The position numbers and the translations under genes were made by a program. DNA of 64,000 nucleotides from an uncultured Candidatus Binatia bacterium (GTDB lineage Bacteria > Desulfobacterota > Binatia > Bin18), in contig OZ241744.1 in the NCBI GenBank assembly GCA_965200965.1, positions 1,024,001 to 1,088,000 on the forward strand, written 5' to 3'. Every line of letters starts with the position of its first letter. Within the stretch, counting starts at the first letter, position 1. Below the pieces are notes generated by a model, which ran no database searches, was not told where the DNA came from, and saw nothing but the letters and a program-made list of their open reading frames with translations. This document shows, piece by piece, positions 1-64,000 of the stretch.

Positions 1-115
1 GCAGCAACAGCTTGTCATCCCCCTCCTCAAGGATAGCGTCAAGATAGGCAGCGCCCTCCTCCGGGCTGGTGAGATGATCGGCCACCTTGAATGGTCTGGT
101 CGTTGCGCTGGCCAT
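1..115 (-). CDS. Addiction-module antidote (HI1420-like antitoxin), runs off window edge
   Basis: Hand translation of minus strand: MASATTRPFKVADHLTSPEEGAAYLDAILEEGDDKLLL...; ATG overlaps toxin TGA (TGATG at 113-117). Not in ORF track. Confidence 0.8.
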   Translation of the reverse strand, partial: MASATTRPFKVADHLTSPEEGAAYLDAILEEGDDKLLL

Positions 116-435
116 CAGGTGTTCTCCTTGTCCAAGAGCCTGGCGAGCATACGCGCTCGTTCAATGTCCCGCGTTTGAGTGCCCTTCGTCCCGCCCCACA
201 GCAGGACAACCGCCTGACCGCTGACGCGGTAATATATCCGATACCCCGGACCGGCGTTGATGCGATACTCAAACAACATCGGCACTCCCTAATAGCCCCC
301 GAAATTGCCAACCGCCATCTTGCTGACCGCGGCAAGGATACGCCCCTTCACGACAGGATCGCCAAGACGGCCAAGCCATTCCTCAAAAGGGACCTGACCG
401 CTATCCAGTCTGAACGCAAGTGTCTCGTATTTCAC
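115..435 (-). pseudogene. RelE/ParE-superfamily addiction-module killer toxin (HI1419-like) with in-frame TAG
   Basis: GTG start at 435: MKYETLAFRLDSGQVPFEEWLGRLGDPVVKGRILAAVSKMAVGNFGGY*GVPMLFEYRINAGPGYRIYY...LLWGGTKGTQTRDIERA; family motifs GNFG, GPGYRIYY, GG.K.TQ.RDI; TAG at 289-291. Confidence 0.85.
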
Positions 436-459
436 CCGAATACGTCAGTTACAGCTAAC

Positions 460-480
460 ATCTCTGTCAATCTCTGTCAA
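460..480. repeat. 10-bp tandem duplication giving two TTGACA boxes on the minus strand upstream of the toxin
   Basis: ATCTCTGTCA ATCTCTGTCA A at 460-480. Confidence 0.6.
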
Positions 481-492
481 TTGGTCCAGTCA

Positions 493-615
493 TTATCTGG
501 ATACGGCCTTATTGTAGTCTGGCTGGCTGAGTTGCACGCGGATAGCCACATCGGCTGAGAGGATGTTGGCCGGATCGGTGAGGAATTGCCGGGATGATTT
601 TGTCTTCATTGCCAT
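493..615 (-). CDS. 40-aa ORF with strong RBS, possibly a gene remnant
   Basis: AAGGAGG-N6-ATG; MAMKTKSSRQFLTDPANILSADVAIRVQLSQPDYNKAVSR*; no recognisable family. Confidence 0.3.
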   Translation of the reverse strand: MAMKTKSSRQFLTDPANILSADVAIRVQLSQPDYNKAVSR

Positions 616-736
616 TGGCTGCCTCCTTGCCTATCCAATTTGCATTGACCGGCTGACATGATGGAATACACCACATGGCTTATGGAATGTCCGGTTAGGA
701 AGCAGCATACAACCGAACAATAAAATTGTCAAATTC

Positions 737-765
737 TCAAAATTAGTGATAAAGATAATTTTTGA
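737..765. promoter_or_regulatory. AT-rich imperfect inverted repeat, candidate operator of the XRE-IrrE gene
   Basis: TCAAAATTA...TAATTTTTGA about 30 bp upstream of the 793 start. Confidence 0.3.
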
Positions 766-792
766 TACGGCTCTGTGAATGAGAAGGAGTGA

Positions 793-1935
793 ATGATGGC
801 AGATGGGGCAAGCATTGCCGCAAACATTGCCCGCCTGCGGCTGGACCGGCAGCTCACCCAGGACGACCTTGCCGCCAAGGCCCGCCTCTCACGGGTCGCC
901 CTCGGAAAAATTGAACGCGGGGAGGTCATCCCGCGGGCGCGTACCCTTGACGCCCTGGCAAAAGCGCTTGCCGTCCCGGTCGGCGACCTCGTTACCCCCG
1001 TCCGGCCTCTTGAAAGCGTACGCTTCCGCGCCCAGGCGCGGGTCCATGCGCGAGAGCAGATTCTGGCGGAAGTCTCGAAGTGGCTCGATGCCTACGCCGG
1101 GCTTGAGGCCGACCTGAAAGAACGGCAGCCCTTCCGGTTTGAGGAGGCGACACCAAAGAGCCGTGTCGGCAGTCCCGAAAAGGTCGCGCGGGCCGCCCGC
1201 CAAGCGGTCAGGCTGGGGGCCGAAGAGCCGGTCCGTGACATCTGTCGGCTGCTTGAAGAGAACGGCGTCAAGCTGCTGCTGCTGGAGACACAGCGGGACT
1301 CGTTCTTCGGGCTGAGCGTCGGCGCGCGTGATGGAGGTCCGGCGGTGGTCGTCAACACCTGGGATCGGATTTCGGTCGAACGCTGGATTTTCACCGCAGC
1401 ACACGAACTCGGCCACCTGTTGCTGCATCCCACCGAATATCAGCGTGACGCCACCGAGCTCCCCGCAGAGGCGGAGCGTGAAGCCGACGCCTTTGCCAGC
1501 GAGTTCCTGATGCCAGCGGCAGCGTTTGTCGTGGAATGGGACGCGACGCGGGGACACCCGCTGTTGATGCGTGTTCTCAAGGTCAAACGCTTGTTCCGGG
1601 TCAGCTATAAGACCGTGCTCTACCGGCTGGTCGAGTCGGGCCGCGAGCCCTCGGACCTCTGGCGCACCTTCCAACGCCAGCACCGTGACCGGTTCGGCAA
1701 GACGCTTCGGAAGACGGACGAACCCGAGGCGCTGGAGAAGAGCGAGTTCGCCTGGAATTGGAGCCGAGCGGGCGAACCCGCGGGCCTCATCCCGCACGAC
1801 TTCGGAGACAATCGTCTCGCGCGGCTCGTGCGCAGGGGACTGGAACAGCACCGCATTTCGCTCGGACGCGCCGCCGAGATATTACGGCTCACCCGGGAGG
1901 AGATGAGAGCGCAGGCACGCGAGTGGGGACCGTAG
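793..1935 (+). CDS. XRE-HTH plus ImmA/IrrE (COG2856) metallopeptidase fusion
   Basis: N-terminal HTH (LTQDDLAAKARLSRVALGKIERGE), FTAAHELGH HExxH motif, EREADAFASEFLMP; RBS AAGGAG. Confidence 0.92.
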   Translation: MMADGASIAANIARLRLDRQLTQDDLAAKARLSRVALGKIERGEVIPRARTLDALAKALAVPVGDLVTPVRPLESVRFRAQARVHAREQILAEVSKWLDAYAGLEADLKERQPFRFEEATPKSRVGSPEKVARAARQAVRLGAEEPVRDICRLLEENGVKLLLLETQRDSFFGLSVGARDGGPAVVVNTWDRISVERWIFTAAHELGHLLLHPTEYQRDATELPAEAEREADAFASEFLMPAAAFVVEWDATRGHPLLMRVLKVKRLFRVSYKTVLYRLVESGREPSDLWRTFQRQHRDRFGKTLRKTDEPEALEKSEFAWNWSRAGEPAGLIPHDFGDNRLARLVRRGLEQHRISLGRAAEILRLTREEMRAQAREWGP

Positions 1936-2439
1936 ATGCCGGCTCCGCCGACGGTGCTCCTCGCCGACGCGGATGTGTTCATAGACTACCGCGAATCCGA
2001 GTTGGCAGTCCTCACGCTCGTAACGCGGCATGTGGGACGCTTGGCCGTTATCCCGTCTGTCCTTGAGGAGGTAAAGGGCGTCACGGCTACGGAGTGCGCA
2101 CAACTCGGCGTTGAAGTTGTTGAGGTCGAGACAGGTCAGATGCTCCGGGCTATGAAAGTCAAGTCGGGCGTCTCGTTCAATGACCGGCTGTGCCTGGTCG
2201 TATGTCAAGAAACGGGGTGGACATGCGTGACGAACGATGGCGCACTGAGGCGGCTATGCAGACGCCACGGCGTCGAGATATGCTATGGCCTGAGCCTCAT
2301 GGTGGAGTTGGTCGCCACCGGTGTACTGACGCGGCGGCGGGCCATATCAGTCGCACATCGGATGCAGGTATCGAATCCCTTCCACATCAACGACCGCGTG
2401 CTGATCCGCTTTGTGGCTGCGATCAATCGGGCACGGTGA
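1936..2439 (+). CDS. PIN-like domain protein, putative toxin partner of the IrrE fusion
   Basis: VLLADADVFID, VLEEV, SFNDRLCL, CVTNDGALR acidic PIN pattern; starts directly after upstream TAG. Confidence 0.75.
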   Translation: MPAPPTVLLADADVFIDYRESELAVLTLVTRHVGRLAVIPSVLEEVKGVTATECAQLGVEVVEVETGQMLRAMKVKSGVSFNDRLCLVVCQETGWTCVTNDGALRRLCRRHGVEICYGLSLMVELVATGVLTRRRAISVAHRMQVSNPFHINDRVLIRFVAAINRAR

Positions 2440-2452
2440 TGGCACTTGGCCC

Positions 2453-2483
2453 GCAGGTCGGATCAGTGGAGCGTAATCCGACA
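2453..2483 (+). repeat. REP-like palindrome copy 1
   Basis: GCAG-GTCGGAT-CAGTGGAGCGTA-ATCCGAC-A; matches copies at 16833, 21688, 30794. Confidence 0.8.
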
Positions 2484-2606
2484 TTTTTTGTCCCCCTGGC
2501 CAACGGAGCCGGCAGCCCGATTTCTCGCGGGGCGGAGGGTGGTCTGCACTGCGATTATGGGATTCCTGCAAGGGGGAGATGAAGGGAGCGGGCTTTCGCA
2601 CACGGG

Positions 2607-2990
2607 CTAGTCTGCCGCCGGGCGTGGGGGTGCGGTGCGCTCAATCAGCACTTTCAACGCGGTCATGCTCTCCTCATGCTGATGCTGCTGGGCGTCTCGC
2701 TGCTGGTGCAACGCTTCCATCGTGGCTTCATGCTGATGCTGCTGGGCGTCCTGCTGCCGGCGCAACGCTTCCATCGTGGCTTCATGCTGATGCTGCTGGG
2801 CGTCCAACTGCCTGGCACGCTCGGTACTGCTCCCCTTCATGATCTGCACCCCCCACCAGATCAACCCACATTGCCCCGCTCCCACCACCAAGGCCACCAC
2901 TACCCCAGCCACCTCAACCCAGGTCCAGCCCGAATGCGTGGCCAGGGTTTGTAAGGCGGTGACGGCTGCCCGCGCAAGTTCTTCGTTCAT
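2607..2990 (-). CDS. Single-TM protein with 18-aa Gln/His-rich coiled-coil repeats
   Basis: Hydrophobic WVEVAGVVVALVVGAGQCGLIWWGV segment, then DAQQHQHEATMEAL-type repeat x3; RBS AAGGA. Confidence 0.7.
   Translation of the reverse strand: MNEELARAAVTALQTLATHSGWTWVEVAGVVVALVVGAGQCGLIWWGVQIMKGSSTERARQLDAQQHQHEATMEALRRQQDAQQHQHEATMEALHQQRDAQQHQHEESMTALKVLIERTAPPRPAAD
2654..2804. repeat. 54-bp tandem repeat, about 3 copies, coding
   Basis: TCATGCTGATGCTGCTGGGCGTC recurs at 2674, 2728, 2782. Confidence 0.9.
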
Positions 2991-3039
2991 CGGATTTCCT
3001 TTTTCCGGGCTTGCCGCATGGTTTTTTGCAGTATCGGGG

Positions 3040-3507
3040 TCAGGGGCGGCGTCTGGGGCGGGGACGTTTGTAAAGCCGCTCCCGGCCGTGGCGCAGATCC
3101 TCTGAGGTCAGGCCCTCTTGGGGCGCTTCCTGGCCGCCCATGAAGCCGGTGCTGGCCTGGACACAGGTATCAATTTTTTCTTCGTCAGACAGGGCTTGGG
3201 GGCTGAGTTCGAGGTACTCGCGCATGATGAAGTCGCCGCCGCCGGGATGAAAAACCTGTCCGTCGCCCCGTTCACACGCCGCCGCCAGCTGCCGGGGCGA
3301 GAGGCGCAGGGCGAGAGCATCGCCGAGCACAAAGGAAAACGGCTTGTCATCCACATAGTAACAGCGGCCGCCAAACATGGCTTTACTGGTGACGCCCGGC
3401 ACCCCCAAACGGGCCAGCGCCTCGTTGAGGGTGAGCTGATGACGTGGGGGCGGTCTGCGCCGCGGGGCCGGCTGCAAACGGACCGCTTTGGGCTTTCCTG
3501 TCGGCAT
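3040..3507 (-). CDS. TfoX/Sxy N-terminal domain protein
   Basis: KAMFGGRCYYVDDKPFSFVLGDALALR and MREY motifs. Confidence 0.75.
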   Translation of the reverse strand: MPTGKPKAVRLQPAPRRRPPPRHQLTLNEALARLGVPGVTSKAMFGGRCYYVDDKPFSFVLGDALALRLSPRQLAAACERGDGQVFHPGGGDFIMREYLELSPQALSDEEKIDTCVQASTGFMGGQEAPQEGLTSEDLRHGRERLYKRPRPRRRP

Positions 3508-3657
3508 GGTCTGTGTGTATAGCACGGCTCAGGCTTTGCTTGCATCAGGCCGGCCCGCTATGCCACTATACCGGAAGGAGTGAAGGTGTCATCAGCTCGA
3601 CTGGAAAGCGACACGTTCACTCCTGGCTGAATGATGAGCGACCAAAGGAGGAATGCC

Positions 3658-4854
3658 ATGCAGGCCCTGGATCATATTAAAGTTCTTGACCTGACACAGT
3701 TTGAGGCTGGGCCGTCGTGTACCGAGATTCTGGCTTTTCTGGGGGCGGATGTCGTCAAGCTTGAACCGCCCCGGGGTGGGGACCAGGGGCGCTACCTGAT
3801 CACCGACAGGCCGGGACTGGATTCGCCCTATTTTTTGCTGCTGAACGCCAATAAAAAAAGCATCTCGCTCGACCTGAAAAGCGAAAAAGGCAAGGAGCTG
3901 GGGAAAAAACTCCTGCCCCATTTTGATGTGCTGGTCGAGAACTACGCGCCGGGTGCCCTCCAGGCGCTGGGCTTTGGCTACGATGTGGTGTCCGCGATCA
4001 ACCCGCGTATGATCTATGCCCAGGTCAAAGGCTTTGGCACCTACGGCCCCTACTCGGGTTTCAAGAGCTTTGACATGATCGCCCAGGCAACCGGCGGTGC
4101 CATGAGCATCACCGGCACCGCAGCAACACCGCCGCTGCGACCCGGACCGACGATCGGCGATACAGGCACCGGCATTCACTGCGCCGTCGGCATTCTGGCC
4201 GCGCTGCTCCAGCGCGAGAAAACGGGCAAAGGCCAGCGGCTTGAGGTCGCCATGCAGGATGCGGTCGTCAATCTCAGCCGGATCGGCATGATGGGCCATT
4301 ATTACGGCAGCGTGCCGGCTCCCCGCACCGGCAATCGTGTCCCGAGCCTGGCCCCAACCGACCTGTATCCGTGTGCGCCGGGCGGCACGAATGACTATGC
4401 CTTTATCATTACCACCACGCCGGCAATGTGGGAGACGCTGGCCAAAACCATCGGCCGCGAGGACCTGTTGCACGATCCCCGCTTCGCCGACCAGGCCAGC
4501 CGCAACACACATGGGGCCGAACTCAGCGCGATCATCTCGGCCTGGACCACGCAGCGCACCAAGCACGAGGTCATGCAAGCTCTCGGCGAGGCCGGCGTCC
4601 CGTGTGGCGCGGTGCTGGATAGCGGCGATATTCTGGAGAATGAACAACTCAAAGAGCGCGGCATGATCACCACCATCGAGCATCCGACCCGGGGCCGCTT
4701 CACCATGCCCGGCTGTGCGGTTCAACTGTCAGACTCGCCGACCGAGGTGAAACCGGCCCCGCTGTTGGGCGAGCACAACGCCGCTATCCTGGGTACGCTG
4801 TTGGGCCTGACGCCGGCCGACCTGGCCGGACTCAAAGAAGACAAGGTTGTCTGA
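3658..4854 (+). CDS. Family III CoA transferase (CaiB/BaiF, formyl-CoA transferase-like)
   Basis: VLDLTQFEAGPSCT, LGADVVKLEPP, NANKKSISLDLK, FDMIAQATGG; RBS AAGGAGG before ATG 3658. Confidence 0.92.
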   Translation: MQALDHIKVLDLTQFEAGPSCTEILAFLGADVVKLEPPRGGDQGRYLITDRPGLDSPYFLLLNANKKSISLDLKSEKGKELGKKLLPHFDVLVENYAPGALQALGFGYDVVSAINPRMIYAQVKGFGTYGPYSGFKSFDMIAQATGGAMSITGTAATPPLRPGPTIGDTGTGIHCAVGILAALLQREKTGKGQRLEVAMQDAVVNLSRIGMMGHYYGSVPAPRTGNRVPSLAPTDLYPCAPGGTNDYAFIITTTPAMWETLAKTIGREDLLHDPRFADQASRNTHGAELSAIISAWTTQRTKHEVMQALGEAGVPCGAVLDSGDILENEQLKERGMITTIEHPTRGRFTMPGCAVQLSDSPTEVKPAPLLGEHNAAILGTLLGLTPADLAGLKEDKVV

Positions 4855-4871
4855 GCGATGCCGGCGAGCGT

Positions 4872-5339
4872 ATGAATGACGAACGGAACACCCCGGCGTT
4901 CATCCTTCGTCATTCCGCATTCATCCTGCTGCTGGCCGCCTGCGCCACATCGCCCGAGGTGGTCCTGTATTCCCAAGCCGGCGGCCCGGTCCGGGTCAGC
5001 GTCGAAATCGCCGACAGCCCCGAAGAACGCCGCTATGGCCTGATGTACCGCAATGCACTCCCGGACCGGCACGGGATGTTGTTTGTCTTTCCGGGCGAGG
5101 CTGTTCGGTCGTTCTGGATGAAGAACACGCCCCTGTCGCTCGATATCATTTTTATCAGCGCGGCCGGCAGCGTCGTGCATATCGCCCCCCACACCCGCCC
5201 GTTTTCGGAAGCGCCGACCCCCTCCGGCGGACAGGCCGCCCAGTTCGTCCTTGAGGTCAAGGCCGGCTTTTGTGAGCGCTACGGCATCAGCCCCGGCGCT
5301 CGGGTAGAGTTCGTCCGGGTTCCGCCGGCGAGACACTGA
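4872..5339 (+). CDS. DUF192 domain lipoprotein
   Basis: LLLAAC lipobox; [42 protein letters not shown]. Confidence 0.88.
4874..4927. repeat. Heptamer-repeat hairpin inside DUF192 5' end
   Basis: GAATGACGAA (4874-4883) pairs with TTCGTCATTC (4906-4915); tandem TTCATCC/TTCGTCA/TTCCGCA/TTCATCC. Confidence 0.55.
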
Positions 5340-5421
5340 GGGGCGTGTCTGCCGCCCTTCACTTGATATTTTCCGTCGCCCATATTACAAGTCTGGGTTC
5401 CAGTTCAGCAGAGGAAGGAAT

Positions 5422-6972
5422 ATGAGCCTACAGGAAAATCTCCACGAATTGACCCGCCGCAACGAAGAAGCGCTTCAGGGTGGCGGTCCGGCGCGCATCG
5501 AGCGCCAGCACGACCTTGGCAAATTCACGGCTCGGGAACGGATCGAGCTCCTCCTCGACCCGGGCAGTTTTGTTGAGCTTGACCGCTTCAAGACCCACCG
5601 CTGCACCGACTTTGACATGGATAAGCAGAAAACCCCGGGCGACGGGGTGGTGACCGGCTACGGCCATGTTGACGGCCGCCAAGTGTTTGTCTTCTCCCAG
5701 GATTTTACGGTCTTTGGCGGCAGCCTGTCGGGCGCGTTTTCTGAAAAAGTCTGCAAGGTCATGGACTTGGCGGTCAAGACCGGCTGCCCCATCGTCGGCC
5801 TCAACGACTCGGGCGGGGCGCGCATCCAGGAGGGCGTGGCCAGCCTGGCCGGCTATGCCAATATCTTCCACCGCAATGTCCTGTCCTCGGGCGTGGTGCC
5901 CCAGATTTCGGCCATTATGGGGCCGTGCGCCGGCGGCGCGGTCTACTCGCCGGCCATGACCGACTTCATCTTCATGGTCGAAGACACCAGCTATATGTTC
6001 ATCACCGGCCCGGAGGTGATTCGGACCGTGACCCACGAAGAAGTCACCATGCAGGAACTCGGCGGGGCTTTGACCCATAACGCCAGGAGCGGGGTGGCCC
6101 ATTTTGCCTCGTCCAATGAGCGCGAAAGCCTGCACACCATCCGCGAGCTGCTGAGCTTTCTGCCGGCCAACAATATGGAAGACAGCCCAATCCGGCCAAG
6201 CAACGACGACCCCAACCGGCGCGACGAAAAGCTGAACAGCCTCGTCCCCGATAATCCGAACAAGCCCTACGACATCAAGCACCTCATTACGACTGTGGTG
6301 GACGAAAACTACTTCCTGGAGGTGCAAAAAGACTACGCCCGCAATATCGTTGTCGGTTTTGCCCGTCTCGGTGGCCGCACAGTCGGCATGGTGGCCAACC
6401 AACCGGCCTTTCTGGCCGGGGTGCTCGACATTGACGCCTCGGTCAAAGGCGGGCGTTTTGTGCGCTTCTGCGACTGCTTCAACATCCCGATTGTCACCCT
6501 GATTGACGTGCCGGGCTTTCTGCCGGGCACCTCGCAGGAGTACGGCGGCATCATTCGCCACGGGGCCAAGCTGCTGTACGCCTACTGCGAGGCCACTGTC
6601 CCGCTGGTCTCGATCATTACCCGCAAAGCCTACGGCGGGGCCTATGTGGTCATGTCGAGCAAAGAGATTGGCGGCGATATCAACCTGGCCTATCCGACCG
6701 CCGAGATCGCGGTGATGGGCCCCGACGGAGCGGTGAACATTATTCATCGCAACGCGATCAGCAAAGCCGCCGACCCCGACGCCGAGCGCGAAAAGCTCGT
6801 TGACGCATACCGCCGGACCTTTGCCAACCCGTTCAAAGCGGCAGAAATGGGCTACATTGACGAGCTCATCATGCCGGCTGATACCCGGCCGCAGCTGATC
6901 CGGGCCCTCGCCATGCTCCACAACAAGCGGGACAAAAACCCGCCCAAGAAACACGGCAACGTCCCGCTCTGA
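5422..6972 (+). CDS. pccB: Acyl-CoA (propionyl-/methylmalonyl-CoA) carboxyltransferase beta subunit
   Basis: [46 protein letters not shown]. Confidence 0.92.
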
Positions 6973-6982
6973 GGTCTGACCC

Positions 6983-8488
6983 ATGTTTAGACGTATCCTC
7001 ATTGCCAACCGAGGCGAAATCGCCGTCCGGGTGATCCGCGCCTGCCGTGAGCTGGGGGTGGAAACGGTCGCCGTGTACTCAGAGGCCGACCGCACCGCCC
7101 TGCATGTCCAGTACGCCGACTACGCCTACCCAATCGGCCCCTCACCGTCCGCCGAGAGCTATCTGGTCATTGACAGAATTCTGGAAGTGGCCAGAAAGAG
7201 CCGGGCCGAGGCCATCCACCCGGGCTATGGCTTTCTGTCCGAGCGGGCCGCGTTTGCCCGCGCGTGTCGGGAGGCCGGCGTCACATTTATCGGCCCCGGC
7301 CCCGAAGCGATCGAACAGATGGGCGACAAGGTCACGGCCCGGACTCTCATGCAGCAGGCCAGGGTCCCGGTCGTTCCGGGCACCGATGTGCTCGGCGATG
7401 AGGCCGAGGTGGTCGCTGCCGCGCGCGCTCTCGGCTTTCCGGTCATGTTCAAAGCCTCGGCCGGCGGCGGCGGCAAAGGCATGCGCTTGGTCAGTTCTGA
7501 GGACGAGGTCGTGTCTGCCCTGCGCGGCGTGCGCTCTGAGGCCAAGTCATCGTTTGGCGATGACCGGATGTACCTGGAAAAGTTCGTCACCAAGCCGCGC
7601 CATGTTGAGGTTCAGGTCCTGGCCGACACCTTCGGTCACACCCTGCACCTGTACGAGCGGGAGTGTTCACTCCAGCGTCGCCACCAGAAAGTCATTGAGG
7701 AATCGCCCTCAACCGCCATCAGCCCCGAGGTGCGGGAACAGATGGGCCAGGTTGCGGCTGAGGCGGCCCGGGCGGTCAACTATGTTGGGGCCGGCACGGT
7801 CGAGTTTCTGGTTGACGACCAGCAGCACTTTTATTTTCTCGAAATGAACACCCGCATCCAGGTTGAGCATCCGGTCACCGAGTTAGTCACCGGGGTGGAC
7901 CTGGTCAAAGCCCAGATCGAGATCGCCGCCGGCAAGCACCTCACCCTGCACCAGGCCGATATCAAGCAGCGCGGCTGGGCAATTGAGTGTCGCATCTATG
8001 CCGAAGATCCGGCCCGCGACTTCTTCCCCTCACCGGGCAGAATAGAGGTTTTGCGCACCCCGGGCGGCAGCGGCATCCGCGATGACAGCGGCGTGTACGA
8101 GGGCTGGGAAGTCCCGATCTTTTACGACCCCATGATCTCCAAGCTGTGTACCCACGCCAGCACCCGCGGGGAGGCCATTCAGCGCATGTTGCGCGCCCTG
8201 CAAGAGTATACGGTTGAGGGTATTATCACCAACATCCCGTTTCACCGCTGGGCACTCCAGCATCCCCGCTTCATGCGGGGCGATCTGGACACCGGCTTTA
8301 TTGCCCAGGAGTACCACGGGCTGGCCTTTGAAGAAGACGCCCTGCACCAGGAAGTCCTGCTGGCCGCGGCCGCTCTGGCCGCCTATCACAAGGACCAGGC
8401 CGTTCAGCGCACGCTGCCGGCCACCGCCGGCCGCGCGGCCCAGGCGTCGGCTTGGCGTTCGGCCGGCTGGCGCGGAGCCCTCCGATAA
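6983..8488 (+). CDS. Biotin carboxylase subunit
   Basis: ILIANRGEIAVR, IHPGYGFLSE, GGGGKGMR, ERECSLQRRHQK, EMNTRIQVEHPVTE. Confidence 0.95.
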   Translation: MFRRILIANRGEIAVRVIRACRELGVETVAVYSEADRTALHVQYADYAYPIGPSPSAESYLVIDRILEVARKSRAEAIHPGYGFLSERAAFARACREAGVTFIGPGPEAIEQMGDKVTARTLMQQARVPVVPGTDVLGDEAEVVAAARALGFPVMFKASAGGGGKGMRLVSSEDEVVSALRGVRSEAKSSFGDDRMYLEKFVTKPRHVEVQVLADTFGHTLHLYERECSLQRRHQKVIEESPSTAISPEVREQMGQVAAEAARAVNYVGAGTVEFLVDDQQHFYFLEMNTRIQVEHPVTELVTGVDLVKAQIEIAAGKHLTLHQADIKQRGWAIECRIYAEDPARDFFPSPGRIEVLRTPGGSGIRDDSGVYEGWEVPIFYDPMISKLCTHASTRGEAIQRMLRALQEYTVEGIITNIPFHRWALQHPRFMRGDLDTGFIAQEYHGLAFEEDALHQEVLLAAAALAAYHKDQAVQRTLPATAGRAAQASAWRSAGWRGALR

Positions 8489-8500
8489 AACGGACTGCCT

Positions 8501-9004
8501 ATGGCGTATATCGCAACCCTTGGCGACCAGACGCATACCATTGAGGTCCAGGAACTGGAAGCCGACCACCTCTATCGGATTGTCATTGACGGCACCGAAC
8601 GGATCGTTGACGGTCGGCAACTGTCGGCCCACATGTACTCGCTGCTGCTTGAGGATCGGTCGTTCACGATTGACGTGACCGAAAAAGACGACCAGTACAC
8701 GGTCTCGTGCGAGGGCAAGACGTTCCGGCTCACCCTTCTTGACGAGCGGCGCGCCCTGCGTCCCGGCGAGGGCGGCGGCGGCGGAGCCGGCGACACCGCG
8801 CTACGCTCGCTCATGCCGGGAAAAGTCGTTGCGGTGTTGGTGGCGGTCGGCGATCAGGTCGCAAAAGATCAGGGCGTCCTCATCATCGAAGCCATGAAAA
8901 TGGAAAACGAGGTCCAGGCGTCCACCGCAGGCACGGTCAAAAGCATCCTCGTCACCCCCGGCCAGACCGTTGAGGCGGGCGAGTTATTGCTTGAACTGGA
9001 GTGA
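8501..9004 (+). CDS. Biotin carboxyl carrier protein with N-terminal BT-like domain
   Basis: IIEAMKMENEV biotinylation motif, MPGKVV. Confidence 0.92.
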   Translation: MAYIATLGDQTHTIEVQELEADHLYRIVIDGTERIVDGRQLSAHMYSLLLEDRSFTIDVTEKDDQYTVSCEGKTFRLTLLDERRALRPGEGGGGGAGDTALRSLMPGKVVAVLVAVGDQVAKDQGVLIIEAMKMENEVQASTAGTVKSILVTPGQTVEAGELLLELE

Positions 9005-10659
9005 TGGACGACGCCTTCTCCGCGACCGAGCACGCCCGTCTGGCCCCTTTTTTTACCAACCTGAGCGAGCCGATTTTTGGCTTGCAACTCCCCCAGGAAG
9101 TGGCCGGTGCCCTGTTTTCCCGCTACAGCCGTTCGTCAAAAAGCCTGCGCAAAATTTTCCTGGACGAGTTTCTGGGCAGGACCGACCGGCCTCTTGACCA
9201 ACTCCCCGGCGGCCAGGCCGAGCAGACCGCCGCGCTCCGCGCAGCCCGGGCGTTCTATGAGCGGGTGTTGATCGGCTATGGCGACGACTCGGTCGCCCAG
9301 CTCGGCGGGGCCCACATTGCCTGCGAGCACATCTCAAATGTCGCCGCCAAGCTGCTTGAAGACGCCCGTATCGGGATTGCGCCGCTGGAAAAATCAACCC
9401 GTTACGTCCGCTTTGATACGACCGACCGGGCCGGCGAGTTTCTGTTTGCCAAAGAACCGGCCATCATGGCCTCGTCGCACCGGGACGCCTACTTGGCCGG
9501 CATGCGCCACCTCTTTGAGACCTACAGAGAACAGATGGAGCCGATGCTGGCCTTTATACGGCGCAGCCTGCCGATTGAAACCGCCGTGTGGCACCACCCC
9601 CAGACCGGGGAGCCGCTGCGCCATGCCGATACCGCGTCCGATGCCAGGCTGCGCCGCTGGGCCGAGGGTGCCTATCGCTCCACCGTGCGCACCCGGGCCT
9701 GCGATGTGCTGCGCCACTATCTCCCCGCGGCCACCCTGACCAATGTCGGGCTGTTTGGCAGTGGCCAGGCCTTTGAACATCTGCTTACCAAACTCTACTC
9801 GCAGCCGCTTGAGGAGGGCCGGACCATCGCCCACGCCATGCGCCGCGCCCTTGACGCGCTGATCCCCTCCTTTGTCAAACGCGCCCAGAAAAACCCCTAT
9901 TTGGCCGAGACCCCCGCCGCGGTCCGCTCAGTCGCAGCCCGGCTGCTGGCCGCCACCCCCGTCGAATCCAGCCGGCCGGTCCGGCTCATTGATTATGATC
10001 CCCAGGCCGAAGACAACATCCTGGCCGCCATCCTCTACCCCCACCTGCGCCACCCTCTGAGCCAGCTACGCGGCCTGGTCACACGCCTGTCTCCAGAACA
10101 GCGCGCCGGGCTGTTCGACGAGTACCTCCGCCGCCGGCGACACCGGCGCGACAAACCCGGCCGCGCCCTGGAGCAGGCCTATTACACCTTTGATATTACC
10201 GGCAACCTCGGGCTGTACCGGGACCTCCACCGCCACCGCATCCTGACCCAAGAGCGCCAGGATTTTACCACTGTCCACGGCTACGACCTGCCCCGGGAGA
10301 TTGAAGACGCCGGCTTCACGGCCGACTTTGTACGCAGCATGGACCGCGCGGCCGAGCTGTACGAACGGCTCTACCCTGAGCTGCCCTTCCAGGCCCAGTA
10401 CGTCGTGCCGTTTGCCTACCGGGTCCGCTGGACAATGAAGCTGAACCTGCGCGAAGCCGTCCATATCGGTGAGCTGCGCACCCTGCCCCAGGGGCATCCA
10501 GACTATCGGTCAATTGTCCAGGCCATGTGGCGCGAGATTGGCAAGGTCCACCCGCTGCTGGCCACAAGCGCAACATTCCTGGACTGGAAGACCTACGGGC
10601 TGGGCCGGCTCCAGTCGGAGTTGCGCAGCGCATATAAGCGGGACCTCAGCCCCACTTGA
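9001..10659 (+). CDS. thyX: FAD-dependent thymidylate synthase, long two-domain form
   Basis: FSRYSRS, GYGDDSVAQLG, LEKSTRYV, RDLHRHR, ELRT.PQGH..YR; overlaps BCCP stop. Confidence 0.85.
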   Translation: MMDDAFSATEHARLAPFFTNLSEPIFGLQLPQEVAGALFSRYSRSSKSLRKIFLDEFLGRTDRPLDQLPGGQAEQTAALRAARAFYERVLIGYGDDSVAQLGGAHIACEHISNVAAKLLEDARIGIAPLEKSTRYVRFDTTDRAGEFLFAKEPAIMASSHRDAYLAGMRHLFETYREQMEPMLAFIRRSLPIETAVWHHPQTGEPLRHADTASDARLRRWAEGAYRSTVRTRACDVLRHYLPAATLTNVGLFGSGQAFEHLLTKLYSQPLEEGRTIAHAMRRALDALIPSFVKRAQKNPYLAETPAAVRSVAARLLAATPVESSRPVRLIDYDPQAEDNILAAILYPHLRHPLSQLRGLVTRLSPEQRAGLFDEYLRRRRHRRDKPGRALEQAYYTFDITGNLGLYRDLHRHRILTQERQDFTTVHGYDLPREIEDAGFTADFVRSMDRAAELYERLYPELPFQAQYVVPFAYRVRWTMKLNLREAVHIGELRTLPQGHPDYRSIVQAMWREIGKVHPLLATSATFLDWKTYGLGRLQSELRSAYKRDLSPT

Positions 10660-11317
10660 TCTGATATTCCTGGGCGACGAAGCTCACCGCCAAGCCCAGG
10701 TCAAGAAACGTGCCCCCGTCCGGCCACGATTCGTTTTGAAACTCGGGGGAGTCAAGCATGGCCTGATAGGCCGCGGGACTGTCCACCCACAGCTGGGCCA
10801 CGCCGTCCCAGCGGGGTTCGGCATACTCATAGGCGGCGTCAACGGTATGGCACTGGACGTAGCGGCGGAGCCCGGGCAGACGCTTCACAATCGGTCCGTG
10901 GACCTCCACCCAGTACTGGCGAAAGTCGGCCAGCGACAGGCCGGGTTTGCGTCTGAGCTGAAAAATGCCCTTGGTTAGCCCGGGGCTCTGCGGACCGTCC
11001 AGAATAACCCGGTCCTGGGTCACCAGCCATTCAACCCGGTTCAGGTCAATAAAATTGGGCTCATCGGCCAAGGCCCCATCCACATATTCGGGCACCTGAC
11101 GCAGGGCGTGCAACGCGGCTTCGTCCTCCAGCCAGGCTTCAGCCGCCCCGTCGTAGGGCGAATTGGTGCCGGCAAACGGGATGCGGTGGCTCTGTTCATA
11201 GCGCACCAGCTGCGGAATTCTGGCCGCGATGGGGCCGTGGGTGTCACGCCAGTAGCGGTGGAACTCGGCCTCGCCCAGCGACGGCTTACGGGTAATAAAG
11301 TACAGGAGATGGATCAT
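10646..11317 (-). CDS. Tandem EthD domain protein
   Basis: Two RKP.L...F..YW...HGPI units; YDGAAEAW / WDGVAQLW; RBS AAGGAGG before ATG 11317. Confidence 0.88.
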   Translation of the reverse strand: MIHLLYFITRKPSLGEAEFHRYWRDTHGPIAARIPQLVRYEQSHRIPFAGTNSPYDGAAEAWLEDEAALHALRQVPEYVDGALADEPNFIDLNRVEWLVTQDRVILDGPQSPGLTKGIFQLRRKPGLSLADFRQYWVEVHGPIVKRLPGLRRYVQCHTVDAAYEYAEPRWDGVAQLWVDSPAAYQAMLDSPEFQNESWPDGGTFLDLGLAVSFVAQEYQIKWG

Positions 11318-11516
11318 CTGCTCCCTCCTTATGCGTTGTGTGTTCGGTGTGCTCATGCCGCGCACCGGGCTGTCATTGACAGACGTGATGCCGGCTGGCG
11401 ATGCAGGCTGTCTTCAGACGGTGAGGCCGGCGTCATCAAGCGGAGCGATGACCGGCTCTTCTCCCATAAAAAAGGCCAGCGTGCGCTGGCCTTCCACACC
11501 CAGGCAAGCTTGGGGC

Positions 11517-12704
11517 CTAGGCCAGGGTCGCGGCGTGTTTGGCCTCGTCTTCGGCGGTCGGGCCTTCGACCTTGTAGAGTTTCTGGCCGTTGTCCCACAG
11601 GATTTTGCGGCGGACTTCTTCATTGCAGTCATCAAGACCGTTTTTGATCCGGTCGTGGACCTCAGCGCCGTACAGCGAGGTGGGGTGCGGGAAGTCAGTC
11701 TCGAACATGATCTTGTCCGCCCCGACCTTGTCGATCAGACGCCGGGGGGCGATCTGCTCAAACCAGTAACAGGCGTAGATGTTGCGGGCGAAATACTCGG
11801 AGGGCAACATGTCGAGGTCGGGCCGCTCTTCGGGCACGCGATTGCCCAGGAACTGATAGTCGAGCGCTTCGAGGGCGAACGGAATCCAGCCGATGCCGCT
11901 CTCGACCGAGACAAACTTGATGTCCGGGTAGCGGGCCAACACCCCGGAGACAAGCAGGTCGCTGAGCTGAATGCCGTTGCGCATGAAAATATCGACCGAC
12001 AGCTCGGCAAAGGCGGTCATTTTGCCGTACTTGGCGACCTTGTCGCGCCGCAGCCCGCCGTCCATATTGCCCGAGCCGATGTGAAAACTGATCGGCAGAT
12101 CAAGCTCAACGGCGACTTCCCACAGGGGGTTCCAGTGCTCGTCGCCCAGCAGGGGCTGGCCCAGGGATTGGGGCTCGCCGGTAAACAGAATGCCCTTGTG
12201 CCCCAGAGCGGCACAACGTCGCACTTCTTTGACGGTCTCAGCCACGTCCCAGAACGGGGTTGAGGTAATCGGCAGCAGCCGGCGCGAGTCGGCCGACGCC
12301 CACTCGGTCTGCCAGTCGTTGTAGGCTTTGACGCAGGCGAGTTTCAACTCGGCATCTTCGAGCCGCAGAAACTCCTGGCTGCCAAAGCCACCGACATTGG
12401 GATACATGACCATCGCCCAGATGCCCATCTCATCCATGTATTTCAGGCGTTCCCTGGCATCGTAGGCCCCGGGGTGCATCTCTTCGTAGCTTGTCGGCCA
12501 GCGCATCATGTCGCCGACCCCGGCCGTGGCCGTCAGGCCCGGATTGGCCACCCGGCGGTCGCCGATGAACCACCACAGCCGGCCTTTGGCGTCGGTGTCA
12601 AGCCGGGGCACGGCGTCCTTCATCCGCTCGGGCACCCGGCTTGTCCACAGGTCGGGCGACTCGGTGACATGGGTATCAACGTCAATAATGGTATACGCGC
12701 TCAT
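11517..12704 (-). CDS. Amidohydrolase family 2 protein
   Basis: IIDVDTHVTE, LPISFHIG, VESGIGWIP, MFETDFPH. Confidence 0.9.
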   Translation of the reverse strand: MSAYTIIDVDTHVTESPDLWTSRVPERMKDAVPRLDTDAKGRLWWFIGDRRVANPGLTATAGVGDMMRWPTSYEEMHPGAYDARERLKYMDEMGIWAMVMYPNVGGFGSQEFLRLEDAELKLACVKAYNDWQTEWASADSRRLLPITSTPFWDVAETVKEVRRCAALGHKGILFTGEPQSLGQPLLGDEHWNPLWEVAVELDLPISFHIGSGNMDGGLRRDKVAKYGKMTAFAELSVDIFMRNGIQLSDLLVSGVLARYPDIKFVSVESGIGWIPFALEALDYQFLGNRVPEERPDLDMLPSEYFARNIYACYWFEQIAPRRLIDKVGADKIMFETDFPHPTSLYGAEVHDRIKNGLDDCNEEVRRKILWDNGQKLYKVEGPTAEDEAKHAATLA

Positions 12705-12825
12705 GCTCTTCCTCCTTTGGCTGCCCTTGGCTCACCCAGGTTTTTTTGAGGGCTGATACTATACGAAATCTGCCGGCAGGCATAGACTGGCCGGGCAGAG
12801 AAGTCAACCGCCCGGAGGACAGGGT

Positions 12826-13209
12826 ATGATTGACCATATCTCGATCGGTGTGCGTGACCTGGGGCAGAGCACCAGCTTTTACCAGACCATTCTGGCCACG
12901 ATCGGCCTGACCAAACTGGTCGAGCGCCCAGACACGACCGGCTTTGGCAAAAAATACCCCGAGTTCTGGCTCAACCTCCGCCCGCACCTCAAAGGGGTGG
13001 CCGGGAACGGCGGGGGGCATATCGCCCTGCGGGCCACCAGCACAGCAGCGGTCAATCGCTTCCATGCGGCCGCCCTGCACGCCGGCGCGCAGTCTGACGG
13101 CGAGCCAGGTTTTCGGCCCGAGTACCACGACCGCTATTATGCAGCCTTTGTCCGTGACCCCGACGGCAACCGCATCGAAGTCATGACCTGTGTGGACGAC
13201 AAATCCTGA
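12826..13209 (+). CDS. VOC/glyoxalase family protein
   Basis: MIDHISIGV, YYAAFVRDPDGNRIE. Confidence 0.9.
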   Translation: MIDHISIGVRDLGQSTSFYQTILATIGLTKLVERPDTTGFGKKYPEFWLNLRPHLKGVAGNGGGHIALRATSTAAVNRFHAAALHAGAQSDGEPGFRPEYHDRYYAAFVRDPDGNRIEVMTCVDDKS

Positions 13210-13233
13210 GCCCAGGACGAAAGACCCATCCCC

Positions 13234-13803
13234 ATGTCAGACCGCCCGATCAGCCGCTACCCCGTGCCCCGGCTCGAAGACCTGCCGGAGGATATCCAGA
13301 CCCGGATCGCCGAGGTGCAGCACAAGGCCGGCTTCATTCCCAATGTCTTTCTGGCTCTGGCCCACCGACCGGCCGAGTTCCGGGCGTTTTTTGCCTATCA
13401 CGACGCCCTGATGGACAAAGACAGCGGCCTGTCAAAAGTCGAGCGGGAGATGATTGTGGTGGCCACCAGTGCCGCCAACGACTGTCACTACTGCGTGATT
13501 GCCCACGGGGCAATTGTGCGGATATACGCCAGGAATCCCTTGATCGCCGATCAGATCGCGGTCAATTATCGCCGGGCCGATATCACGTCGCGTCAGCGCA
13601 CCCTCCTCGATTTTGCCGTCAAAATCGCCCGGCGGCCCCAGGACCTTGAGGACGCCGACCGCGACCGGCTCCGCCGGCACGGCCTGAGCGATGAGGACAT
13701 CTGGGATGTCGGGGCGATTGCCGCCTTCTTCGCCCTGTCGAACCGCATGGCGCACCTGACCGACATGCGGCCCAACGACGAGTTTTATGGCATGGGGCGA
13801 TAA
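13234..13803 (+). CDS. Peroxidase-related AhpD/CMD family enzyme
   Basis: GFIPNVF, EREMIVVATS..NDCHYCVIAHGA. Confidence 0.9.
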   Translation: MSDRPISRYPVPRLEDLPEDIQTRIAEVQHKAGFIPNVFLALAHRPAEFRAFFAYHDALMDKDSGLSKVEREMIVVATSAANDCHYCVIAHGAIVRIYARNPLIADQIAVNYRRADITSRQRTLLDFAVKIARRPQDLEDADRDRLRRHGLSDEDIWDVGAIAAFFALSNRMAHLTDMRPNDEFYGMGR

Positions 13804-13849
13804 CCCGGTCGCCCGTCGGCGGCATCTGGCCGGCAGCCTCCCGCGCGTG

Positions 13850-15077
13850 CTACACACACCGCGGGCTGGTGTAGACCGGCAAGCCAAAGGCCCGCCGGCC
13901 CAGCAGCGCCTTGCCCTCCAGGCCGGCAAACGGCTGGTGAATGACCGCGGCCCGGGCATCGCGGTACATCTGTTCCAGGGGGTTTTTCTTGAACAGGGCC
14001 GCGCCGCCGACCATGCGCATGGCCCTGTCCACCACCTGAAGGCAGCTCTCCATCACAAACTGGCAGGCGGCGATCAGGCTGACCAGGTCCTCCCCAACGC
14101 GCCGCTTGAGGTCGGCGTGGGGAGCGACCGCCTGGTGCAGCATGGCGCGCGCCGAGCGCAGGCCGATCTCCATCTCGGCCGCCATCAACTGGTTGCCGGG
14201 GTAGTGGGTCATGGGCTGGTCAAACGGCTCCTGGCTTCGCCCCGCCACCCAGTCCACGGCGTAATCCCGCGCGGTCTGGGCCAGCCCCAGGTAGCACGCC
14301 GGGCCGGAGGCGACCCACCACGAGGCGGTGATATTGGCCAGTACATCCCAGGTCCGGGCCGGACGCAGAATTACCGCCTCGTCAGCCACAAATACGTTGT
14401 TCCAGGCCACATCGTTGCTCTGCGAGGAACGGATGCTCATCGTCTCCCAGTTGTCCTTGACCTCAATGCCCTCGGCCGAAGCTTCCAGGAAGCACAACAT
14501 GCATTGCGGTCCTGTGTCGGGGTCGTCATAGCGGGCGGTGGTCAGGACATAGTCCGCGCCGGCGGACATGGTGCCAAACCCGCTGTGGCCGTTGAGCCGG
14601 TAGCCGCCGTCCACCCGGGTCGCCCGCCGGGTCGTATCGTTGATCCCGGCAAAACCGACCGAACTGTTCATCCGGGGGTCACTGACCGGGCCGCAAAAGA
14701 CGAGCTTGTCGCTGACCGTCGCCCGGAGCAGCTGTTCAAACGCCTCAAGCCGCGGTCCCTCGCCGCGCTGATTCAGCCGCCACAGGTCGCTCATCAGGGC
14801 CACGACGATGTGGTGCATATTCACCGCAATTGCCATCGGCAGGTCGCCTTGTGCCAAGCGGTCTTGGGCCAGGGCGAAATCCAGGGGGCTGGCCCCTCCC
14901 CCGCCCCAGTTCCTCGGGCACAATCAGCGCTGTATAGCCGGAGGCTTTCATCGCCTCTACATTCTCGTGGGGGAAGCTGCTGTCACGGTCGTGCTCGGCA
15001 ACCCGGGTTGTGAAGTCTTCGGCGTGGGTGGCCGCGATATCAAGGAAACGCCGCTGTCGTGTGGTGGCTGCTGGCAT
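13850..15077 (-). pseudogene. Acyl-CoA dehydrogenase family gene with +1 frameshift (or assembly error)
   Basis: ORF 14745-15077 gives N-terminus to ...IVPEELG; ORF 13850-14923 continues GGGASPLDFALAQ; extra base in G run at 14904-14907. Confidence 0.85.
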
Positions 15078-15224
15078 AAGGCTCCTCCTGCACGGATGGT
15101 ATGGCCGGCATTATGGCCGTCCCCCCGCCGCTCGGCAAGGACTGGGCACATGCCGCCTTCTTGCGATTGGGACCGGGGTGTGATTTGACAGGCAGCGACC
15201 AGCGGCATCGTAAAGGAGGATGAC

Positions 15225-16268
15225 ATGGACCTTGGCCTGCTGTTTCCCTTTCGCAACCCCCCTCAGTGGCGCAAACCCTTCCCCGAGTTCTACGCCGAAC
15301 ATCTCAAACAAACCCGGCTCGCCGAGGAACTCGGCTATGACACCATCTGGCTGACCGAGCACCATTTTGCCGAGGACGGCTATTCGCCGTCGCTGCTGCC
15401 CATTGCCGGCGCTATTGCGGCCATGACCAGCCGGGTGCGGATCGGCACCTTTCTGTTGCTGCTGCCCTTGCACAACGCGGTGCGGGTGGGTGAAGACGCG
15501 GCGACCGTTGATGTCATCTCCAACGGCCGGTTTGATATGGGATTTGGACAGGGCTATGCTCCCTCAGAGTTTACGGGCTACGGCATTCCCCGCCGGGAGC
15601 GCGCTGCACGGCTGGAGGAAGGCATTGAGGTCATCCGGGGCATGTGGACCCGAGACCCGTTCTCCTACCAGGGCCGCCATTACGACCTGAAGAACATCAG
15701 CCTGGTACCCAAACCGGCCCAGACGCCGCACCCGCCGATCTGGATTGGGGCCGGCCAGAAAAAAGCTGTTGAGCGGGCTGCCCGCATGGGCTGCCACTTC
15801 CTGGGGACCTCGGACCCGACCGCCCAGGACACCTACGACAGCGCGCTGCGCGACCACGGCCATGACCCCCAAAATTTTCACGCCGCCCAACTCCGCTGGG
15901 TTCATGTTGGCCCGACCCACGATCAAGCCTGGGACAATGTGCAGGATCACTTGCACTACATGCTGAGTTGGTACGGTCGTTGGCTGGCCGAGGCCAGAGA
16001 CTTTGCCGGGGCCGAAAAGTTCGCCCAACTCCCGCCGGCCGCGGAACTGCGTAACGTCACCGATCAACTCATCGGCGCGCCGGTCGTTGGCACGCCGGAA
16101 GAGGTCGGCCGCGAACTCAAACGTATGACCGCCGCCATCAGGACGACCCATATTGTCATGGGCATGCACCTGCCCGGCCTTGACCCGGCCAAGAGCCGGC
16201 AGTCAATGGAGTTGTTCGCCAGGGAGGTGATGCCGGGTCTGCATCAGGCGTCCAGACGGCTCAGTTGA
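15225..16268 (+). CDS. LLM-class flavin-dependent oxidoreductase
   Basis: GYDTIWLTEHHF, RVRIGT, ISNGRFDMGFGQGY, PPIWIG. Confidence 0.92.
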   Translation: MDLGLLFPFRNPPQWRKPFPEFYAEHLKQTRLAEELGYDTIWLTEHHFAEDGYSPSLLPIAGAIAAMTSRVRIGTFLLLLPLHNAVRVGEDAATVDVISNGRFDMGFGQGYAPSEFTGYGIPRRERAARLEEGIEVIRGMWTRDPFSYQGRHYDLKNISLVPKPAQTPHPPIWIGAGQKKAVERAARMGCHFLGTSDPTAQDTYDSALRDHGHDPQNFHAAQLRWVHVGPTHDQAWDNVQDHLHYMLSWYGRWLAEARDFAGAEKFAQLPPAAELRNVTDQLIGAPVVGTPEEVGRELKRMTAAIRTTHIVMGMHLPGLDPAKSRQSMELFAREVMPGLHQASRRLS

Positions 16269-16776
16269 GGAGCTTCATCAGCGTGACCGTCAGGCCGACA
16301 ACGCCAGCCCCCAGGACCCATAACTGACGGTACAAGCGCACTTCCAGGCCGGCCAGGTCGGCCTTCAATTCGGCCTTGGTTTCGGTCAGTTCGGTCCGCA
16401 GTTCGGTGACATCAGCCTTGACCGCCGTCAGCTCGGTCCGCAGTTCGGTGACATCAGCCTTGACCGCCGTCAGCTCGGTCCGCAACCCGGTGACATCAGC
16501 CTTGACCGCCGTCAGCTCGGTCCGCAGTTCGGTGACATCAGCCTTGACCGCCGTCAGCTCGGTCCGCAACCCGGTGACATCAGCCTTGACCGCCGTCAGC
16601 TCGGTCCGCAGTTCGGCCAAGTCGGCTTTCAACCCGGTGATGTCGACCTTGGTCGCGAGGTTCTCGCCCATCGCCGCGCCGACGGTCGCCACAACGGCCT
16701 CGGCCAGCGGTTCGGTCGCCCCGGCTTCCTGGAGTGCCTTGACCGCCTCGTGTGTGTCGAAAGCAAACATGGTCAT
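16261..16776 (-). CDS. DUF1640/CCDC90-like protein with expanded coiled-coil stalk
   Basis: FDTHEAVKAL..AG head, LATKVDI neck, five LRTELTAVKADV units, C-terminal TM WVLGAGVVGLTVTLM. Confidence 0.8.
   Translation of the reverse strand: MTMFAFDTHEAVKALQEAGATEPLAEAVVATVGAAMGENLATKVDITGLKADLAELRTELTAVKADVTGLRTELTAVKADVTELRTELTAVKADVTGLRTELTAVKADVTELRTELTAVKADVTELRTELTETKAELKADLAGLEVRLYRQLWVLGAGVVGLTVTLMKLLN
16386..16640. repeat. 42-bp tandem repeat (5 full copies plus degenerate ends), coding
   Basis: CAGCTCGGTCCGCA(GTT/ACC)CGGTGACATCAGCCTTGACCGCCGT repeated; two alternating variants (TEL/TGL). Confidence 0.92.
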
Positions 16777-16786
16777 GCCGGCCAGC

Positions 16787-17149
16787 CTACTGCCGGCCCG
16801 CCCGGCCCGTCAAGAACAGGGGATGAGCGGGGTGTCGGATTACGCTCCGCTCATCCGACAAGACTCCCTCCATTGCCGGCGAGGGAACGCGGCGGGAGGC
16901 GGTCCATGTTGATGACAGACACTGGACAAGTCCGAATAGCCTGGCGGTAACAGCCAGGATGAGCGCGGACTGCAAGCCAGCCGCCCATTTGAGGGCAGTC
17001 AGGTCGGCCCGAAGCAGAGCAATGTCCGCCTTGGTGGCAACCTGTTCATCAGTGTGGCTGATGGCCGATACGATGGCTTCAGCCTGCGCGGCGTTGAACC
17101 CGCCGGCTTCCAAGGCTTGAACGGTAGCGTGTGTATTGAGGGTGTACAC
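16787..17149 (-). CDS. Short DUF1640/CCDC90-like protein, natural end probably near 16922
   Basis: LNTHATVQALEAGGF..AQAEAIV, VATKADI, LKWAAG...ARLFGLV; the following CAG may be a lost TAG, so the ORF reads through the REP. Confidence 0.65.
   Translation of the reverse strand: MYTLNTHATVQALEAGGFNAAQAEAIVSAISHTDEQVATKADIALLRADLTALKWAAGLQSALILAVTARLFGLVQCLSSTWTASRRVPSPAMEGVLSDERSVIRHPAHPLFLTGRAGRQ
16833..16860 (-). repeat. REP-like palindrome copy 2
   Basis: Minus strand TGTCGGATGAGCGGAGCGTAATCCGACA, near-identical to copy 1. Confidence 0.8.
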
Positions 17150-17195
17150 GGGATTATGCCTGGCAAGGCGAGCGCCTTGCCAGGGGGGGCGGGAC

Positions 17196-18545
17196 TCAGG
17201 CGGCCATCAGTTCGGCCAGGGCCTGGGGGTCGCTGACCGGTGCCGGCTCGCTGCTCCTGAGCGGCACTGAACCAGGGACGCGCTCATATGGGCTGACCAG
17301 GCCGAGCGATTTGCCGTGCTCGCGCATGGCCGGGATAACATCGCGGTTGATGAGCTCCAGGCACCGCTTGCGGTCCTTGGCCGAAACCGGACCGTCCAGC
17401 CAGAAGGAGAAGATGCCGGGACGCAGAATGTCCTGGATCTTCTTGAGCTTGGCGATCACATTGTCCGGCGTGCCGGCGATCATGACCATATCTTTGAGCA
17501 CATCGGGGTAGCTGCTGTAGATCGTCTGCTTGACCCCTTCGACCTCTTCATCGGTCTCTTCAAAGCCGTCGCCGTACAGGGGCTTGGCCGCGGCGTTGAT
17601 GCCGAAGTTGCTCTGGGCCAGCCGGCGGGTGGCCGCCTTTGAGTTATAGCCCGGCGGGAACATCCATTCCGGGCGGGCAAAGTGGGCAAAAGCCCCACCG
17701 TACAGAATGCGTTTGCCCAGTTCCTCGGCCCGCTCCTGGGTATCGGCAACCATCACCGGCTGGAGATAGCCGAAGTTCTCGGGTCCGGCCTGGTAGCCTT
17801 CCCGGGCCGCGGCCCTGGCGTAGAAGTCCCACAACTCCAGGGTCGGTTCCAGGCGGGTAGCCAGCGCCACATAGGGATAGCGTCGCTTGGCGCACCAGAA
17901 GACCGTATCGGGGCTGATGAGGCCGGGAATCCACATCTGGGGATGGGGCTGCTGGTAGGGCAACACCCACGGATTCACATGCCGGAAGTGGAAGTGCTTG
18001 CCCTCGTAGCGGAACGGACCTGGGGTTGTCCAGGCTTTGAGGATGAAATCAATGCCTTCCTCAAAATACTCGCGGTTCAGCGCCGGGTTGGCGTTGTTGG
18101 CGAGCTGCTCAGAGCCGGCCCCGCGCACCCAGCCGGTGACCATCCGGCCCTCTGACACCAGATCGATCATGGCCAACTCTTCGGCCAGACGCAGAGCGTT
18201 GGCCACCGTCGGCACGGGGTTGCCGAGCAGGGCGATTTTGACCCGCCTGGTGGCCTTGGCCAGAATCGAGGCTTCCACATCCATGACCGCGCCGAGGCAG
18301 AACGGCGTGCCGTGGTGCTCGTTGAGCATCACCCCGTCGAAGTTCAGCAGTTCCTGGTCGGTGTAGATTTTCTCGTCCAGATACTGGTTCAGCAGCCGGG
18401 CACCGTGCTGGCGGTCAAACAGACGGTTGGGCGCGCCAAAAAAGCTCCGCCGGCGGACGATATCGGTTTCCAGCTCCTTGTATCTGCTCAACTCCTCTTC
18501 AGGGTCGTAGTGATAGGCCCGCTCAGTAAACCACATGAAATGCAT
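17196..18545 (-). CDS. LLM-class flavin-dependent oxidoreductase (paralog of 61044-62378)
   Basis: FTERAY, MLNEHHGTPFC, GWVRGAGSE, RHVNPW. Confidence 0.9.
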   Translation of the reverse strand: MHFMWFTERAYHYDPEEELSRYKELETDIVRRRSFFGAPNRLFDRQHGARLLNQYLDEKIYTDQELLNFDGVMLNEHHGTPFCLGAVMDVEASILAKATRRVKIALLGNPVPTVANALRLAEELAMIDLVSEGRMVTGWVRGAGSEQLANNANPALNREYFEEGIDFILKAWTTPGPFRYEGKHFHFRHVNPWVLPYQQPHPQMWIPGLISPDTVFWCAKRRYPYVALATRLEPTLELWDFYARAAAREGYQAGPENFGYLQPVMVADTQERAEELGKRILYGGAFAHFARPEWMFPPGYNSKAATRRLAQSNFGINAAAKPLYGDGFEETDEEVEGVKQTIYSSYPDVLKDMVMIAGTPDNVIAKLKKIQDILRPGIFSFWLDGPVSAKDRKRCLELINRDVIPAMREHGKSLGLVSPYERVPGSVPLRSSEPAPVSDPQALAELMAA

Positions 18546-18645
18546 ACGCTGTCCTCCCTTTTGCAGCTTCTCCCGGCCGCTGTCCGCGGCTGGAACCTTC
18601 CCCCTTTCTACCCGTACCGCCGCCCCAATAAAAGAGGGGGGCGTA

Positions 18646-18981
18646 CTAGCTGATGCCTCGCCGGGCCGCCCTCACCCGCCGGATATCGTAGCCGTCAATT
18701 ACCTGCGGCTGACCGAACTGTTCAACAGCCGGCGCAACCTCGGCCAGCGACAGGCTCAGTAACAGCAGGCGGTGGGCATCCGCGGGCAGGGCGTCCAGCG
18801 GGAATTGATCCAGGTAGGCGAAGATGTCTTCCAGCCGGGTCAGCACGGCCTCATAGAACGCCCGCAGCTCGGCCAGACTGCTGGCCTGGCGCTTGTCGCT
18901 GCGTTCCTTCTCGGTTGCCAGGCTCCAGGCCAGCCACGGTTCAAGGTCGCGGAAGGCCTCGGGCAGACCGGATTCAGGCAT
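18646..18981 (-). CDS. Conserved hypothetical protein of the type found downstream of Rieske oxygenase genes
   Basis: LPEAFRDLEPW..WSLATE.ER..KR..SS..EL.AFY, LSLAEVAPAVEQFGQP; ATG overlaps the stop of the upstream remnant. Confidence 0.65.
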   Translation of the reverse strand: MPESGLPEAFRDLEPWLAWSLATEKERSDKRQASSLAELRAFYEAVLTRLEDIFAYLDQFPLDALPADAHRLLLLSLSLAEVAPAVEQFGQPQVIDGYDIRRVRAARRGIS

Positions 18982-19278
18982 GAGCGGCCTCTTTTCTGTT
19001 GTCCGCAACAGCCGGGACGGGCTGACCCGCGCTCATCTGTTCAACCACGCGGCAATATCTTTCACCAGATAGTCACCCGGATTGGGAATCTGCTCAAGCC
19101 GGCCCACATTGAGCCAGACCTTCTTGAAAATATGCTCCCGCTCTCGCTCAAACTGCTCGGCTGAGGTGAAGACCTCGGCGGCGATCGGTCCCCGGTCAAG
19201 GTGGGGATAGCGGTCGTGCCATTTCGAGCCGTTCGCTCTGGCCTGCGGCCTGGTCACAGAGCCGTTCCGTGTCGTCAT
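18974..19278 (-). pseudogene. Rieske ring-hydroxylating oxygenase alpha subunit with large internal deletion
   Basis: FERERE.IFKKVWLNVGRLEQIPNPGDY N-terminus joined at ~19050, out of frame, to a tail RVVEQM...KEAAHA* whose TGA overlaps the next ATG; no Rieske CxH motifs remain. Confidence 0.8.
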
Positions 19279-19467
19279 AGTATTCCTCCTTAGGGTCAGG
19301 TCTTGCAGGGCACCACTCTACGCCATGCCAGGTCTCAAAAAAACCGCCGGGGGCCGGACTATGCAGAGCAGCTCACACGGCCCGGCCCTCTTCCGCAAGA
19401 AAAGCCTTGTCCGCCGACCAACAGGTGGTATACACAATCATACCCGCTGGAGAGAAAGGACACCGCC

Positions 19468-19816
19468 ATGCCAGCAGCCGAGCGTCATGCCACCCACCCG
19501 TCCTCCACAACCGGCCCGGAGCTGGTCAAACGCGCCCACGCCCTGATCCCGGTACTGGCCGAGCACACCGCCGAGGCCAAACGCCGGCGCAAGCCGGTCG
19601 ATAGCGTGATCAAGGCCCTTGAAGAGGCCGAGATATACAAGCTGATGGTGCCCAAATGCTACGGCGGCCTGGAGCTGGATAGGGACACTTTTTTTGAGGT
19701 GGGGGTGGCCCTTGGGCGAGGGCGACGCTTCAACCGCCTGGGTGTCCAATTTCTACATCGAACACATACGGCCGGCGTTGCTGGGTCAGAAGTTGCCGGG
19801 CGGCCCGCTGGTCTGA
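19468..19816 (+). pseudogene. HsaA-like acyl-CoA dehydrogenase/flavin monooxygenase remnant
   Basis: ELVKRAHALIP...LMVPKCYGGLE, frameshift at 19714-19716 into GEGDASTAWVSNFYIEH, then jump to terminal YGR.LLGQKLPGGPLV*. Confidence 0.8.
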
Positions 19817-19833
19817 CATGAAGGAGGCAAAAC

Positions 19834-20859
19834 ATGGCAATCACCGAACATACGGTCAAAACAGATGGCCATACAACGTTTTATCTGGCCGCGGGGCCCG
19901 AAAACGGCCCGCTGGTCATCTTTGTCCACGGCTGGCCGGAACTCTCGATAAGCTGGCGGCATCAGCTGCCCGTCCTGGCTGCCCTGGGCTTTCGCGCTCT
20001 TGCCCCGGATATGCGCGGCTATGGGCGCTCATCCGTCTATCGCCAACACCACGACTACGCCCAGGAGCATATCGTCGGCGACATGATCGGCCTGCTCGAC
20101 GCTCTAGGCGCGGACAAAGCGGTGTGGGTCGGCCACGACTGGGGCAGTCCGGTGGTGTGGAACCTGGCCAGCCACCACCCGGACCGCTGCCACGCGGTCG
20201 CAAACCTGTGCGTGCCCTACTACACGCTTGAGCGGGGCTTAGAGCATACCCTGAGCCTGGCCGACCGCGAGCTGTATCCTGAGGAGGAGTTCCCGGCCGC
20301 CCAGTGGGACTATATGCGCTACTACGAGGAGAGTTTTGACGAGGCGATTGCCCCGATGGACGCCCATGTCCCGGCCTTTGTCACACTGCTGTTTCGCAAG
20401 GGCAACCCGGACGGTGAAGGCAAACGGGCGATAACGGCGACAGCGCGGCGTGAGCGCGGTATGATCGGCACGCGGGAGATCCCCGAGCTGCCCCGGGATG
20501 ACGCTATTGTCAGCGCCGAAGAGTTGAGCATGTACGTCTCAGCCCTGGAGCGCAACGGCTTTTTTGGACCCAACTCGTGGTATATGAACCACACGGCCAA
20601 CGCCGCCTACGCCCTGACCGCCCAGAACAACGGCTCCCTTGACCTGCCGGTCCTGTTTCTGAATGCCCGCTACGACTATGTGTGTGAATGCACCCACTCG
20701 CGGCTGGCCGAACCCATGCGCCGCTACTGTCGCAACCTGACCGAAGTGACGCTGCGGACCGGGCACTGGATGGCGCAGGAGAGGCCAGCCGAGGTCAACG
20801 CCGCCCTCGTCAAGCGGCTGGCCACCGCAGTATCGTTGATCTGGCCACGGGCCAGCTGA
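19834..20859 (+). CDS. Epoxide hydrolase-type alpha/beta hydrolase
   Basis: VHGWPE, APDMRGYGRS, VGHDWG, GHWMAQE; RBS AAGGAGG. Confidence 0.9.
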   Translation: MAITEHTVKTDGHTTFYLAAGPENGPLVIFVHGWPELSISWRHQLPVLAALGFRALAPDMRGYGRSSVYRQHHDYAQEHIVGDMIGLLDALGADKAVWVGHDWGSPVVWNLASHHPDRCHAVANLCVPYYTLERGLEHTLSLADRELYPEEEFPAAQWDYMRYYEESFDEAIAPMDAHVPAFVTLLFRKGNPDGEGKRAITATARRERGMIGTREIPELPRDDAIVSAEELSMYVSALERNGFFGPNSWYMNHTANAAYALTAQNNGSLDLPVLFLNARYDYVCECTHSRLAEPMRRYCRNLTEVTLRTGHWMAQERPAEVNAALVKRLATAVSLIWPRAS

Positions 20860-21050
20860 GAACGGCCGCCCGGATCCTGTTAGAAACGAATCCAGGAGAA
20901 CTTCCTGCCGTTATCGCCCAATATCTTATCCACAGCCGCGGTCGGTAATGACGACAGCACCTTGCGGATTTTCCGAATCGGCTGCGCAAAATCCTGAATC
21001 ATCCCTCAAGCCAGTGCTGGACTGAGAGAAGAACAGACGGAGGTGTCACA

Positions 21051-21266
21051 GTGGGGAGCTATCCTGAGCGATATAAAGGGAAGTTCAGCAGCTACGAAGT
21101 AACGAAATTGCTGGATCGAATCCAGCCGCCCGCCATCAAGGAAGCAGTGCGACGCTCCACCAGGGAAATCGTCATTGCCATGGCAGAGCCAGGGGGAACT
21201 CTGGTCACGCTGACCCTGGAAAGTCAGGACGGGAAGAAATTTACTGGCCGGTACAGTCCGGCATGA
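21051..21266 (+). pseudogene. Hypothetical gene 5' part, apparently interrupted at CCGG 21258-21261
   Basis: RBS GGAGGT, AT-richer; joining 21261 to 21721 extends the frame (…GRYSPDWDTKGSM…). Confidence 0.45.
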
Positions 21267-21290
21267 GCTCGTTGATAGGGATGAATTGAA

Positions 21291-21641
21291 ATGACCAGGA
21301 GACATACCCTGACACAAAAGTTCAGAACCGCTCTTGCCCTGGCGGTGCTTCTGTGGTGCGGTCCGTCTGCCACTCACGCCAGTGAGTGCCGGCAGTTATG
21401 CGATTCCGACTTCTGGAAATCCGCCACCCTGGCAGCCGTCAGGGCAGTGCTGGCCGGCGGGGCGGATGTACACGCCCGAACTGAGGACGGCGAGACCCCC
21501 ATGCATGCGGCGGCGAGGTCCAACGCGACCCTGGCGGTTGTAGCGGCTTTGCTCGAAGCCGGGGCAGACCTGACAGCCAAGAACGAAGCTGGTAAGACTT
21601 CTTTTGACTTGATCCGGGAGAATACAAGCCGAAATGAATGA
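21291..21641 (+). CDS. Secreted mini-ankyrin protein: signal peptide, N-cap, one repeat, truncated C-cap
   Basis: TALALAVLLWCGPSATHA signal; DFWKSAT..AV.AVLA.GAD N-cap; GETPMHAAARSNATLAVVAALLEAGAD; homologous to both ends of the 30862-34950 gene. Confidence 0.8.
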   Translation: MTRRHTLTQKFRTALALAVLLWCGPSATHASECRQLCDSDFWKSATLAAVRAVLAGGADVHARTEDGETPMHAAARSNATLAVVAALLEAGADLTAKNEAGKTSFDLIRENTSRNE

Positions 21642-21717
21642 CCACGCTCCCGCTACCCTGCTACAAACTCCCCACCTCCAGGGGAATTGTCGGATTACGC
21701 TTCGCAATCCGACCTGC
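21633..21717. repeat. Ankyrin-gene 3' trailer ending in REP-like palindrome copy 3
   Basis: ...CCCCACCTCCAGGGGAATTGTCGGATTACGCTTCGCAATCCGACCTGC; inverted match to 30794-30870. Confidence 0.88.
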
Positions 21718-21918
21718 CGGACTGGGATACAAAGGGAAGCATGATAGCGACGAAGATATGGAACTCTTCGGAGTGTGGAGAGAACCCAGCGGCGAAGAAT
21801 GGCCATGGCAAGCAGAACTAATTCCTGATGAAGACAGTTGACAGGGGCGATAGAGCCAGAAATAGCCAAGTTCAAAGCCCGTTCGTTTCTGCACGCTTAC
21901 TCCAGACAGGTTTCAATC

Positions 21919-22515
21919 TTATGGTTGTCCAGCCCGTTCAGCTCGTCTCATGAACTGCTGATCCAAGGCGATTCGTTCATCCGCGGCATTCCAGAGTTCA
22001 TCCGCATACGTTGAATCCGCACTTTGATTCTTGGAGCCGTGGAAAAGCCATACCGCGATGCCTTCTTGTTGCGCTCTCTCAACTGCGGGCAAGAAATCAC
22101 TATCCCCTGCAACTAACGCCGCGTGTGTGATTTGGCGCTTACTGCTAAGAAGGACAAAGTCGAGGCCGAGCAATAAGTCGGTGCGCTTTTGTTGGAAAAT
22201 AGGCTTGCCGTTTTTGTCGAATCCTCGGTGCGCGAGGCGGCCTTCTCTGACCTGGAAGCGTTCAAAGGAGCTTAACTTCTGGAAGAACCGGCGCTTGCCT
22301 GCAAACCGCTTCTTCTCATCGTCACTAGGAGGATTGCTCTGGTAAGGGAGGCAGTCATAGTAGTATGTCCGTAACAAATCCAGAGCATTCGGTGTTTTGG
22401 TCGAGAGAGCAGCAATTATCTCATCCACGAATTTGGCATAATCAATCCGGATTCCTAATGCCCTTGTCAACTCATCAACATAGCCGCCGTCTATGAAAAT
22501 CGCCAGCCCATACAT
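21919..22515 (-). CDS. NYN domain (LabA/DUF88, PIN-fold) predicted ribonuclease
   Basis: AIFIDGGY, YYYDC, QQKRTDLLLGLD, LVAGDSDFLPAV; RBS GGAGG at 22521-22525 favours ATG 22515; AT-richer than flanks. Confidence 0.9.
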   Translation of the reverse strand: MYGLAIFIDGGYVDELTRALGIRIDYAKFVDEIIAALSTKTPNALDLLRTYYYDCLPYQSNPPSDDEKKRFAGKRRFFQKLSSFERFQVREGRLAHRGFDKNGKPIFQQKRTDLLLGLDFVLLSSKRQITHAALVAGDSDFLPAVERAQQEGIAVWLFHGSKNQSADSTYADELWNAADERIALDQQFMRRAERAGQP

Positions 22516-22540
22516 ACCGACCTCCAAGAAAAAAGGATGA

Positions 22541-22578
22541 TAAAAAACAAGCCGAAGAAGATCGTTCTTCGGCTTGTT
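22541..22578 (-). terminator. Intrinsic terminator immediately upstream of the NYN gene
   Basis: Perfect 14-bp stem AACAAGCCGAAGAA/TTCTTCGGCTTGTT with 5-nt loop, ending in a U tract on the minus strand. Confidence 0.85.
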
Positions 22579-22693
22579 GAGTTGGAAAACTGACCTGACA
22601 TGCCGTTCCAGGTACAGCCCCCATTACCTTCTTACCCTCGTTTGGGGTTGGTTAATGGTCTCGCTGCCAGAGGGGACGCCAGGGGGTATTCTT
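22541..22693 (-). ncRNA. Candidate ~150-nt structured leader or antitoxin RNA
   Basis: Lies between promoter and terminator; by-eye stems CAGC/GCUG, CCAUU/AAUGG, ACCC/GGGU and ACCUG/CAGGU; no ORF on this strand in the track. Confidence 0.5.
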
Positions 22694-22699
22694 GAAGTG

Positions 22700-22728
22700 A
22701 GCCTGACACGGCCTGAGCTGTCTGTCAA
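22700..22728 (-). promoter_or_regulatory. Sigma70-type promoter
   Basis: TTGACA (22728-22723), 17 nt, TG-extended CAGGCT (22705-22700). Confidence 0.55.
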
Positions 22729-22761
22729 CAGAGTCCATGTCCTGCGTCGTGGGCGCGTTCA

Positions 22762-23946
22762 TCAGGCCACCTCGAACAGACCGGCCGCGCCCATGCCGCC
22801 GCCGACGCACATGGTGATAACGACATGGCGCGCACCGCGCCGCCGGCCCTCGAGCAGGGCGTGGCCGACCATGCGTGAGCCGCTCATGCCGTAGGGGTGG
22901 CCGATTGAGATCGCCCCGCCGTTCACGTTGAGCTTGTCGTTGGGAATGCCGAGCTGGTCACGGCAATAGATGACCTGACAGGCAAAGGCTTCGTTCAGTT
23001 CCCACAGGTCAATGTCGTCCATGCCGAGGCCGTTGCGCTCCAGCAGCTTGGGCACGGCAAAGACCGGGCCGATGCCCATTTCGTCAGGCTCACAGCCGGC
23101 CACCGCCATACCGCGGTAGACGCCCAGCGGTTCAAGCCCGCGCTCCTGGGCGTGCCGGCGCTCCATGAGCACACACACAGAAGCGCCGTCTGACAACTGG
23201 CTGGCGTTGCCGGCGGTGATAAAGCCGCCCGCGCCCATGACCGGCGGCAGCGCGGCCAGACCCGAGGCGGTGGTTGACGGCCGGTTGCACTCATCCCGCC
23301 CAAGGGTAATCTCCTGGCGCGTCTGCTCCTTGGTCTCCCTATCGGTAAACAGCTTGGTCACGCTGACGGGGATGATCTCGTCGTCAAAACGCCCGGCCTG
23401 CTGGGCCTCCGCCGTCCGCAGCTGGCTCTGGAGGGCGTATTCGTCCTGAGCCTCGCGCGAAATGGTGTAGCGCTTGGAGACCACCTCGGCCGTATCAATC
23501 ATGGCCATGTACAGGTCGGGCGCGTGGGCCAGGGCCTTCGCGTCGGCATTCCGGTAGACATTCTGGTGCTCGTTCTGCACGAGGCTGATGGACTCAAGGC
23601 CGCCGGCCACAACCGTCTGCATCCCATCGGCCATGATCTGCTTGGCCGCCATTGAGACGCTCATCAGGCCCGATGAACACTGGCGGTCAATAGTCTGACC
23701 CGAAACGCTGACCGGCAGGCCGGCCGCCATCGCGCACTGACGGGCGACGTTAAAACCCTGGGTCCCCTCCTGTAGAGCCGCACCCATGATCATGTCGTCA
23801 ACCTCGTCCGGCTCAACCTTGGCCCGCTTGAGGGCTTCTGTGATGACCGGGGCGGCCATAGTCGGGGCGGCGGTATCGTTGAATGCGCCGCGGTAGGCTT
23901 TGCCGATGGGTGTCCGGGCGGTAGATACGATGACAGCTTCTCTCAT
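22762..23946 (-). CDS. Acetyl-CoA C-acyltransferase (thiolase)
   Basis: [39 protein letters not shown]. Confidence 0.95.
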
Positions 23947-24240
23947 AGATTCCTCCCTGCGCAATGCTGATCCCAGTTAGTGCCATCTTCCCGGCTGGCA
24001 CGCAAGCGGCCCACACCACACAGGAGCGCACTTCGTCGGGGCACATCCCAGTGTCCAAGGACACGAGGCGAGCGCCGCGGTCGGCTTTGCCGGCGGGTGA
24101 AGCTGTGCTACAGTCCCGCGCCCGGGGGAATATCGCTTCAGGTCCACGAGTGGAAGTGCGCGCCGTATGGTCCTGGCCGGCGTTCACCGGGCATGGTGTA
24201 TTGACCTCGCCCCGTTTGGGGCCGCAAGGAGGAAGCTGCA

Positions 24241-25449
24241 ATGGAAGTTCTTGGAAGCTGCGAGCCAAAGTTTCAATCCGTCCGTCAGGAGTTTGAGCGC
24301 AATTTTGACCAGCGCGGCGAGGTTGGTGCCTCGGTGTGCGTCACCGTCCACGGCCACACGGTGGTCGATCTGTGGGGCGGCACGGCCAACGCCGAAACCG
24401 GCGCAGCCTGGAATGAAGACACGGTCAGCATTGTCTTTTCCTCGACAAAAGGGGCGACAGCGATCTGCGCCCATATCCTGGCCTCACGGGGTCAGCTCGA
24501 CCTTGAGGCCCCGGTAGCCACATACTGGCCGGAGTTTGCCCAGGCCGGCAAAGACACTATCCCGGTCAAGATGCTGCTGAATCACCAAGCCGGCCTGCCG
24601 GCGGTACGCGACCCCCTGCCCCAGGGGGCCTATGCCGACTGGGAGCTGATGGTCAACACCCTGGCCAAACAAGAACCGTTCTGGGAGCCCGGCACCCGCA
24701 ACGGCTATCACGCCCTGAGCTTCGGCTGGCTGGTCGGCGAGGTCGTTCGGCGGGTGTCGGGTACATCGCTGGGCAGTTTCTTTCGGGATGAGATCGCCGA
24801 CCCGCTCGGTCTGGACTTCTGGATCGGTCTGCCCGAGGACAAAGAATCGCGGGTTGCGCCCATGATTGCGGCCGAGCCGGACCCGGACAGCCTGTTCTTC
24901 CGGGAGATCGCCAAGCCCGGCTCACTCCAATCCCTGGTGCTGCTCAACTCGGGCGGCTACATGGGGGCCGAGCCGGAGTATGACACACGCGCGGCCCACG
25001 CTGCCGAGATTGGCGGGGCCGGCGGCATCACCAATGCGCGCGGCCTGGCCGGCATGTACGAACCCCTGGCCCTGGGCGGCAAAAAGGGCGGAGTCGAGCT
25101 GGTCAACGCCGAGACGCTGGCCCGGATGGGCCGGGTGTCCTCAGCGACCGGCCGGGATGCGGTGCTGGTGATGCCGACCCGGTTTGCCCTGGGTTTTATG
25201 AAAACCATGGACAACCGTGGCGAGCCGGTCGGGGTACAGGACAGCGTCTTGACCTCTGAAGAAGCCTTCGGTCATGTCGGGGCCGGGGGATCGTTTGGTT
25301 TTGCCGATCCCAAATCCGGCATGTCGTTCGGCTACACCATGAACCGGATGGGGCCCGGCGCGTCGCTCAACGAGCGCGGCCAGAGCCTCGTGGACGCGGT
25401 ATACCGGGCACTCGGTTACAGCTCCAGCGGCTCAGGTGCCTGGGACTAA
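24241..25449 (+). CDS. Serine hydrolase, beta-lactamase-fold esterase
   Basis: FSSTK (SxxK), LLNHQAGL, GYHALSFG, FGHVGAGGS. Confidence 0.9.
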   Translation: MEVLGSCEPKFQSVRQEFERNFDQRGEVGASVCVTVHGHTVVDLWGGTANAETGAAWNEDTVSIVFSSTKGATAICAHILASRGQLDLEAPVATYWPEFAQAGKDTIPVKMLLNHQAGLPAVRDPLPQGAYADWELMVNTLAKQEPFWEPGTRNGYHALSFGWLVGEVVRRVSGTSLGSFFRDEIADPLGLDFWIGLPEDKESRVAPMIAAEPDPDSLFFREIAKPGSLQSLVLLNSGGYMGAEPEYDTRAAHAAEIGGAGGITNARGLAGMYEPLALGGKKGGVELVNAETLARMGRVSSATGRDAVLVMPTRFALGFMKTMDNRGEPVGVQDSVLTSEEAFGHVGAGGSFGFADPKSGMSFGYTMNRMGPGASLNERGQSLVDAVYRALGYSSSGSGAWD

Positions 25450-25498
25450 GGCCGTCCGATGGCCGACGGCAAGCAGGGGGGGTGTCGGGTGTCCGGGT

Positions 25499-26014
25499 TC
25501 AACGAGTCCTGAGCTGGTCAACGCTAACCCCCTCGTGCCCCAACAAGTACCGCTTGCGCTCCAATCCTCCGGCGTAGCCGGTCAGGCTGCCGTTGACACC
25601 CAGCAGGCGGTGGCAGGGCACAACAATGGCAATCGGATTCAGCGCATTGCTCATGCCGACCGCCCGGCAGGCAGCAGGCCGGCCGAGTTGTGCCGCCAGC
25701 TGTCCATAGGACAGCACCCTGCCTGGGGGAATGGCACGCAGCGCGGTCCATACCTGTTGCTGAAAGTCGGTTCCGCCCAGGCTGACCGGGATTGTCCCAA
25801 TCGCTCGCATATCGCCGTCAAAATAGGCCCGGAGCCGGCTGCTGAAGCCGTTTGGGTCGGCTGCCTCGGACAGACAATACTTCCCATAGCGGCGTTTCAG
25901 CAGCAGCGTCATCCGCTCCTCGGCGTAGTCAAGTGCGCACAAACGCCGGCCTTCGGCCACAATCAGCAGTGTGCCAAGGACCGAATCAAGCCGGTCAAGA
26001 GCCAGTTCAAGCAT
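25499..26014 (-). CDS. ogt: Methylated-DNA--protein-cysteine methyltransferase
   Basis: GTDFQQQVW, SYGQLA, RAVG, NPIAIVVPCHR, GYAGGLERK. Confidence 0.92.
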   Translation of the reverse strand: MLELALDRLDSVLGTLLIVAEGRRLCALDYAEERMTLLLKRRYGKYCLSEAADPNGFSSRLRAYFDGDMRAIGTIPVSLGGTDFQQQVWTALRAIPPGRVLSYGQLAAQLGRPAACRAVGMSNALNPIAIVVPCHRLLGVNGSLTGYAGGLERKRYLLGHEGVSVDQLRTR

Positions 26015-26079
26015 CGGGCCTTCCCGACCAACGCGCCGGCACCCCGGAACATTGGGGCCAGGACTTTTGCGTAACCGGG

Positions 26080-26376
26080 CTACAGCTCGGCAATCGCGTT
26101 CTTGACCGTCTCCCACTCAGCAATGGGCGTAAAACGCCGTCTGAGCACATGGCCGTGGGTGATACCCCGCAGGAACGGACCGACAGTTGTCGTATGATCC
26201 TGGATATCGAGCACCATGATCAGCTTGGGTTCTTCATTCGACGCCCACGGTCCGGCGATTCTGGTCACGCCGGGCGGGAAATTCCCGGCCAGCAGGCCGT
26301 CTATGGCCTGCACAATCTCCTTGGCCCGGTTTACACTGTCCACATTCAAATACAACTCTGCCAGATGTAAGGCCAT
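26080..26376 (-). CDS. Small hypothetical protein (DUF3303/GYD-like)
   Basis: RBS GAGGA; PPGVTRIAGPW motif; typical codon usage. Confidence 0.6.
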   Translation of the reverse strand: MALHLAELYLNVDSVNRAKEIVQAIDGLLAGNFPPGVTRIAGPWASNEEPKLIMVLDIQDHTTTVGPFLRGITHGHVLRRRFTPIAEWETVKNAIAEL

Positions 26377-26509
26377 GCATTCGTCCTCCTCTGCCCGCCA
26401 CCCTACGCCCAGGCCGGGCAGGATTCAAGCTCTGCCCTTGCCACCGGTCGCCCGACTGGGCTAGAGTGCGTCCAACTCGAACGCCACACTGCACGCAAAG
26501 AGAGGGGTT

Positions 26510-27607
26510 ATGCCAAGGAATACTGTACTTGTCGCCGGAGCCTCCGGCCTGGTCGGCTCTGCCGCGGTCCGGCATTTTGCCGGCCTGCCCGACTGGGAGG
26601 TGATAGCCGTCTCTCGCCGCGCGCCTCAGACTGAGGAGGGGCTGAGTTTTGTGTCTGTTGACCTGAGCGACACCGCCCGCTGCGCCGAGGTCTTCGGCCA
26701 GATGAGCCAGGTGACACACCTGGTGTATGCCGCGGTGAACGAGAAACCGGGGCTGATTGAGGGCTGGCGTGACCGGCACCAGATGCAGACCAACCGGGCC
26801 ATGCTGGTCAACCTGTTTGAGCCGCTTGAAGCCGTGGCCACAGACCTCCGGCACGTCTCCATTCTGCAAGGCACCAAAGCCTACGGCGCGCACATCGAAC
26901 CCTTTCCGGTCCCGGCCCGGGAGCGCTGGCCGCGCCACCCGCACGCCAACTTCTACTGGCTGCACGAAGACTACATCAAGGCCAAACAGCAGGGCAAAGC
27001 CTGGCACTGGTCCATCTGGCGCCCGCAGCTCATTTTTGGCGAAGCCATCGGCAGCAATCTGAACGTGATTACCCCCATCGGGGTGTATGCGGCCCTGCTC
27101 AAAGAGGAGGGCAAACCCCTGTCCTACCCCGGGGGCGCGCCTTATGTGTTTGAGGCGATTGACGTTGATGTCCTGGCCCACGCGCTGGAGTGGGCGGCCA
27201 GGGCCGACGCCAGCCATAACGAAATTTTCAACATCACCAACGGCGATGTGTATGTGTGGCAGAACGTGTGGCCGGTGCTGGCCGAGGCGTTTGGCATGGA
27301 GGTTGGCCCGCCCCAGCCGTGTTCGATGGTCGAAGAACTGCCCAGACGCCAGGACGAGTGGGCGGCGATTGTGAAAAAATACAATCTCACCGCCCCACCA
27401 GATGTGCGGGAGTTTGTTGGTGAGTCCGCAGCCCTGGCTGACTTCTGCCTGGCCTGCGGCAGACAGCAAGCGCCGCCGCCCATGCTGGTCAGCACAATCA
27501 AGCTGCGCCAAGCCGGCTTCCACGAGTGCATGGACACCGAGGATATGTTCCGCAAGTGGATTCGGCGCTTTCAGGAACTGCGCTGGCTGCCGCCGCTCGG
27601 GGTGTGA
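26510..27607 (+). CDS. PRISE-family SDR (progesterone 5-beta-reductase/iridoid synthase-like)
   Basis: GASGLVG, AVSRR, QGTKAYG, NFYW..ED, WSIWRP, FNITNGD. Confidence 0.88.
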   Translation: MPRNTVLVAGASGLVGSAAVRHFAGLPDWEVIAVSRRAPQTEEGLSFVSVDLSDTARCAEVFGQMSQVTHLVYAAVNEKPGLIEGWRDRHQMQTNRAMLVNLFEPLEAVATDLRHVSILQGTKAYGAHIEPFPVPARERWPRHPHANFYWLHEDYIKAKQQGKAWHWSIWRPQLIFGEAIGSNLNVITPIGVYAALLKEEGKPLSYPGGAPYVFEAIDVDVLAHALEWAARADASHNEIFNITNGDVYVWQNVWPVLAEAFGMEVGPPQPCSMVEELPRRQDEWAAIVKKYNLTAPPDVREFVGESAALADFCLACGRQQAPPPMLVSTIKLRQAGFHECMDTEDMFRKWIRRFQELRWLPPLGV

Positions 27608-27646
27608 GGCGGGCAGCCGCCCCTTCTCCCCCGCTTTTTGCCGCGC

Positions 27647-28966
27647 TCAGGCGGCGATCCGCTGCCGGGCCGGCGTCGCCACCCACTCGGCAGTGCGCCG
27701 GGTCGCCTCAAGCACATCACCGCACCAGCGGCCGAAAAAATCGTCGGGTAAGGGCCGGTCGAGCGGAATCGTCTCGCTGGCCGACAGGGCTTTGGCCCCG
27801 TCAAAGTCCACATAGGCCAGCCGGGCCGTCAGTTCCTGGGCCGGTCGCTGAAACGAGACCCCGGGCAGGGCCGCCACCCCGGTGTCCCGGAGCAGGCGCT
27901 CGCACAAGGTGCTGCTGTCCCGGATATCGCGCCGGGCCAGGCACTTGGCCAGGGGCGAAAAATCTGGAAACAGGTAAAACGCCCCGACCGGCTGGTGTAT
28001 CCGCACCCCGGCCCGGGCCAGGATGGCGGCGCAGCGCTGGCCGAGCCCGGCCAGAATCCGTCGCACATGCCACAGGTAGCGCTCAATGGCCAGACCGTCC
28101 TTGAAGGCCCGCACCGCGGCAAACTGAATCGGCGCGCTGACCGAGGTGTAGGTCTCACTGGCAACCGCCACCATCGCCTCCATGAGCCAGGACAGTTCGG
28201 GCGGAAAGGTGAAGGTCCCCAGCCGCCAGCCGCCGGCTCCGCACCACTTTGACAGGCCCGAGCTGACAATCGTCCCCTCGGGATAAAAGCGGGCCACCGA
28301 GACGTGCCGGCCCTGGTGGTGCAGCTGCCCGTAGATTTCGTCGGACAGCAGGATGACGCCAAAGCGACGGGCCACCGCGGCGAGTTCTTGCAGCTCGTCC
28401 GCGCTATAGCTGCCCCCCTCGGGGTTGCCCGGATAATTCAGCACCAGCAGCCGCGGCAGCGCGGCGTCGTGCTGACAGAGCGCGGACAGCTGCCGCGGCG
28501 TCACCCGCCAGTTGTCGGCAAACCGGGTCGGCACCAGCCGGACCTGGCGGCCGATGATCCGGGCCTGTGGCACATACGACACCCAGGCCGGCGACGGTAC
28601 GAGCAACTCGCCGTCAAAGCTCAGCTGCAACAGAAACATCAGCTCCTTAGAGCCAGGCCCGATCAGCACATACTCGGCCTGGGCGTCAAGCCGGTCTTTC
28701 TGGCGGTGAAACTCGGCCACTGCCTCACGCAGCGCCGGCAAACCCCGGACCGGCAGATAGTCTTTTTCGCTGGCGTGCAGCATCAGGGCGTCCACCACCT
28801 CGGTCGGCACCGGAAACGGCGACTGGCCGAGGCCCATGTTATAGATATGCCGCCCGGCGGCACGCAGCGCCGTGCTGCGCTCGTTGATAGCCAGTGTGGC
28901 AGACTGTTGCAGCCCGCAGATATTCAGGTTGAGACCGAGCCCTCGCCTGGCATGGTTATCCTCCAT
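27647..28966 (-). CDS. Class I/II PLP aminotransferase
   Basis: GLGQSPF, NYPGNPEG, LSDEIY, SGLSKW...GWRLG. Confidence 0.9.
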   Translation of the reverse strand: MEDNHARRGLGLNLNICGLQQSATLAINERSTALRAAGRHIYNMGLGQSPFPVPTEVVDALMLHASEKDYLPVRGLPALREAVAEFHRQKDRLDAQAEYVLIGPGSKELMFLLQLSFDGELLVPSPAWVSYVPQARIIGRQVRLVPTRFADNWRVTPRQLSALCQHDAALPRLLVLNYPGNPEGGSYSADELQELAAVARRFGVILLSDEIYGQLHHQGRHVSVARFYPEGTIVSSGLSKWCGAGGWRLGTFTFPPELSWLMEAMVAVASETYTSVSAPIQFAAVRAFKDGLAIERYLWHVRRILAGLGQRCAAILARAGVRIHQPVGAFYLFPDFSPLAKCLARRDIRDSSTLCERLLRDTGVAALPGVSFQRPAQELTARLAYVDFDGAKALSASETIPLDRPLPDDFFGRWCGDVLEATRRTAEWVATPARQRIAA

Positions 28967-29180
28967 GTCCTCCTCCTCTCCACATCCCATCCCGCGCCGG
29001 TCTCCCCGGCCGTCCTGTGTTGGCTCAGGACGGTGCGACCGGACGCTTCCCATCACGGCGATTGTCCAGGCAGCAGCCTAGCAGATCGGCGACGCAAAGG
29101 GAAGAAATCGGGCCGCCAAAAGCGCCCGCGGGTGCAAAAAATATCCCGCTCTGCTATATGCCGCACAGGAGGATTGTCGT

Positions 29181-30479
29181 ATGGCTTGGGATTTTGAGAC
29201 AGAGCCGGAGTTTCAGACCGAACTTGACTGGATAGACCGCTTTGTGGCTGAGGAAGTCGAGCCCCTCGACCATGTGCTGGGCAACCCGTATGACATCCAC
29301 AACCCGCGCCACCAGAAAATCGTGCCCAGCCTCCAGGCCGAGGTCAAACGCCGCGGCCTGTGGGCCTGCCATCTGGGGCCGGAGCTGGGCGGCAAGGGCT
29401 ATGGGCAGCTCAAGCTGGGCCTGATGAACGAAATCCTGGGCCGTTCACGCTTTGCACCGATTGTCTTTGGCTGTCAGGCCCCGGACACCGGCAACAGCGA
29501 AATCCTGGCCCACTACGGCAGCCCGGAGCACAAGGAGCGATACCTGAAACCGCTGCTCAACGGCGAGATGGTGTCGTGCTTTTCCATGACCGAGCCGCAC
29601 GCCGGGGCCGACCCCAAGATGTTCCGGTGCAGGGCCGAGCGGGACGGCGATTTCTGGGTCATCAACGGCGAGAAGTGGTTTTCGTCCAACGCCCGCTGGG
29701 CCACGTTTCTGATCGTCATGGTTGTAACCGACCCGGACGCCCCGCCCTACCAGCGGATGTCCATGTTCATCGTGCCGGCCGACACCCCCGGCATTCACAT
29801 CAAGCGCAATGTCGGCCTGGCCGATGAGGTCGAGGGCGAAGGCGACCACGCCTACATCCACTACGACCATGTGCGCGTGCCGGCCGAAAATATGCTGGGC
29901 GGCCCCGGCCAGGGCTTTGAGGTCGCTCAGACCCGCTTGGGCGGTGGCCGCATCCACCACGCCATGCGGACCATCGGCCAGATCAGGAAATCGTTTGACA
30001 TGATGTGCGAGCGGGTCCTGTCGCGGGAGACCCAGGGCGAAATCCTGGCCACCAAGCAGATGGTGCAGGAGAAGATCGCCGACTCATGGATGGAGATTGA
30101 GCAGTTCCGGCTGTTTGTACTGCGGACCGCCTGGCGGATTGACAAGTACAAAGACTACCGCAAGGTGCGCAAAGACATTGCCGCCATCAAGGCCGTCATG
30201 CCCAAGGTCTTCCACGATGTGGCCTACCGCGCTCTGCACCTGCACGGCTCGCTCGGCGTATCCAACGAAATGCCCTTCTCCAGGCAGATCACCGAGTCGT
30301 TTGTCATGGGCCTGGCCGACGGCCCGACCGAGGTTCACAAGATCACCGTCGCCCGCCAGATTCTGCGCGAGTACGAGGGCACTAAGGGCCTGTTTCCAAC
30401 CGGCCACCTGCCGGCCCTGCGCGAGCGGGCGATTCGGAAGTACGGGGAGGTGTTGGAGATGGAAGTCGGAAATCTGTAG
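29181..30479 (+). CDS. Acyl-CoA dehydrogenase (ACAD10/11-like)
   Basis: QAPDTGNSEIL, CFSMTEP, INGEKWFSS, QTRLGGGRIHH, LADGPTEVH. Confidence 0.92.
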   Translation: MAWDFETEPEFQTELDWIDRFVAEEVEPLDHVLGNPYDIHNPRHQKIVPSLQAEVKRRGLWACHLGPELGGKGYGQLKLGLMNEILGRSRFAPIVFGCQAPDTGNSEILAHYGSPEHKERYLKPLLNGEMVSCFSMTEPHAGADPKMFRCRAERDGDFWVINGEKWFSSNARWATFLIVMVVTDPDAPPYQRMSMFIVPADTPGIHIKRNVGLADEVEGEGDHAYIHYDHVRVPAENMLGGPGQGFEVAQTRLGGGRIHHAMRTIGQIRKSFDMMCERVLSRETQGEILATKQMVQEKIADSWMEIEQFRLFVLRTAWRIDKYKDYRKVRKDIAAIKAVMPKVFHDVAYRALHLHGSLGVSNEMPFSRQITESFVMGLADGPTEVHKITVARQILREYEGTKGLFPTGHLPALRERAIRKYGEVLEMEVGNL

Positions 30480-30486
30480 GCCAGTG

Positions 30487-30585
30487 ATGAAATATGTCAT
30501 GGTGGTTGAGAAGACGGACAGCGGCTACTCGGCGTACTCACCGGACATTGACGGCTGTGTGGCGACAGGGGCAAGCAAGGAGGCA
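30487..30585 (+). pseudogene. hicB: HicB antitoxin N-terminal stub
   Basis: MKYVMVVEKTDSGYSAYSPDIDGCVATGASKEA, then similarity stops. Confidence 0.75.
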
Positions 30586-30599
30586 TTGGGGGTGAGGCT

Positions 30600-30824
30600 A
30601 TGGCAATTACTCCGCTCAAGACCAAACGGGACTACCGGCGGGCGTTGCAGGAGATAGAGGGGCTGATGACGGCAGAGCACAATACGCCGGACGGCGACCG
30701 CCTTGAGGTCCTGACGAGTCTCGTTGAGGCTTGGGAAGCGAGGCACTATCCGCTCGACTTGCCCGGCCCGGTGGCCACACTGCGTTATCACATGCAGGTC
30801 GGATTGCGAAGCGTAATCCGATAA
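30600..30824 (+). pseudogene. higA: HigA-type antitoxin truncated before its HTH by the REP element
   Basis: MAITPLKTKRDYRRALQEIEGLM.A...TPDGDRLEVL..LVEAWEARHYPLDLP.PV..LRYHM, then runs into the REP at 30794. Confidence 0.8.
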
Positions 30825-30870
30825 TTTCCCTGGAGGTGGGGAATTTGTGGCGGGAGCGCGGTCATTTATT
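30794..30870. repeat. REP-like palindrome copy 4 plus ankyrin-gene 3' trailer
   Basis: GCAGGTCGGATTGCGAAGCGTAATCCGATA ATTTCCCTGGAGGTGGGG...; inverted match to 21633-21717. Confidence 0.88.
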
Positions 30871-33800
30871 ATGGTGTGCGTCTTGAAGCTGCCGATACAC
30901 ATCTGTGCCTTTCAGCTTGTCATTCTTCTGGATCAAGTCAGAAGGAGTCTGACCAGATGCGGTCTTGGCTGTCGGGTCTGCCCCGCCTTCAAGCAAGGCC
31001 GTTACCACGGCCAGGGTCTCACTGGACGCCGCCGCATCATGCAGGGGGGTCTCGCTGGCCTCCGTTCGGGCGTTTACGTCCGCCCCCGCTTCAAGCAAGA
31101 CCGCTACCACAGCCGGGGTCTTACTGTGCCTCGCCGCAAGATGTAGGGGGGTCCTGCCGTCCTCAGCTTGGGCGTTTACGTCCGCCCCGCCTTCAAGCAA
31201 GACCGTTACCACGACCGGGGTCTCACTGTACCTCGCCGCATAATGCAGGGGGGTCTCGCCGGCCTCCGTTCGGGCGTGGATGTCCGCCCCGCCTTCAAGC
31301 AAGACCGCTACCACAGCCGGGGTCTCACTGTGCCTCGCCGCAACATGCAGGGGGGTCCTGCCGTCCTCCGTTCGGGCGTGGATGTCCGCCCCGCCTTCAA
31401 GCAAGGCCGTCACCACGGCCAGGGTCTTGCTGTCCTCCGCCGCAACATGCAGGGGGGTCTCGCCGGCCTCCGTTCGGGCGTTTACGTCCGCTCCGCCTTC
31501 AAGCAAGGCCGTTACCACGGCCGGGGTCTTGCTGGACCTTGCCGCATCATGCAGGGGGGTCCTGCCGGCCTCCGTTCGGGCGTGGATGTCCGCCCCCGCT
31601 TCAAGCAAGACCGTTATGACGGACGGGGTTTCACTGTGCCTCGCCGCATAATGCAGGGGAGTCCTGCCGCCCTGATCTTGGGCGTTTATGTCCGCCCCGC
31701 CTTCAAGCAAGACCGTTACCACGACCGGGGTCTCACTGTACATTGCCGCATCATGCAGGGGAGTCCTGCCGCCCTGATCTTGGGTGCTTATGTCCGCCCC
31801 GCCTTCAAGCAAGGCCGTTACTACGCCCGGGGGCTTGCTGGACCTTGCCGCAAAATGCAGGGGGGTCCTGCCGGCCTGATCTTGGGCGTTTACGTCCGCC
31901 CCGCCTTCAAGCAAGACCGTTACCACGACCAGGGTCTTGCTGTACCTTGCCGCATCATGCAGGGGGGTCCTGCCGCCCTTACCTTGGGCGTTTATGTCCG
32001 CCCCCGCTTCGAGCAAAACCGTTACCACAGCCGGGGTCGTGCTGGACGCCGCAGCATCATGCAGGGGAGTTCTGCCGGCCTGATCTTGGGCGTGGATGTC
32101 CGCCCCGCCTTCAAGCAAGACCGCTACCACAGCCGGGGTCTCACTGTGCCTCGCCGCAAGATGTAGGGGGGTCCTGCCGAGCCAACCAGCTCGGGCGTTT
32201 ACGTCCGCCCCGCCTTCAAGCAAGACCGTTACCACGACCAGGGGCTTGCTGGACTCCACCGCAACATGCAGGGGGGTCCTGCCGGCCTGATCTTGGGCGT
32301 TTACATCCGCCCCGCCTTCAAGAAAGGCCGTTACCACGGCCGGGGGCTTGTTGGATTCCACCGCAAGATGCAGGGGGGTCCTGCCGCGGGATGCGTCTTC
32401 AAGCCACCGATACACCTCTGTGCCTCTCAGCTTGTAATTCTTCTGGATCAAGTCAAAAGGAGTCTGACCAGATACGGTCTTGGCTGTCGGGTCTGCCCCG
32501 CCTTCAAGCAAGGCCGTTACTACGGCCGGAGTCTTGCTGGACCTTGCTGCAAAATGCAGGGGGGTAAAGCCGGCCTCATCTCGGGCGCTTATGTCCGCCC
32601 CCGCTTCAAGCAAGACCGTTACCACAGCCGGGAGATTGCTGAACCTCGCCGCATAATGCAGGGGGGTCCGGCCGGACTTAGTTCGGGCCTTTATGTCCGC
32701 CCCCGCTTCAAGCAAGACCGTTACCACAGCCGGGAGATTGCTGGACGCCGCAGCAAGATACAAGGGGGTAAGATCGTACTGATCTCGGGCGCTCATGTCC
32801 GCCCCCGCTTCAAGCAAGACCGTCACCACAGCCGGGGTCGTGCTGGACGCCGCAGCATCATGCAGGGGAGTTCTGCCGGCCTGACTTTGGGCGCTTATGT
32901 CCGCCCCCGCTTCAAGCAAGACCGTCACCACAGCCGGGGTCGTGCTGGACGCCGCAGCATCATGCAGGGGAGTTCCGCCGTCCTGACTTTGGGCGCTTAT
33001 GTCCGCCCCCGCTTCAAGCAAGACCGTCACCACGACCGGAGTCTTGCTGAACGCCGCAGCATCATGCAGGGGAGTTCTGCCGGCCTGACTTTGGGCGCTT
33101 ATGTCCGCCCCCGCTTCAAGCAAGGCCGTTACCACGACCAGGGTCTTGCTGGACATCGCCGCATAATGCAAGGGGGTCCTGCCGTCCTGATCTTGGGCGT
33201 GGATATCCGCCCCCGCTTCGAGCAAGACCGCTACCACGGCCGGAGTCTTGCTGAACGCCGCCGCAACATGCAGGGGGGTCTCGCCGCCCTCCGATCGGGC
33301 GTGGATGTCCGCCCCCGCTTCAAGCAAGACCGTTATGACGGACGGGGTTTCACTGTGCATCGCCGCACCATGCAGGGGGGTCTCGCCGGCCTCCGTTCGG
33401 GCGTTTACGTCCGCCCCGCCTTCAAGCAAGGCCGTTACCACGGCCAGGGGCTTGCTGGACCTTGCCGCATCATGCAGGGGGGTCCTGCCGCCCTTACCTT
33501 GGGCGTTTATGTCCGCCCCCGCTTCGAGCAAAACCGTTACCACAGCCGGGGGCTTGCTGGACCTCGCCGCATAATGCAGAGGGGTCTCGCCGGCCTCCGT
33601 TCGGGCGTTTACGTCCGCCCCCGCTTCAAGCAAGACCGCTACCACAGCCGGGGTCTCACTGTACCTCGCCGCAAGATGCAGGGGGGTCTCGCCGTCCTCA
33701 GCTTGGGCGTTTACGTCCGCCCCGCCTTCAAGCAAAGCCGTTACTACGACCGGGGGCTTGCTGGACATCGCCGCAAGATGCAGGGGGGTCCTGCCGGCCT

Positions 33801-34950
33801 CATTTTGGGCGTTTACGTCCGCCCCGCCTTCAAGCAAGACCGTTACCACGGCCGGGGTCTCACTGGACGCCGCCGCATCATGCAGGGGAGTCCTGCCGGT
33901 CTCCGTTCGGGCGTTTACGTCCGCCCCGCCTTCAAGCAAGGCCGTTACCACGACCGGGGTCTCACTGGACGCCGCCGCAACATGCAGGGGAGTCCTGCCG
34001 GTCTCCGTTCGGGCGTTTACGTCCGCCCCGCCTTCAAGCAAGGCCGTTACCACGACCGGGGTCTCACTGGACGCCGCCGCAACATGCAGGGGAGTCCTGC
34101 CGAGCCAACTAGCTCGGGCGTGTATATCCGCCCCGCCTTCAAGCAAGGCCGTTACTACGGCGGCCAGGGTCTTGCTGGACATTGCCGCATCATGCAGGGG
34201 AGTCCTGCCGAGCCAACTAGCTCGGGCGTGTATATCCGCCCCGCCTTCAAGCAAGGCCGTTACCACGGCCGGGGTCTTGCTGTCCTCCGCCGCAAAATGC
34301 AGGGGGGTCTCGCCGGCCTCCGTTCGGGCGTTTACGTCCGCCCCGCCTTCAAGCAAGGCCGTTACCACGACCAGGGTCTTGCTGGACCTTGCCGCATCAT
34401 GCAGGGGGGTCCTGCCGGCCTCCGTTCGGGCGTGGATGTCCGCCCCCGCTTCAAGCAAGACCGTTATGACGGACGGGGTTTCACTGTGCCTCGCCGCATC
34501 ATGCAGGGGGGTCTCGCCGACCTCCGTTCGGGCGTGGATGTCCGCCCCCGCTTCAAGCAAGACCGTTATGACGGACGGGGTTTCACTGTGCCTCGCCGCA
34601 TCATGCAGGGGGGTCTCGCCGACCTCCGTTCGGGCGTGGATGTCCGCCCCCGCTTCAAGCAAGACCGTTATGACGGACGGGGTCTCACTGTGCCTCGCCG
34701 CATCATGCAGGGGAGTCCTGCCGCCCTGATCTTGGGCGTTTATGTCCGCCCCCGCTTCGAGCAAGACCGTTATGACGGCCGGGGTTTCACTGTGCCTCGC
34801 CGCACTATGCAGGGGGGTCCTGCCGTCCTGATCTTGGGCGTTTACGTCCGCTCCGCTGGCCAGCACTGCCTTAACGGCTTCCGGGGTAGCGGATTTCCAG
34901 AAGTTTTCATCGAATAATTGCAGTGTGTTCAGGGTAGACATTTGTCGCAT
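30862..34950 (-). CDS. Giant ankyrin-repeat protein (37 repeats, two C-caps, no signal peptide)
   Basis: 37 TPLH(Y)xAAxxS...LLExGAD units counted as 23+14; likely ATG 34950 with AAGGA RBS. Confidence 0.95.
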   Translation of the reverse strand: MRQMSTLNTLQLFDENFWKSATPEAVKAVLASGADVNAQDQDGRTPLHSAARHSETPAVITVLLEAGADINAQDQGGRTPLHDAARHSETPSVITVLLEAGADIHARTEVGETPLHDAARHSETPSVITVLLEAGADIHARTEVGETPLHDAARHSETPSVITVLLEAGADIHARTEAGRTPLHDAARSSKTLVVVTALLEGGADVNARTEAGETPLHFAAEDSKTPAVVTALLEGGADIHARASWLGRTPLHDAAMSSKTLAAVVTALLEGGADIHARASWLGRTPLHVAAASSETPVVVTALLEGGADVNARTETGRTPLHVAAASSETPVVVTALLEGGADVNARTETGRTPLHDAAASSETPAVVTVLLEGGADVNAQNEAGRTPLHLAAMSSKPPVVVTALLEGGADVNAQAEDGETPLHLAARYSETPAVVAVLLEAGADVNARTEAGETPLHYAARSSKPPAVVTVLLEAGADINAQGKGGRTPLHDAARSSKPLAVVTALLEGGADVNARTEAGETPLHGAAMHSETPSVITVLLEAGADIHARSEGGETPLHVAAAFSKTPAVVAVLLEAGADIHAQDQDGRTPLHYAAMSSKTLVVVTALLEAGADISAQSQAGRTPLHDAAAFSKTPVVVTVLLEAGADISAQSQDGGTPLHDAAASSTTPAVVTVLLEAGADISAQSQAGRTPLHDAAASSTTPAVVTVLLEAGADMSARDQYDLTPLYLAAASSNLPAVVTVLLEAGADIKARTKSGRTPLHYAARFSNLPAVVTVLLEAGADISARDEAGFTPLHFAARSSKTPAVVTALLEGGADPTAKTVSGQTPFDLIQKNYKLRGTEVYRWLEDASRGRTPLHLAVESNKPPAVVTAFLEGGADVNAQDQAGRTPLHVAVESSKPLVVVTVLLEGGADVNARAGWLGRTPLHLAARHSETPAVVAVLLEGGADIHAQDQAGRTPLHDAAASSTTPAVVTVLLEAGADINAQGKGGRTPLHDAARYSKTLVVVTVLLEGGADVNAQDQAGRTPLHFAARSSKPPGVVTALLEGGADISTQDQGGRTPLHDAAMYSETPVVVTVLLEGGADINAQDQGGRTPLHYAARHSETPSVITVLLEAGADIHARTEAGRTPLHDAARSSKTPAVVTALLEGGADVNARTEAGETPLHVAAEDSKTLAVVTALLEGGADIHARTEDGRTPLHVAARHSETPAVVAVLLEGGADIHARTEAGETPLHYAARYSETPVVVTVLLEGGADVNAQAEDGRTPLHLAARHSKTPAVVAVLLEAGADVNARTEASETPLHDAAASSETLAVVTALLEGGADPTAKTASGQTPSDLIQKNDKLKGTDVYRQLQDAHHNK
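30949..34818. repeat. 102-bp tandem repeat array encoding 34-aa ankyrin units
   Basis: GTCCGCCCC(C/G)…CTTCAAGCAAG core recurs every ~102 bp; three units are 105-108 bp. Confidence 0.95.
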
Positions 34951-34960
34951 TGGGCATTCC

Positions 34961-35182
34961 TTAGTCCGTAGCAACGAGCTCATGCCGGACCGTATCCCAG
35001 TATAATACCAGGTCTGAGGGGTCGCGGAGCCCTTGCAGGGCTACCGTCAGGTCGTCAAAGTCCTCCAGGTATCGTTCAACCGCCTGGCGAACGACGGCCG
35101 CACGGCTGCGGTTCAACTCGGTGGCGGCCATGTCCAGGGCTTCAACGAGGGCGTCCGGCAGGCGCGCGGCTATCCGGCGCAT
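34961..35182 (-). CDS. Ribbon-helix-helix (CopG/RelB-like) antitoxin with no toxin downstream
   Basis: IAARLPDALVEALD...LNRSRAAVVRQAVERYLEDFDDL..AL..LRDPSD.VL.WD.VRHEL. Confidence 0.8.
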   Translation of the reverse strand: MRRIAARLPDALVEALDMAATELNRSRAAVVRQAVERYLEDFDDLTVALQGLRDPSDLVLYWDTVRHELVATD

Positions 35183-35199
35183 ACCTGAGACGCTATCCA

Positions 35200-35796
35200 T
35201 CACACATTTTCCAAACTCAACGCGGTATCCAGCTCGGGGTCAAGCTGGACGCCGAGGGTGTTGAGGGCCATTGAGACCAGGTTGTACTGGCCGATGGCAA
35301 ACACGATGTCCATCAACTGCCGGGTGGTGTAGTGGGCACTCAAGCCCTGCCAAGTGGCGTCGCTGATGCAGGCGTCGGCGTGGAGTTCGTCGGTGGCTGT
35401 GAGCAACAGCCGGTCGCGCTCGCTCCAGCCCGGGGCGTCCGGGCCTTGGGCAATGCGGCGCACCTCGTCTTTGCTCATGCCGGCATCAAGGCCGATCTTG
35501 ACATGCTGGGTCCACTCATAATTGGCCCGACACAGATAGCCGATGCGCAGGATGACCAGCTCGCGTTCGCGGGCCGGAACGGTCGATTTGAACAGCACAT
35601 GGTTGGCAAACACCAGCCAGCGGCGGAACAGGTCCGGATGGTGGGCCATGGTCTTGAAGATGTTATACACCGTGCCGGTGCCGACCATTGGCCGGAAAAT
35701 CTCCTGGACCTGTTCGTCCCAGTGGTCTTGTTCCAGGGGCGGGACACGCGGGGTGCCCGGTCGGGTGCTCATGCGGGTACTTGTGCGGGTGCTCAT
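35200..35796 (-). CDS. Carboxymuconolactone decarboxylase family protein
   Basis: NIFKTMAHHP, RERELVILR, YEWTQH, YNLVSMALNTLGV. Confidence 0.88.
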   Translation of the reverse strand: MSTRTSTRMSTRPGTPRVPPLEQDHWDEQVQEIFRPMVGTGTVYNIFKTMAHHPDLFRRWLVFANHVLFKSTVPARERELVILRIGYLCRANYEWTQHVKIGLDAGMSKDEVRRIAQGPDAPGWSERDRLLLTATDELHADACISDATWQGLSAHYTTRQLMDIVFAIGQYNLVSMALNTLGVQLDPELDTALSLENV

Positions 35797-35821
35797 GGGG
35801 TCCTCCTTGTGGGTGGCCGGC

Positions 35822-36697
35822 TCAGATGCGCGGCGTGCCTTCCGGCTCCGGAATGACCGGGTTTTCAAGCTGGCCGATTTTGTCAATCGTAATCCTGACC
35901 GTATCGCCCGGCCGCAGCATCCGGGGGGGCTTCATGGCAAAGCCGACCCCGCTCGGCGTGCCGGTTGAAATTACGTCGCCCGGCTCCAGGGTGAACACGG
36001 TTGACAGGTGCTCAACCAGCGCAAAGCAGTCGAACAGCAACTCGCGCGTGTTGGAGTCCTGGCGCAACTCGCCGTTGACCCAGGTCTTGATAGCCAGGCC
36101 GTGGGGGTCGCCTATCTCATCCGCGGTGACAATACACGGTCCGAGCGGGCAGTGGGTGTCCCAGGACTTGCCCATTGTGAAGGTCGGTACCCGCAACTGC
36201 CAGTCACGGACGCTGACATCGTTGGCAATCGTATAGCCGGCAATCACCTCAGCCGCCCGGCTTTTGGGCACATGGCGGCAGAAGCGGCCGATGACGACCG
36301 CCAGCTCACACTCATAGTCCACCTGGTCTGAGGCACGCGGAATATGGATCGGGTCGCTCGGGCCGGTAACTGCGGTTGACTGCTTGTTGAAGATCATCGG
36401 CACTGTGGGCGTTTTCATGCCGGCCTCGGCAATGTGATCTGTATAGTTCAGGCCAACGGCCAGAATCTTGGGCGGACGCAGGATGGGCGCTTCAATTTTG
36501 AGCTCGTCCAGCCCAAGGCGGCCCGCGCCCGTGTGGGTGGCCTGCTGGGCCGCGGCCAGGGCCGGGCTGCCGGCCTCAAGCAAGGCGCACATTTCGCGCG
36601 GGAGCTCGGGGGCCGCGGCCGACAGGTCTATCACTGCCCCGTTCTCCAGGACACCGATACGGGTTGCGCCAACGTGGGTGAATGTGACCAGTTTCAT
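35822..36697 (-). CDS. Fumarylacetoacetate hydrolase family protein
   Basis: KILAVGLNY.DH, VDYECEL, NDVSVRDWQ, PGDVISTGTP. Confidence 0.92.
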   Translation of the reverse strand: MKLVTFTHVGATRIGVLENGAVIDLSAAAPELPREMCALLEAGSPALAAAQQATHTGAGRLGLDELKIEAPILRPPKILAVGLNYTDHIAEAGMKTPTVPMIFNKQSTAVTGPSDPIHIPRASDQVDYECELAVVIGRFCRHVPKSRAAEVIAGYTIANDVSVRDWQLRVPTFTMGKSWDTHCPLGPCIVTADEIGDPHGLAIKTWVNGELRQDSNTRELLFDCFALVEHLSTVFTLEPGDVISTGTPSGVGFAMKPPRMLRPGDTVRITIDKIGQLENPVIPEPEGTPRI

Positions 36698-36789
36698 ACG
36701 CTCTCCTCCTGTACGCGCCGGTCTTGCCGACTTGCTCCCGGAGCCTAGCAGATTCCGTGGGCTGGGAGTATACGCGGGCGGGCCGCCCC

Positions 36790-39693
36790 TCAGCCCAGGC
36801 TCGCCAGGACTGCTCTGGCGTCTTGGGCGTCTGGGGTGTCAAGCCCTTCGCTGAACCAGCCGTACACCGAGGCGAGAGCCTGTTGGGCCTGTTGCATCTT
36901 GCCCTGTCGCTGCCACAGACGGCTGAGGCTGAGGGCGGCGCGCAATTCCCAGGACTTTGCGCTCTGACGGCGGGCAATTTTCATGGCCAGCAACAAACAG
37001 TCTTCGGCCTCTGAAGAGGCGGCGTGAGGTCCCCCGTTCTCCCCGGCCAGCAGCAACTCGCCCCGCAGCCGGTACAGCTCGGGTTCGCAGAAGCGTTCGT
37101 CTGTGCTCCGAATGATGCCCAGCGCGTCGCCCAGGACGCGCACGCCCTCCTCAGTCCGGCCGGCCAGGCCGCAGGCGTCGGCCAGCAGGCCGAGCAAATA
37201 GGGTCTGCCCCAGCCAACCCCGCTCTTCTGGGCGCGGGTCAGCCCCCGGTGGCTCTGCTTAACGCCATCTTCGGCCTGTCCTTGCCTGGCCAGCGCCCAG
37301 CCCTGGAGGACAGTGGCCACGGCAGACGGGAAAGACAGGCCGTGTTCGGTGGCCAGGCTCAGCCCCCGGCTGGCCTGCTCGTGGACCAGCTGCCACTCCC
37401 CGCGGTGCTGGTGGAGCCAAGCCGAGCACAGGACCGCCCAGACCAACTCAAGCGGAGAAGTCGCCTCGTGGGCCATACGCTGGGCCTGTTCGTTGAGGCT
37501 CAGCGCCTGCTCGGGGTAGCCGAGATACCAGACAGTCCAGGCCGCCACAGAACAGGCCGTCGTTTTCGGGTTGGTCCCGTAGCGAAGCGCCAGGCTGCGG
37601 TGTTTGTTGGCCTGGTAGAGGGCGATCGACTGCTCAAAATGCTCACGCGCTGCCGTGTACTCGCCCAGCCACAAACACACCATTCCGAGGCCGACCTGCG
37701 CGCTCAGACGCAGAGCGCGTTCTCCGGCCTGTTCGGCCAGGCTGAGCTGTCGTTGGGCCACCTCACGCGCGGTCCGGTACTCGGCCCGAGCCGCATAAAA
37801 CTGGCCGACGCTATACAGCAGGGGAGAGAGCCTGCGGTCATCCGCCAAGCGTGAGGACAACTCGTGCGCCCGTCCATACGCCTGCTCGACCTCAGGCGTG
37901 CTCAAGCTGTGTTCGGCCGCCAACACCCGGCCCAGCCACGCCTGGAACGCAAACTCGAGCTGGTCGCGCGCCGCGGCATCGGGCAGCTTCGGCAGCGCGG
38001 CCAAGCCGTGCCGAAGCTGCCCGGCCGCCTCGCGGTAGGCCGCTTGGTGGTAGGCCCGTTGTCCGGCCTGGAGCCAATAGGCCAGGGCCGGTTTGATCGT
38101 CTCGGCCCTGGCATAGTGACGCGCCACCCACTCGGGTTGGGTCTGGGCAAGCCCGGAGCAGCGCTGGGTCAGGAAGGTTGCGTAGCCGTGGTGATATTTC
38201 CGGCGTGTGGTGGGTGGTATGGACGTGTAGGCGGCCTGGTGGATCGCGTCATGGGCAAAACGATAGTGCGCCTGAGGAACCGGGCCGTGCTGGACAAGCA
38301 GCCCGGAGCGGACTAACTGGGTGCATCGCTCCTGGAGGCAGCTCTCGTCCGTAGACAACAAGTGCCGCAACGTTTCATATGAAAAGGCGGGACCGAGCAC
38401 CGCCCCAAGTTGGACGACCTCCCGGGCCTGGGACAGCTTCTCCAGCCGGGCCGCCAGCGCCTCGGCCAAGGTCGTCGGCAGCAGTTCGGCGGGTGGAGCG
38501 TGGAGGCCGTCGCCCGTGGGCAGGGCTGAGTCAAGAGCGAGTGCGGTAAGCGCTTCGGCAAACAGCGGAAGGCCGGCACTGGTGGTGGTAATGGCGTGGA
38601 GCAACTCGTCAGGGAGGGCCGTCCCGTCGGCCAGACGCCTGACCAGCGCCTCGGTGGCCGGCGCTTCCAGGGGGTCAAGCGAGAGCGGAGTCAGGGAGGA
38701 ACGGTTTGACCAGGGCACGACAAACTCCGGTCGAAAGGTGCAAACGGTGAGCATTCGGAGTTGGGGCGTCTGCTCGATCAGCCGGCCGAGAAGCTCCAGG
38801 GTAGACGGGTCGGCCCAGTGCAGGTCCTCCCAGCACAGAAAGACGGGGGAGTGTTGGGCTTCGTGGAGCAACCAGGCGGTCAGCCCGGCGTACACGCCCC
38901 GACGGTCCAGGTGCGGAGACACCGGCTGCGGTCCGCCGCGGTCGTCAAGCGGGACCGACAGCAGACGGGCAAAGATCGGCAGCATCTCATCCGCCGCCAG
39001 ATCATGCGTCCGCAAGAAGGTCTCCAGCCGATCAAGCCGTTTGTCGGTCGTCTGCCACTCCAGGCGATGCTGTAAATGGTCAACAACAGGCCGCAGCGCG
39101 GACAACTGGCGGTCGGACTGGCAGTGAAAGCTGAGACACCGCGCCCCGTCTTGCCGCGCGACGTGAGAGAGCCAGTCCACCAGCCGGGATTTCCCAATCC
39201 CTGCCGCGCCACTCACCAGGACGACTTGGCCAAAGCCCTCCTTGCTCTGCTCCCGACGGAGTTCACACAGGCCGACTTCCACATCGCGGCCAAACAGAAC
39301 CGGCGGATGCTGGTCCTGTCCGGCTCCAGGCGTGGCGTCTTGGCTCGGGTCGGGCTCATCTGCCGCGGGGCCGCTTGGGGTTTCCTGGGCCGGAGGGACG
39401 GACGGCGGCGAGCCGTTCCCGTCAGGCGGGCCGGCTGGGGCGGGCCGGGGAGCGGGCGGCTCAGCCACGGGCCGGTCCTGCCCGGTCCAGACCAGGCCTT
39501 TCCCGTCTTCGTCTGTCGCCAGCCGCTTGAAGACCAGCTCAGTACGCACATCCTCCAGCAGCGCCTCATCGCAGCCCAGACCACGTTTCAGAGCGTGGTA
39601 GCTGCACCGCCCTTCCTGCCGGAGACGGGCGATCACGACCGGCAGCACCTCCCACAGATCGGACGCATCAAACCCACACCGAGCGCAGCGCAT
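36790..39693 (-). CDS. STAND-type AAA ATPase with TPR C-terminus, cyclase-associated architecture but no cyclase domain
   Basis: LFGRDVE, Walker A GAAGIGKS, Walker B WEDLHWADPST, YRFAH..I..AAY, TPR region ending AKSWELRAALSLSRLW..QG. Confidence 0.85.
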   Translation of the reverse strand: MRCARCGFDASDLWEVLPVVIARLRQEGRCSYHALKRGLGCDEALLEDVRTELVFKRLATDEDGKGLVWTGQDRPVAEPPAPRPAPAGPPDGNGSPPSVPPAQETPSGPAADEPDPSQDATPGAGQDQHPPVLFGRDVEVGLCELRREQSKEGFGQVVLVSGAAGIGKSRLVDWLSHVARQDGARCLSFHCQSDRQLSALRPVVDHLQHRLEWQTTDKRLDRLETFLRTHDLAADEMLPIFARLLSVPLDDRGGPQPVSPHLDRRGVYAGLTAWLLHEAQHSPVFLCWEDLHWADPSTLELLGRLIEQTPQLRMLTVCTFRPEFVVPWSNRSSLTPLSLDPLEAPATEALVRRLADGTALPDELLHAITTTSAGLPLFAEALTALALDSALPTGDGLHAPPAELLPTTLAEALAARLEKLSQAREVVQLGAVLGPAFSYETLRHLLSTDESCLQERCTQLVRSGLLVQHGPVPQAHYRFAHDAIHQAAYTSIPPTTRRKYHHGYATFLTQRCSGLAQTQPEWVARHYARAETIKPALAYWLQAGQRAYHQAAYREAAGQLRHGLAALPKLPDAAARDQLEFAFQAWLGRVLAAEHSLSTPEVEQAYGRAHELSSRLADDRRLSPLLYSVGQFYAARAEYRTAREVAQRQLSLAEQAGERALRLSAQVGLGMVCLWLGEYTAAREHFEQSIALYQANKHRSLALRYGTNPKTTACSVAAWTVWYLGYPEQALSLNEQAQRMAHEATSPLELVWAVLCSAWLHQHRGEWQLVHEQASRGLSLATEHGLSFPSAVATVLQGWALARQGQAEDGVKQSHRGLTRAQKSGVGWGRPYLLGLLADACGLAGRTEEGVRVLGDALGIIRSTDERFCEPELYRLRGELLLAGENGGPHAASSEAEDCLLLAMKIARRQSAKSWELRAALSLSRLWQRQGKMQQAQQALASVYGWFSEGLDTPDAQDARAVLASLG

Positions 39694-39850
39694 GTCCCTC
39701 CCTTCGGCCCGTCAGGAACGAGTCATGTATAAGGTTCCGGCCGGTAGCTCAAGCGGCCCGCCTGAGCCGGCCTGTCCGGCCCACCCTCCCCTCGCCCCCA
39801 GGGAGCAGCCATGCTAGCCTGCTCCCCACAAAAACACGAGAGTGTGGCCT

Positions 39851-40507
39851 ATGGGTCCAGACCAACTGCTGACATTCTGGTTTGCCGATGCCGCCACAGA
39901 CCCGCCGGCGGCCAACAAGCGCTACTCCTTCTGGTTCGAGGCGAACCCGGATGTTGACGACCAGATTCGGGGCCGGTTCTCCGGGCTGTACGCCCAAGCC
40001 GGCAGCCGCGGGCTGGACGGCTGGCAGACCGCGGCCCGCTCCTGCCTGGCCCTTGTCATCACCCTGGATCAGCTGCCGCGCAACCTGTTTCGGGGTACAC
40101 CCGCGGCGTTTGGCACAGACCCGCCGGCCCAGCGTGTCTGTCAGCATGGTCTGGAAAAAAATTATCTGGCCCAGCTCACACCCGCCGAGCAAGCCTTCTT
40201 CCTCATGCCGCTCCAGCACGCCGAGGATATCGCCCTCCAGGAAGAGTCGGTCCGACGCTGCCAGGCCCTCCTGGCCCAAGCCCCGCCCGACTGGCGCGCG
40301 TTTCTCAACTCATGGCTCGGCTTCGCCCGCAAACACCTGACCATCATTCAGCGTTTCGGCCGCTTTCCGCACCGCAATGTCATCCTCGGACGCCGGTCCA
40401 CACCAGACGAGCAGGCGTTCCTGGATTCGGGCAGCGGGTCGTTTGGCCAAGCTCCGGCAGGCGAGCCAGACCGGCGGCCCCGACCCGTCTCAAGCGACAC
40501 GCCCTAG
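39851..40507 (+). CDS. DUF924 family protein
   Basis: LLTFWF, LDQLPRNLFRGT, LMPLQHAED, RFGRFPHRN. Confidence 0.9.
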   Translation: MGPDQLLTFWFADAATDPPAANKRYSFWFEANPDVDDQIRGRFSGLYAQAGSRGLDGWQTAARSCLALVITLDQLPRNLFRGTPAAFGTDPPAQRVCQHGLEKNYLAQLTPAEQAFFLMPLQHAEDIALQEESVRRCQALLAQAPPDWRAFLNSWLGFARKHLTIIQRFGRFPHRNVILGRRSTPDEQAFLDSGSGSFGQAPAGEPDRRPRPVSSDTP

Positions 40508-40580
40508 CCGCACACGCTCTCGAACTTCCGCCACGAAAATGCTGCGCGTGAAAGCCGAGGCGGCGGCCCCGGCCCGGCGG

Positions 40581-41033
40581 CTACGCCTGCGCCTCTTTGC
40601 CCACGACCAAGACCGGGCACGGGGCGTGACGGACCACCCGCTCAGCCACACTGCCGAGCAGGACATGGCTCAGGCCTGTCCTGCCATGTGAGCCCATCAC
40701 AATCAGGGTGCTCTTGGCCTGTTCGGCGATGGTACAGATATCGTGAAACGGTGAGCCAAGCACGACCGTGGTCTTGATCGCGCCCCCCGGCTTGTCAGCC
40801 CGGTCGGCCAGTGCCGCGATCTGCTTCCCAGCCTCATCCTTCAGGCTGCTCTCATAGTCGGCCGGATTAAACCCGCCCTCCCCGATCATCATCGGCGGGT
40901 AGGTCGGGGTGGGGACGACGTGCAGCAGTTCAAGCCTGGCCTGCCACTTGTCGGCCAACTCGAGCGCCCAGGCAAAAGCCCGGTCCGAATACCCGGAGAA
41001 ATCGGTCGGCACGAGAATGGAGTTGATTTTCAT
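40581..41033 (-). CDS. Universal stress protein
   Basis: ILVPTDFS, LIVMGSHGRTG....LGSVAERVVRHAPCPVL. Confidence 0.92.
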   Translation of the reverse strand: MKINSILVPTDFSGYSDRAFAWALELADKWQARLELLHVVPTPTYPPMMIGEGGFNPADYESSLKDEAGKQIAALADRADKPGGAIKTTVVLGSPFHDICTIAEQAKSTLIVMGSHGRTGLSHVLLGSVAERVVRHAPCPVLVVGKEAQA

Positions 41034-41058
41034 CACGAATGCCTTTCTGGTGTGACAG

Positions 41059-41403
41059 TCACTTCGGAGGGGACAACAGGCCGGTGAGGCGTTGTATGAA
41101 TTGCCCGCTCCACTCACCGCCCCGATGTTTGGACAGCGCTTCCAGCTCACCCTTATCGAGCCAGATGCCCTGACACTCCGGACACTCGTCAATCGTGACC
41201 TCGTGGACTTCCCGCTGTCCGAGCCGCGCCCCACACCGCGGACAACGCAGATGGACACGTTCACGAAAGAGTTGCTCCTCTTCGTCGGCCTTTTTTTGTC
41301 TGAGCTGTTCAAGCAGCTCCCGGTCGCGCTCGGCAAAAAACCGGTTCTCCTCGGCGCGCTCTTTTTTGTCCAGGAATTGGCCGAGTCGATCTTTTTCGTC
41401 CAT
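41059..41403 (-). CDS. zf-TFIIB zinc-ribbon protein with IF1-like N-terminal helix
   Basis: KKERAEENRFFAERDRELLEQLR; CPRC...IDECPECQGIWLDKGEL. Confidence 0.85.
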   Translation of the reverse strand: MDEKDRLGQFLDKKERAEENRFFAERDRELLEQLRQKKADEEEQLFRERVHLRCPRCGARLGQREVHEVTIDECPECQGIWLDKGELEALSKHRGGEWSGQFIQRLTGLLSPPK

Positions 41404-41433
41404 TGCTCTTCCTCCTTGGCGGCTCAGCCGTGC

Positions 41434-41841
41434 CTAGTCCATCTCCGTCACCAGTTGCAGCATGTCGGTCTCGGTCACAATCCCGACGAGTTCATCCTTG
41501 TCGAGGACCGGCAGACAGCCAATTTTCTCCTTCAGCATCAGCCGGGCGGCTTCCTGGACCGAGGCCTGGGGAGCAATCGTAACAGGGGGATAGTTCATAA
41601 CTTCTTTGACCGCGATGGTGTCCAGGAACTCCCGTTGGGCCTTCTCGCCATACTTCATGACCGACCCCAGCGAGGCCTTATACAAGTCGCGCTGGCTCAT
41701 CACCCCTGCCAACTCGCCATCCTCAAGGACCGGGAAATGACGTACGCGGCCCAGGGTCATAATGTCCTGAGCGAGCTGCAAGCTATCGTTGCGACCCAAG
41801 GTCGTCACCTCAGTCTTCATGATCTCCCTGACCGTTTTCAT
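41434..41841 (-). CDS. CBS domain pair protein
   Basis: VREIM, RHFPV, IGCLPV, VGIVTETD; RBS AAGGAGG. Confidence 0.9.
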   Translation of the reverse strand: MKTVREIMKTEVTTLGRNDSLQLAQDIMTLGRVRHFPVLEDGELAGVMSQRDLYKASLGSVMKYGEKAQREFLDTIAVKEVMNYPPVTIAPQASVQEAARLMLKEKIGCLPVLDKDELVGIVTETDMLQLVTEMD

Positions 41842-42008
41842 ACCAACCTCCTTCGTGTCACAGCGGTCGGGCAGCCGGTCTATCGCCCAGCGCGCTTCTG
41901 GCATCGCCCAGATTGACTTTTGGCGCACACTGCCCTTTATATGAGTAACATATCTGTTCCCTTTTTTCCAGCAGAGGCACCGGCGCATACGCGAAGGAGG
42001 ACATCCCT

Positions 42009-42923
42009 ATGCCCGAAGTATTTCGCAAAATCCTGAGTCCGGTCTATTTTGATGAAACCTCGCAAGAGGCGCTCGAGTACGCCCGCCATTTTGCCCGGCA
42101 GAACAACGGCAGCGTCTCTTTGCTCCACATTGTCCCGACCGACGAATTCCACCTCTTACGGCGGGTGTATGAGCCTGAGAAGGGCGGTGGGGCCGACCCG
42201 GACTGGGCAGAGAAAATCTCCCGTGAAAAACTGCACACCCTGGCCCAAGAACACCTGAAGGACACCCAGTATGAAATCCTGACCCGTCTCAACAGCGACC
42301 CCGCGGCCGGTATCCTTGAGGCCCAGAAGGACACCGCCGCGGACTTGGTGGTGATGGCGACCCACGGCAGGACGGGCCTGGCCCACCTGATTCTGGGCAG
42401 CGTGGCCGAGAAGGTGGTCCGGGAAACCAGCGGCCCGGTCTTTATCTCCCGGCACGGCGAGCGTCTGTCCGAGCCCCGGTCCTTTGAGAAAATTCTGGTG
42501 CCGGTCGATATTACCGAGCAGTCAGGCACAGCCCTGAGCCATGCCCGGCAGATTGCCGAGCAGTACGCGGCAACCGTCTATCCCTTGCATGTTGTCCCGG
42601 CGGCGGACAGCGATTTGCTGCTGCGGGACGTGTACCGCGCGAGTCCCGAGGCACCGGCCGACCATGTGTATGCCGAAAAAATCGCCCAGCAAAAGCTCGA
42701 CGAATTGGCCCGGACCTATCTGGCTGGGGTCCAGACCCGGACCGAACTGCATGTGAGCGATGATCCGGGGCGGACCATCATCGAAACGGAGAAGTCTATC
42801 GGGGCGGACCTGTTGGTGATGGCAACCCACGGGCTGAGTGGTATGTTCCACCTGCTGCTGCGCAGCCTCACCGAAAAGATGATGCGCGAGGCCGGCTGCC
42901 CGGTGTTGGCCCTGCACCAGTAG
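42009..42923 (+). CDS. Tandem universal stress protein
   Basis: Two USP domains: VVMATHGRTG...LGSVAEKV and LLVMATHG...CPVL. Confidence 0.9.
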   Translation: MPEVFRKILSPVYFDETSQEALEYARHFARQNNGSVSLLHIVPTDEFHLLRRVYEPEKGGGADPDWAEKISREKLHTLAQEHLKDTQYEILTRLNSDPAAGILEAQKDTAADLVVMATHGRTGLAHLILGSVAEKVVRETSGPVFISRHGERLSEPRSFEKILVPVDITEQSGTALSHARQIAEQYAATVYPLHVVPAADSDLLLRDVYRASPEAPADHVYAEKIAQQKLDELARTYLAGVQTRTELHVSDDPGRTIIETEKSIGADLLVMATHGLSGMFHLLLRSLTEKMMREAGCPVLALHQ

Positions 42924-42935
42924 GCCGGCCGACAT

Positions 42936-43184
42936 CTAGCGCGGATCTTTTTTGTCCACCGGCCCGGACTCCGGGGCAGCCGACCACAGGGCATCCTGGC
43001 CCAGAGCGCCCGCGGCCAGATGGCTCAGGGCGTCATATTCGGTCCAGACTGCATCCAGGACTTCCTGCTGACTCCCAACGCCCAGCCACAGGCGGGCTTC
43101 TGCCAGCGGCAGATCGAAAAACAGGGTCCGGTAGGCGGTGGCCAAGTCTTCAAGAGGGGAAGAGGTGTCTGTGCGTTTATCCAT
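42936..43184 (-). CDS. Hypothetical protein
   Basis: Short ORF downstream of the CBS gene; no motif. Confidence 0.4.
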   Translation of the reverse strand: MDKRTDTSSPLEDLATAYRTLFFDLPLAEARLWLGVGSQQEVLDAVWTEYDALSHLAAGALGQDALWSAAPESGPVDKKDPR

Positions 43185-43208
43185 TGGTGTTGGTGTGGCG
43201 GTCCCTTT

Positions 43209-43649
43209 CTAGTCGGCCGGCTCTTGGTCGGCCTGACCCGCCGGCAGCAGGCTTTGCAGGTATGCCAGGAGGTCGGTGTCGGTCAGAATGCCGACCAGTT
43301 TCTTGTGCTCAACAACCGGCAGACAGCCAAACTTTTCGCTCAGCAGCAGGTGCAGGGCCTCTGCAATATCCGTTTCCGCTTCGACTGCCACCACGCGCTT
43401 GGACATGACCTCCCGGACCGCGATCGTGCCGAGCCACTGCTGTCGCTTATGGGCCGACATCTTCAAAAATGACGAGACCGAGGCCCGCAGCAGGTCCCGC
43501 TGTGAGACCATGCCGACCAGCCGCATATCGGCGTGGACAACCGGCAGATGCCGAAAGCGGCCCATGCCCATGATGTCTTCGGCAACGTCGAGCGTATCGT
43601 TGGTTCGGAGGGTGACGAGGTCGGTCTGCATCAGGTCTTTGACTTTCAC
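43209..43649 (-). CDS. CBS domain pair protein
   Basis: VKDLM, FRHLPVV, FGCLPVV, VGILTDTD. Confidence 0.9.
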   Translation of the reverse strand: MKVKDLMQTDLVTLRTNDTLDVAEDIMGMGRFRHLPVVHADMRLVGMVSQRDLLRASVSSFLKMSAHKRQQWLGTIAVREVMSKRVVAVEAETDIAEALHLLLSEKFGCLPVVEHKKLVGILTDTDLLAYLQSLLPAGQADQEPAD

Positions 43650-43835
43650 GCCGTGTCCTTTCCGCCGAGCATCAGCGTTTGCTCTGCAAACACCGCCGGC
43701 TCATGCGTGGCCTGCTGGCCGTCCAACCGTCGGGGCAGGGAAAAATCTCCTTCACCACAGCAACAGGCAATGCGCAGACCCCTGTCGTGGCCGTACTCAT
43801 CTTTATCTGTGTACAATACAGGAATCCGCTCTCTT

Positions 43836-43864
43836 TTGACAAGGCTGCCGGCCTGGTGTAGTCA
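43836..43864 (+). promoter_or_regulatory. Sigma70-type promoter for the cupin gene
   Basis: TTGACA-17nt-TAGTCA with TG upstream of the -10. Confidence 0.45.
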
Positions 43865-43918
43865 ACAGGACGTGACGGTTTTCACCCGAGCCACGAACCC
43901 GGAAAGAGGGGATGATCC

Positions 43919-44374
43919 ATGACAAGCGTTCCTGCTGCCGAGACACTGCTGTATCCCTTTGATGACCGCAATATGCGGTGGTACACCTTGGGAGATTTCG
44001 AGCATTTTGTGTTTGCCATGCTTGATGTTGATACCGAAAAGCTCATTGTCGATTTCATTCTCAAATTCCCGCCCCACCGGCAAATCTTTCTGCATAGACA
44101 CCTGGCCCTCACCAACACCTTCGTCGTGCAGGGCGAGCACCGGCTGTATGAGCCTGACGGTTCGCTCAGGGAGATTCGCCCGGTGGGCAGCTACACTTCA
44201 AGCCCACCGGGTGAGCCGCACCGGGAAGGGGCCGGCGACGGCGGGGGCGTCGTGTTGTACAGCGTCCGGGGCAAGGATGGCGTTCTCTTTGAAGGGCTTG
44301 ATGAAGACCTCAAGGTCAATGTAACGCTCAGCCTCGAGGATTTTGTCGGCGCGTACAAGGAACAGACGAAATGA
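43919..44374 (+). CDS. Cupin-fold protein (ChrR/dioxygenase-like)
   Basis: LHRH....TFVVQGEH, GSY...PG.PH.E. Confidence 0.75.
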   Translation: MTSVPAAETLLYPFDDRNMRWYTLGDFEHFVFAMLDVDTEKLIVDFILKFPPHRQIFLHRHLALTNTFVVQGEHRLYEPDGSLREIRPVGSYTSSPPGEPHREGAGDGGGVVLYSVRGKDGVLFEGLDEDLKVNVTLSLEDFVGAYKEQTK

Positions 44375-44466
44375 GCCGGCTTGCTCACGCTTACCCCACG
44401 CTCATCCCTTGAGCCCTGACAGGCTGCAAGAGGGCGGCGGGCCATGCTTTTCATCGGAGGATGGAA

Positions 44467-46146
44467 TCAGCGCACATAATGTCTGGCGTGGACAGGACGG
44501 ACGAGCAGGTTGGCAAGAAGCCCTACGGCCAGCAGGGCCGCCATAGCGTACATGGTTGTATTGTAGAGGGTGGCCGAGGGGTCAAGGACCCCGGGCGGAG
44601 CGATGTCGAGCAGGGCTGGAATCGTGACCGTCCGGGTCTCAACCAGTTCGGCCAGGGCAGCTTTCCCCGTTCCAAAGGCTCGGACGAAAGCGTTCTCTGG
44701 AATACTGGCGGCCAGCGTCTCAATGGCAGTCCGGCGCGAAGACTCCCGCAACTGGGTAATAGCCACCGGGCCGGCCACCCCGGCCACGCTCCAGGCGGTC
44801 AGCAGCCGGCCATAGATGGCCCCGATATGACGGGTGCCGAAGATGTCGGCCAGATAGGCCGGAATGGTCGCAAAGCCGCCACCGTACATGGTGAAGATGA
44901 TCAGGGTTGCGCTGTAGAACACCACCAGCCACACCACCGTCGGCCGCAGGTTGGCCGCCACCGCGCTGTAAGGTACGCTGAGGTAGAGCACGATGCCGAG
45001 GCTGAAGAAGATGCCATAGGTCGTCCGGCGGCCGATCTTGTCCGACAGGCCGGCCCAGAACACCCGACCCAGCATGTTGAACAGACCGATCATCAGCACA
45101 TAGTTGGCGGCAAAGGCCGCGGTCACGATGGACGGAAACAGGGTGCCAAAAATATCGCTCAGCATCGTTCTGGCCACGCCAAGCACGCCGATGCCGGCCG
45201 TGACGTTACAAAACAGGACCAGCCACAGCAGGTAGAATTGGGGGGTTTGCAGGGCATGATTGCTCTCGACATCGTGGCGCGTCATCATGCCGGCCGACTT
45301 GGCCGGTTCCTGCCAGCCGGCCGGCCGCCAGCCGGTCGCGGGAATCCTGTACAGGAAAGACGCGCCCAGCATAACCGTGAAGTACAGCAGGCCGAGGGTG
45401 AAGAAGGCCGCCGCCACCCCGGTTGAACCGCTGCCCACCACATACACCCCCGCGGCCACATTGCGCTGAGCCGCCTCGCCCGGACCCAGCAGCACCACTT
45501 CGCGCAACAGACCGGCCGAGGTTTCGGCGTAGCGCACCCCGTCACGCGTCAGCAACGACAGGCTGTCCGCGCTGCCCAGATACTCCGGTGTGAGTGCAAA
45601 GCTCGCCAGCAGCCCTTCAATCAGCGGCGTACCCAGCACCGCGCCCCCGCCAAAGCCCATGATCGCCATTCCGGCCGCCAGCCCCCGCCGGTCGGGAAAC
45701 CAGCGCAGCAGGGTGGTGACCGGCGATACATAGCCGAGGCCCAGGCCACACCCGCCGATGATGCCATAGCCCACATACAGCAGGACGAGCTGATGGGTCA
45801 GGATGCCGAGCCCGCCGATGAGAAACCCGCCTCCCCAGCAGACCGCAGCCACGACCCCGACCAGACGGGGGCCGGCCTCTTCCAGCCACTCGCCGGCAAA
45901 GGCCGCGGTCAGCCCCAGACACACAATGGCTACTGAGAAAATCCATACCACCGCCGGCAAGGACCAGTCGCCGGCCGCCGGGGCAACAACGCCCAGGGTC
46001 TTGGTCAGGGGCGGGTTGAACAGGCTCCAGGCGTAGATTGAACCGATGCACAGATGGATGGCGATGGAGGCCGGTGGCACCAGCCAGCGGTTGAAGTCAG
46101 GGGCGGCGATAATGTACCGCTTGTGCAAGCGTAGACGGTCCAGCAT
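44467..46146 (-). CDS. OFA-family MFS transporter
   Basis: IHLCIGS.YAWS.F, GLGLGYVSPV, WFPDRRG.A.G, YGGGFATIPAYLAD.FG. Confidence 0.9.
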   Translation of the reverse strand: MLDRLRLHKRYIIAAPDFNRWLVPPASIAIHLCIGSIYAWSLFNPPLTKTLGVVAPAAGDWSLPAVVWIFSVAIVCLGLTAAFAGEWLEEAGPRLVGVVAAVCWGGGFLIGGLGILTHQLVLLYVGYGIIGGCGLGLGYVSPVTTLLRWFPDRRGLAAGMAIMGFGGGAVLGTPLIEGLLASFALTPEYLGSADSLSLLTRDGVRYAETSAGLLREVVLLGPGEAAQRNVAAGVYVVGSGSTGVAAAFFTLGLLYFTVMLGASFLYRIPATGWRPAGWQEPAKSAGMMTRHDVESNHALQTPQFYLLWLVLFCNVTAGIGVLGVARTMLSDIFGTLFPSIVTAAFAANYVLMIGLFNMLGRVFWAGLSDKIGRRTTYGIFFSLGIVLYLSVPYSAVAANLRPTVVWLVVFYSATLIIFTMYGGGFATIPAYLADIFGTRHIGAIYGRLLTAWSVAGVAGPVAITQLRESSRRTAIETLAASIPENAFVRAFGTGKAALAELVETRTVTIPALLDIAPPGVLDPSATLYNTTMYAMAALLAVGLLANLLVRPVHARHYVR

Positions 46147-46266
46147 AGGGGGCCTTTGTCATAGAGGGATGGGGGAAGGCCACACGCGGCCACGCGCTGT
46201 GGCCCGGCTTTTCTGCCGCTCGGAGATGGAGGAACTCATCTCTGGCGGAGGCGGCCATGTCGTGAC

Positions 46267-46304
46267 AAAAAGAGGGTGGGCACAGGTCCTGCCGCCCACC
46301 CTCT
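46267..46304 (-). terminator. Intrinsic terminator after the LLM gene
   Basis: AGAGGGTGGGC...GCCCACCCTCT stem with U tract on the minus strand, ~20 bp after the stop at 46323. Confidence 0.7.
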
Positions 46305-46322
46305 GTCAGCGGAAGAAGGGGG

Positions 46323-47450
46323 CTAGGCCGAGGCGGCCAGTTCGGTATAGCCGTTCTGCTCCTTGGGCAGTTTGAAGGCGGCGTCGTGCTGCAACACCGG
46401 CAGAATCCTCTCGGCAAACAACTGATAGCTGCGGCGCAGTTTATCAATCGGCAGACCACCAAAGCCGAAGGTGTTCACCACATGCTCAAGGGCGACGGTC
46501 GAATGGATGTAGCGGAACTTTTCCAGCACTTGGTCGGCTGTGCCGGCCGCGTGCAGGCTGCGGTAGAAGGCCACCGCCTTGGCTTTGGCCTCTGCATCGG
46601 CGTTCAGCTTGGCGTAGGTTTTTGCCATCTTGCCGTAGAACTCATAGCCCTTGACCTCGTTCAAACGGCCCGAGGAGAAGCGATAGTGGTTTTCGATGGA
46701 GTCGAACATGGCCCCCATGTGAATCTGGGCCAGGTCCTCGGCCTCTTGGGCGTCGTCTGACACCAGGACATTGAACAGGCCGATCGGCGGACGCGGCTGA
46801 AAGCCGCTGGCCTGTGCGTTCTCGACATAGCGCTGGTAATCCGCGGCCGTATCTTCCCAGCTCCGCTGGGCAATAATCAGTACACCCAGCCCCAGCTTGG
46901 CCATGATCTCGGCCGACTCAGGGCTGACCGAAGAGGCGTAAAAGCGCTGCTCCGGACGGGAGATCGGCCGCGGCCGGATCTGGATTTCGGGAATCTGGTA
47001 GTACTTGCCGTCGTAGGAGAAGCTATCCTGGGTCAGACCCTTGCGGACAATCTCGGCGCACTCGACAAAGCGCTCACGCGACTCGTGCATTGGAATGCGG
47101 TAGCCCTCATACTCGACCGTGGCCGCCCCGCGGCCAAAGCCGATAATGGTCCGGCCGTTTGACAGCACGTCGAGCAGGGCAATGTTCTCGGCCACCTCAA
47201 CCGGGTCGTGCCACGGCAGCACAATCACCGCCGTGCCAAGCTGGACCCGCTTTGTGCGGCCGGCAAAATAGCTCAGCATCTGGGTCGGGTCCGGCGACAT
47301 GGTATAGCCGGTGAAATGGTGGTCCAGGGCCCAGATCGAGTCAAAACCCATGTCTTCGGCCATATCGGCCAGCGCCAGTTCCTCCTGATAGGTCTGGAAA
47401 TCAGGTTTGCTGCTAAAACTCGTCAATTGGGGGATCATGCCAACTTTCAT
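46323..47450 (-). CDS. LLM-class flavin-dependent oxidoreductase
   Basis: GFDSIWALDHHF, VQLGTAVIVLPWHDP, LSNGR..IGFGRG. Confidence 0.92.
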   Translation of the reverse strand: MKVGMIPQLTSFSSKPDFQTYQEELALADMAEDMGFDSIWALDHHFTGYTMSPDPTQMLSYFAGRTKRVQLGTAVIVLPWHDPVEVAENIALLDVLSNGRTIIGFGRGAATVEYEGYRIPMHESRERFVECAEIVRKGLTQDSFSYDGKYYQIPEIQIRPRPISRPEQRFYASSVSPESAEIMAKLGLGVLIIAQRSWEDTAADYQRYVENAQASGFQPRPPIGLFNVLVSDDAQEAEDLAQIHMGAMFDSIENHYRFSSGRLNEVKGYEFYGKMAKTYAKLNADAEAKAKAVAFYRSLHAAGTADQVLEKFRYIHSTVALEHVVNTFGFGGLPIDKLRRSYQLFAERILPVLQHDAAFKLPKEQNGYTELAASA

Positions 47451-47473
47451 ACCGTCCTCCTTGTTTTTTCATC

Positions 47474-48160
47474 GTGATAGCCGGGGCTGTCCTGGATAGT
47501 ACCACCTTATACAAACGGAAAAAAGATGCAAGCAGACATCACGCCCGGCTGCCTGTCTGGGACGGTCGGTTGTCTGAAATGCTTGCCAGACACGGCAATC
47601 CCAGGCATGGTCTTGGGGTGAGCGATTTCCGATCTTTCAGTTGGACGACCGGTCATGCTGAGCTTGACCGTCTGCTCCGGCGGGCGGTGGCGGGCTGGGA
47701 GCGGCTGGCGCTTCAGACCGACCTGACGGCCTCGGATCAGCTCAACGCCCTCCCCCCAGGGCTGCTCGGGCCTGATGCCGGTGTTCCCCCCAACTGGGCC
47801 GCGACCTACTATATGATGCCCCCCGCCGATCAAGTCCTGCTCGCCTTTGCCTGGCTCCACTGGTGGCAGCAATCATCGGCCCAGGAACCCGGCTTTGCCG
47901 GCTGGTTAGTCCGGGGGCCCGGCTTGTCCCTCAACCATGCCGCACTGTTGAAGGTCCTGACCCAGCAGAGCGACGGCGTGCTAGGAGTCTTGCACGGCTT
48001 TTTAGACACGATCGTTGAGCAAGCCGGCGACTGGGACGGAGACCGGACCGAGCGGCCGGACCTTGTCCGCCTGCTCACCGGCCTTGACGCCGAGTATCGA
48101 TATACTATCCACGACCGTGAGTTGTGGCCGGCGGTCCTGGACTTGGCCCAGACCGACTGA
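47474..48160 (+). CDS. Hypothetical protein (start uncertain, possibly GTG ~47618)
   Basis: Long ORF with normal codon usage filling the gap before the NYN gene; no motif recognised. Confidence 0.55.
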   Translation: MIAGAVLDSTTLYKRKKDASRHHARLPVWDGRLSEMLARHGNPRHGLGVSDFRSFSWTTGHAELDRLLRRAVAGWERLALQTDLTASDQLNALPPGLLGPDAGVPPNWAATYYMMPPADQVLLAFAWLHWWQQSSAQEPGFAGWLVRGPGLSLNHAALLKVLTQQSDGVLGVLHGFLDTIVEQAGDWDGDRTERPDLVRLLTGLDAEYRYTIHDRELWPAVLDLAQTD

Positions 48161-48225
48161 ACCGACACATCGGCCCGTGGAGACAAGAGCTTGGAACCGG
48201 GTGTTGAAGGTTCACTGGAGGACCC

Positions 48226-48825
48226 ATGCCCAGAAGAAGAAAAAAATCCGCACGACAACCATCGTCGAAAAACTCGGGGAAAATTCAAATCAGAACTGGA
48301 CGAGCCCGAGACCACGGAGAACTCGCAAACGAGCTTGTCCACATCTTTGTGGATGACCAGAACTTGTTTTGGGGAATTGTAAACGATCGCTATGGACCAC
48401 AGTTCAGAATCAATTTTGGAAGGCTCCTCATTGAATCTGCCAAGGTTTCCGATGGACACCCACGAGGAGTCGCTAGTGCTTATATTGCGGGTGTAATCCC
48501 GGACAACGATTCGTTTTGGGAAACTGCGAAAAATCAAGGGTTTGAGGTACGTCGAGGATTTTTGGGTTCGAAAAACAGATCGAAACAAGATGATACTTAT
48601 CTGGTTAGAGATTTGACACAAACGATTTGTGAAAAAGAAGGTCCGTCAACGATCGTCCTTGTTGCTGGAGATGCTGATTATGTACCTCCTCTGGAACTCG
48701 CCCTGGAAAGGGGATGGCGAGTCGAAGTTGCATTCACGGGCCGAGGAGTGTCAGGTTCTTTGGAGCCTGTTACTCACGAATTCAGGATCATATCACCATC
48801 AGCGATTGAGCGTATCGCATACTGA
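48226..48825 (+). CDS. NYN domain predicted ribonuclease
   Basis: VHIFVDDQNL, SKQDDTYL..D, IVLVAGDADYVP, GWRVEV; RBS GGAGG; AT-richer than flanks. Confidence 0.85.
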   Translation: MPRRRKKSARQPSSKNSGKIQIRTGRARDHGELANELVHIFVDDQNLFWGIVNDRYGPQFRINFGRLLIESAKVSDGHPRGVASAYIAGVIPDNDSFWETAKNQGFEVRRGFLGSKNRSKQDDTYLVRDLTQTICEKEGPSTIVLVAGDADYVPPLELALERGWRVEVAFTGRGVSGSLEPVTHEFRIISPSAIERIAY

Positions 48826-48900
48826 CCACCGAAGAAACCCTCCGGCAATGACGAGGACAAGAGCCGTCAAGACATCCACAACTATCTCACCCCACGCCGC

Positions 48901-50049
48901 TTACTCGTCCTCATAGCCGAGTTGCTCGTTGAGACGCGCAAGGGCTTCGACATAGCCGCTGGCCATATCCCGGACCACGTCGCGCGCCGAACGCAGCGTA
49001 TTGTGTCCGCCAATGCCCTGGCCGGTCGGATAGGTGTATAGCTGGTAGGCCCCGGAGTCGGCAGTCACTCCCGGCGCTTTCATGCCGCGATCAATCCGGC
49101 GCAGGTAGTTATAGGCCAGGATGCTCTGGAGCGGGGTTGTCAGCGGTTCCGGCGTGTCGGGGCGCTCCCACTCGTCGGTCCACTTGGAGCGCAGAAAGCG
49201 GGCCGGCTTGCCGGTCAGAGATGTCGTGCGGACCGTGCTGCTTGAGTCAGCCGCCAGCAGCTTGTCTTTGGCCATCCGCTCCAGCTCGGACTCGGTCGTG
49301 GTCAGCCACACCGTTCCGCACCACACCCCTTGAGCGCCGAGCGCCATAGCCGCGGCCATCTGGCGGCCGTTGCCAATACCGCCCGCCCCCAAGACCGGCG
49401 TTGGCGCAACCGCGTCCACAATCTCTGGGATCAACACCATCCCGCCGATGTCTCCGGTATGGCCGCCGGCCTCGTAGGACTGGGCAATGATGACATCAAC
49501 CTCGGCTTCTTTATGCCGCAGGGCATGACGCGTTCTGCCGGCCAGCGCGCCAACAAAAATGCCTTTTTTATGCGCGGCTTCAACCACATGGGCGGGCGGG
49601 GTACCGAGCGCGCTGACCAGAAACCTGGCCCGATGCTCCAGGGCGATGTCAATAATCCCCCTGGCCTCTTTCTGCGAGTAACGCAGCCCGCGCCCCTTGG
49701 CCGACGGCGCGTCGGGTGGCAGCCCGGGCACCCCCGCCCGTTCCAAAAGGTCGTCCAGGAATTTTTTATGGGCTTCAGGAATACGCTGCGCGAGCGTGTC
49801 ATGTGCCAGCCCGCCTTTCTCGGCCCCGACATAGTTGGCCGGCATCATCAGATCGACACCGTAGGGAATATCTCCCAGCTGCTCCTCTATCCACCTCAGG
49901 TCAATCTCCAGCCGCTCGTCGGTATGAATCGCCGCCCCGAGCACGCCGAGTCCGCCGGCTTTACTGACCGCGACGACCACATCCCGGCAGTGGGTGAAGG
50001 CAAAAACAGGCAGCGCAATTCCGAACATTTCGGTCAGTGGGGTTGGCAT
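48901..50049 (-). CDS. Nitronate monooxygenase/enoyl-ACP reductase II family
   Basis: AVSKAGGLGVLG, EAGGHTG, VLGAGGIGNGR, GVWCGT. Confidence 0.9.
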   Translation of the reverse strand: MPTPLTEMFGIALPVFAFTHCRDVVVAVSKAGGLGVLGAAIHTDERLEIDLRWIEEQLGDIPYGVDLMMPANYVGAEKGGLAHDTLAQRIPEAHKKFLDDLLERAGVPGLPPDAPSAKGRGLRYSQKEARGIIDIALEHRARFLVSALGTPPAHVVEAAHKKGIFVGALAGRTRHALRHKEAEVDVIIAQSYEAGGHTGDIGGMVLIPEIVDAVAPTPVLGAGGIGNGRQMAAAMALGAQGVWCGTVWLTTTESELERMAKDKLLAADSSSTVRTTSLTGKPARFLRSKWTDEWERPDTPEPLTTPLQSILAYNYLRRIDRGMKAPGVTADSGAYQLYTYPTGQGIGGHNTLRSARDVVRDMASGYVEALARLNEQLGYEDE

Positions 50050-51182
50050 GTCGTGCTCCGTGCCGAGCGTCCTTGCGGTCCCGCCTCATCCACCGGCGGG
50101 AGCCATTTGAGGTCTTGAAAGCGTCTAATCCACTTGCGGAAACAGTCTTCGGTGTCCATGCAGTCCGGGAAGCCGGCCTGGCGGAGTTTGATGGTACTGA
50201 CCAGCATGGGCGGCGGCGACTGGTCTTTGGCCCCAAAACCAAACGAAAAATCGGCCAGGATGAACGACTGGCCGACATACGCTTGGAGGCTTTTCGGGGC
50301 GTGCAGCCCGTACTTGTCCACAATCGCCGCCCATTCGGCCTCCCGCCCGGGCATTGTTTCGGCCAGCGAGCACGGCTCCGGCGGCCCGACCTCCATGCCG
50401 AACGCCTCGGCGATGACCGGCCAGACATGCTGCCACACGAACACATCGCCGTTGGTGATATTGAATATCTCGTTCTGGGCGGCTGGCGCACTGGCCGCCC
50501 ACTCAAACGCCCGGGCGTGGACATCGGTATCAATGGCTTCAAGCACAAACGGCGGCCCGCCGGGAAAAGACAGTGGCAGCCCGGCTTCTTTTCGCAGCGC
50601 GGCATACACCCCGAGGGCGGGAAACACGTTCATCTGGCTGCCCAGCGACTCGCCAAGAATCAGCTGTGGGCGCCACACCGTCCAATGCCACTGCTTGCCG
50701 AGCTGGCGGTCGCGCAAATAGTCCTGCTGCAACCAGTAGAAGTTCTGGTGCTTATGCCGTGGCCAGCGTTCACGGGCCGGAACCGGAAACGGCTCGATAT
50801 GCACGCCATAGGCCTTGGTGCCCTGCAACAGCGAGACCTGCTGCAAATCTGTGGCCGCAGCCTCAAGCGGGTCAAACAGATTATCCAGCATAGCCAAGTT
50901 GGTCTGCATCTGGTCCTGCTCAAACCAGCCCTGGACCAGCCCCGGCTTCTCGTACAGCGCGGCATAGACCACATGGGTCACATCCGACATCCGGCCAAAG
51001 ACCTCGGCACAGCGGGCCTTGTCCTGGAGATCGACCGAAATAACCTCCGCTCCCTCCAGGCCGTCAGGAATCCGCCGTGACACGCCCACCACATCCCAGT
51101 CCTCAAGCCGGGCAAAATGCCTGACCGCGGCAAAGCCGACCAGCCCGGACGCGCCGGCAACCAGCATCTTTTTCTTTGGCAT
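50034..51182 (-). CDS. PRISE-family SDR (paralog of 26510-27607)
   Basis: GASGLVG, GVSRR, QGTKAYG, NFYW, FNITNGD. Confidence 0.88.
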   Translation of the reverse strand: MPKKKMLVAGASGLVGFAAVRHFARLEDWDVVGVSRRIPDGLEGAEVISVDLQDKARCAEVFGRMSDVTHVVYAALYEKPGLVQGWFEQDQMQTNLAMLDNLFDPLEAAATDLQQVSLLQGTKAYGVHIEPFPVPARERWPRHKHQNFYWLQQDYLRDRQLGKQWHWTVWRPQLILGESLGSQMNVFPALGVYAALRKEAGLPLSFPGGPPFVLEAIDTDVHARAFEWAASAPAAQNEIFNITNGDVFVWQHVWPVIAEAFGMEVGPPEPCSLAETMPGREAEWAAIVDKYGLHAPKSLQAYVGQSFILADFSFGFGAKDQSPPPMLVSTIKLRQAGFPDCMDTEDCFRKWIRRFQDLKWLPPVDEAGPQGRSARSTTCQPH

Positions 51183-51208
51183 GGAACACCTCGCTTGATC
51201 GTACAGCT

Positions 51209-51457
51209 CTAGTAGCGGTCAATCCACTCCCGGCTCTCCAGCCGGGCAAAGTCATCGGCCTCGTTCTGGCTCATGAAGCGCCGGCCGCATTCGCTGAACG
51301 GACAATACTCATGCACTGCGCCATCCAGCAACCGGAACACCCGCGCCCCAGGCTGCCATTCTCCACTGTCAAGCCGTTTTGAGCGTGGTTCGATGATGAA
51401 TCCTCCATGCAACTCGGCTGCCCCCATGATACCGACCTCCTGCCCGTTTCTTCCCAT
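51209..51457 (-). CDS. Small hypothetical protein
   Basis: GFIIEPRSKRLDSGEW..., F.SQNEAD...ESREWID; likely start near 51427 after GGAGG. Confidence 0.5.
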   Translation of the reverse strand: MGRNGQEVGIMGAAELHGGFIIEPRSKRLDSGEWQPGARVFRLLDGAVHEYCPFSECGRRFMSQNEADDFARLESREWIDRY

Positions 51458-51531
51458 CCGTCATACCATCTCAAGGCAGGTTCGCCTATCAAGACAGGCC
51501 GTTTTTCCGGCCGGGACAACAGGGTTTGCTC

Positions 51532-51560
51532 TCAAACAGGAGTATGATACACTGGTTTGA
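51532..51560. promoter_or_regulatory. Candidate TetR operator (two overlapping imperfect palindromes)
   Basis: TCAAAC-N4-GTATGA overlapping TGATAC-N4-GTTTGA directly before ATG 51562. Confidence 0.45.
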
Positions 51561-51561
51561 A

Positions 51562-52204
51562 ATGAGCCTGAGCGAAAAAAGCAAAGCTGCCCGCCAGAAG
51601 CTGTCAGCGGTCGTAACCGAGGTCTTTGTCAACAAAGGCTTTCAGGCGGCCGGCGTCCGTGAAATCTGCACCACCGCGGGAGCGAATCCAGCCGGCTGTC
51701 AACTATCATTCTGGCGGCAAAATGGAACTCTACAGGGCGTTTTATCCCGCGCCTTTGAAAACTGTCAGCCACCCCGGCGCAGGAGCAGATGCGGGCTGGG
51801 TCATCTGGAACGCTGAGCGCATGCTCGGTGCCGCAGGCCATGCCGTCTATGCCTTGATCGTCAAAGAACTGCACGAGCCGACCCTGGCCTTTGACGAGTT
51901 TTTTGAGCGCTCCATGCAGCCCATCTATGCAGCCGGCGAGGAGTTGATTGCCGCCGTTTTCGGCGTCAGCCAGGACCAGCTGTTCGTGCAGCCGTGCTGC
52001 ACCAGTGTGTTCGGCCAATGCCTGATCTCCCGCTATTCACGGCCGATCATTGAACGCTTTCAGCGCCACGCCAGCCCGGCCCAGCTCGAACGCATTCGAA
52101 GTTTCCTGCGCCACGACCCGGATGTCATCTCCGGCCTTGCCAACTATATTGCCGACTTTTCGCTGGCCGGCATCACCGCTCAGGCCCAGCGTATGGGGAA
52201 ATAG
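51562..52204 (+). pseudogene. TetR/AcrR (CecR-like) regulator with frameshift in the HTH
   Basis: EVFVNKGFQAAGVREICTTAGANP in one frame, AVNYHSGGK.ELY in the next; extra base near 51691. Confidence 0.8.
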
Positions 52205-52212
52205 CAGCGACC

Positions 52213-53733
52213 ATGCCGCCTCTTCAGCACCCAGCTTCACGCCCCCGCTATCAGTCGCCCGGGCTGCTTCAGCCCTGGGGCGTGACCCTCCTCATCCTGG
52301 TCTGGGTAGCTGCCGGCTGTAGCCCGTATCAGGTGCGGACCCTGAACCGGCCCCAAGTCCCGGTGCCGGAAACCTACCATCACCGCCTGGCCGGCGAGCG
52401 CGTGATCGGCGAATGGTGGCAGGAGTTCAACAACCCGGCGCTTAGCGCGATGGTGGAACGGGCCCTGGAGAACAGCCTGGACATCAGACAGTTGTGGAGC
52501 CGGCTCACCCAGGCCTATGCCCAGGCTCGGATTGAGGGTGCCGAGATATTCCCGCGGGTGGGTCTGAACGGCGGCGTGGCCCGGACCCATCAGCTTGACC
52601 GGGACGCCCAGGCCCCGTTTGGCGGCCAAGCCGGGCCGTCCACCCGGATTACCCACACCGACCGCTATTTTGTGTCCACCGGCCTGTCATACGAAATTGA
52701 TGTGTGGCAGCGGATTGCCGCCCGCCGCCGCGCGGCCACCCTTGAGTATCAGGCCAGCCGTCAGGATGTCGAAGCCAGCGCCCTGCTTATCACCGGCTCG
52801 GTCGTAGACGCCTGGTTCATTCTCCAGGAACAGAAGGCGCTGCTGGCCCTGCTGGAAGAGCAGATCGAGATCAGCCAATCCTTGCTCGATCTGACCGAGG
52901 TGCGCTTCGGAGTCGGAACCGGCTCTGCGGTTGATGTATTGCAGCAGCGCCAGCAGTTGGCCGCTACCCGGTCCGAAGTTCCGCGTGTCCGCGCAACCCT
53001 CAATACCGCCTCTAACCGGCTGGCGGTCTTGCTCGGGGCCGCCCCAGGCGCGCTCGATAGCAGCGTCCCGGACGAAGCCCTGCCCGACCTGCCCCCGTTT
53101 CCCGAGTTGGGTGATCCGGCCGAGTTGCTGATGGCTCGCCCAGACCTGCGCTCCGCCCAACTCCGCCTCCAGGCCGCAGACTTTCGGGTCGCCACCGCGG
53201 TGGCCGAACGGCTGCCACGACTGGCCCTTGACCTGTCGTACGAGTTCAGCGCCCGCAGTTTTTCGACCGTCTTCCGCCAAGAGACCGGCTCCCTGGTCGG
53301 CAACTTGGTCACGCCGGTTATTGACGGCGGTCAGCGTCGCAACCAGGTCTTGCGCCACAAGGCCGTCGTTCAGGAGCGGCTCGACCGCTTTGGCCAGCAG
53401 TATCTCCAGGCCCTGCTCGAAATCGAAGACGCCCTGACCCGGGAGCGTTTTCAGGTCGAGTTGATCGACAATCTGGAAAGCCGGATTGGACTGGCCGAGG
53501 CAACCCTGCAAGAGTCGCAGTCACGCTATATGCACGGCCTGGTCAACTATGTGACCGTCCTGATCGCGGTCCAATCCCTCCAGGGCCTCGAGCGCCGGCT
53601 GATCGGCGAAAAACGCCGCCTGCTGAGCAATCGCGCTGGCCTGTATCGGGCGCTGGGCGGACGCTGGACGGGGAGGCTCGCCGCCCCTCCCAGCCTTCAG
53701 TTTGTGCGCACCACAGCCGTCAGGACACACTGA
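52213..53733 (+). CDS. RND efflux outer-membrane lipoprotein (NodT/OprM family)
   Basis: VAAGC lipobox, WWQEFNNP.L, SYEIDVW, LLMARPDLR.A, LYRALGG.W. Confidence 0.9.
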   Translation: MPPLQHPASRPRYQSPGLLQPWGVTLLILVWVAAGCSPYQVRTLNRPQVPVPETYHHRLAGERVIGEWWQEFNNPALSAMVERALENSLDIRQLWSRLTQAYAQARIEGAEIFPRVGLNGGVARTHQLDRDAQAPFGGQAGPSTRITHTDRYFVSTGLSYEIDVWQRIAARRRAATLEYQASRQDVEASALLITGSVVDAWFILQEQKALLALLEEQIEISQSLLDLTEVRFGVGTGSAVDVLQQRQQLAATRSEVPRVRATLNTASNRLAVLLGAAPGALDSSVPDEALPDLPPFPELGDPAELLMARPDLRSAQLRLQAADFRVATAVAERLPRLALDLSYEFSARSFSTVFRQETGSLVGNLVTPVIDGGQRRNQVLRHKAVVQERLDRFGQQYLQALLEIEDALTRERFQVELIDNLESRIGLAEATLQESQSRYMHGLVNYVTVLIAVQSLQGLERRLIGEKRRLLSNRAGLYRALGGRWTGRLAAPPSLQFVRTTAVRTH

Positions 53734-54974
53734 TGACACACCGCATAAAACGCCTCCTTCAAGCCCTGCTCCCGGTCCTTATTCTGGGCGGCGGGGTGAT
53801 AGGTGCCCGGGCGTTGATCGCCAGCCGGCCGGCGGCCCAGAAAGCGGCTCCGCGGGCAGCCGCGACCGTTGTCGAAGTCCTTACCGTTCACTCCGAAGAT
53901 ATCCGCGCGGTGATTTCAGCCTTTGGCACAGTCCGGGCCCACCAGGAACTCAGCGTTCATCCCCAGGTCGGCGGCTATGTGACCCAGCAACACGCCAACC
54001 TGATCAAAGGCGGCCTGTTGCAGGCCGGCGAGGTGTTGTTGCGGATTGACCCCCGCGACTACGTCTACGCGCTTGAGATCCAGCAGGGGGCGCTGGCCAA
54101 AGCCGAGTTTGAACTCCAGCTTGAGCTTGGCAGGCAGGTCATTGCCCAGCGCGAGTGGGAGCTGCTTGAGCCGTCGATCGAGACCAGCGAAATGGGCAAA
54201 CAGCTGGCCCTGCGCAAACCCCATCTGCACGAAAAACAGGCAGCGGTCGCCGCGGCCAAAAGCCGCCTGGCCAAGGCCCAACTGGACCTCCAGCGAACCA
54301 CCCTGACCGCCCCGTGCAACGCTCTGGTCCTGGAGGAGTCGGTCGAGGTCGGCCAACTCGTCATGTCCCAGACTCCCCTGGCCCGCTTGGTGTGTACCGA
54401 CGCCTTTCGGGTCGAGGTCAGCATCCCCATGCACGATCTGGCCTGGGTCAACATCCCCGGTCCGACGCGGGCCAACGGCTCACAGGTGCGGGTGGTTCGG
54501 GACCTGGGGAATGACAGGACCGCCGTGCGCCAGGGAGCGGTCGCCGGCCTGCTCGGCGATGTGTCACAAAACGGTCGCATGGCCCGCCTGCTGGTCCTGG
54601 TTGACGATCCCCTGAGCCGCAAGCAATCCCAGAACCGGCGGCTGCCACTGTTGCTCGGAGAGTATGTGCGGGTCGAAATTGACGGCCCGCAGTTGACCGA
54701 TGTGTTTGTCCTGCCCCGCGGCGCGCTCCGGGAAGGCAGCCGGATATGGGTCAAAAACGCCGACAACCAACTGGAGATCCGCCAGGCCGAAGTCGCCCTG
54801 GGCAGACCCGACTCGCTGCTGATTCAGCGCGGCCTGCGGGACGGCGACCGGGTGATTACCAGCCCCCTGCCCGTCGCCCTGCCCGGCATGGCCCTGCAAA
54901 GCGCGCCCGATCCCTCGCCCCCGACCTCCCCGGCCGAGACGCGCCCCCTCACGCTTGACGCAGACCCGGTCTGA
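53733..54974 (+). CDS. RND periplasmic adaptor (MFP)
   Basis: N-terminal TM, PQVGG.V, LLRIDPRDY, L.RT.L.AP, GLRDGDRVI. Confidence 0.9.
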   Translation: MTHRIKRLLQALLPVLILGGGVIGARALIASRPAAQKAAPRAAATVVEVLTVHSEDIRAVISAFGTVRAHQELSVHPQVGGYVTQQHANLIKGGLLQAGEVLLRIDPRDYVYALEIQQGALAKAEFELQLELGRQVIAQREWELLEPSIETSEMGKQLALRKPHLHEKQAAVAAAKSRLAKAQLDLQRTTLTAPCNALVLEESVEVGQLVMSQTPLARLVCTDAFRVEVSIPMHDLAWVNIPGPTRANGSQVRVVRDLGNDRTAVRQGAVAGLLGDVSQNGRMARLLVLVDDPLSRKQSQNRRLPLLLGEYVRVEIDGPQLTDVFVLPRGALREGSRIWVKNADNQLEIRQAEVALGRPDSLLIQRGLRDGDRVITSPLPVALPGMALQSAPDPSPPTSPAETRPLTLDADPV

Positions 54975-54978
54975 ACCC

Positions 54979-57900
54979 ATGCAACGCCCCGCCCTCAATT
55001 CGCCAGCCTCGCCCAGCGGTCCGATCGCCTGGATGGCCCGCAACCACGTTGCCGCCAACCTGATCATGCTGGTCATCGTCGTCGGCGGCTTCATCGCCAG
55101 CACCCAGGTGAAACAAGAGGTATTTCCCGAGTTTGCCATTGATATCATCGTGGCCAGCGTGCCCTACCCCGGGGCCAGCCCGGCTGAGGTTGAGCAGGGG
55201 GTCGTCCTGTCAATTGAGGACCGGGTACGCGGCATTGACGGGGTCAAAAAGGTCACCGCCACGGCCCGCGAGGGCCACGGCTCGGTGGTGGTCGAATTGC
55301 TCACCGGCACAGACCCGGACAAGGCCCTCCAGGATGTCAAAAACGCGGTTGACAGCATCCTGTCTTTTCCCGAAGAAGCCGAAAAGCCGATCGTCAGCCT
55401 GGTGGAACTCCGCAACCAGGTCCTGACCCTGATGGTCTACGGCGACCAGGACGAACACACGCTGCGCGACTTGGCCGAGCAGATCCGCGACGAGCTGATC
55501 CAGCGTCCCGACATTACCCTGGTGGGACTCGGGGCGGTCCGTCCACTCGAAATCGCCATCGAGGTGCCCCAACGTAACCTGCGCGCCCATAATCTCACCC
55601 TGGGCCAGATTGCGCGCGAGATACGCCAGGCCGCAGTCGAATTGCCGGCCGGCGGGCTTAAGGCCGCCGGCGGAGAAATCCTGCTGCGCACTCAGGAACG
55701 CCGCGACTACGCCAGCCAATACGCCGATATTGCGCTGACCTCGGCCCCGGACGGCTCCCGCATCACCGTCGGCGATATTGCGGTGATTACCGACGGCTTT
55801 GAAGACTGGGACTTTGAGGCGTTCTACAACGGGCAGCGCGCCGTCCAGGTCCAGGTCTACCGGGTCGCCAGGGAAACCCCGCAGTCGGTATCAGCCAGCG
55901 TCCACGCCTATCTTGACGACATCCGCCCCCGGCTGCCCGAAGGCGTCGGCCTGACGGTCTGGGGCGACTATTCCGAGATTTACCGCGACCGGATGCGCCT
56001 GCTGCTCAAAAACGCCTTCCTCGGCCTGTGCCTCGTCCTGCTGCTGCTCGGCCTGTTTCTCGACCCCAAGCTCGCCTTCTGGGTCACCCTGGGCATCCCC
56101 ATCTCGATCATGGGCGCTTTTCTGTTCATGCCCCTGAGCGGCGCGTCGATCAACATGATTTCGCTCTTCGCCTTCATTATCACGCTGGGCATCATCGTCG
56201 ATGACGCGGTCGTCATGGGCGAGAACATCTATGAGAAACGCCAAGCCGGCCGGCCCCTGCTGGCGGCGGCCATTGAGGGCGCACAAGAGATTGCCGGGCC
56301 GATTATTTTTGCTGTGCTGACCAATATCGTCGCCTTTCTGCCGCTTGTGTTCGTACCCGGCCCGGCCGGCAAGTTCTTCATCAATATCCCCGCGGTGACA
56401 ATCGCCGTGTTCACCGTTTCGCTGATTGAGTCGCTGTTCATCCTCCCGGCCCACCTGTCGCGGCAGAATGAACCGGGCCGCCTGTGGCGGGCCCTCAACC
56501 GGCCCCGGCTGGTCTTCGGGCGTGCGCTCCAGGCATTTGTCGGGCGTGTCTACCAGCCGCTGCTGCGGACGGCCATCGCCCACCGCTACGCCACCCTGAC
56601 GACTGGCATTGCCGCCCTGCTGCTGGCCCTCGGCACGGTCGGGGGCGGCCACCTCCAGTTCAGCTTCATGCCCCGCATTGACTCCGACCTGATCACCGCC
56701 CAGGCCACCCTGCCGTTCGGCACCCCGATCGACACCTCACGACGGGTGCGCCGGCAACTGCTCGACGCCATGCAGGTGGCCATTGACACCCACGGCGGGC
56801 CGGCTGTCGTTCGCGGGACATATACCCAGATCGGGGCGGTCCTGCGCGGCATGGGGCCCGACGACGGGCCGCCAAAGCTGAGCGGCGGCCATCTGGCCGG
56901 GGTCCAGATTGCCCTTGTTCCGTCCGACCAGCGCGAGGTCAACAGCGTGGAGTTCGCCAACACCTGGCGCCGGGCGGCCAGTCACATTGCCGGCCTGGAA
57001 GCACTGACCTTTCAGGCCGAATCCGGCTTCAGCAGCGAAGCCGCCCTGGATATTCAGCTCACCCATCGCTCGCGTCAGGTGCTTGAAGCTGCCGCGGCCG
57101 AGCTGGCCGGCCTGCTGGCCGGCTACGCCGGCGTCACCGATATTGACGACGGCGTCTCACACGGCAAACCCCAACTCAGCCTGACCGTCAAACCCGAAGC
57201 CCGCAGCCTGGGGATCAACGCGACCGACTTGGCCCGCCAGCTGCGCGGCTCATTCTACGGGGCCGAGGCCCTCCGCCAGCAGCGCGGCCGCAACGAGGTC
57301 AAGGTCATGGTCCGCCTGCCCGAACACGAACGGCGGACCGCCCACACCATTGAGCAGATGGTGATTCGGACGCCCCAGGGCGGGGAAATCCCCCTCATTC
57401 AGGCCGCGGTTGTAGACTATGGCCGGGCCTACACCGAGATCCGCCGCCGCGAAGGCCGCCGCATCATGGCGGTGACGGCCGACGTTGACGAAAACGTCAC
57501 CAACGCCAACACAATTGTGGCCGGCCTGGAGCAGAACGAACTTCCCTCCCTGATGCAGAAATACCCCGGCCTGAACTATACCCTGGAGGGCGAACAGGAA
57601 TGGCAACAAGAGGCGCTGGCGGCAATTGGTCTCGGTTTTGTCTTCGCCCTGCTGGCCATCTATGCCCTGCTGGCCATTCCCTTCAAGAGCTACATCCAGC
57701 CGGTGATTGTGATGCTGGCCATCCCCTTCGGCCTCATCGGCGCGATCATCGGCCACATTCTGCTGGGCTATGCGCTCAGCATGATCAGCCTGTTCGGCAT
57801 CATCGCCCTGGCCGGGGTGGTGATTAACGACGCGCTCGTTCTGGTTGTCACCGCCAACCAGTTTCGCGACACCGAACAGACCACCCCCCTGGAGGCTGTC

Positions 57901-58188
57901 TGCCGGGCCGGTATGCGCCGCTTCCGGCCTATCCTGCTGACCTCGCTGACCACCTTCTTCGGCCTGATGCCGATGATCTTTGAGACCTCAATGCAGGCCC
58001 GTTTTCTGATCCCAATGGCTATCTCAATTGGCTTCGGCATCCTGTTTGCGACTGCAATCATCCTGCTGATCGTCCCGGCCGGCTATATGATTCTGGAGGA
58101 CTTGCGCGGCCTCCCGCGTCTGCTCCTGACCGGAGTGCTGCGGCCTACAGACGCCGCCGGGGCGGGCAGCGTCCCCCAGCCCGACTAG
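54979..58188 (+). CDS. RND efflux permease (AcrB family)
   Basis: AANLIM, YPGASP.EVE, GIIVDDAVV.GENI, GVVINDA, RFRPILLTSLTT. Confidence 0.95.
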   Translation: MQRPALNSPASPSGPIAWMARNHVAANLIMLVIVVGGFIASTQVKQEVFPEFAIDIIVASVPYPGASPAEVEQGVVLSIEDRVRGIDGVKKVTATAREGHGSVVVELLTGTDPDKALQDVKNAVDSILSFPEEAEKPIVSLVELRNQVLTLMVYGDQDEHTLRDLAEQIRDELIQRPDITLVGLGAVRPLEIAIEVPQRNLRAHNLTLGQIAREIRQAAVELPAGGLKAAGGEILLRTQERRDYASQYADIALTSAPDGSRITVGDIAVITDGFEDWDFEAFYNGQRAVQVQVYRVARETPQSVSASVHAYLDDIRPRLPEGVGLTVWGDYSEIYRDRMRLLLKNAFLGLCLVLLLLGLFLDPKLAFWVTLGIPISIMGAFLFMPLSGASINMISLFAFIITLGIIVDDAVVMGENIYEKRQAGRPLLAAAIEGAQEIAGPIIFAVLTNIVAFLPLVFVPGPAGKFFINIPAVTIAVFTVSLIESLFILPAHLSRQNEPGRLWRALNRPRLVFGRALQAFVGRVYQPLLRTAIAHRYATLTTGIAALLLALGTVGGGHLQFSFMPRIDSDLITAQATLPFGTPIDTSRRVRRQLLDAMQVAIDTHGGPAVVRGTYTQIGAVLRGMGPDDGPPKLSGGHLAGVQIALVPSDQREVNSVEFANTWRRAASHIAGLEALTFQAESGFSSEAALDIQLTHRSRQVLEAAAAELAGLLAGYAGVTDIDDGVSHGKPQLSLTVKPEARSLGINATDLARQLRGSFYGAEALRQQRGRNEVKVMVRLPEHERRTAHTIEQMVIRTPQGGEIPLIQAAVVDYGRAYTEIRRREGRRIMAVTADVDENVTNANTIVAGLEQNELPSLMQKYPGLNYTLEGEQEWQQEALAAIGLGFVFALLAIYALLAIPFKSYIQPVIVMLAIPFGLIGAIIGHILLGYALSMISLFGIIALAGVVINDALVLVVTANQFRDTEQTTPLEAVCRAGMRRFRPILLTSLTTFFGLMPMIFETSMQARFLIPMAISIGFGILFATAIILLIVPAGYMILEDLRGLPRLLLTGVLRPTDAAGAGSVPQPD

Positions 58189-58311
58189 GCGGCCCTCAGC
58201 CCAGGGCCGCGGCCCGGAACGGCCGGCGAGTGCGCGACTTCAAGGGGGACGCCAAGGTCCTAGCCGAACGGCAGGGGCATCCACCGCCGGCGGCCAGCTC
58301 GGCTCGCCGGC

Positions 58312-59406
58312 TCAGTGTCTCGCATAGCGTTCAACGGCCTCCTCGTTCCAGGCCAGCCCATTTCCTGGAGCGTCAGACACCACCGCCCAGCCGTCGGTGA
58401 CGGTCAGCGGCCGGTCCAGGATGGCGTTGGCCCAGTCCATGTATTCAAGCCAGTGGGCGGTCGGGGTCACTGCCAGCAGATGGGCGCTCACCTCAGGATA
58501 GAGATGGCTCGAGAGCAGCATGCCCCTTGGCTCGGCTAAGGCAATTGCCCGCAGCCAGCCGCTGACGCCGCCAATTTTGACCACATCGGGCATGAAAAAA
58601 TCGCACGCCTCGGCCGCGAGGGCCTTGGCCATGTCGTTCGGACCCCAGCAGTTCTCGCCGAGCTGGATCGCGGTGGCGGCCGTGGTCCGAATCCGGGCAT
58701 GGCCGGCGTAGTCATCGGCCCGGGTCGGTTCTTCAATCCAGTACAGCCCCTCATCGTCCAGCCGGCGCGCCCGCTGCTGAGCTTCGGGCACAGAGAGGGC
58801 CTGGTTGTAGTCGGACATGATGCGTGTCTCGTCGCCGACCGCCTGACGAACCGCCCGAACCGCGGCCACATCAGCCCCGCTGTCAGGATAGCCCAGGCGA
58901 ATCTTGACCGCTCCAAAGCCGGACTCAATAAAGTCCCGGGCTTCGGCGGCCAGATGTTGGCCGTTGCTCATGCCCAGACCACAGCTGTTGTAGGCCGGTA
59001 TGGGCCGCTCCTGCCCACCGAGCAGGCGGACCAGCGGCAGGCCGGCAGCCTTGGCCAGTACATCCCAGGCGGCAATATCAATGCCGGCCAGCGCCATACC
59101 GACCAGGCCCTGCGCTCCGAGCAACCGAAAACGCCGCTGGAACATGTCGGCTAGCGTCAGGGGTGAGACAGGCTGGCCAAGGAGCAGGGTCTCGGCTTCC
59201 TTGAGGAAGGCGACCAGGGGTTTCAAGGTGAGCGGGGTATAGCCGAAGACATAGCTCCGGCCGGTGATGCCCTGATGTGTTTCGAGGTCAAGCAGAACGA
59301 GCGGGGCGCTGCTGACCCGTCCGCCACCGGTCAGCAGCGGACGCGGCATCGGAACTTCGACCGCCCTGGCCCGCAGGCCACGAAGGGTGCATATGTCAGC
59401 CTCCAT
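58312..59406 (-). CDS. Mandelate racemase-like enolase-superfamily enzyme
   Basis: GIDIAAWD, DYNQ, WIEEP, QLGEN, PDVVKIGG, SSHL; KxR rather than KxK at the first catalytic strand. Confidence 0.85.
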   Translation of the reverse strand: MEADICTLRGLRARAVEVPMPRPLLTGGGRVSSAPLVLLDLETHQGITGRSYVFGYTPLTLKPLVAFLKEAETLLLGQPVSPLTLADMFQRRFRLLGAQGLVGMALAGIDIAAWDVLAKAAGLPLVRLLGGQERPIPAYNSCGLGMSNGQHLAAEARDFIESGFGAVKIRLGYPDSGADVAAVRAVRQAVGDETRIMSDYNQALSVPEAQQRARRLDDEGLYWIEEPTRADDYAGHARIRTTAATAIQLGENCWGPNDMAKALAAEACDFFMPDVVKIGGVSGWLRAIALAEPRGMLLSSHLYPEVSAHLLAVTPTAHWLEYMDWANAILDRPLTVTDGWAVVSDAPGNGLAWNEEAVERYARH

Positions 59407-59443
59407 GATCCCTCTCCTTATGTGGCCGGCGCGAGCCACCCCC

Positions 59444-59848
59444 TCAGTCTTCCTCTACCGGCCGCTCAATCCACCTGGGATTGCTGACGGTCAGTTTTTC
59501 ATACACCGTTTGCTTGAGGTGGGCGACGAGTTGCTCGCGGTACGGCCCGCTATCGGCCTCTCCGTTGCGTATCCGTGTACACAGATCTTCTGTGCGCTGC
59601 CAGATGGCCTCCCGCGCCTCAGCCTGCCTAGCCGGCTTTTCGGTCGCCGACAGCAGCCCGTTGAGACGCTGCCACTCTGCCACGGCGTGGTCTTCGGCGT
59701 ATTCCAGCTCGCGGCTGACTATGCGCAGCACATTGGCCGCCACCCGGCCATAGAACCGGCGCGAGCCCGACAGGCTGGGCACGACTTCCCGGTCAAGCAG
59801 GTGGATAACGGCGCTCAGCAGTTCAGGAATCGTTGGGCGATCGTGCAT
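59444..59848 (-). CDS. DUF6285-like partner of the APH-family kinase
   Basis: MHDRPT..ELL.AV, RVAANVL.IV.RE, KL.V.NP; TGATG coupling with upstream gene. Confidence 0.75.
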   Translation of the reverse strand: MHDRPTIPELLSAVIHLLDREVVPSLSGSRRFYGRVAANVLRIVSRELEYAEDHAVAEWQRLNGLLSATEKPARQAEAREAIWQRTEDLCTRIRNGEADSGPYREQLVAHLKQTVYEKLTVSNPRWIERPVEED

Positions 59849-60906
59849 CAGTCCTCCATCAGGTGGAGCAACTCCCACTCGGTTTCCGCGGTCCGCCGGC
59901 CAATCGCCGCCAACTCCACGCTGGGGCTTATGCCGTCCAGATACGGCTGGGTCATGTTCAGGCAGATCACGCCCCAACGCAGGTTGCCGAAAATCTCCCA
60001 GAACCTGAGCCGCTGCTGGTCAAGCCGGCAGCCGCCGGCCTGTTCATAGGCGTGCTGAAAAGCGCGCCGCGTCCCCACCCCGCCGACCGGCAGACGGTCA
60101 TTGCCAAAACGCCACGAGCGCACGCACATCCAGCTCAGGTCTTCCATTGGGTCGCCGATGTGAGCCAACTCCCAGTCCAGAATTGAGCGGACGCCGTCCG
60201 GGCCGAACATGATGTTGCCCATCCGGTAGTCGCCATGCACAAAGACCCGCTCGCGTTCCTGGGGCAGGTGGTGGGCCAGCCAGCGAAAAGCCAACTCAAA
60301 AACCGGGTGGGGATCCCGGGCCATACGCCGGTACTTCTCCATATAGCGGGCAAGTTCTGCCTCAGCCGCGGTGTCGCCTCCCCGCGGGGCCGGCAGCTCG
60401 TGCAAGCCGTGCTTGTCAATTGACACCCGATGAATACGCGCCAGTATTGTGCCGAGCTCGGCCGCCATGACCTCGCGGGCGCGGGCGTACTGGGCGTCGC
60501 GGAACAGTCGCCGCGGCAGGGTTTCTCCGCTCATCCGTTCCATGATGAAAAAGGGCATACCGAGGCTGCCGTCGCCCACAAAATAGGGCCGGGGCGCTAA
60601 AACCCCCTCGGCGTGGGCGGCGGCAATCACCCGATATTCCATGCTGCGCTCCATAAATCCCTGCGGCCCCTGCTGGGCGTCGCCGCGGAGAATCAGCGGC
60701 AGGCTCTCGGTCCGGCCCTGTGCGGTTTCATACCACACGTCAAACGCCCAGCTCTGGCGTGAGGCACCGCCGGTCAGCAGCCGCAGGTCTCTGACCTCAA
60801 GGTGGTTGACCGTGCGGTGCTGCTGCTCTGGAAAGGCCCGGAGCAGAAACCCGGTCAGCACCGGGGCGAGTTCTCGGGGGGTCGGATAGCTTGGGCCACG
60901 ACTCAT
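59848..60906 (-). CDS. Phosphotransferase (APH/ACAD10-11 kinase-like) family protein
   Basis: GGASRQSW, VHGDYRMGN, LDWELAHIGDP.EDL. Confidence 0.9.
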   Translation of the reverse strand: MSRGPSYPTPRELAPVLTGFLLRAFPEQQHRTVNHLEVRDLRLLTGGASRQSWAFDVWYETAQGRTESLPLILRGDAQQGPQGFMERSMEYRVIAAAHAEGVLAPRPYFVGDGSLGMPFFIMERMSGETLPRRLFRDAQYARAREVMAAELGTILARIHRVSIDKHGLHELPAPRGGDTAAEAELARYMEKYRRMARDPHPVFELAFRWLAHHLPQERERVFVHGDYRMGNIMFGPDGVRSILDWELAHIGDPMEDLSWMCVRSWRFGNDRLPVGGVGTRRAFQHAYEQAGGCRLDQQRLRFWEIFGNLRWGVICLNMTQPYLDGISPSVELAAIGRRTAETEWELLHLMED

Positions 60907-61043
60907 GACAGGTGCCTCAGATTTCTTTGTCTGCCTCTTCACTAAATCGGACCGCCGGGGTCCGTCAAGACAGCCCCTCCCAATGTGAGAAGGAATCTGC
61001 TATCAGAGGGGCATATCCCATATCCCGAAAAGGAGCGGCGTGT

Positions 61044-62378
61044 ATGAACTTTGGATATTTTACTGAGCGGCCATATCGCTGGGTTGACGAGGACGAAGTG
61101 CTGGAGCATGAGGGCTTTTTTGCCATCCCGAATGCACGTTTTGACCGGGAGAAGGCGGCAGATGACTACAACCACTTCCTGGACGAGTACTGCTACGCCG
61201 AGGAAATGGGCTTTGATTCGCTGATGCTCAACGAGCACCACGGCAACCCCTTCTGCATGGGCAGCGTGATGAACGTCGAGGCGTCCATCCTGGCCCGGAT
61301 CACCAACACGGCCAAAATTGTGCTGATCGGCAACCCCCTGCCGGTCATCAAACACCCGCTGCGCATGGCCGAGGAGTTGGCCGAAATTGACCTCATCTCA
61401 CGCGGCCGGCTGGTCACCGGCTGGGTGCGGGGGGCTGGCAGCGAGCAGTTTTTCAACAACGCCAACCCGAGCTATAACCGGGAGATGTTCAACGAGGCCC
61501 ATGACTTTATTATTCAGGCCTGGACCAGACCCGGCCCGTGGCGCTACGAGGGCAAGCATTTTCACTACCGCCACGTCAACCCGTGGGCCCTGCCCTACCA
61601 GAAACCCCACCCCCAGATGTGGATTCCGGGGGTGTTGAGTCCTGAAACCGTCAGATGGGCGGCCGAACACAACTATCCCTACCTGGCCCTGGTCACGGCG
61701 CTCAGCCCGACCTGTGATCTGCTGGACTTTTACGCCGATATCGCCGCGGAGAACGGCTATCAGGCCGGGCCGGAAAACTTCGGCTACCTCATTGGCGTGT
61801 TCTGCGCCGAGACCGATGAAAAAGCCCAAGAGCTGGGCAAAGGCTTTGTGTTCGGCGGCGGGGCCAGCGCCTTTTCGCGGCCAGAACATACCCTGCCACC
61901 GGGCTACAACTCCAAGAACGCCATTCGGCTGCTGGCCAAACGCCCCAGCGGCGGTTGGGTCGGGGTGGATTCCGACCGGCTCAAAGAGGCCCAGCACGGC
62001 AAGCGCAAGTCCAAAGACCTGGACGAGGTCCGCCAAAAACTGCTCCGCTCGTACAAACGGGCCCAGGACGACTACCTGATGATCATCGGCTCGCCCAAGA
62101 CGGTGATCGAAAAGGTCAAGACCATGATGCGCGTGTTGCGGCCGGGCGCGTTCTCGTGCTTCAACGTCCAGGGGCCGGTCAGCAACGAAGACCGGCTGAC
62201 CAGCGTCCGGCTGCTGGCCCGGGAGGTCAAGCCGGTCCTTCAGGAGTACGCCAGGGAAATCGGTCTGGTTGACCCCTTCACCCGCCGGCCGGGCTCGGTC
62301 AAGCTCAATCCGGGCACCAAGCGCCTGCCGGTCGTGGACCGCACGCCGCTGAAAGACCTCGACATGCTGCCGAACTAG
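61044..62378 (+). CDS. LLM-class flavin-dependent oxidoreductase
   Basis: FTERPY, MLNEHHGNPFC, GWVRGAGSE; RBS AAGGAG before ATG 61044. Confidence 0.9.
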   Translation: MNFGYFTERPYRWVDEDEVLEHEGFFAIPNARFDREKAADDYNHFLDEYCYAEEMGFDSLMLNEHHGNPFCMGSVMNVEASILARITNTAKIVLIGNPLPVIKHPLRMAEELAEIDLISRGRLVTGWVRGAGSEQFFNNANPSYNREMFNEAHDFIIQAWTRPGPWRYEGKHFHYRHVNPWALPYQKPHPQMWIPGVLSPETVRWAAEHNYPYLALVTALSPTCDLLDFYADIAAENGYQAGPENFGYLIGVFCAETDEKAQELGKGFVFGGGASAFSRPEHTLPPGYNSKNAIRLLAKRPSGGWVGVDSDRLKEAQHGKRKSKDLDEVRQKLLRSYKRAQDDYLMIIGSPKTVIEKVKTMMRVLRPGAFSCFNVQGPVSNEDRLTSVRLLAREVKPVLQEYAREIGLVDPFTRRPGSVKLNPGTKRLPVVDRTPLKDLDMLPN

Positions 62379-62452
62379 CGGCTGAGACGGGCAGCGTGGT
62401 TCATCCTTCTGCTCCAACGCTCAGGATGAACCACCTTCGAGAGCGTGAGCGC

Positions 62453-63936
62453 TTATCGGGGAAGCCGCGCCGCGATGGTGGTGAACTGCTCCAGGGCGGC
62501 TTCGAGCTCGGTGGCGATTTCGGCGGCTATGCGCCCGGGCGACGGCAGGGACTCGCTGTCGGTCAGGCTGTTGTCCTTGATCCAGAACAGGTCAAGGCTC
62601 AGCTTGTCGCGGGTGAGCAGCTCGGCATAGTCGTAGCAACGCCAGCGGCCGTCCGGGCTGGCCTCGCTCCAGGTAGGGGTGCGCTGGTGGGTTCGGCCGG
62701 GCTTGTAGCAGGCCACGAAGTCGTCAAAGTCCCGGCGTTGGAGCGGTTTCTGCTTGAGCGTAAAATGGCAGTTGGTGCGTAGATCGTAGACCCACAGCCG
62801 GTCGGTCCAGGCTTGGGCCCGGCCCTCTCCCTTGTCAAAAAAGAGCACATTGGCCTTGACCCCCGGCGAGTACCAGATGCCGGTCGGCAGGCGCAGCAGC
62901 GTATGGACACGGCATTGCTCCAGCAGGCTGCGGCGCACCTTCTCGCCGGCCCCGCCCTCGAACAGCACATTGTCAGGGACGACAACCGCGGCCCGGCCAT
63001 CAATTTTCAGCAGGGTATAGATGTGCTGGACAAAGTTGAGTTGCTTGTTGCTGGTTGAGGTCCAGAAATCTTCACGGACGACCACCTGCTCTTCTTTCTC
63101 GGTGTCGCCCTCTTCGTTGACGAACAGCAGACTTTGTTTCTTGCCAAAGGGCGGGTTGCCAGGACCATTGCATACTCGCGCTTCCAGGCCGCGGCCAAGC
63201 TGTCGTGTCCGGTGTGAACGACCACCTTATCGCCGCCGATGTTGTGCAGATGGACATTCATCGCGCACATGCGGCCTACCTTGGGGGACAGCTCCATGCC
63301 CTCAACGAGGTCTTCTTGCAGGCCGCGGAGTTCATCCCGGTCCAACTCGCTTCCGTGGCGATCGAGCACATACTGATAGGCGTGGCACAGAAAGCCGCCG
63401 GTTCCGGCCGCGGGGTCGCAGATGGTGTCTTCGGGCGTCGGCTGCATGACCTCGCATATGGCCTGGATCACGGGCCGGGGGGTGAAATACTGCCCTGCCC
63501 CGCGCGATGACTCCTGGGCTGAGCGCGCCAGGAGTTCCTCATAGATCGTGCCTTTCACATCGACCGGCAGGGACAGCCAGTCCACCCGGTCCAGCAGATT
63601 AAGGATGAGCTGTTTGAGCAGCGCGGGGTTGTGGATCTCGCACCGTGACCCCTTGAAGACCACGCCGAGCATGCCCGGTTTGCTCCCCAGCTTTTCCAGG
63701 TTGGCACGGTACTGCGCTTCGAGGGCCGCCCCATCGAGCGGCAGGAGCACCTTCCAGCCCAACTCCGGCGGCACGATGGGAGCGCGCGCATAGGGCGGCT
63801 CGGTCAGCTGGTCAGCCATTTTGAGGAACAGCAGCAGGGTCAGTTGCTCAACATACTCGAAGCACGACAGCCCGGCGTCCCGCAAGACGCCGGCGTAACT
63901 CCAGGCCCGTTTGCCGATGTGCGAAGCGTCCATCAT
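62453..63936 (-). pseudogene. hsdM: Type I R-M methyltransferase M subunit frameshifted in the NPPF motif
   Basis: YVEQLT.LLFLKM, GAGQYFTPR, DPAAGTGGFL in one frame; KQLNFVQHI, PDNVLFEG, LRLPTGI in another; one base missing at ~63157 (VLA-NPPFGKK). Confidence 0.88.
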
Positions 63937-64000
63937 CTGTTGAGTTCCATGACCGTCTTCCTGCTGCGTAGTCGGTTTCGTTACCATGCGCCCTCTCGCG

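Follow-up and report, generated by a model that had tools for sequence, protein, structure and literature searches.

The four hairpins that recur in the window, that is, the whole 64,000-nucleotide stretch of Candidatus Binatia DNA analysed here, are almost certainly worn members of a GTAG-type REP family associated with RAYT enzymes, and one of them lies near the end of a 476-bp insert that, judged by its sequence arrangement, was likely excised as a circle from an ankyrin locus and now splits another gene. We consider it fairly probable that cutting and rejoining at C|T near REPs, in an era when a RAYT was present, yielded both this circle and a junction within a higA-like gene elsewhere in the window, and that the hairpins have been decaying since then.

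The preliminary description, which had reported hairpins at 2453, 16833, 21688 and 30794, holds for all four, with a GCAG tag in three of them and TCTT in place of the tag at 16833. These hairpins are not chance occurrences, because a profile scan returned 63 raw matches across the source genome (G000) and none in the reversed genome. In total, G000 carries 53 unique REP copies at 48 sites, 44 of which are gene junctions, with an enrichment between convergent genes (16/44 vs 225/1752); most of the other copies are decaying orphan remnants, and as a repeat family these REPs are ordinary. The consensus consists of GTAG followed by a 26-29 nt hairpin with a bulged stem, in which one position covaries through three Watson-Crick pairs (A-T, C-G and G-C) and is paired in 44 of the 53 copies, as befits a hairpin selected in single-strand form; the loop is GNA in 25/53 copies, and in 63/73 copies of the related genomes G005 and G006. 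At the score cut-off, doublets were found at 5 of the 48 G000 sites, not the predominance of inverted doublets that characterizes REPINs, which does occur in G005 and G006. Exact-pattern counts reached 110 and 57 in the two genomes that bear this RAYT (G001 and G006), 15 in G000 and 4 in G007, as well as 67 in G005 and 57 in G014, in both of which RAYT was undetected. An Rfam search of the window matched no family.

The proposal that this is a RAYT-type REP family was borne out in the sister genomes G001 and G006, where a 171-aa RAYT is flanked by the same hairpin, in identical GTAG copies of inverted orientation; the same REP also flanks RAYT in about 20 further genomes. The G001 and G006 proteins score 190 and 187 bits against NF047646 (cut-off 80), match the E. 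coli TnpA-REP structure 4ER8 with E=3e-44, and display the motifs HLH and YIHYNP (HUH and Y---NP classes). By likeness, rather than by the original authors' profiles, the enzyme would belong to RAYT group 2, subclass 2.2. The expected RAYT gene between these REPs is thus present in the sister genomes, but in G000 (99.3% complete, one contig) none was found by PF01797, NF047646 or protein query. Related RAYT genes occupy 4 different loci among 5 Binatia genomes. A RAYT tree, built without 4 broken rows, was poorly resolved between phyla, and therefore neither donor nor direction is claimed.

The 476-bp insert (21252..21731) lies between TACA direct repeats at 21252-21255 and 21728-21731, and constitutes a circularly permuted copy of a segment comprising the 3' end of an RHH antitoxin gene, an ankyrin gene and a REP. 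Its captured passenger is the small ankyrin gene (21291..21641, + strand, 116 aa), followed by REP copy 3 (21688..21717, - strand), whose GCAG tag is near the insert end. The giant ankyrin gene (30862..34983, - strand) marks the putative source locus, a slot that holds an ankyrin in G003, G004 and G007 too, and the RHH antitoxin gene (34961..35203, - strand) lies upstream of it. The circle junction would correspond to C|T at 21722/21723, just outside the REP tag, and its other half to C|T at 35000/34999 within the antitoxin gene. Consistent with this, the bases that follow the REP on the right and those that precede the small ankyrin gene on the left form one uninterrupted stretch within the antitoxin gene in G000, G006 and G007; owing to this contiguity, we no longer read the insert ends as an inverted repeat. 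Copies 3 and 4 (21688 and 30794) are paralogous, belonging to one duplicated segment of 85 bp with 84% identity.

The gene split by the insert has its 5' half at 21051..21255 (+ strand), with no Pfam or NCBIfam match and a 119-aa homologue in G001, and its 3' half at 21728..21841 (+ strand), in frame with the first once the insert is removed. The restored 104-aa frame aligns to residues 2-112 of the G001 homologue, compared with residues 2-63 for the first half alone, and the other two frames give no extension; the bit score gains little (54.7, up from 52.0), and on its own the second half yields E=0.11. The preliminary description had located the second half of an interrupted ORF at 21717: the ORF is truly interrupted, but its second half starts at 21728, with 21718-21727 belonging to the insert. 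The same insert arrangement was found in one contig of an independent run, and no joint skipping the insert was found in 4 runs. A search for the empty target site in the protein collection returned 2 proteins, one being the window's own, and none was found among metagenome contigs.

A second junction involves a gene at 30600..30794 (+ strand, 65 codons) which we take to be the 5' part of a higA-like antitoxin gene; a 127-aa HTH protein of G045 is 74% identical to it, and in Pfam it matches only HTH_3 at E=0.001. As previously noted, its truncation coincides with the GCAG end of REP copy 4 (30794..30823, + strand), and the higA frame runs directly into this tag, fused to codon 65. The intact homologue reads GAG CAG at the break point; the junction is therefore on a C|TGC of higA itself, and C|T cutting by RAYT probably produced it. 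A higA gene cut at this point without a REP, which had been named as evidence against the role of the hairpin, is found in part: the close relative G007 keeps higA to within two codons of this point and carries no REP there, but its site reads best as a later REP deletion and not as an empty site.

While present, the RAYT would have cleaved single-stranded DNA at C|T sites next to REPs and joined the ends again. For the ankyrin segment, the enzyme may have bound a doublet-partner REP, since deleted, that lay on the ankyrin sense strand. Cuts would then have been made at two GAC|T sites, one lying five bases beyond the inverted tag and the other in the upstream antitoxin gene, the 3'-OH would have been joined to the 5'-phosphotyrosine end, closing the circle, and the circle would have integrated 9 kb away via 4-bp microhomology. 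In vitro, according to PMC3333891, TnpA-REP joins strands and cleaves at C|T, including C|T within CTAC and at distances above 400 nt. At 5-6 bases ahead of the tag, the dinucleotide AG, which reads C|T on the opposite strand, was found in 19/43 G000 copies and 34/77 copies near RAYT genes, with a background of 5.6% per position. Further, three tandem duplications of 18-19 bp situated at the ends of REPs (L192, L079 and L201) link this outer C|T with one that lies within the inverted REP. That RAYT was the catalyst of the ankyrin circle is, in our judgement, an evenly balanced proposition: 4-5 bases are common to the two sites that were joined, which would suffice for ordinary microhomology joining, the target was entered at T|T and not at C|T, and the strand presumed cut retains no REP in active orientation.

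These shared bases also suit a possible, though less probable, account in which the REPs are relics that persist passively in variable slots under weak selection, RAYT only spread them, and all junctions at REP ends, the ankyrin circle included, arose when the host recombined DNA through microhomology or homology at hairpins that arrest forks or have sequence in common; recombination between any two REP copies would set a flank switch at the tag. A strict permuted-junction screen argues in the same direction, as there is no enrichment of the signature, because 1/53 G000 copies pass on the tag side compared with 8/250 random intergenic sites, mostly via repeats. At the REP's opposite side 2/53 copies passed, and 3/73 in G005/G006, all apparently spurious; a loose genome-wide screen had no power (16/53 vs 102/300 in the null). 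In addition, G007 apparently lost the 30794 REP by deletion, and sections of PMC3116915 treat REP singlets as decayed remnants. Some G000/G007 breakpoints coincide with REPs, and the window region has many variable slots without REPs, the latter also in favour of passive relics. Between G005 and G006, REPs were no commoner at large gaps (19/93) than at small ones (14/80); the large REP-adjacent gaps were rejected as defence cargo, as they contain IS insertions and lost metabolic genes. What speaks against mere host recombination is the position of the junctions: the circle closes on the conserved outer C|T, the position also used by the three tandem duplications in other genomes, and the higA junction lies on the C|T within the inverted tag, which corresponds to the iREP-II site in the relevant part of PMC3333891.

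Among known systems, the REPs of this family stand close to the REP/BIME systems with TnpA-REP, such as E. coli YafM (PDB 4ER8; PMC3333891, PMC8266576, PMC6006769), with which they share GTAG at the base of a bulged hairpin, doublets arranged head to head, a cognate HUH-Y1 gene between inverted REPs, a mostly intergenic location enriched between convergent genes, and C|T junctions. They differ from these systems in that no enzyme was found in G000, copies are few and mostly singlets, GCAG is frequent, the loop is a GNA triloop, neighbours are biased toward defence and toxin-antitoxin genes, and a whole gene seems to have travelled in circular form. REPtrons, moreover, are said not to move as one unit, whereas the related RAYT genes sit at different loci among the Binatia genomes. 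Resemblance to the REPINs of Pseudomonas fluorescens, as treated in PMC3116915 and by Bertels and Rainey (bioRxiv 2021.07.10.451892), lies in the doublet as the apparent mobile unit in G005/G006, in the stronger decay of singlets and in the decay that accompanies RAYT loss; unlike in REPINs, doublets are scarce in G000, and 33 of the 73 G005/G006 copies sit inside a separate, CTAG-targeting MITE-like shell. The predicted chemistry of the ankyrin circle, two same-strand cuts joined through phosphotyrosine, recalls the "peel and paste" transposition of IS200/IS605 elements (IS608). These elements make no direct repeat, according to part of PMC3333891. The insert, in contrast, has one REP, no second dedicated end and no cognate IS, and is flanked by a 4-bp direct repeat; its single REP end and the direct repeat led us to reject the insert as an IS200/IS605 element or a non-autonomous derivative.

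Integron cassettes carry hairpin recombination sites (attC) between cassette genes. In a comparable manner, hairpins separate consecutive accessory or defence genes in several G000 islands (L012, L017 and L019); unlike attC, their orientation is mixed and most defence genes are hairpin-free, with an adjoining hairpin at 5/29 methylase genes. REPs have been compared with integron cassettes before (PMC8266576, Discussion), and the host role of RAYT and the movement of REPs in vivo are considered open (PMC8266576, PMC5581495). The idea that REP/TnpA-REP captures genes was put forward in 2012 on the basis of distant cutting in vitro (PMC3333891), and the pertinent portion of a later mobilome study reports no REP circles (bioRxiv 2024.07.17.603846). 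Our literature search for defence cassettes bounded by REP/RAYT, or for REP circles that carry genes in nature, turned up nothing further than the 2012 proposal, whose Supplementary Figure S7 (captured gene fragments) may bear on novelty. That capture model predicts just such a footprint, a natural insert that carries a gene, is circularly permuted and closes on the conserved outer C|T; the 476-bp insert names an exact substrate for bench work, and G001 and G006 supply the intact enzyme. An unlikely extension, which we advance very tentatively, is that in this RAYT clade (Binatia, Nitrospirales, Entotheonella and Terriglobia) REP/RAYT performs integrase-free gene shuffling, excising REP-adjacent genes as single-strand circles joined at C|T that re-enter elsewhere, building islands of defence, toxin-antitoxin and repeat-protein genes, with the RAYT gene travelling likewise; the 476-bp insert would then be a base-resolved natural fossil of one such event and would open the long-sought RAYT host function to a direct test. 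If general, gene capture of this kind would explain the duplication of ankyrin-type genes and the restocking of defence islands without an integrase.

The preliminary description had offered another reading, in which a GCAG-specific REP is the dedicated end of mobile repeat-protein cassettes. The geometry behind it is correct, as the GCAG end points outward, downstream of the QHQHEA-repeat gene and both ankyrin genes, and copy 3 does end a mobilised ankyrin segment; in addition, GCAG is the commonest tag change, with a share of 44% in G000 and 68% in G007, and DUF1640 genes in G000, like QHQHEA-family genes in G007, occur in tandem units of gene plus REP. Nevertheless, this reading is highly improbable, being largely refuted by genome-wide counts: GCAG is no distinct guide, since RAYT-adjacent REPs carry GTAG in 47/53 cases and GCAG in 1/53, and repeat-protein genes are not general cargo. 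Two of the three window GCAG copies stem from one duplication, and GYAG degeneracy of REP tags had already been published, as portions of PMC3733652 indicate. The 53 G000 copies include 21 with GTAG and 18 with GCAG (GYAG in 39/53); GCAG occurs with all stem variants, on the same stems as GTAG copies, in 4/14 copies situated in doublets, and as a point change between paralogs. As GCAG and GTAG alternate between paralogs sharing one flank, an exclusively target-derived GCAG was rejected as a general rule, and a genome-wide depletion of GTAG, as would account for a T-to-C change, was not seen (ratio 1.27).

The neighbours follow a different pattern from the one proposed. Hairpins had been placed only beside repeat-protein genes, which does not hold: outside the window a REP adjoins 0/4 ankyrin and 0/17 QHQHEA-family genes, and genome-wide the genes near a REP are 1/18 of the QHQHEA family, 3/27 of TPR and 5/13 of DUF1640 (three in one tandem array). 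Their reported absence beside metabolic genes is correct within the window, but across the genome both neighbours are ordinary metabolic genes at 3 of 46 intergenic sites, and at about a dozen one of the two is; in relatives, REPs directly follow acyl-CoA dehydrogenase and luciferase-like genes of the window region. The copies found by the whole-genome scan are biased in placement toward toxin-antitoxin, restriction and other defence genes, present at 24/46 REP sites vs 19/103 control junctions (p=0.07 after clustering), probably because such slots tolerate and undergo rearrangement, and REPs are not general cassette ends.

REP copy 2 (16833..16863, - strand), with its tag lost, lies between the two DUF1640 (CCDC90-like) genes (16261..17149, - strand), in a slot that holds REPs and differing gene content in G005, G006 and G007. 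REP copy 1 (2453..2483, + strand; GCAG tag, upper stem decayed) lies between the convergent PIN-domain toxin gene (1936..2439, + strand) and the QHQHEA-repeat gene (2607..2990, - strand), the sole gene of its 18-member family with a REP at 300 bp or less; G007 homology ends 3 bp outside the tag. The PIN toxin gene, 14 bp away, is the nearer neighbour of this copy, the QHQHEA-repeat gene being at 124 bp.

Copies 1 to 4 of the hairpin were confirmed in the window at 2453-2483 (+), 16833-16863 (-), 21688-21717 (-) and 30794-30823 (+), where the preliminary description had placed them, and three of them carry the GCAG tag, a tetranucleotide at the 5' hairpin foot, which copy 2 has lost. A profile obtained from 27 seed copies was scanned over the 3.62-Mb genome (G000), yielding 63 raw matches vs 0 in the reversed genome used as control; merging of overlaps at score 20 resulted in 53 copies at 48 sites (21 GTAG, 18 GCAG, 5 GGAG and 9 other), making this a mainly GTAG family of modest size that extends over the whole genome. 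The second tag base is C in 44% of 43 copies in G000, 68% of 22 in its close relative G007 and 8% of 73 in the related G005 and G006, and GYAG degeneracy of GTAG families has already been published (PMC3733652). Covariation at one stem position runs through three Watson-Crick pairs; a GNA loop is displayed by 25 of the 53 copies in G000 and 63 of the 73 in G005/G006. These hairpins are E. coli-type REPs, present in G000 as decaying orphans; such decay has been described for lineages devoid of the HUH nuclease RAYT, or TnpA-REP (bioRxiv 2021.07.10.451892). By every test feasible on sequence, the family is assigned to the GTAG REP class, probably working in the same mode as the E. coli REP/TnpA-REP pair, and an IS200/IS605 derivative was rejected.

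No RAYT was found in G000 (one contig, 99.3% complete) using PF01797, NF047646 and a protein query. Among 30 relatives, the exact pattern, present in 15 copies in G000 itself, occurs 110 times in G006, 67 in G005, 57 each in G001 and G014, 14 in G003 and 4 each in G002, G007 and G019, with 0 in the other 22. Both G001 and G006 carry a 171-aa RAYT gene flanked by the same GTAG hairpin in inverted orientation, whose products score 190 and 187 bits against NF047646, above its cut-off of 80, and match E. coli TnpA-REP (PDB 4ER8) with E=3e-44. At the 28 RAYT loci examined, 53 REPs lie no more than 150 bp from the gene; 47 of them are GTAG and 1 is GCAG, and a separate GCAG family was rejected on these counts. 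The closest RAYT genes belong to Candidatus Binatia, with 57-77% identical relatives in Nitrospirales, Entotheonella and Terriglobia, and toxin-antitoxin or restriction neighbours were observed at about 8 of 16 RAYT loci in other genomes. Near-identical REPs lie beside the 57-77% identical RAYTs in four phyla (other-phyla loci L197-L209, L214 and L244); the RAYT tree did not resolve the direction of movement between phyla. Across 5 close Binatia genomes (L192-L196, L203), the REP-RAYT-REP unit is found at 4 different loci, which conflicts with the vertical, fixed-locus behaviour described, and at locus L208 it is inverted within its slot relative to L198, L200 and L204. In G001, four tandem 18-bp repeats immediately follow the inverted REP of RAYT (L058, 1990-2080), each unit spanning one C|T to the next, a possible footprint of RAYT amplification. 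Further REP/RAYT literature was compared (PMC8266576, PMC6006769, PMC3116915, PMC5581495, bioRxiv 2024.07.17.603846).

The GCAG variant had been proposed to mark the end of mobile cassettes with repeat-protein genes, and this association failed as a rule: a REP lies within 300 bp of 2 of 6 ankyrin genes (both in the window, one being a copy of the other), 1 of 18 QHQHEA-family genes and 3 of 27 TPR genes. The corresponding counts are 5/13 for DUF1640 and 5/29 for N6/N4 methylases, with a background of 2.6%. Based on 3,616 genes called in this analysis plus Pfam, defence-class genes (restriction-modification, toxin-antitoxin, nuclease, TIR, FRG or nucleotidyltransferase, classified by hand and not blind) directly adjoin 24 of 46 intergenic REP sites, 2 weak intragenic matches being excluded, vs 19 of 103 control junctions from 20 evenly spaced stretches (Fisher p=6e-5; p=0.07 for 26 clusters of merged sites vs the 20 stretches). 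Independently of annotation, neighbours of REP junctions are lower in GC than those of random junctions (p=0.002), and at three sites in G000 a REP lies between two ordinary metabolic genes. REPs separate nearly every accessory gene or operon in three islands at 1.744-1.751, 2.629-2.635 and 2.994-3.005 Mb (L012, L017, L019), containing respectively ParA/AlbA_2, FRG-TPR and Eco57I; DUF1828, D12 methylase and DUF6338; and HTH, a DUF1640 array and PemK; their REPs point in mixed orientations, and an integron-like array is at most a candidate reading. The QHQHEA family has 18 members, small coiled-coil repeat proteins anchored in the membrane, for which Pfam gave no convincing match; their genes lie mostly in tandem arrays (2.753-2.761, 2.176-2.178 and 1.771-1.772 Mb, 241 kb, and window 2607-2990), and G007 harbors three tandem units of ~1 kb, in each of which a family gene is accompanied by a TPR fragment and a REP (L181-L183, contig C1, 203-206 kb). 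The 3.6-Mb genome also contains 29 N6/N4 methylase-like genes and three CRISPR repeat types (about 224, 128 and 86 copies).

At copy 1, homology with G007 stops 3 bp beyond the tag. The luciferase-luciferase slot of copy 2 has border REPs in G005, G006 and G007 but lacks them in G004; the DNA inside differs between genomes and measures 0.6 to 14 kb, and neighbouring slots are equally variable without REPs. The slot of copy 4 includes an ankyrin gene in G003, G004 and G007 too. Since an intact higA homologue reads ATG GAG CAG at the break, GCAG at copy 4 can be higA's own letters; the REP-higA junction coincides with the C|T of the inverted tag, a position published as the site of iREP-II cleavage (PMC3333891). 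Truncation of higA in a strain lacking the REP had been named as evidence against the proposal, and G007 displays it in letter: higA is retained to within 2 codons of the same break, with REP and spacer missing. G007 is no empty site; in the simplest history the common ancestor already had the junction and G007 afterwards lost the REP by deletion, and the objection therefore applies in letter only. A hicB-like remnant lies at 30480-30600, and G007 has hicA and hicB before higA.

Copies 3 and 4 share 85 bp and the ankyrin 3' end, the shared segment stopping at the tag. Around copy 3, TACA direct repeats at a distance of 476 bp delimit an insert (21252-21731). Without it, two ORF halves fuse, giving a 104-aa frame. 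In alignment with a 119-aa G001 homologue, this frame spans residues 2-112, and the first half on its own stops at residue 63; other frames give no extension, and the score gain is small (second half alone, E=0.11). The ten bases just beyond the REP and those at the opposite insert end are contiguous in the 3' end of an RHH antitoxin gene; this gene lies ahead of the ankyrin gene in both G000 and G007, and G006 has it in the same slot. By this contiguity, the insert holds the ankyrin locus in circularly permuted form, via a circle or an equivalent tandem-duplication junction. To close the circle, a GAC|T located five bases beyond the inverted tag would have been joined to GAC|T in the antitoxin gene, with later opening within TACA. 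An assembly artefact is ruled out, since the entire stretch is contained, at 99% identity, in one contig of an independent sponge-metagenome run, and the right junction is also bridged in a run belonging to a second study; no empty target site was found in the 4 metagenome runs examined, of 10.

Whether RAYT catalysed this circle is finely balanced. In PMC3333891, TnpA-REP was reported to cleave at C|T across >400 nt and to join strands, and a model in which it captures flanking genes was put forward there. The family has a conserved outer C|T (AG 5-6 bases before the tag in 19/43 copies in G000 and 34/77 near RAYT genes), which defines the element's end and is no independent test because the copies share descent. 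Among 15 short duplications listed in other genomes, three tandem ones of 18-19 bp at REP ends (L192, L079, L201) join the outer C|T to a C|T inside the inverted REP. The circle could just as well have been made without RAYT: the joined sites have 4-5 bases in common, the target was opened elsewhere than at C|T, and the cut strand retains no REP in active orientation. A strict screen for the permuted-junction signature gave 1 of 53 REP copies vs 8 of 250 random sites, and between G005 and G006 (94% identity, 1.32 Mb) REPs lie at 19/93 large and 14/80 small gaps, with no excess at large ones. A general REP/RAYT cassette system seems unlikely. The element is of a known kind and has left one well-resolved footprint; no natural gene-carrying REP circle is reported in the main article text searched, and captured gene fragments are the subject of Supplementary Figure S7 of PMC3333891. 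Elsewhere in G000, at 452150-456390 (L002), a 4-kb defence segment absent from G007 (SDH-type protease, AAA_15 plus DUF3226) has a copy of the 3'-terminal 200 bp of an NYN gene on either side, a REP end being joined to C|T in that gene in a Campbell-type circle integration layout, which 5-bp microhomology explains equally well.

In G005/G006, 33 of the 73 REP copies lie inside a MITE-like shell that inserts at CTAG without cargo and is absent from G000, and REPs seem to hitch-hike on this different, probably DDE-type, element. The shell (~120 bp; L088-L147, e.g., G006 contig C8 at 3313714 and 1983689) has short inverted ends, a CTAG target duplication and a GTAG REP doublet inside, and at other sites it contains CGTC-type hairpins instead of REPs.
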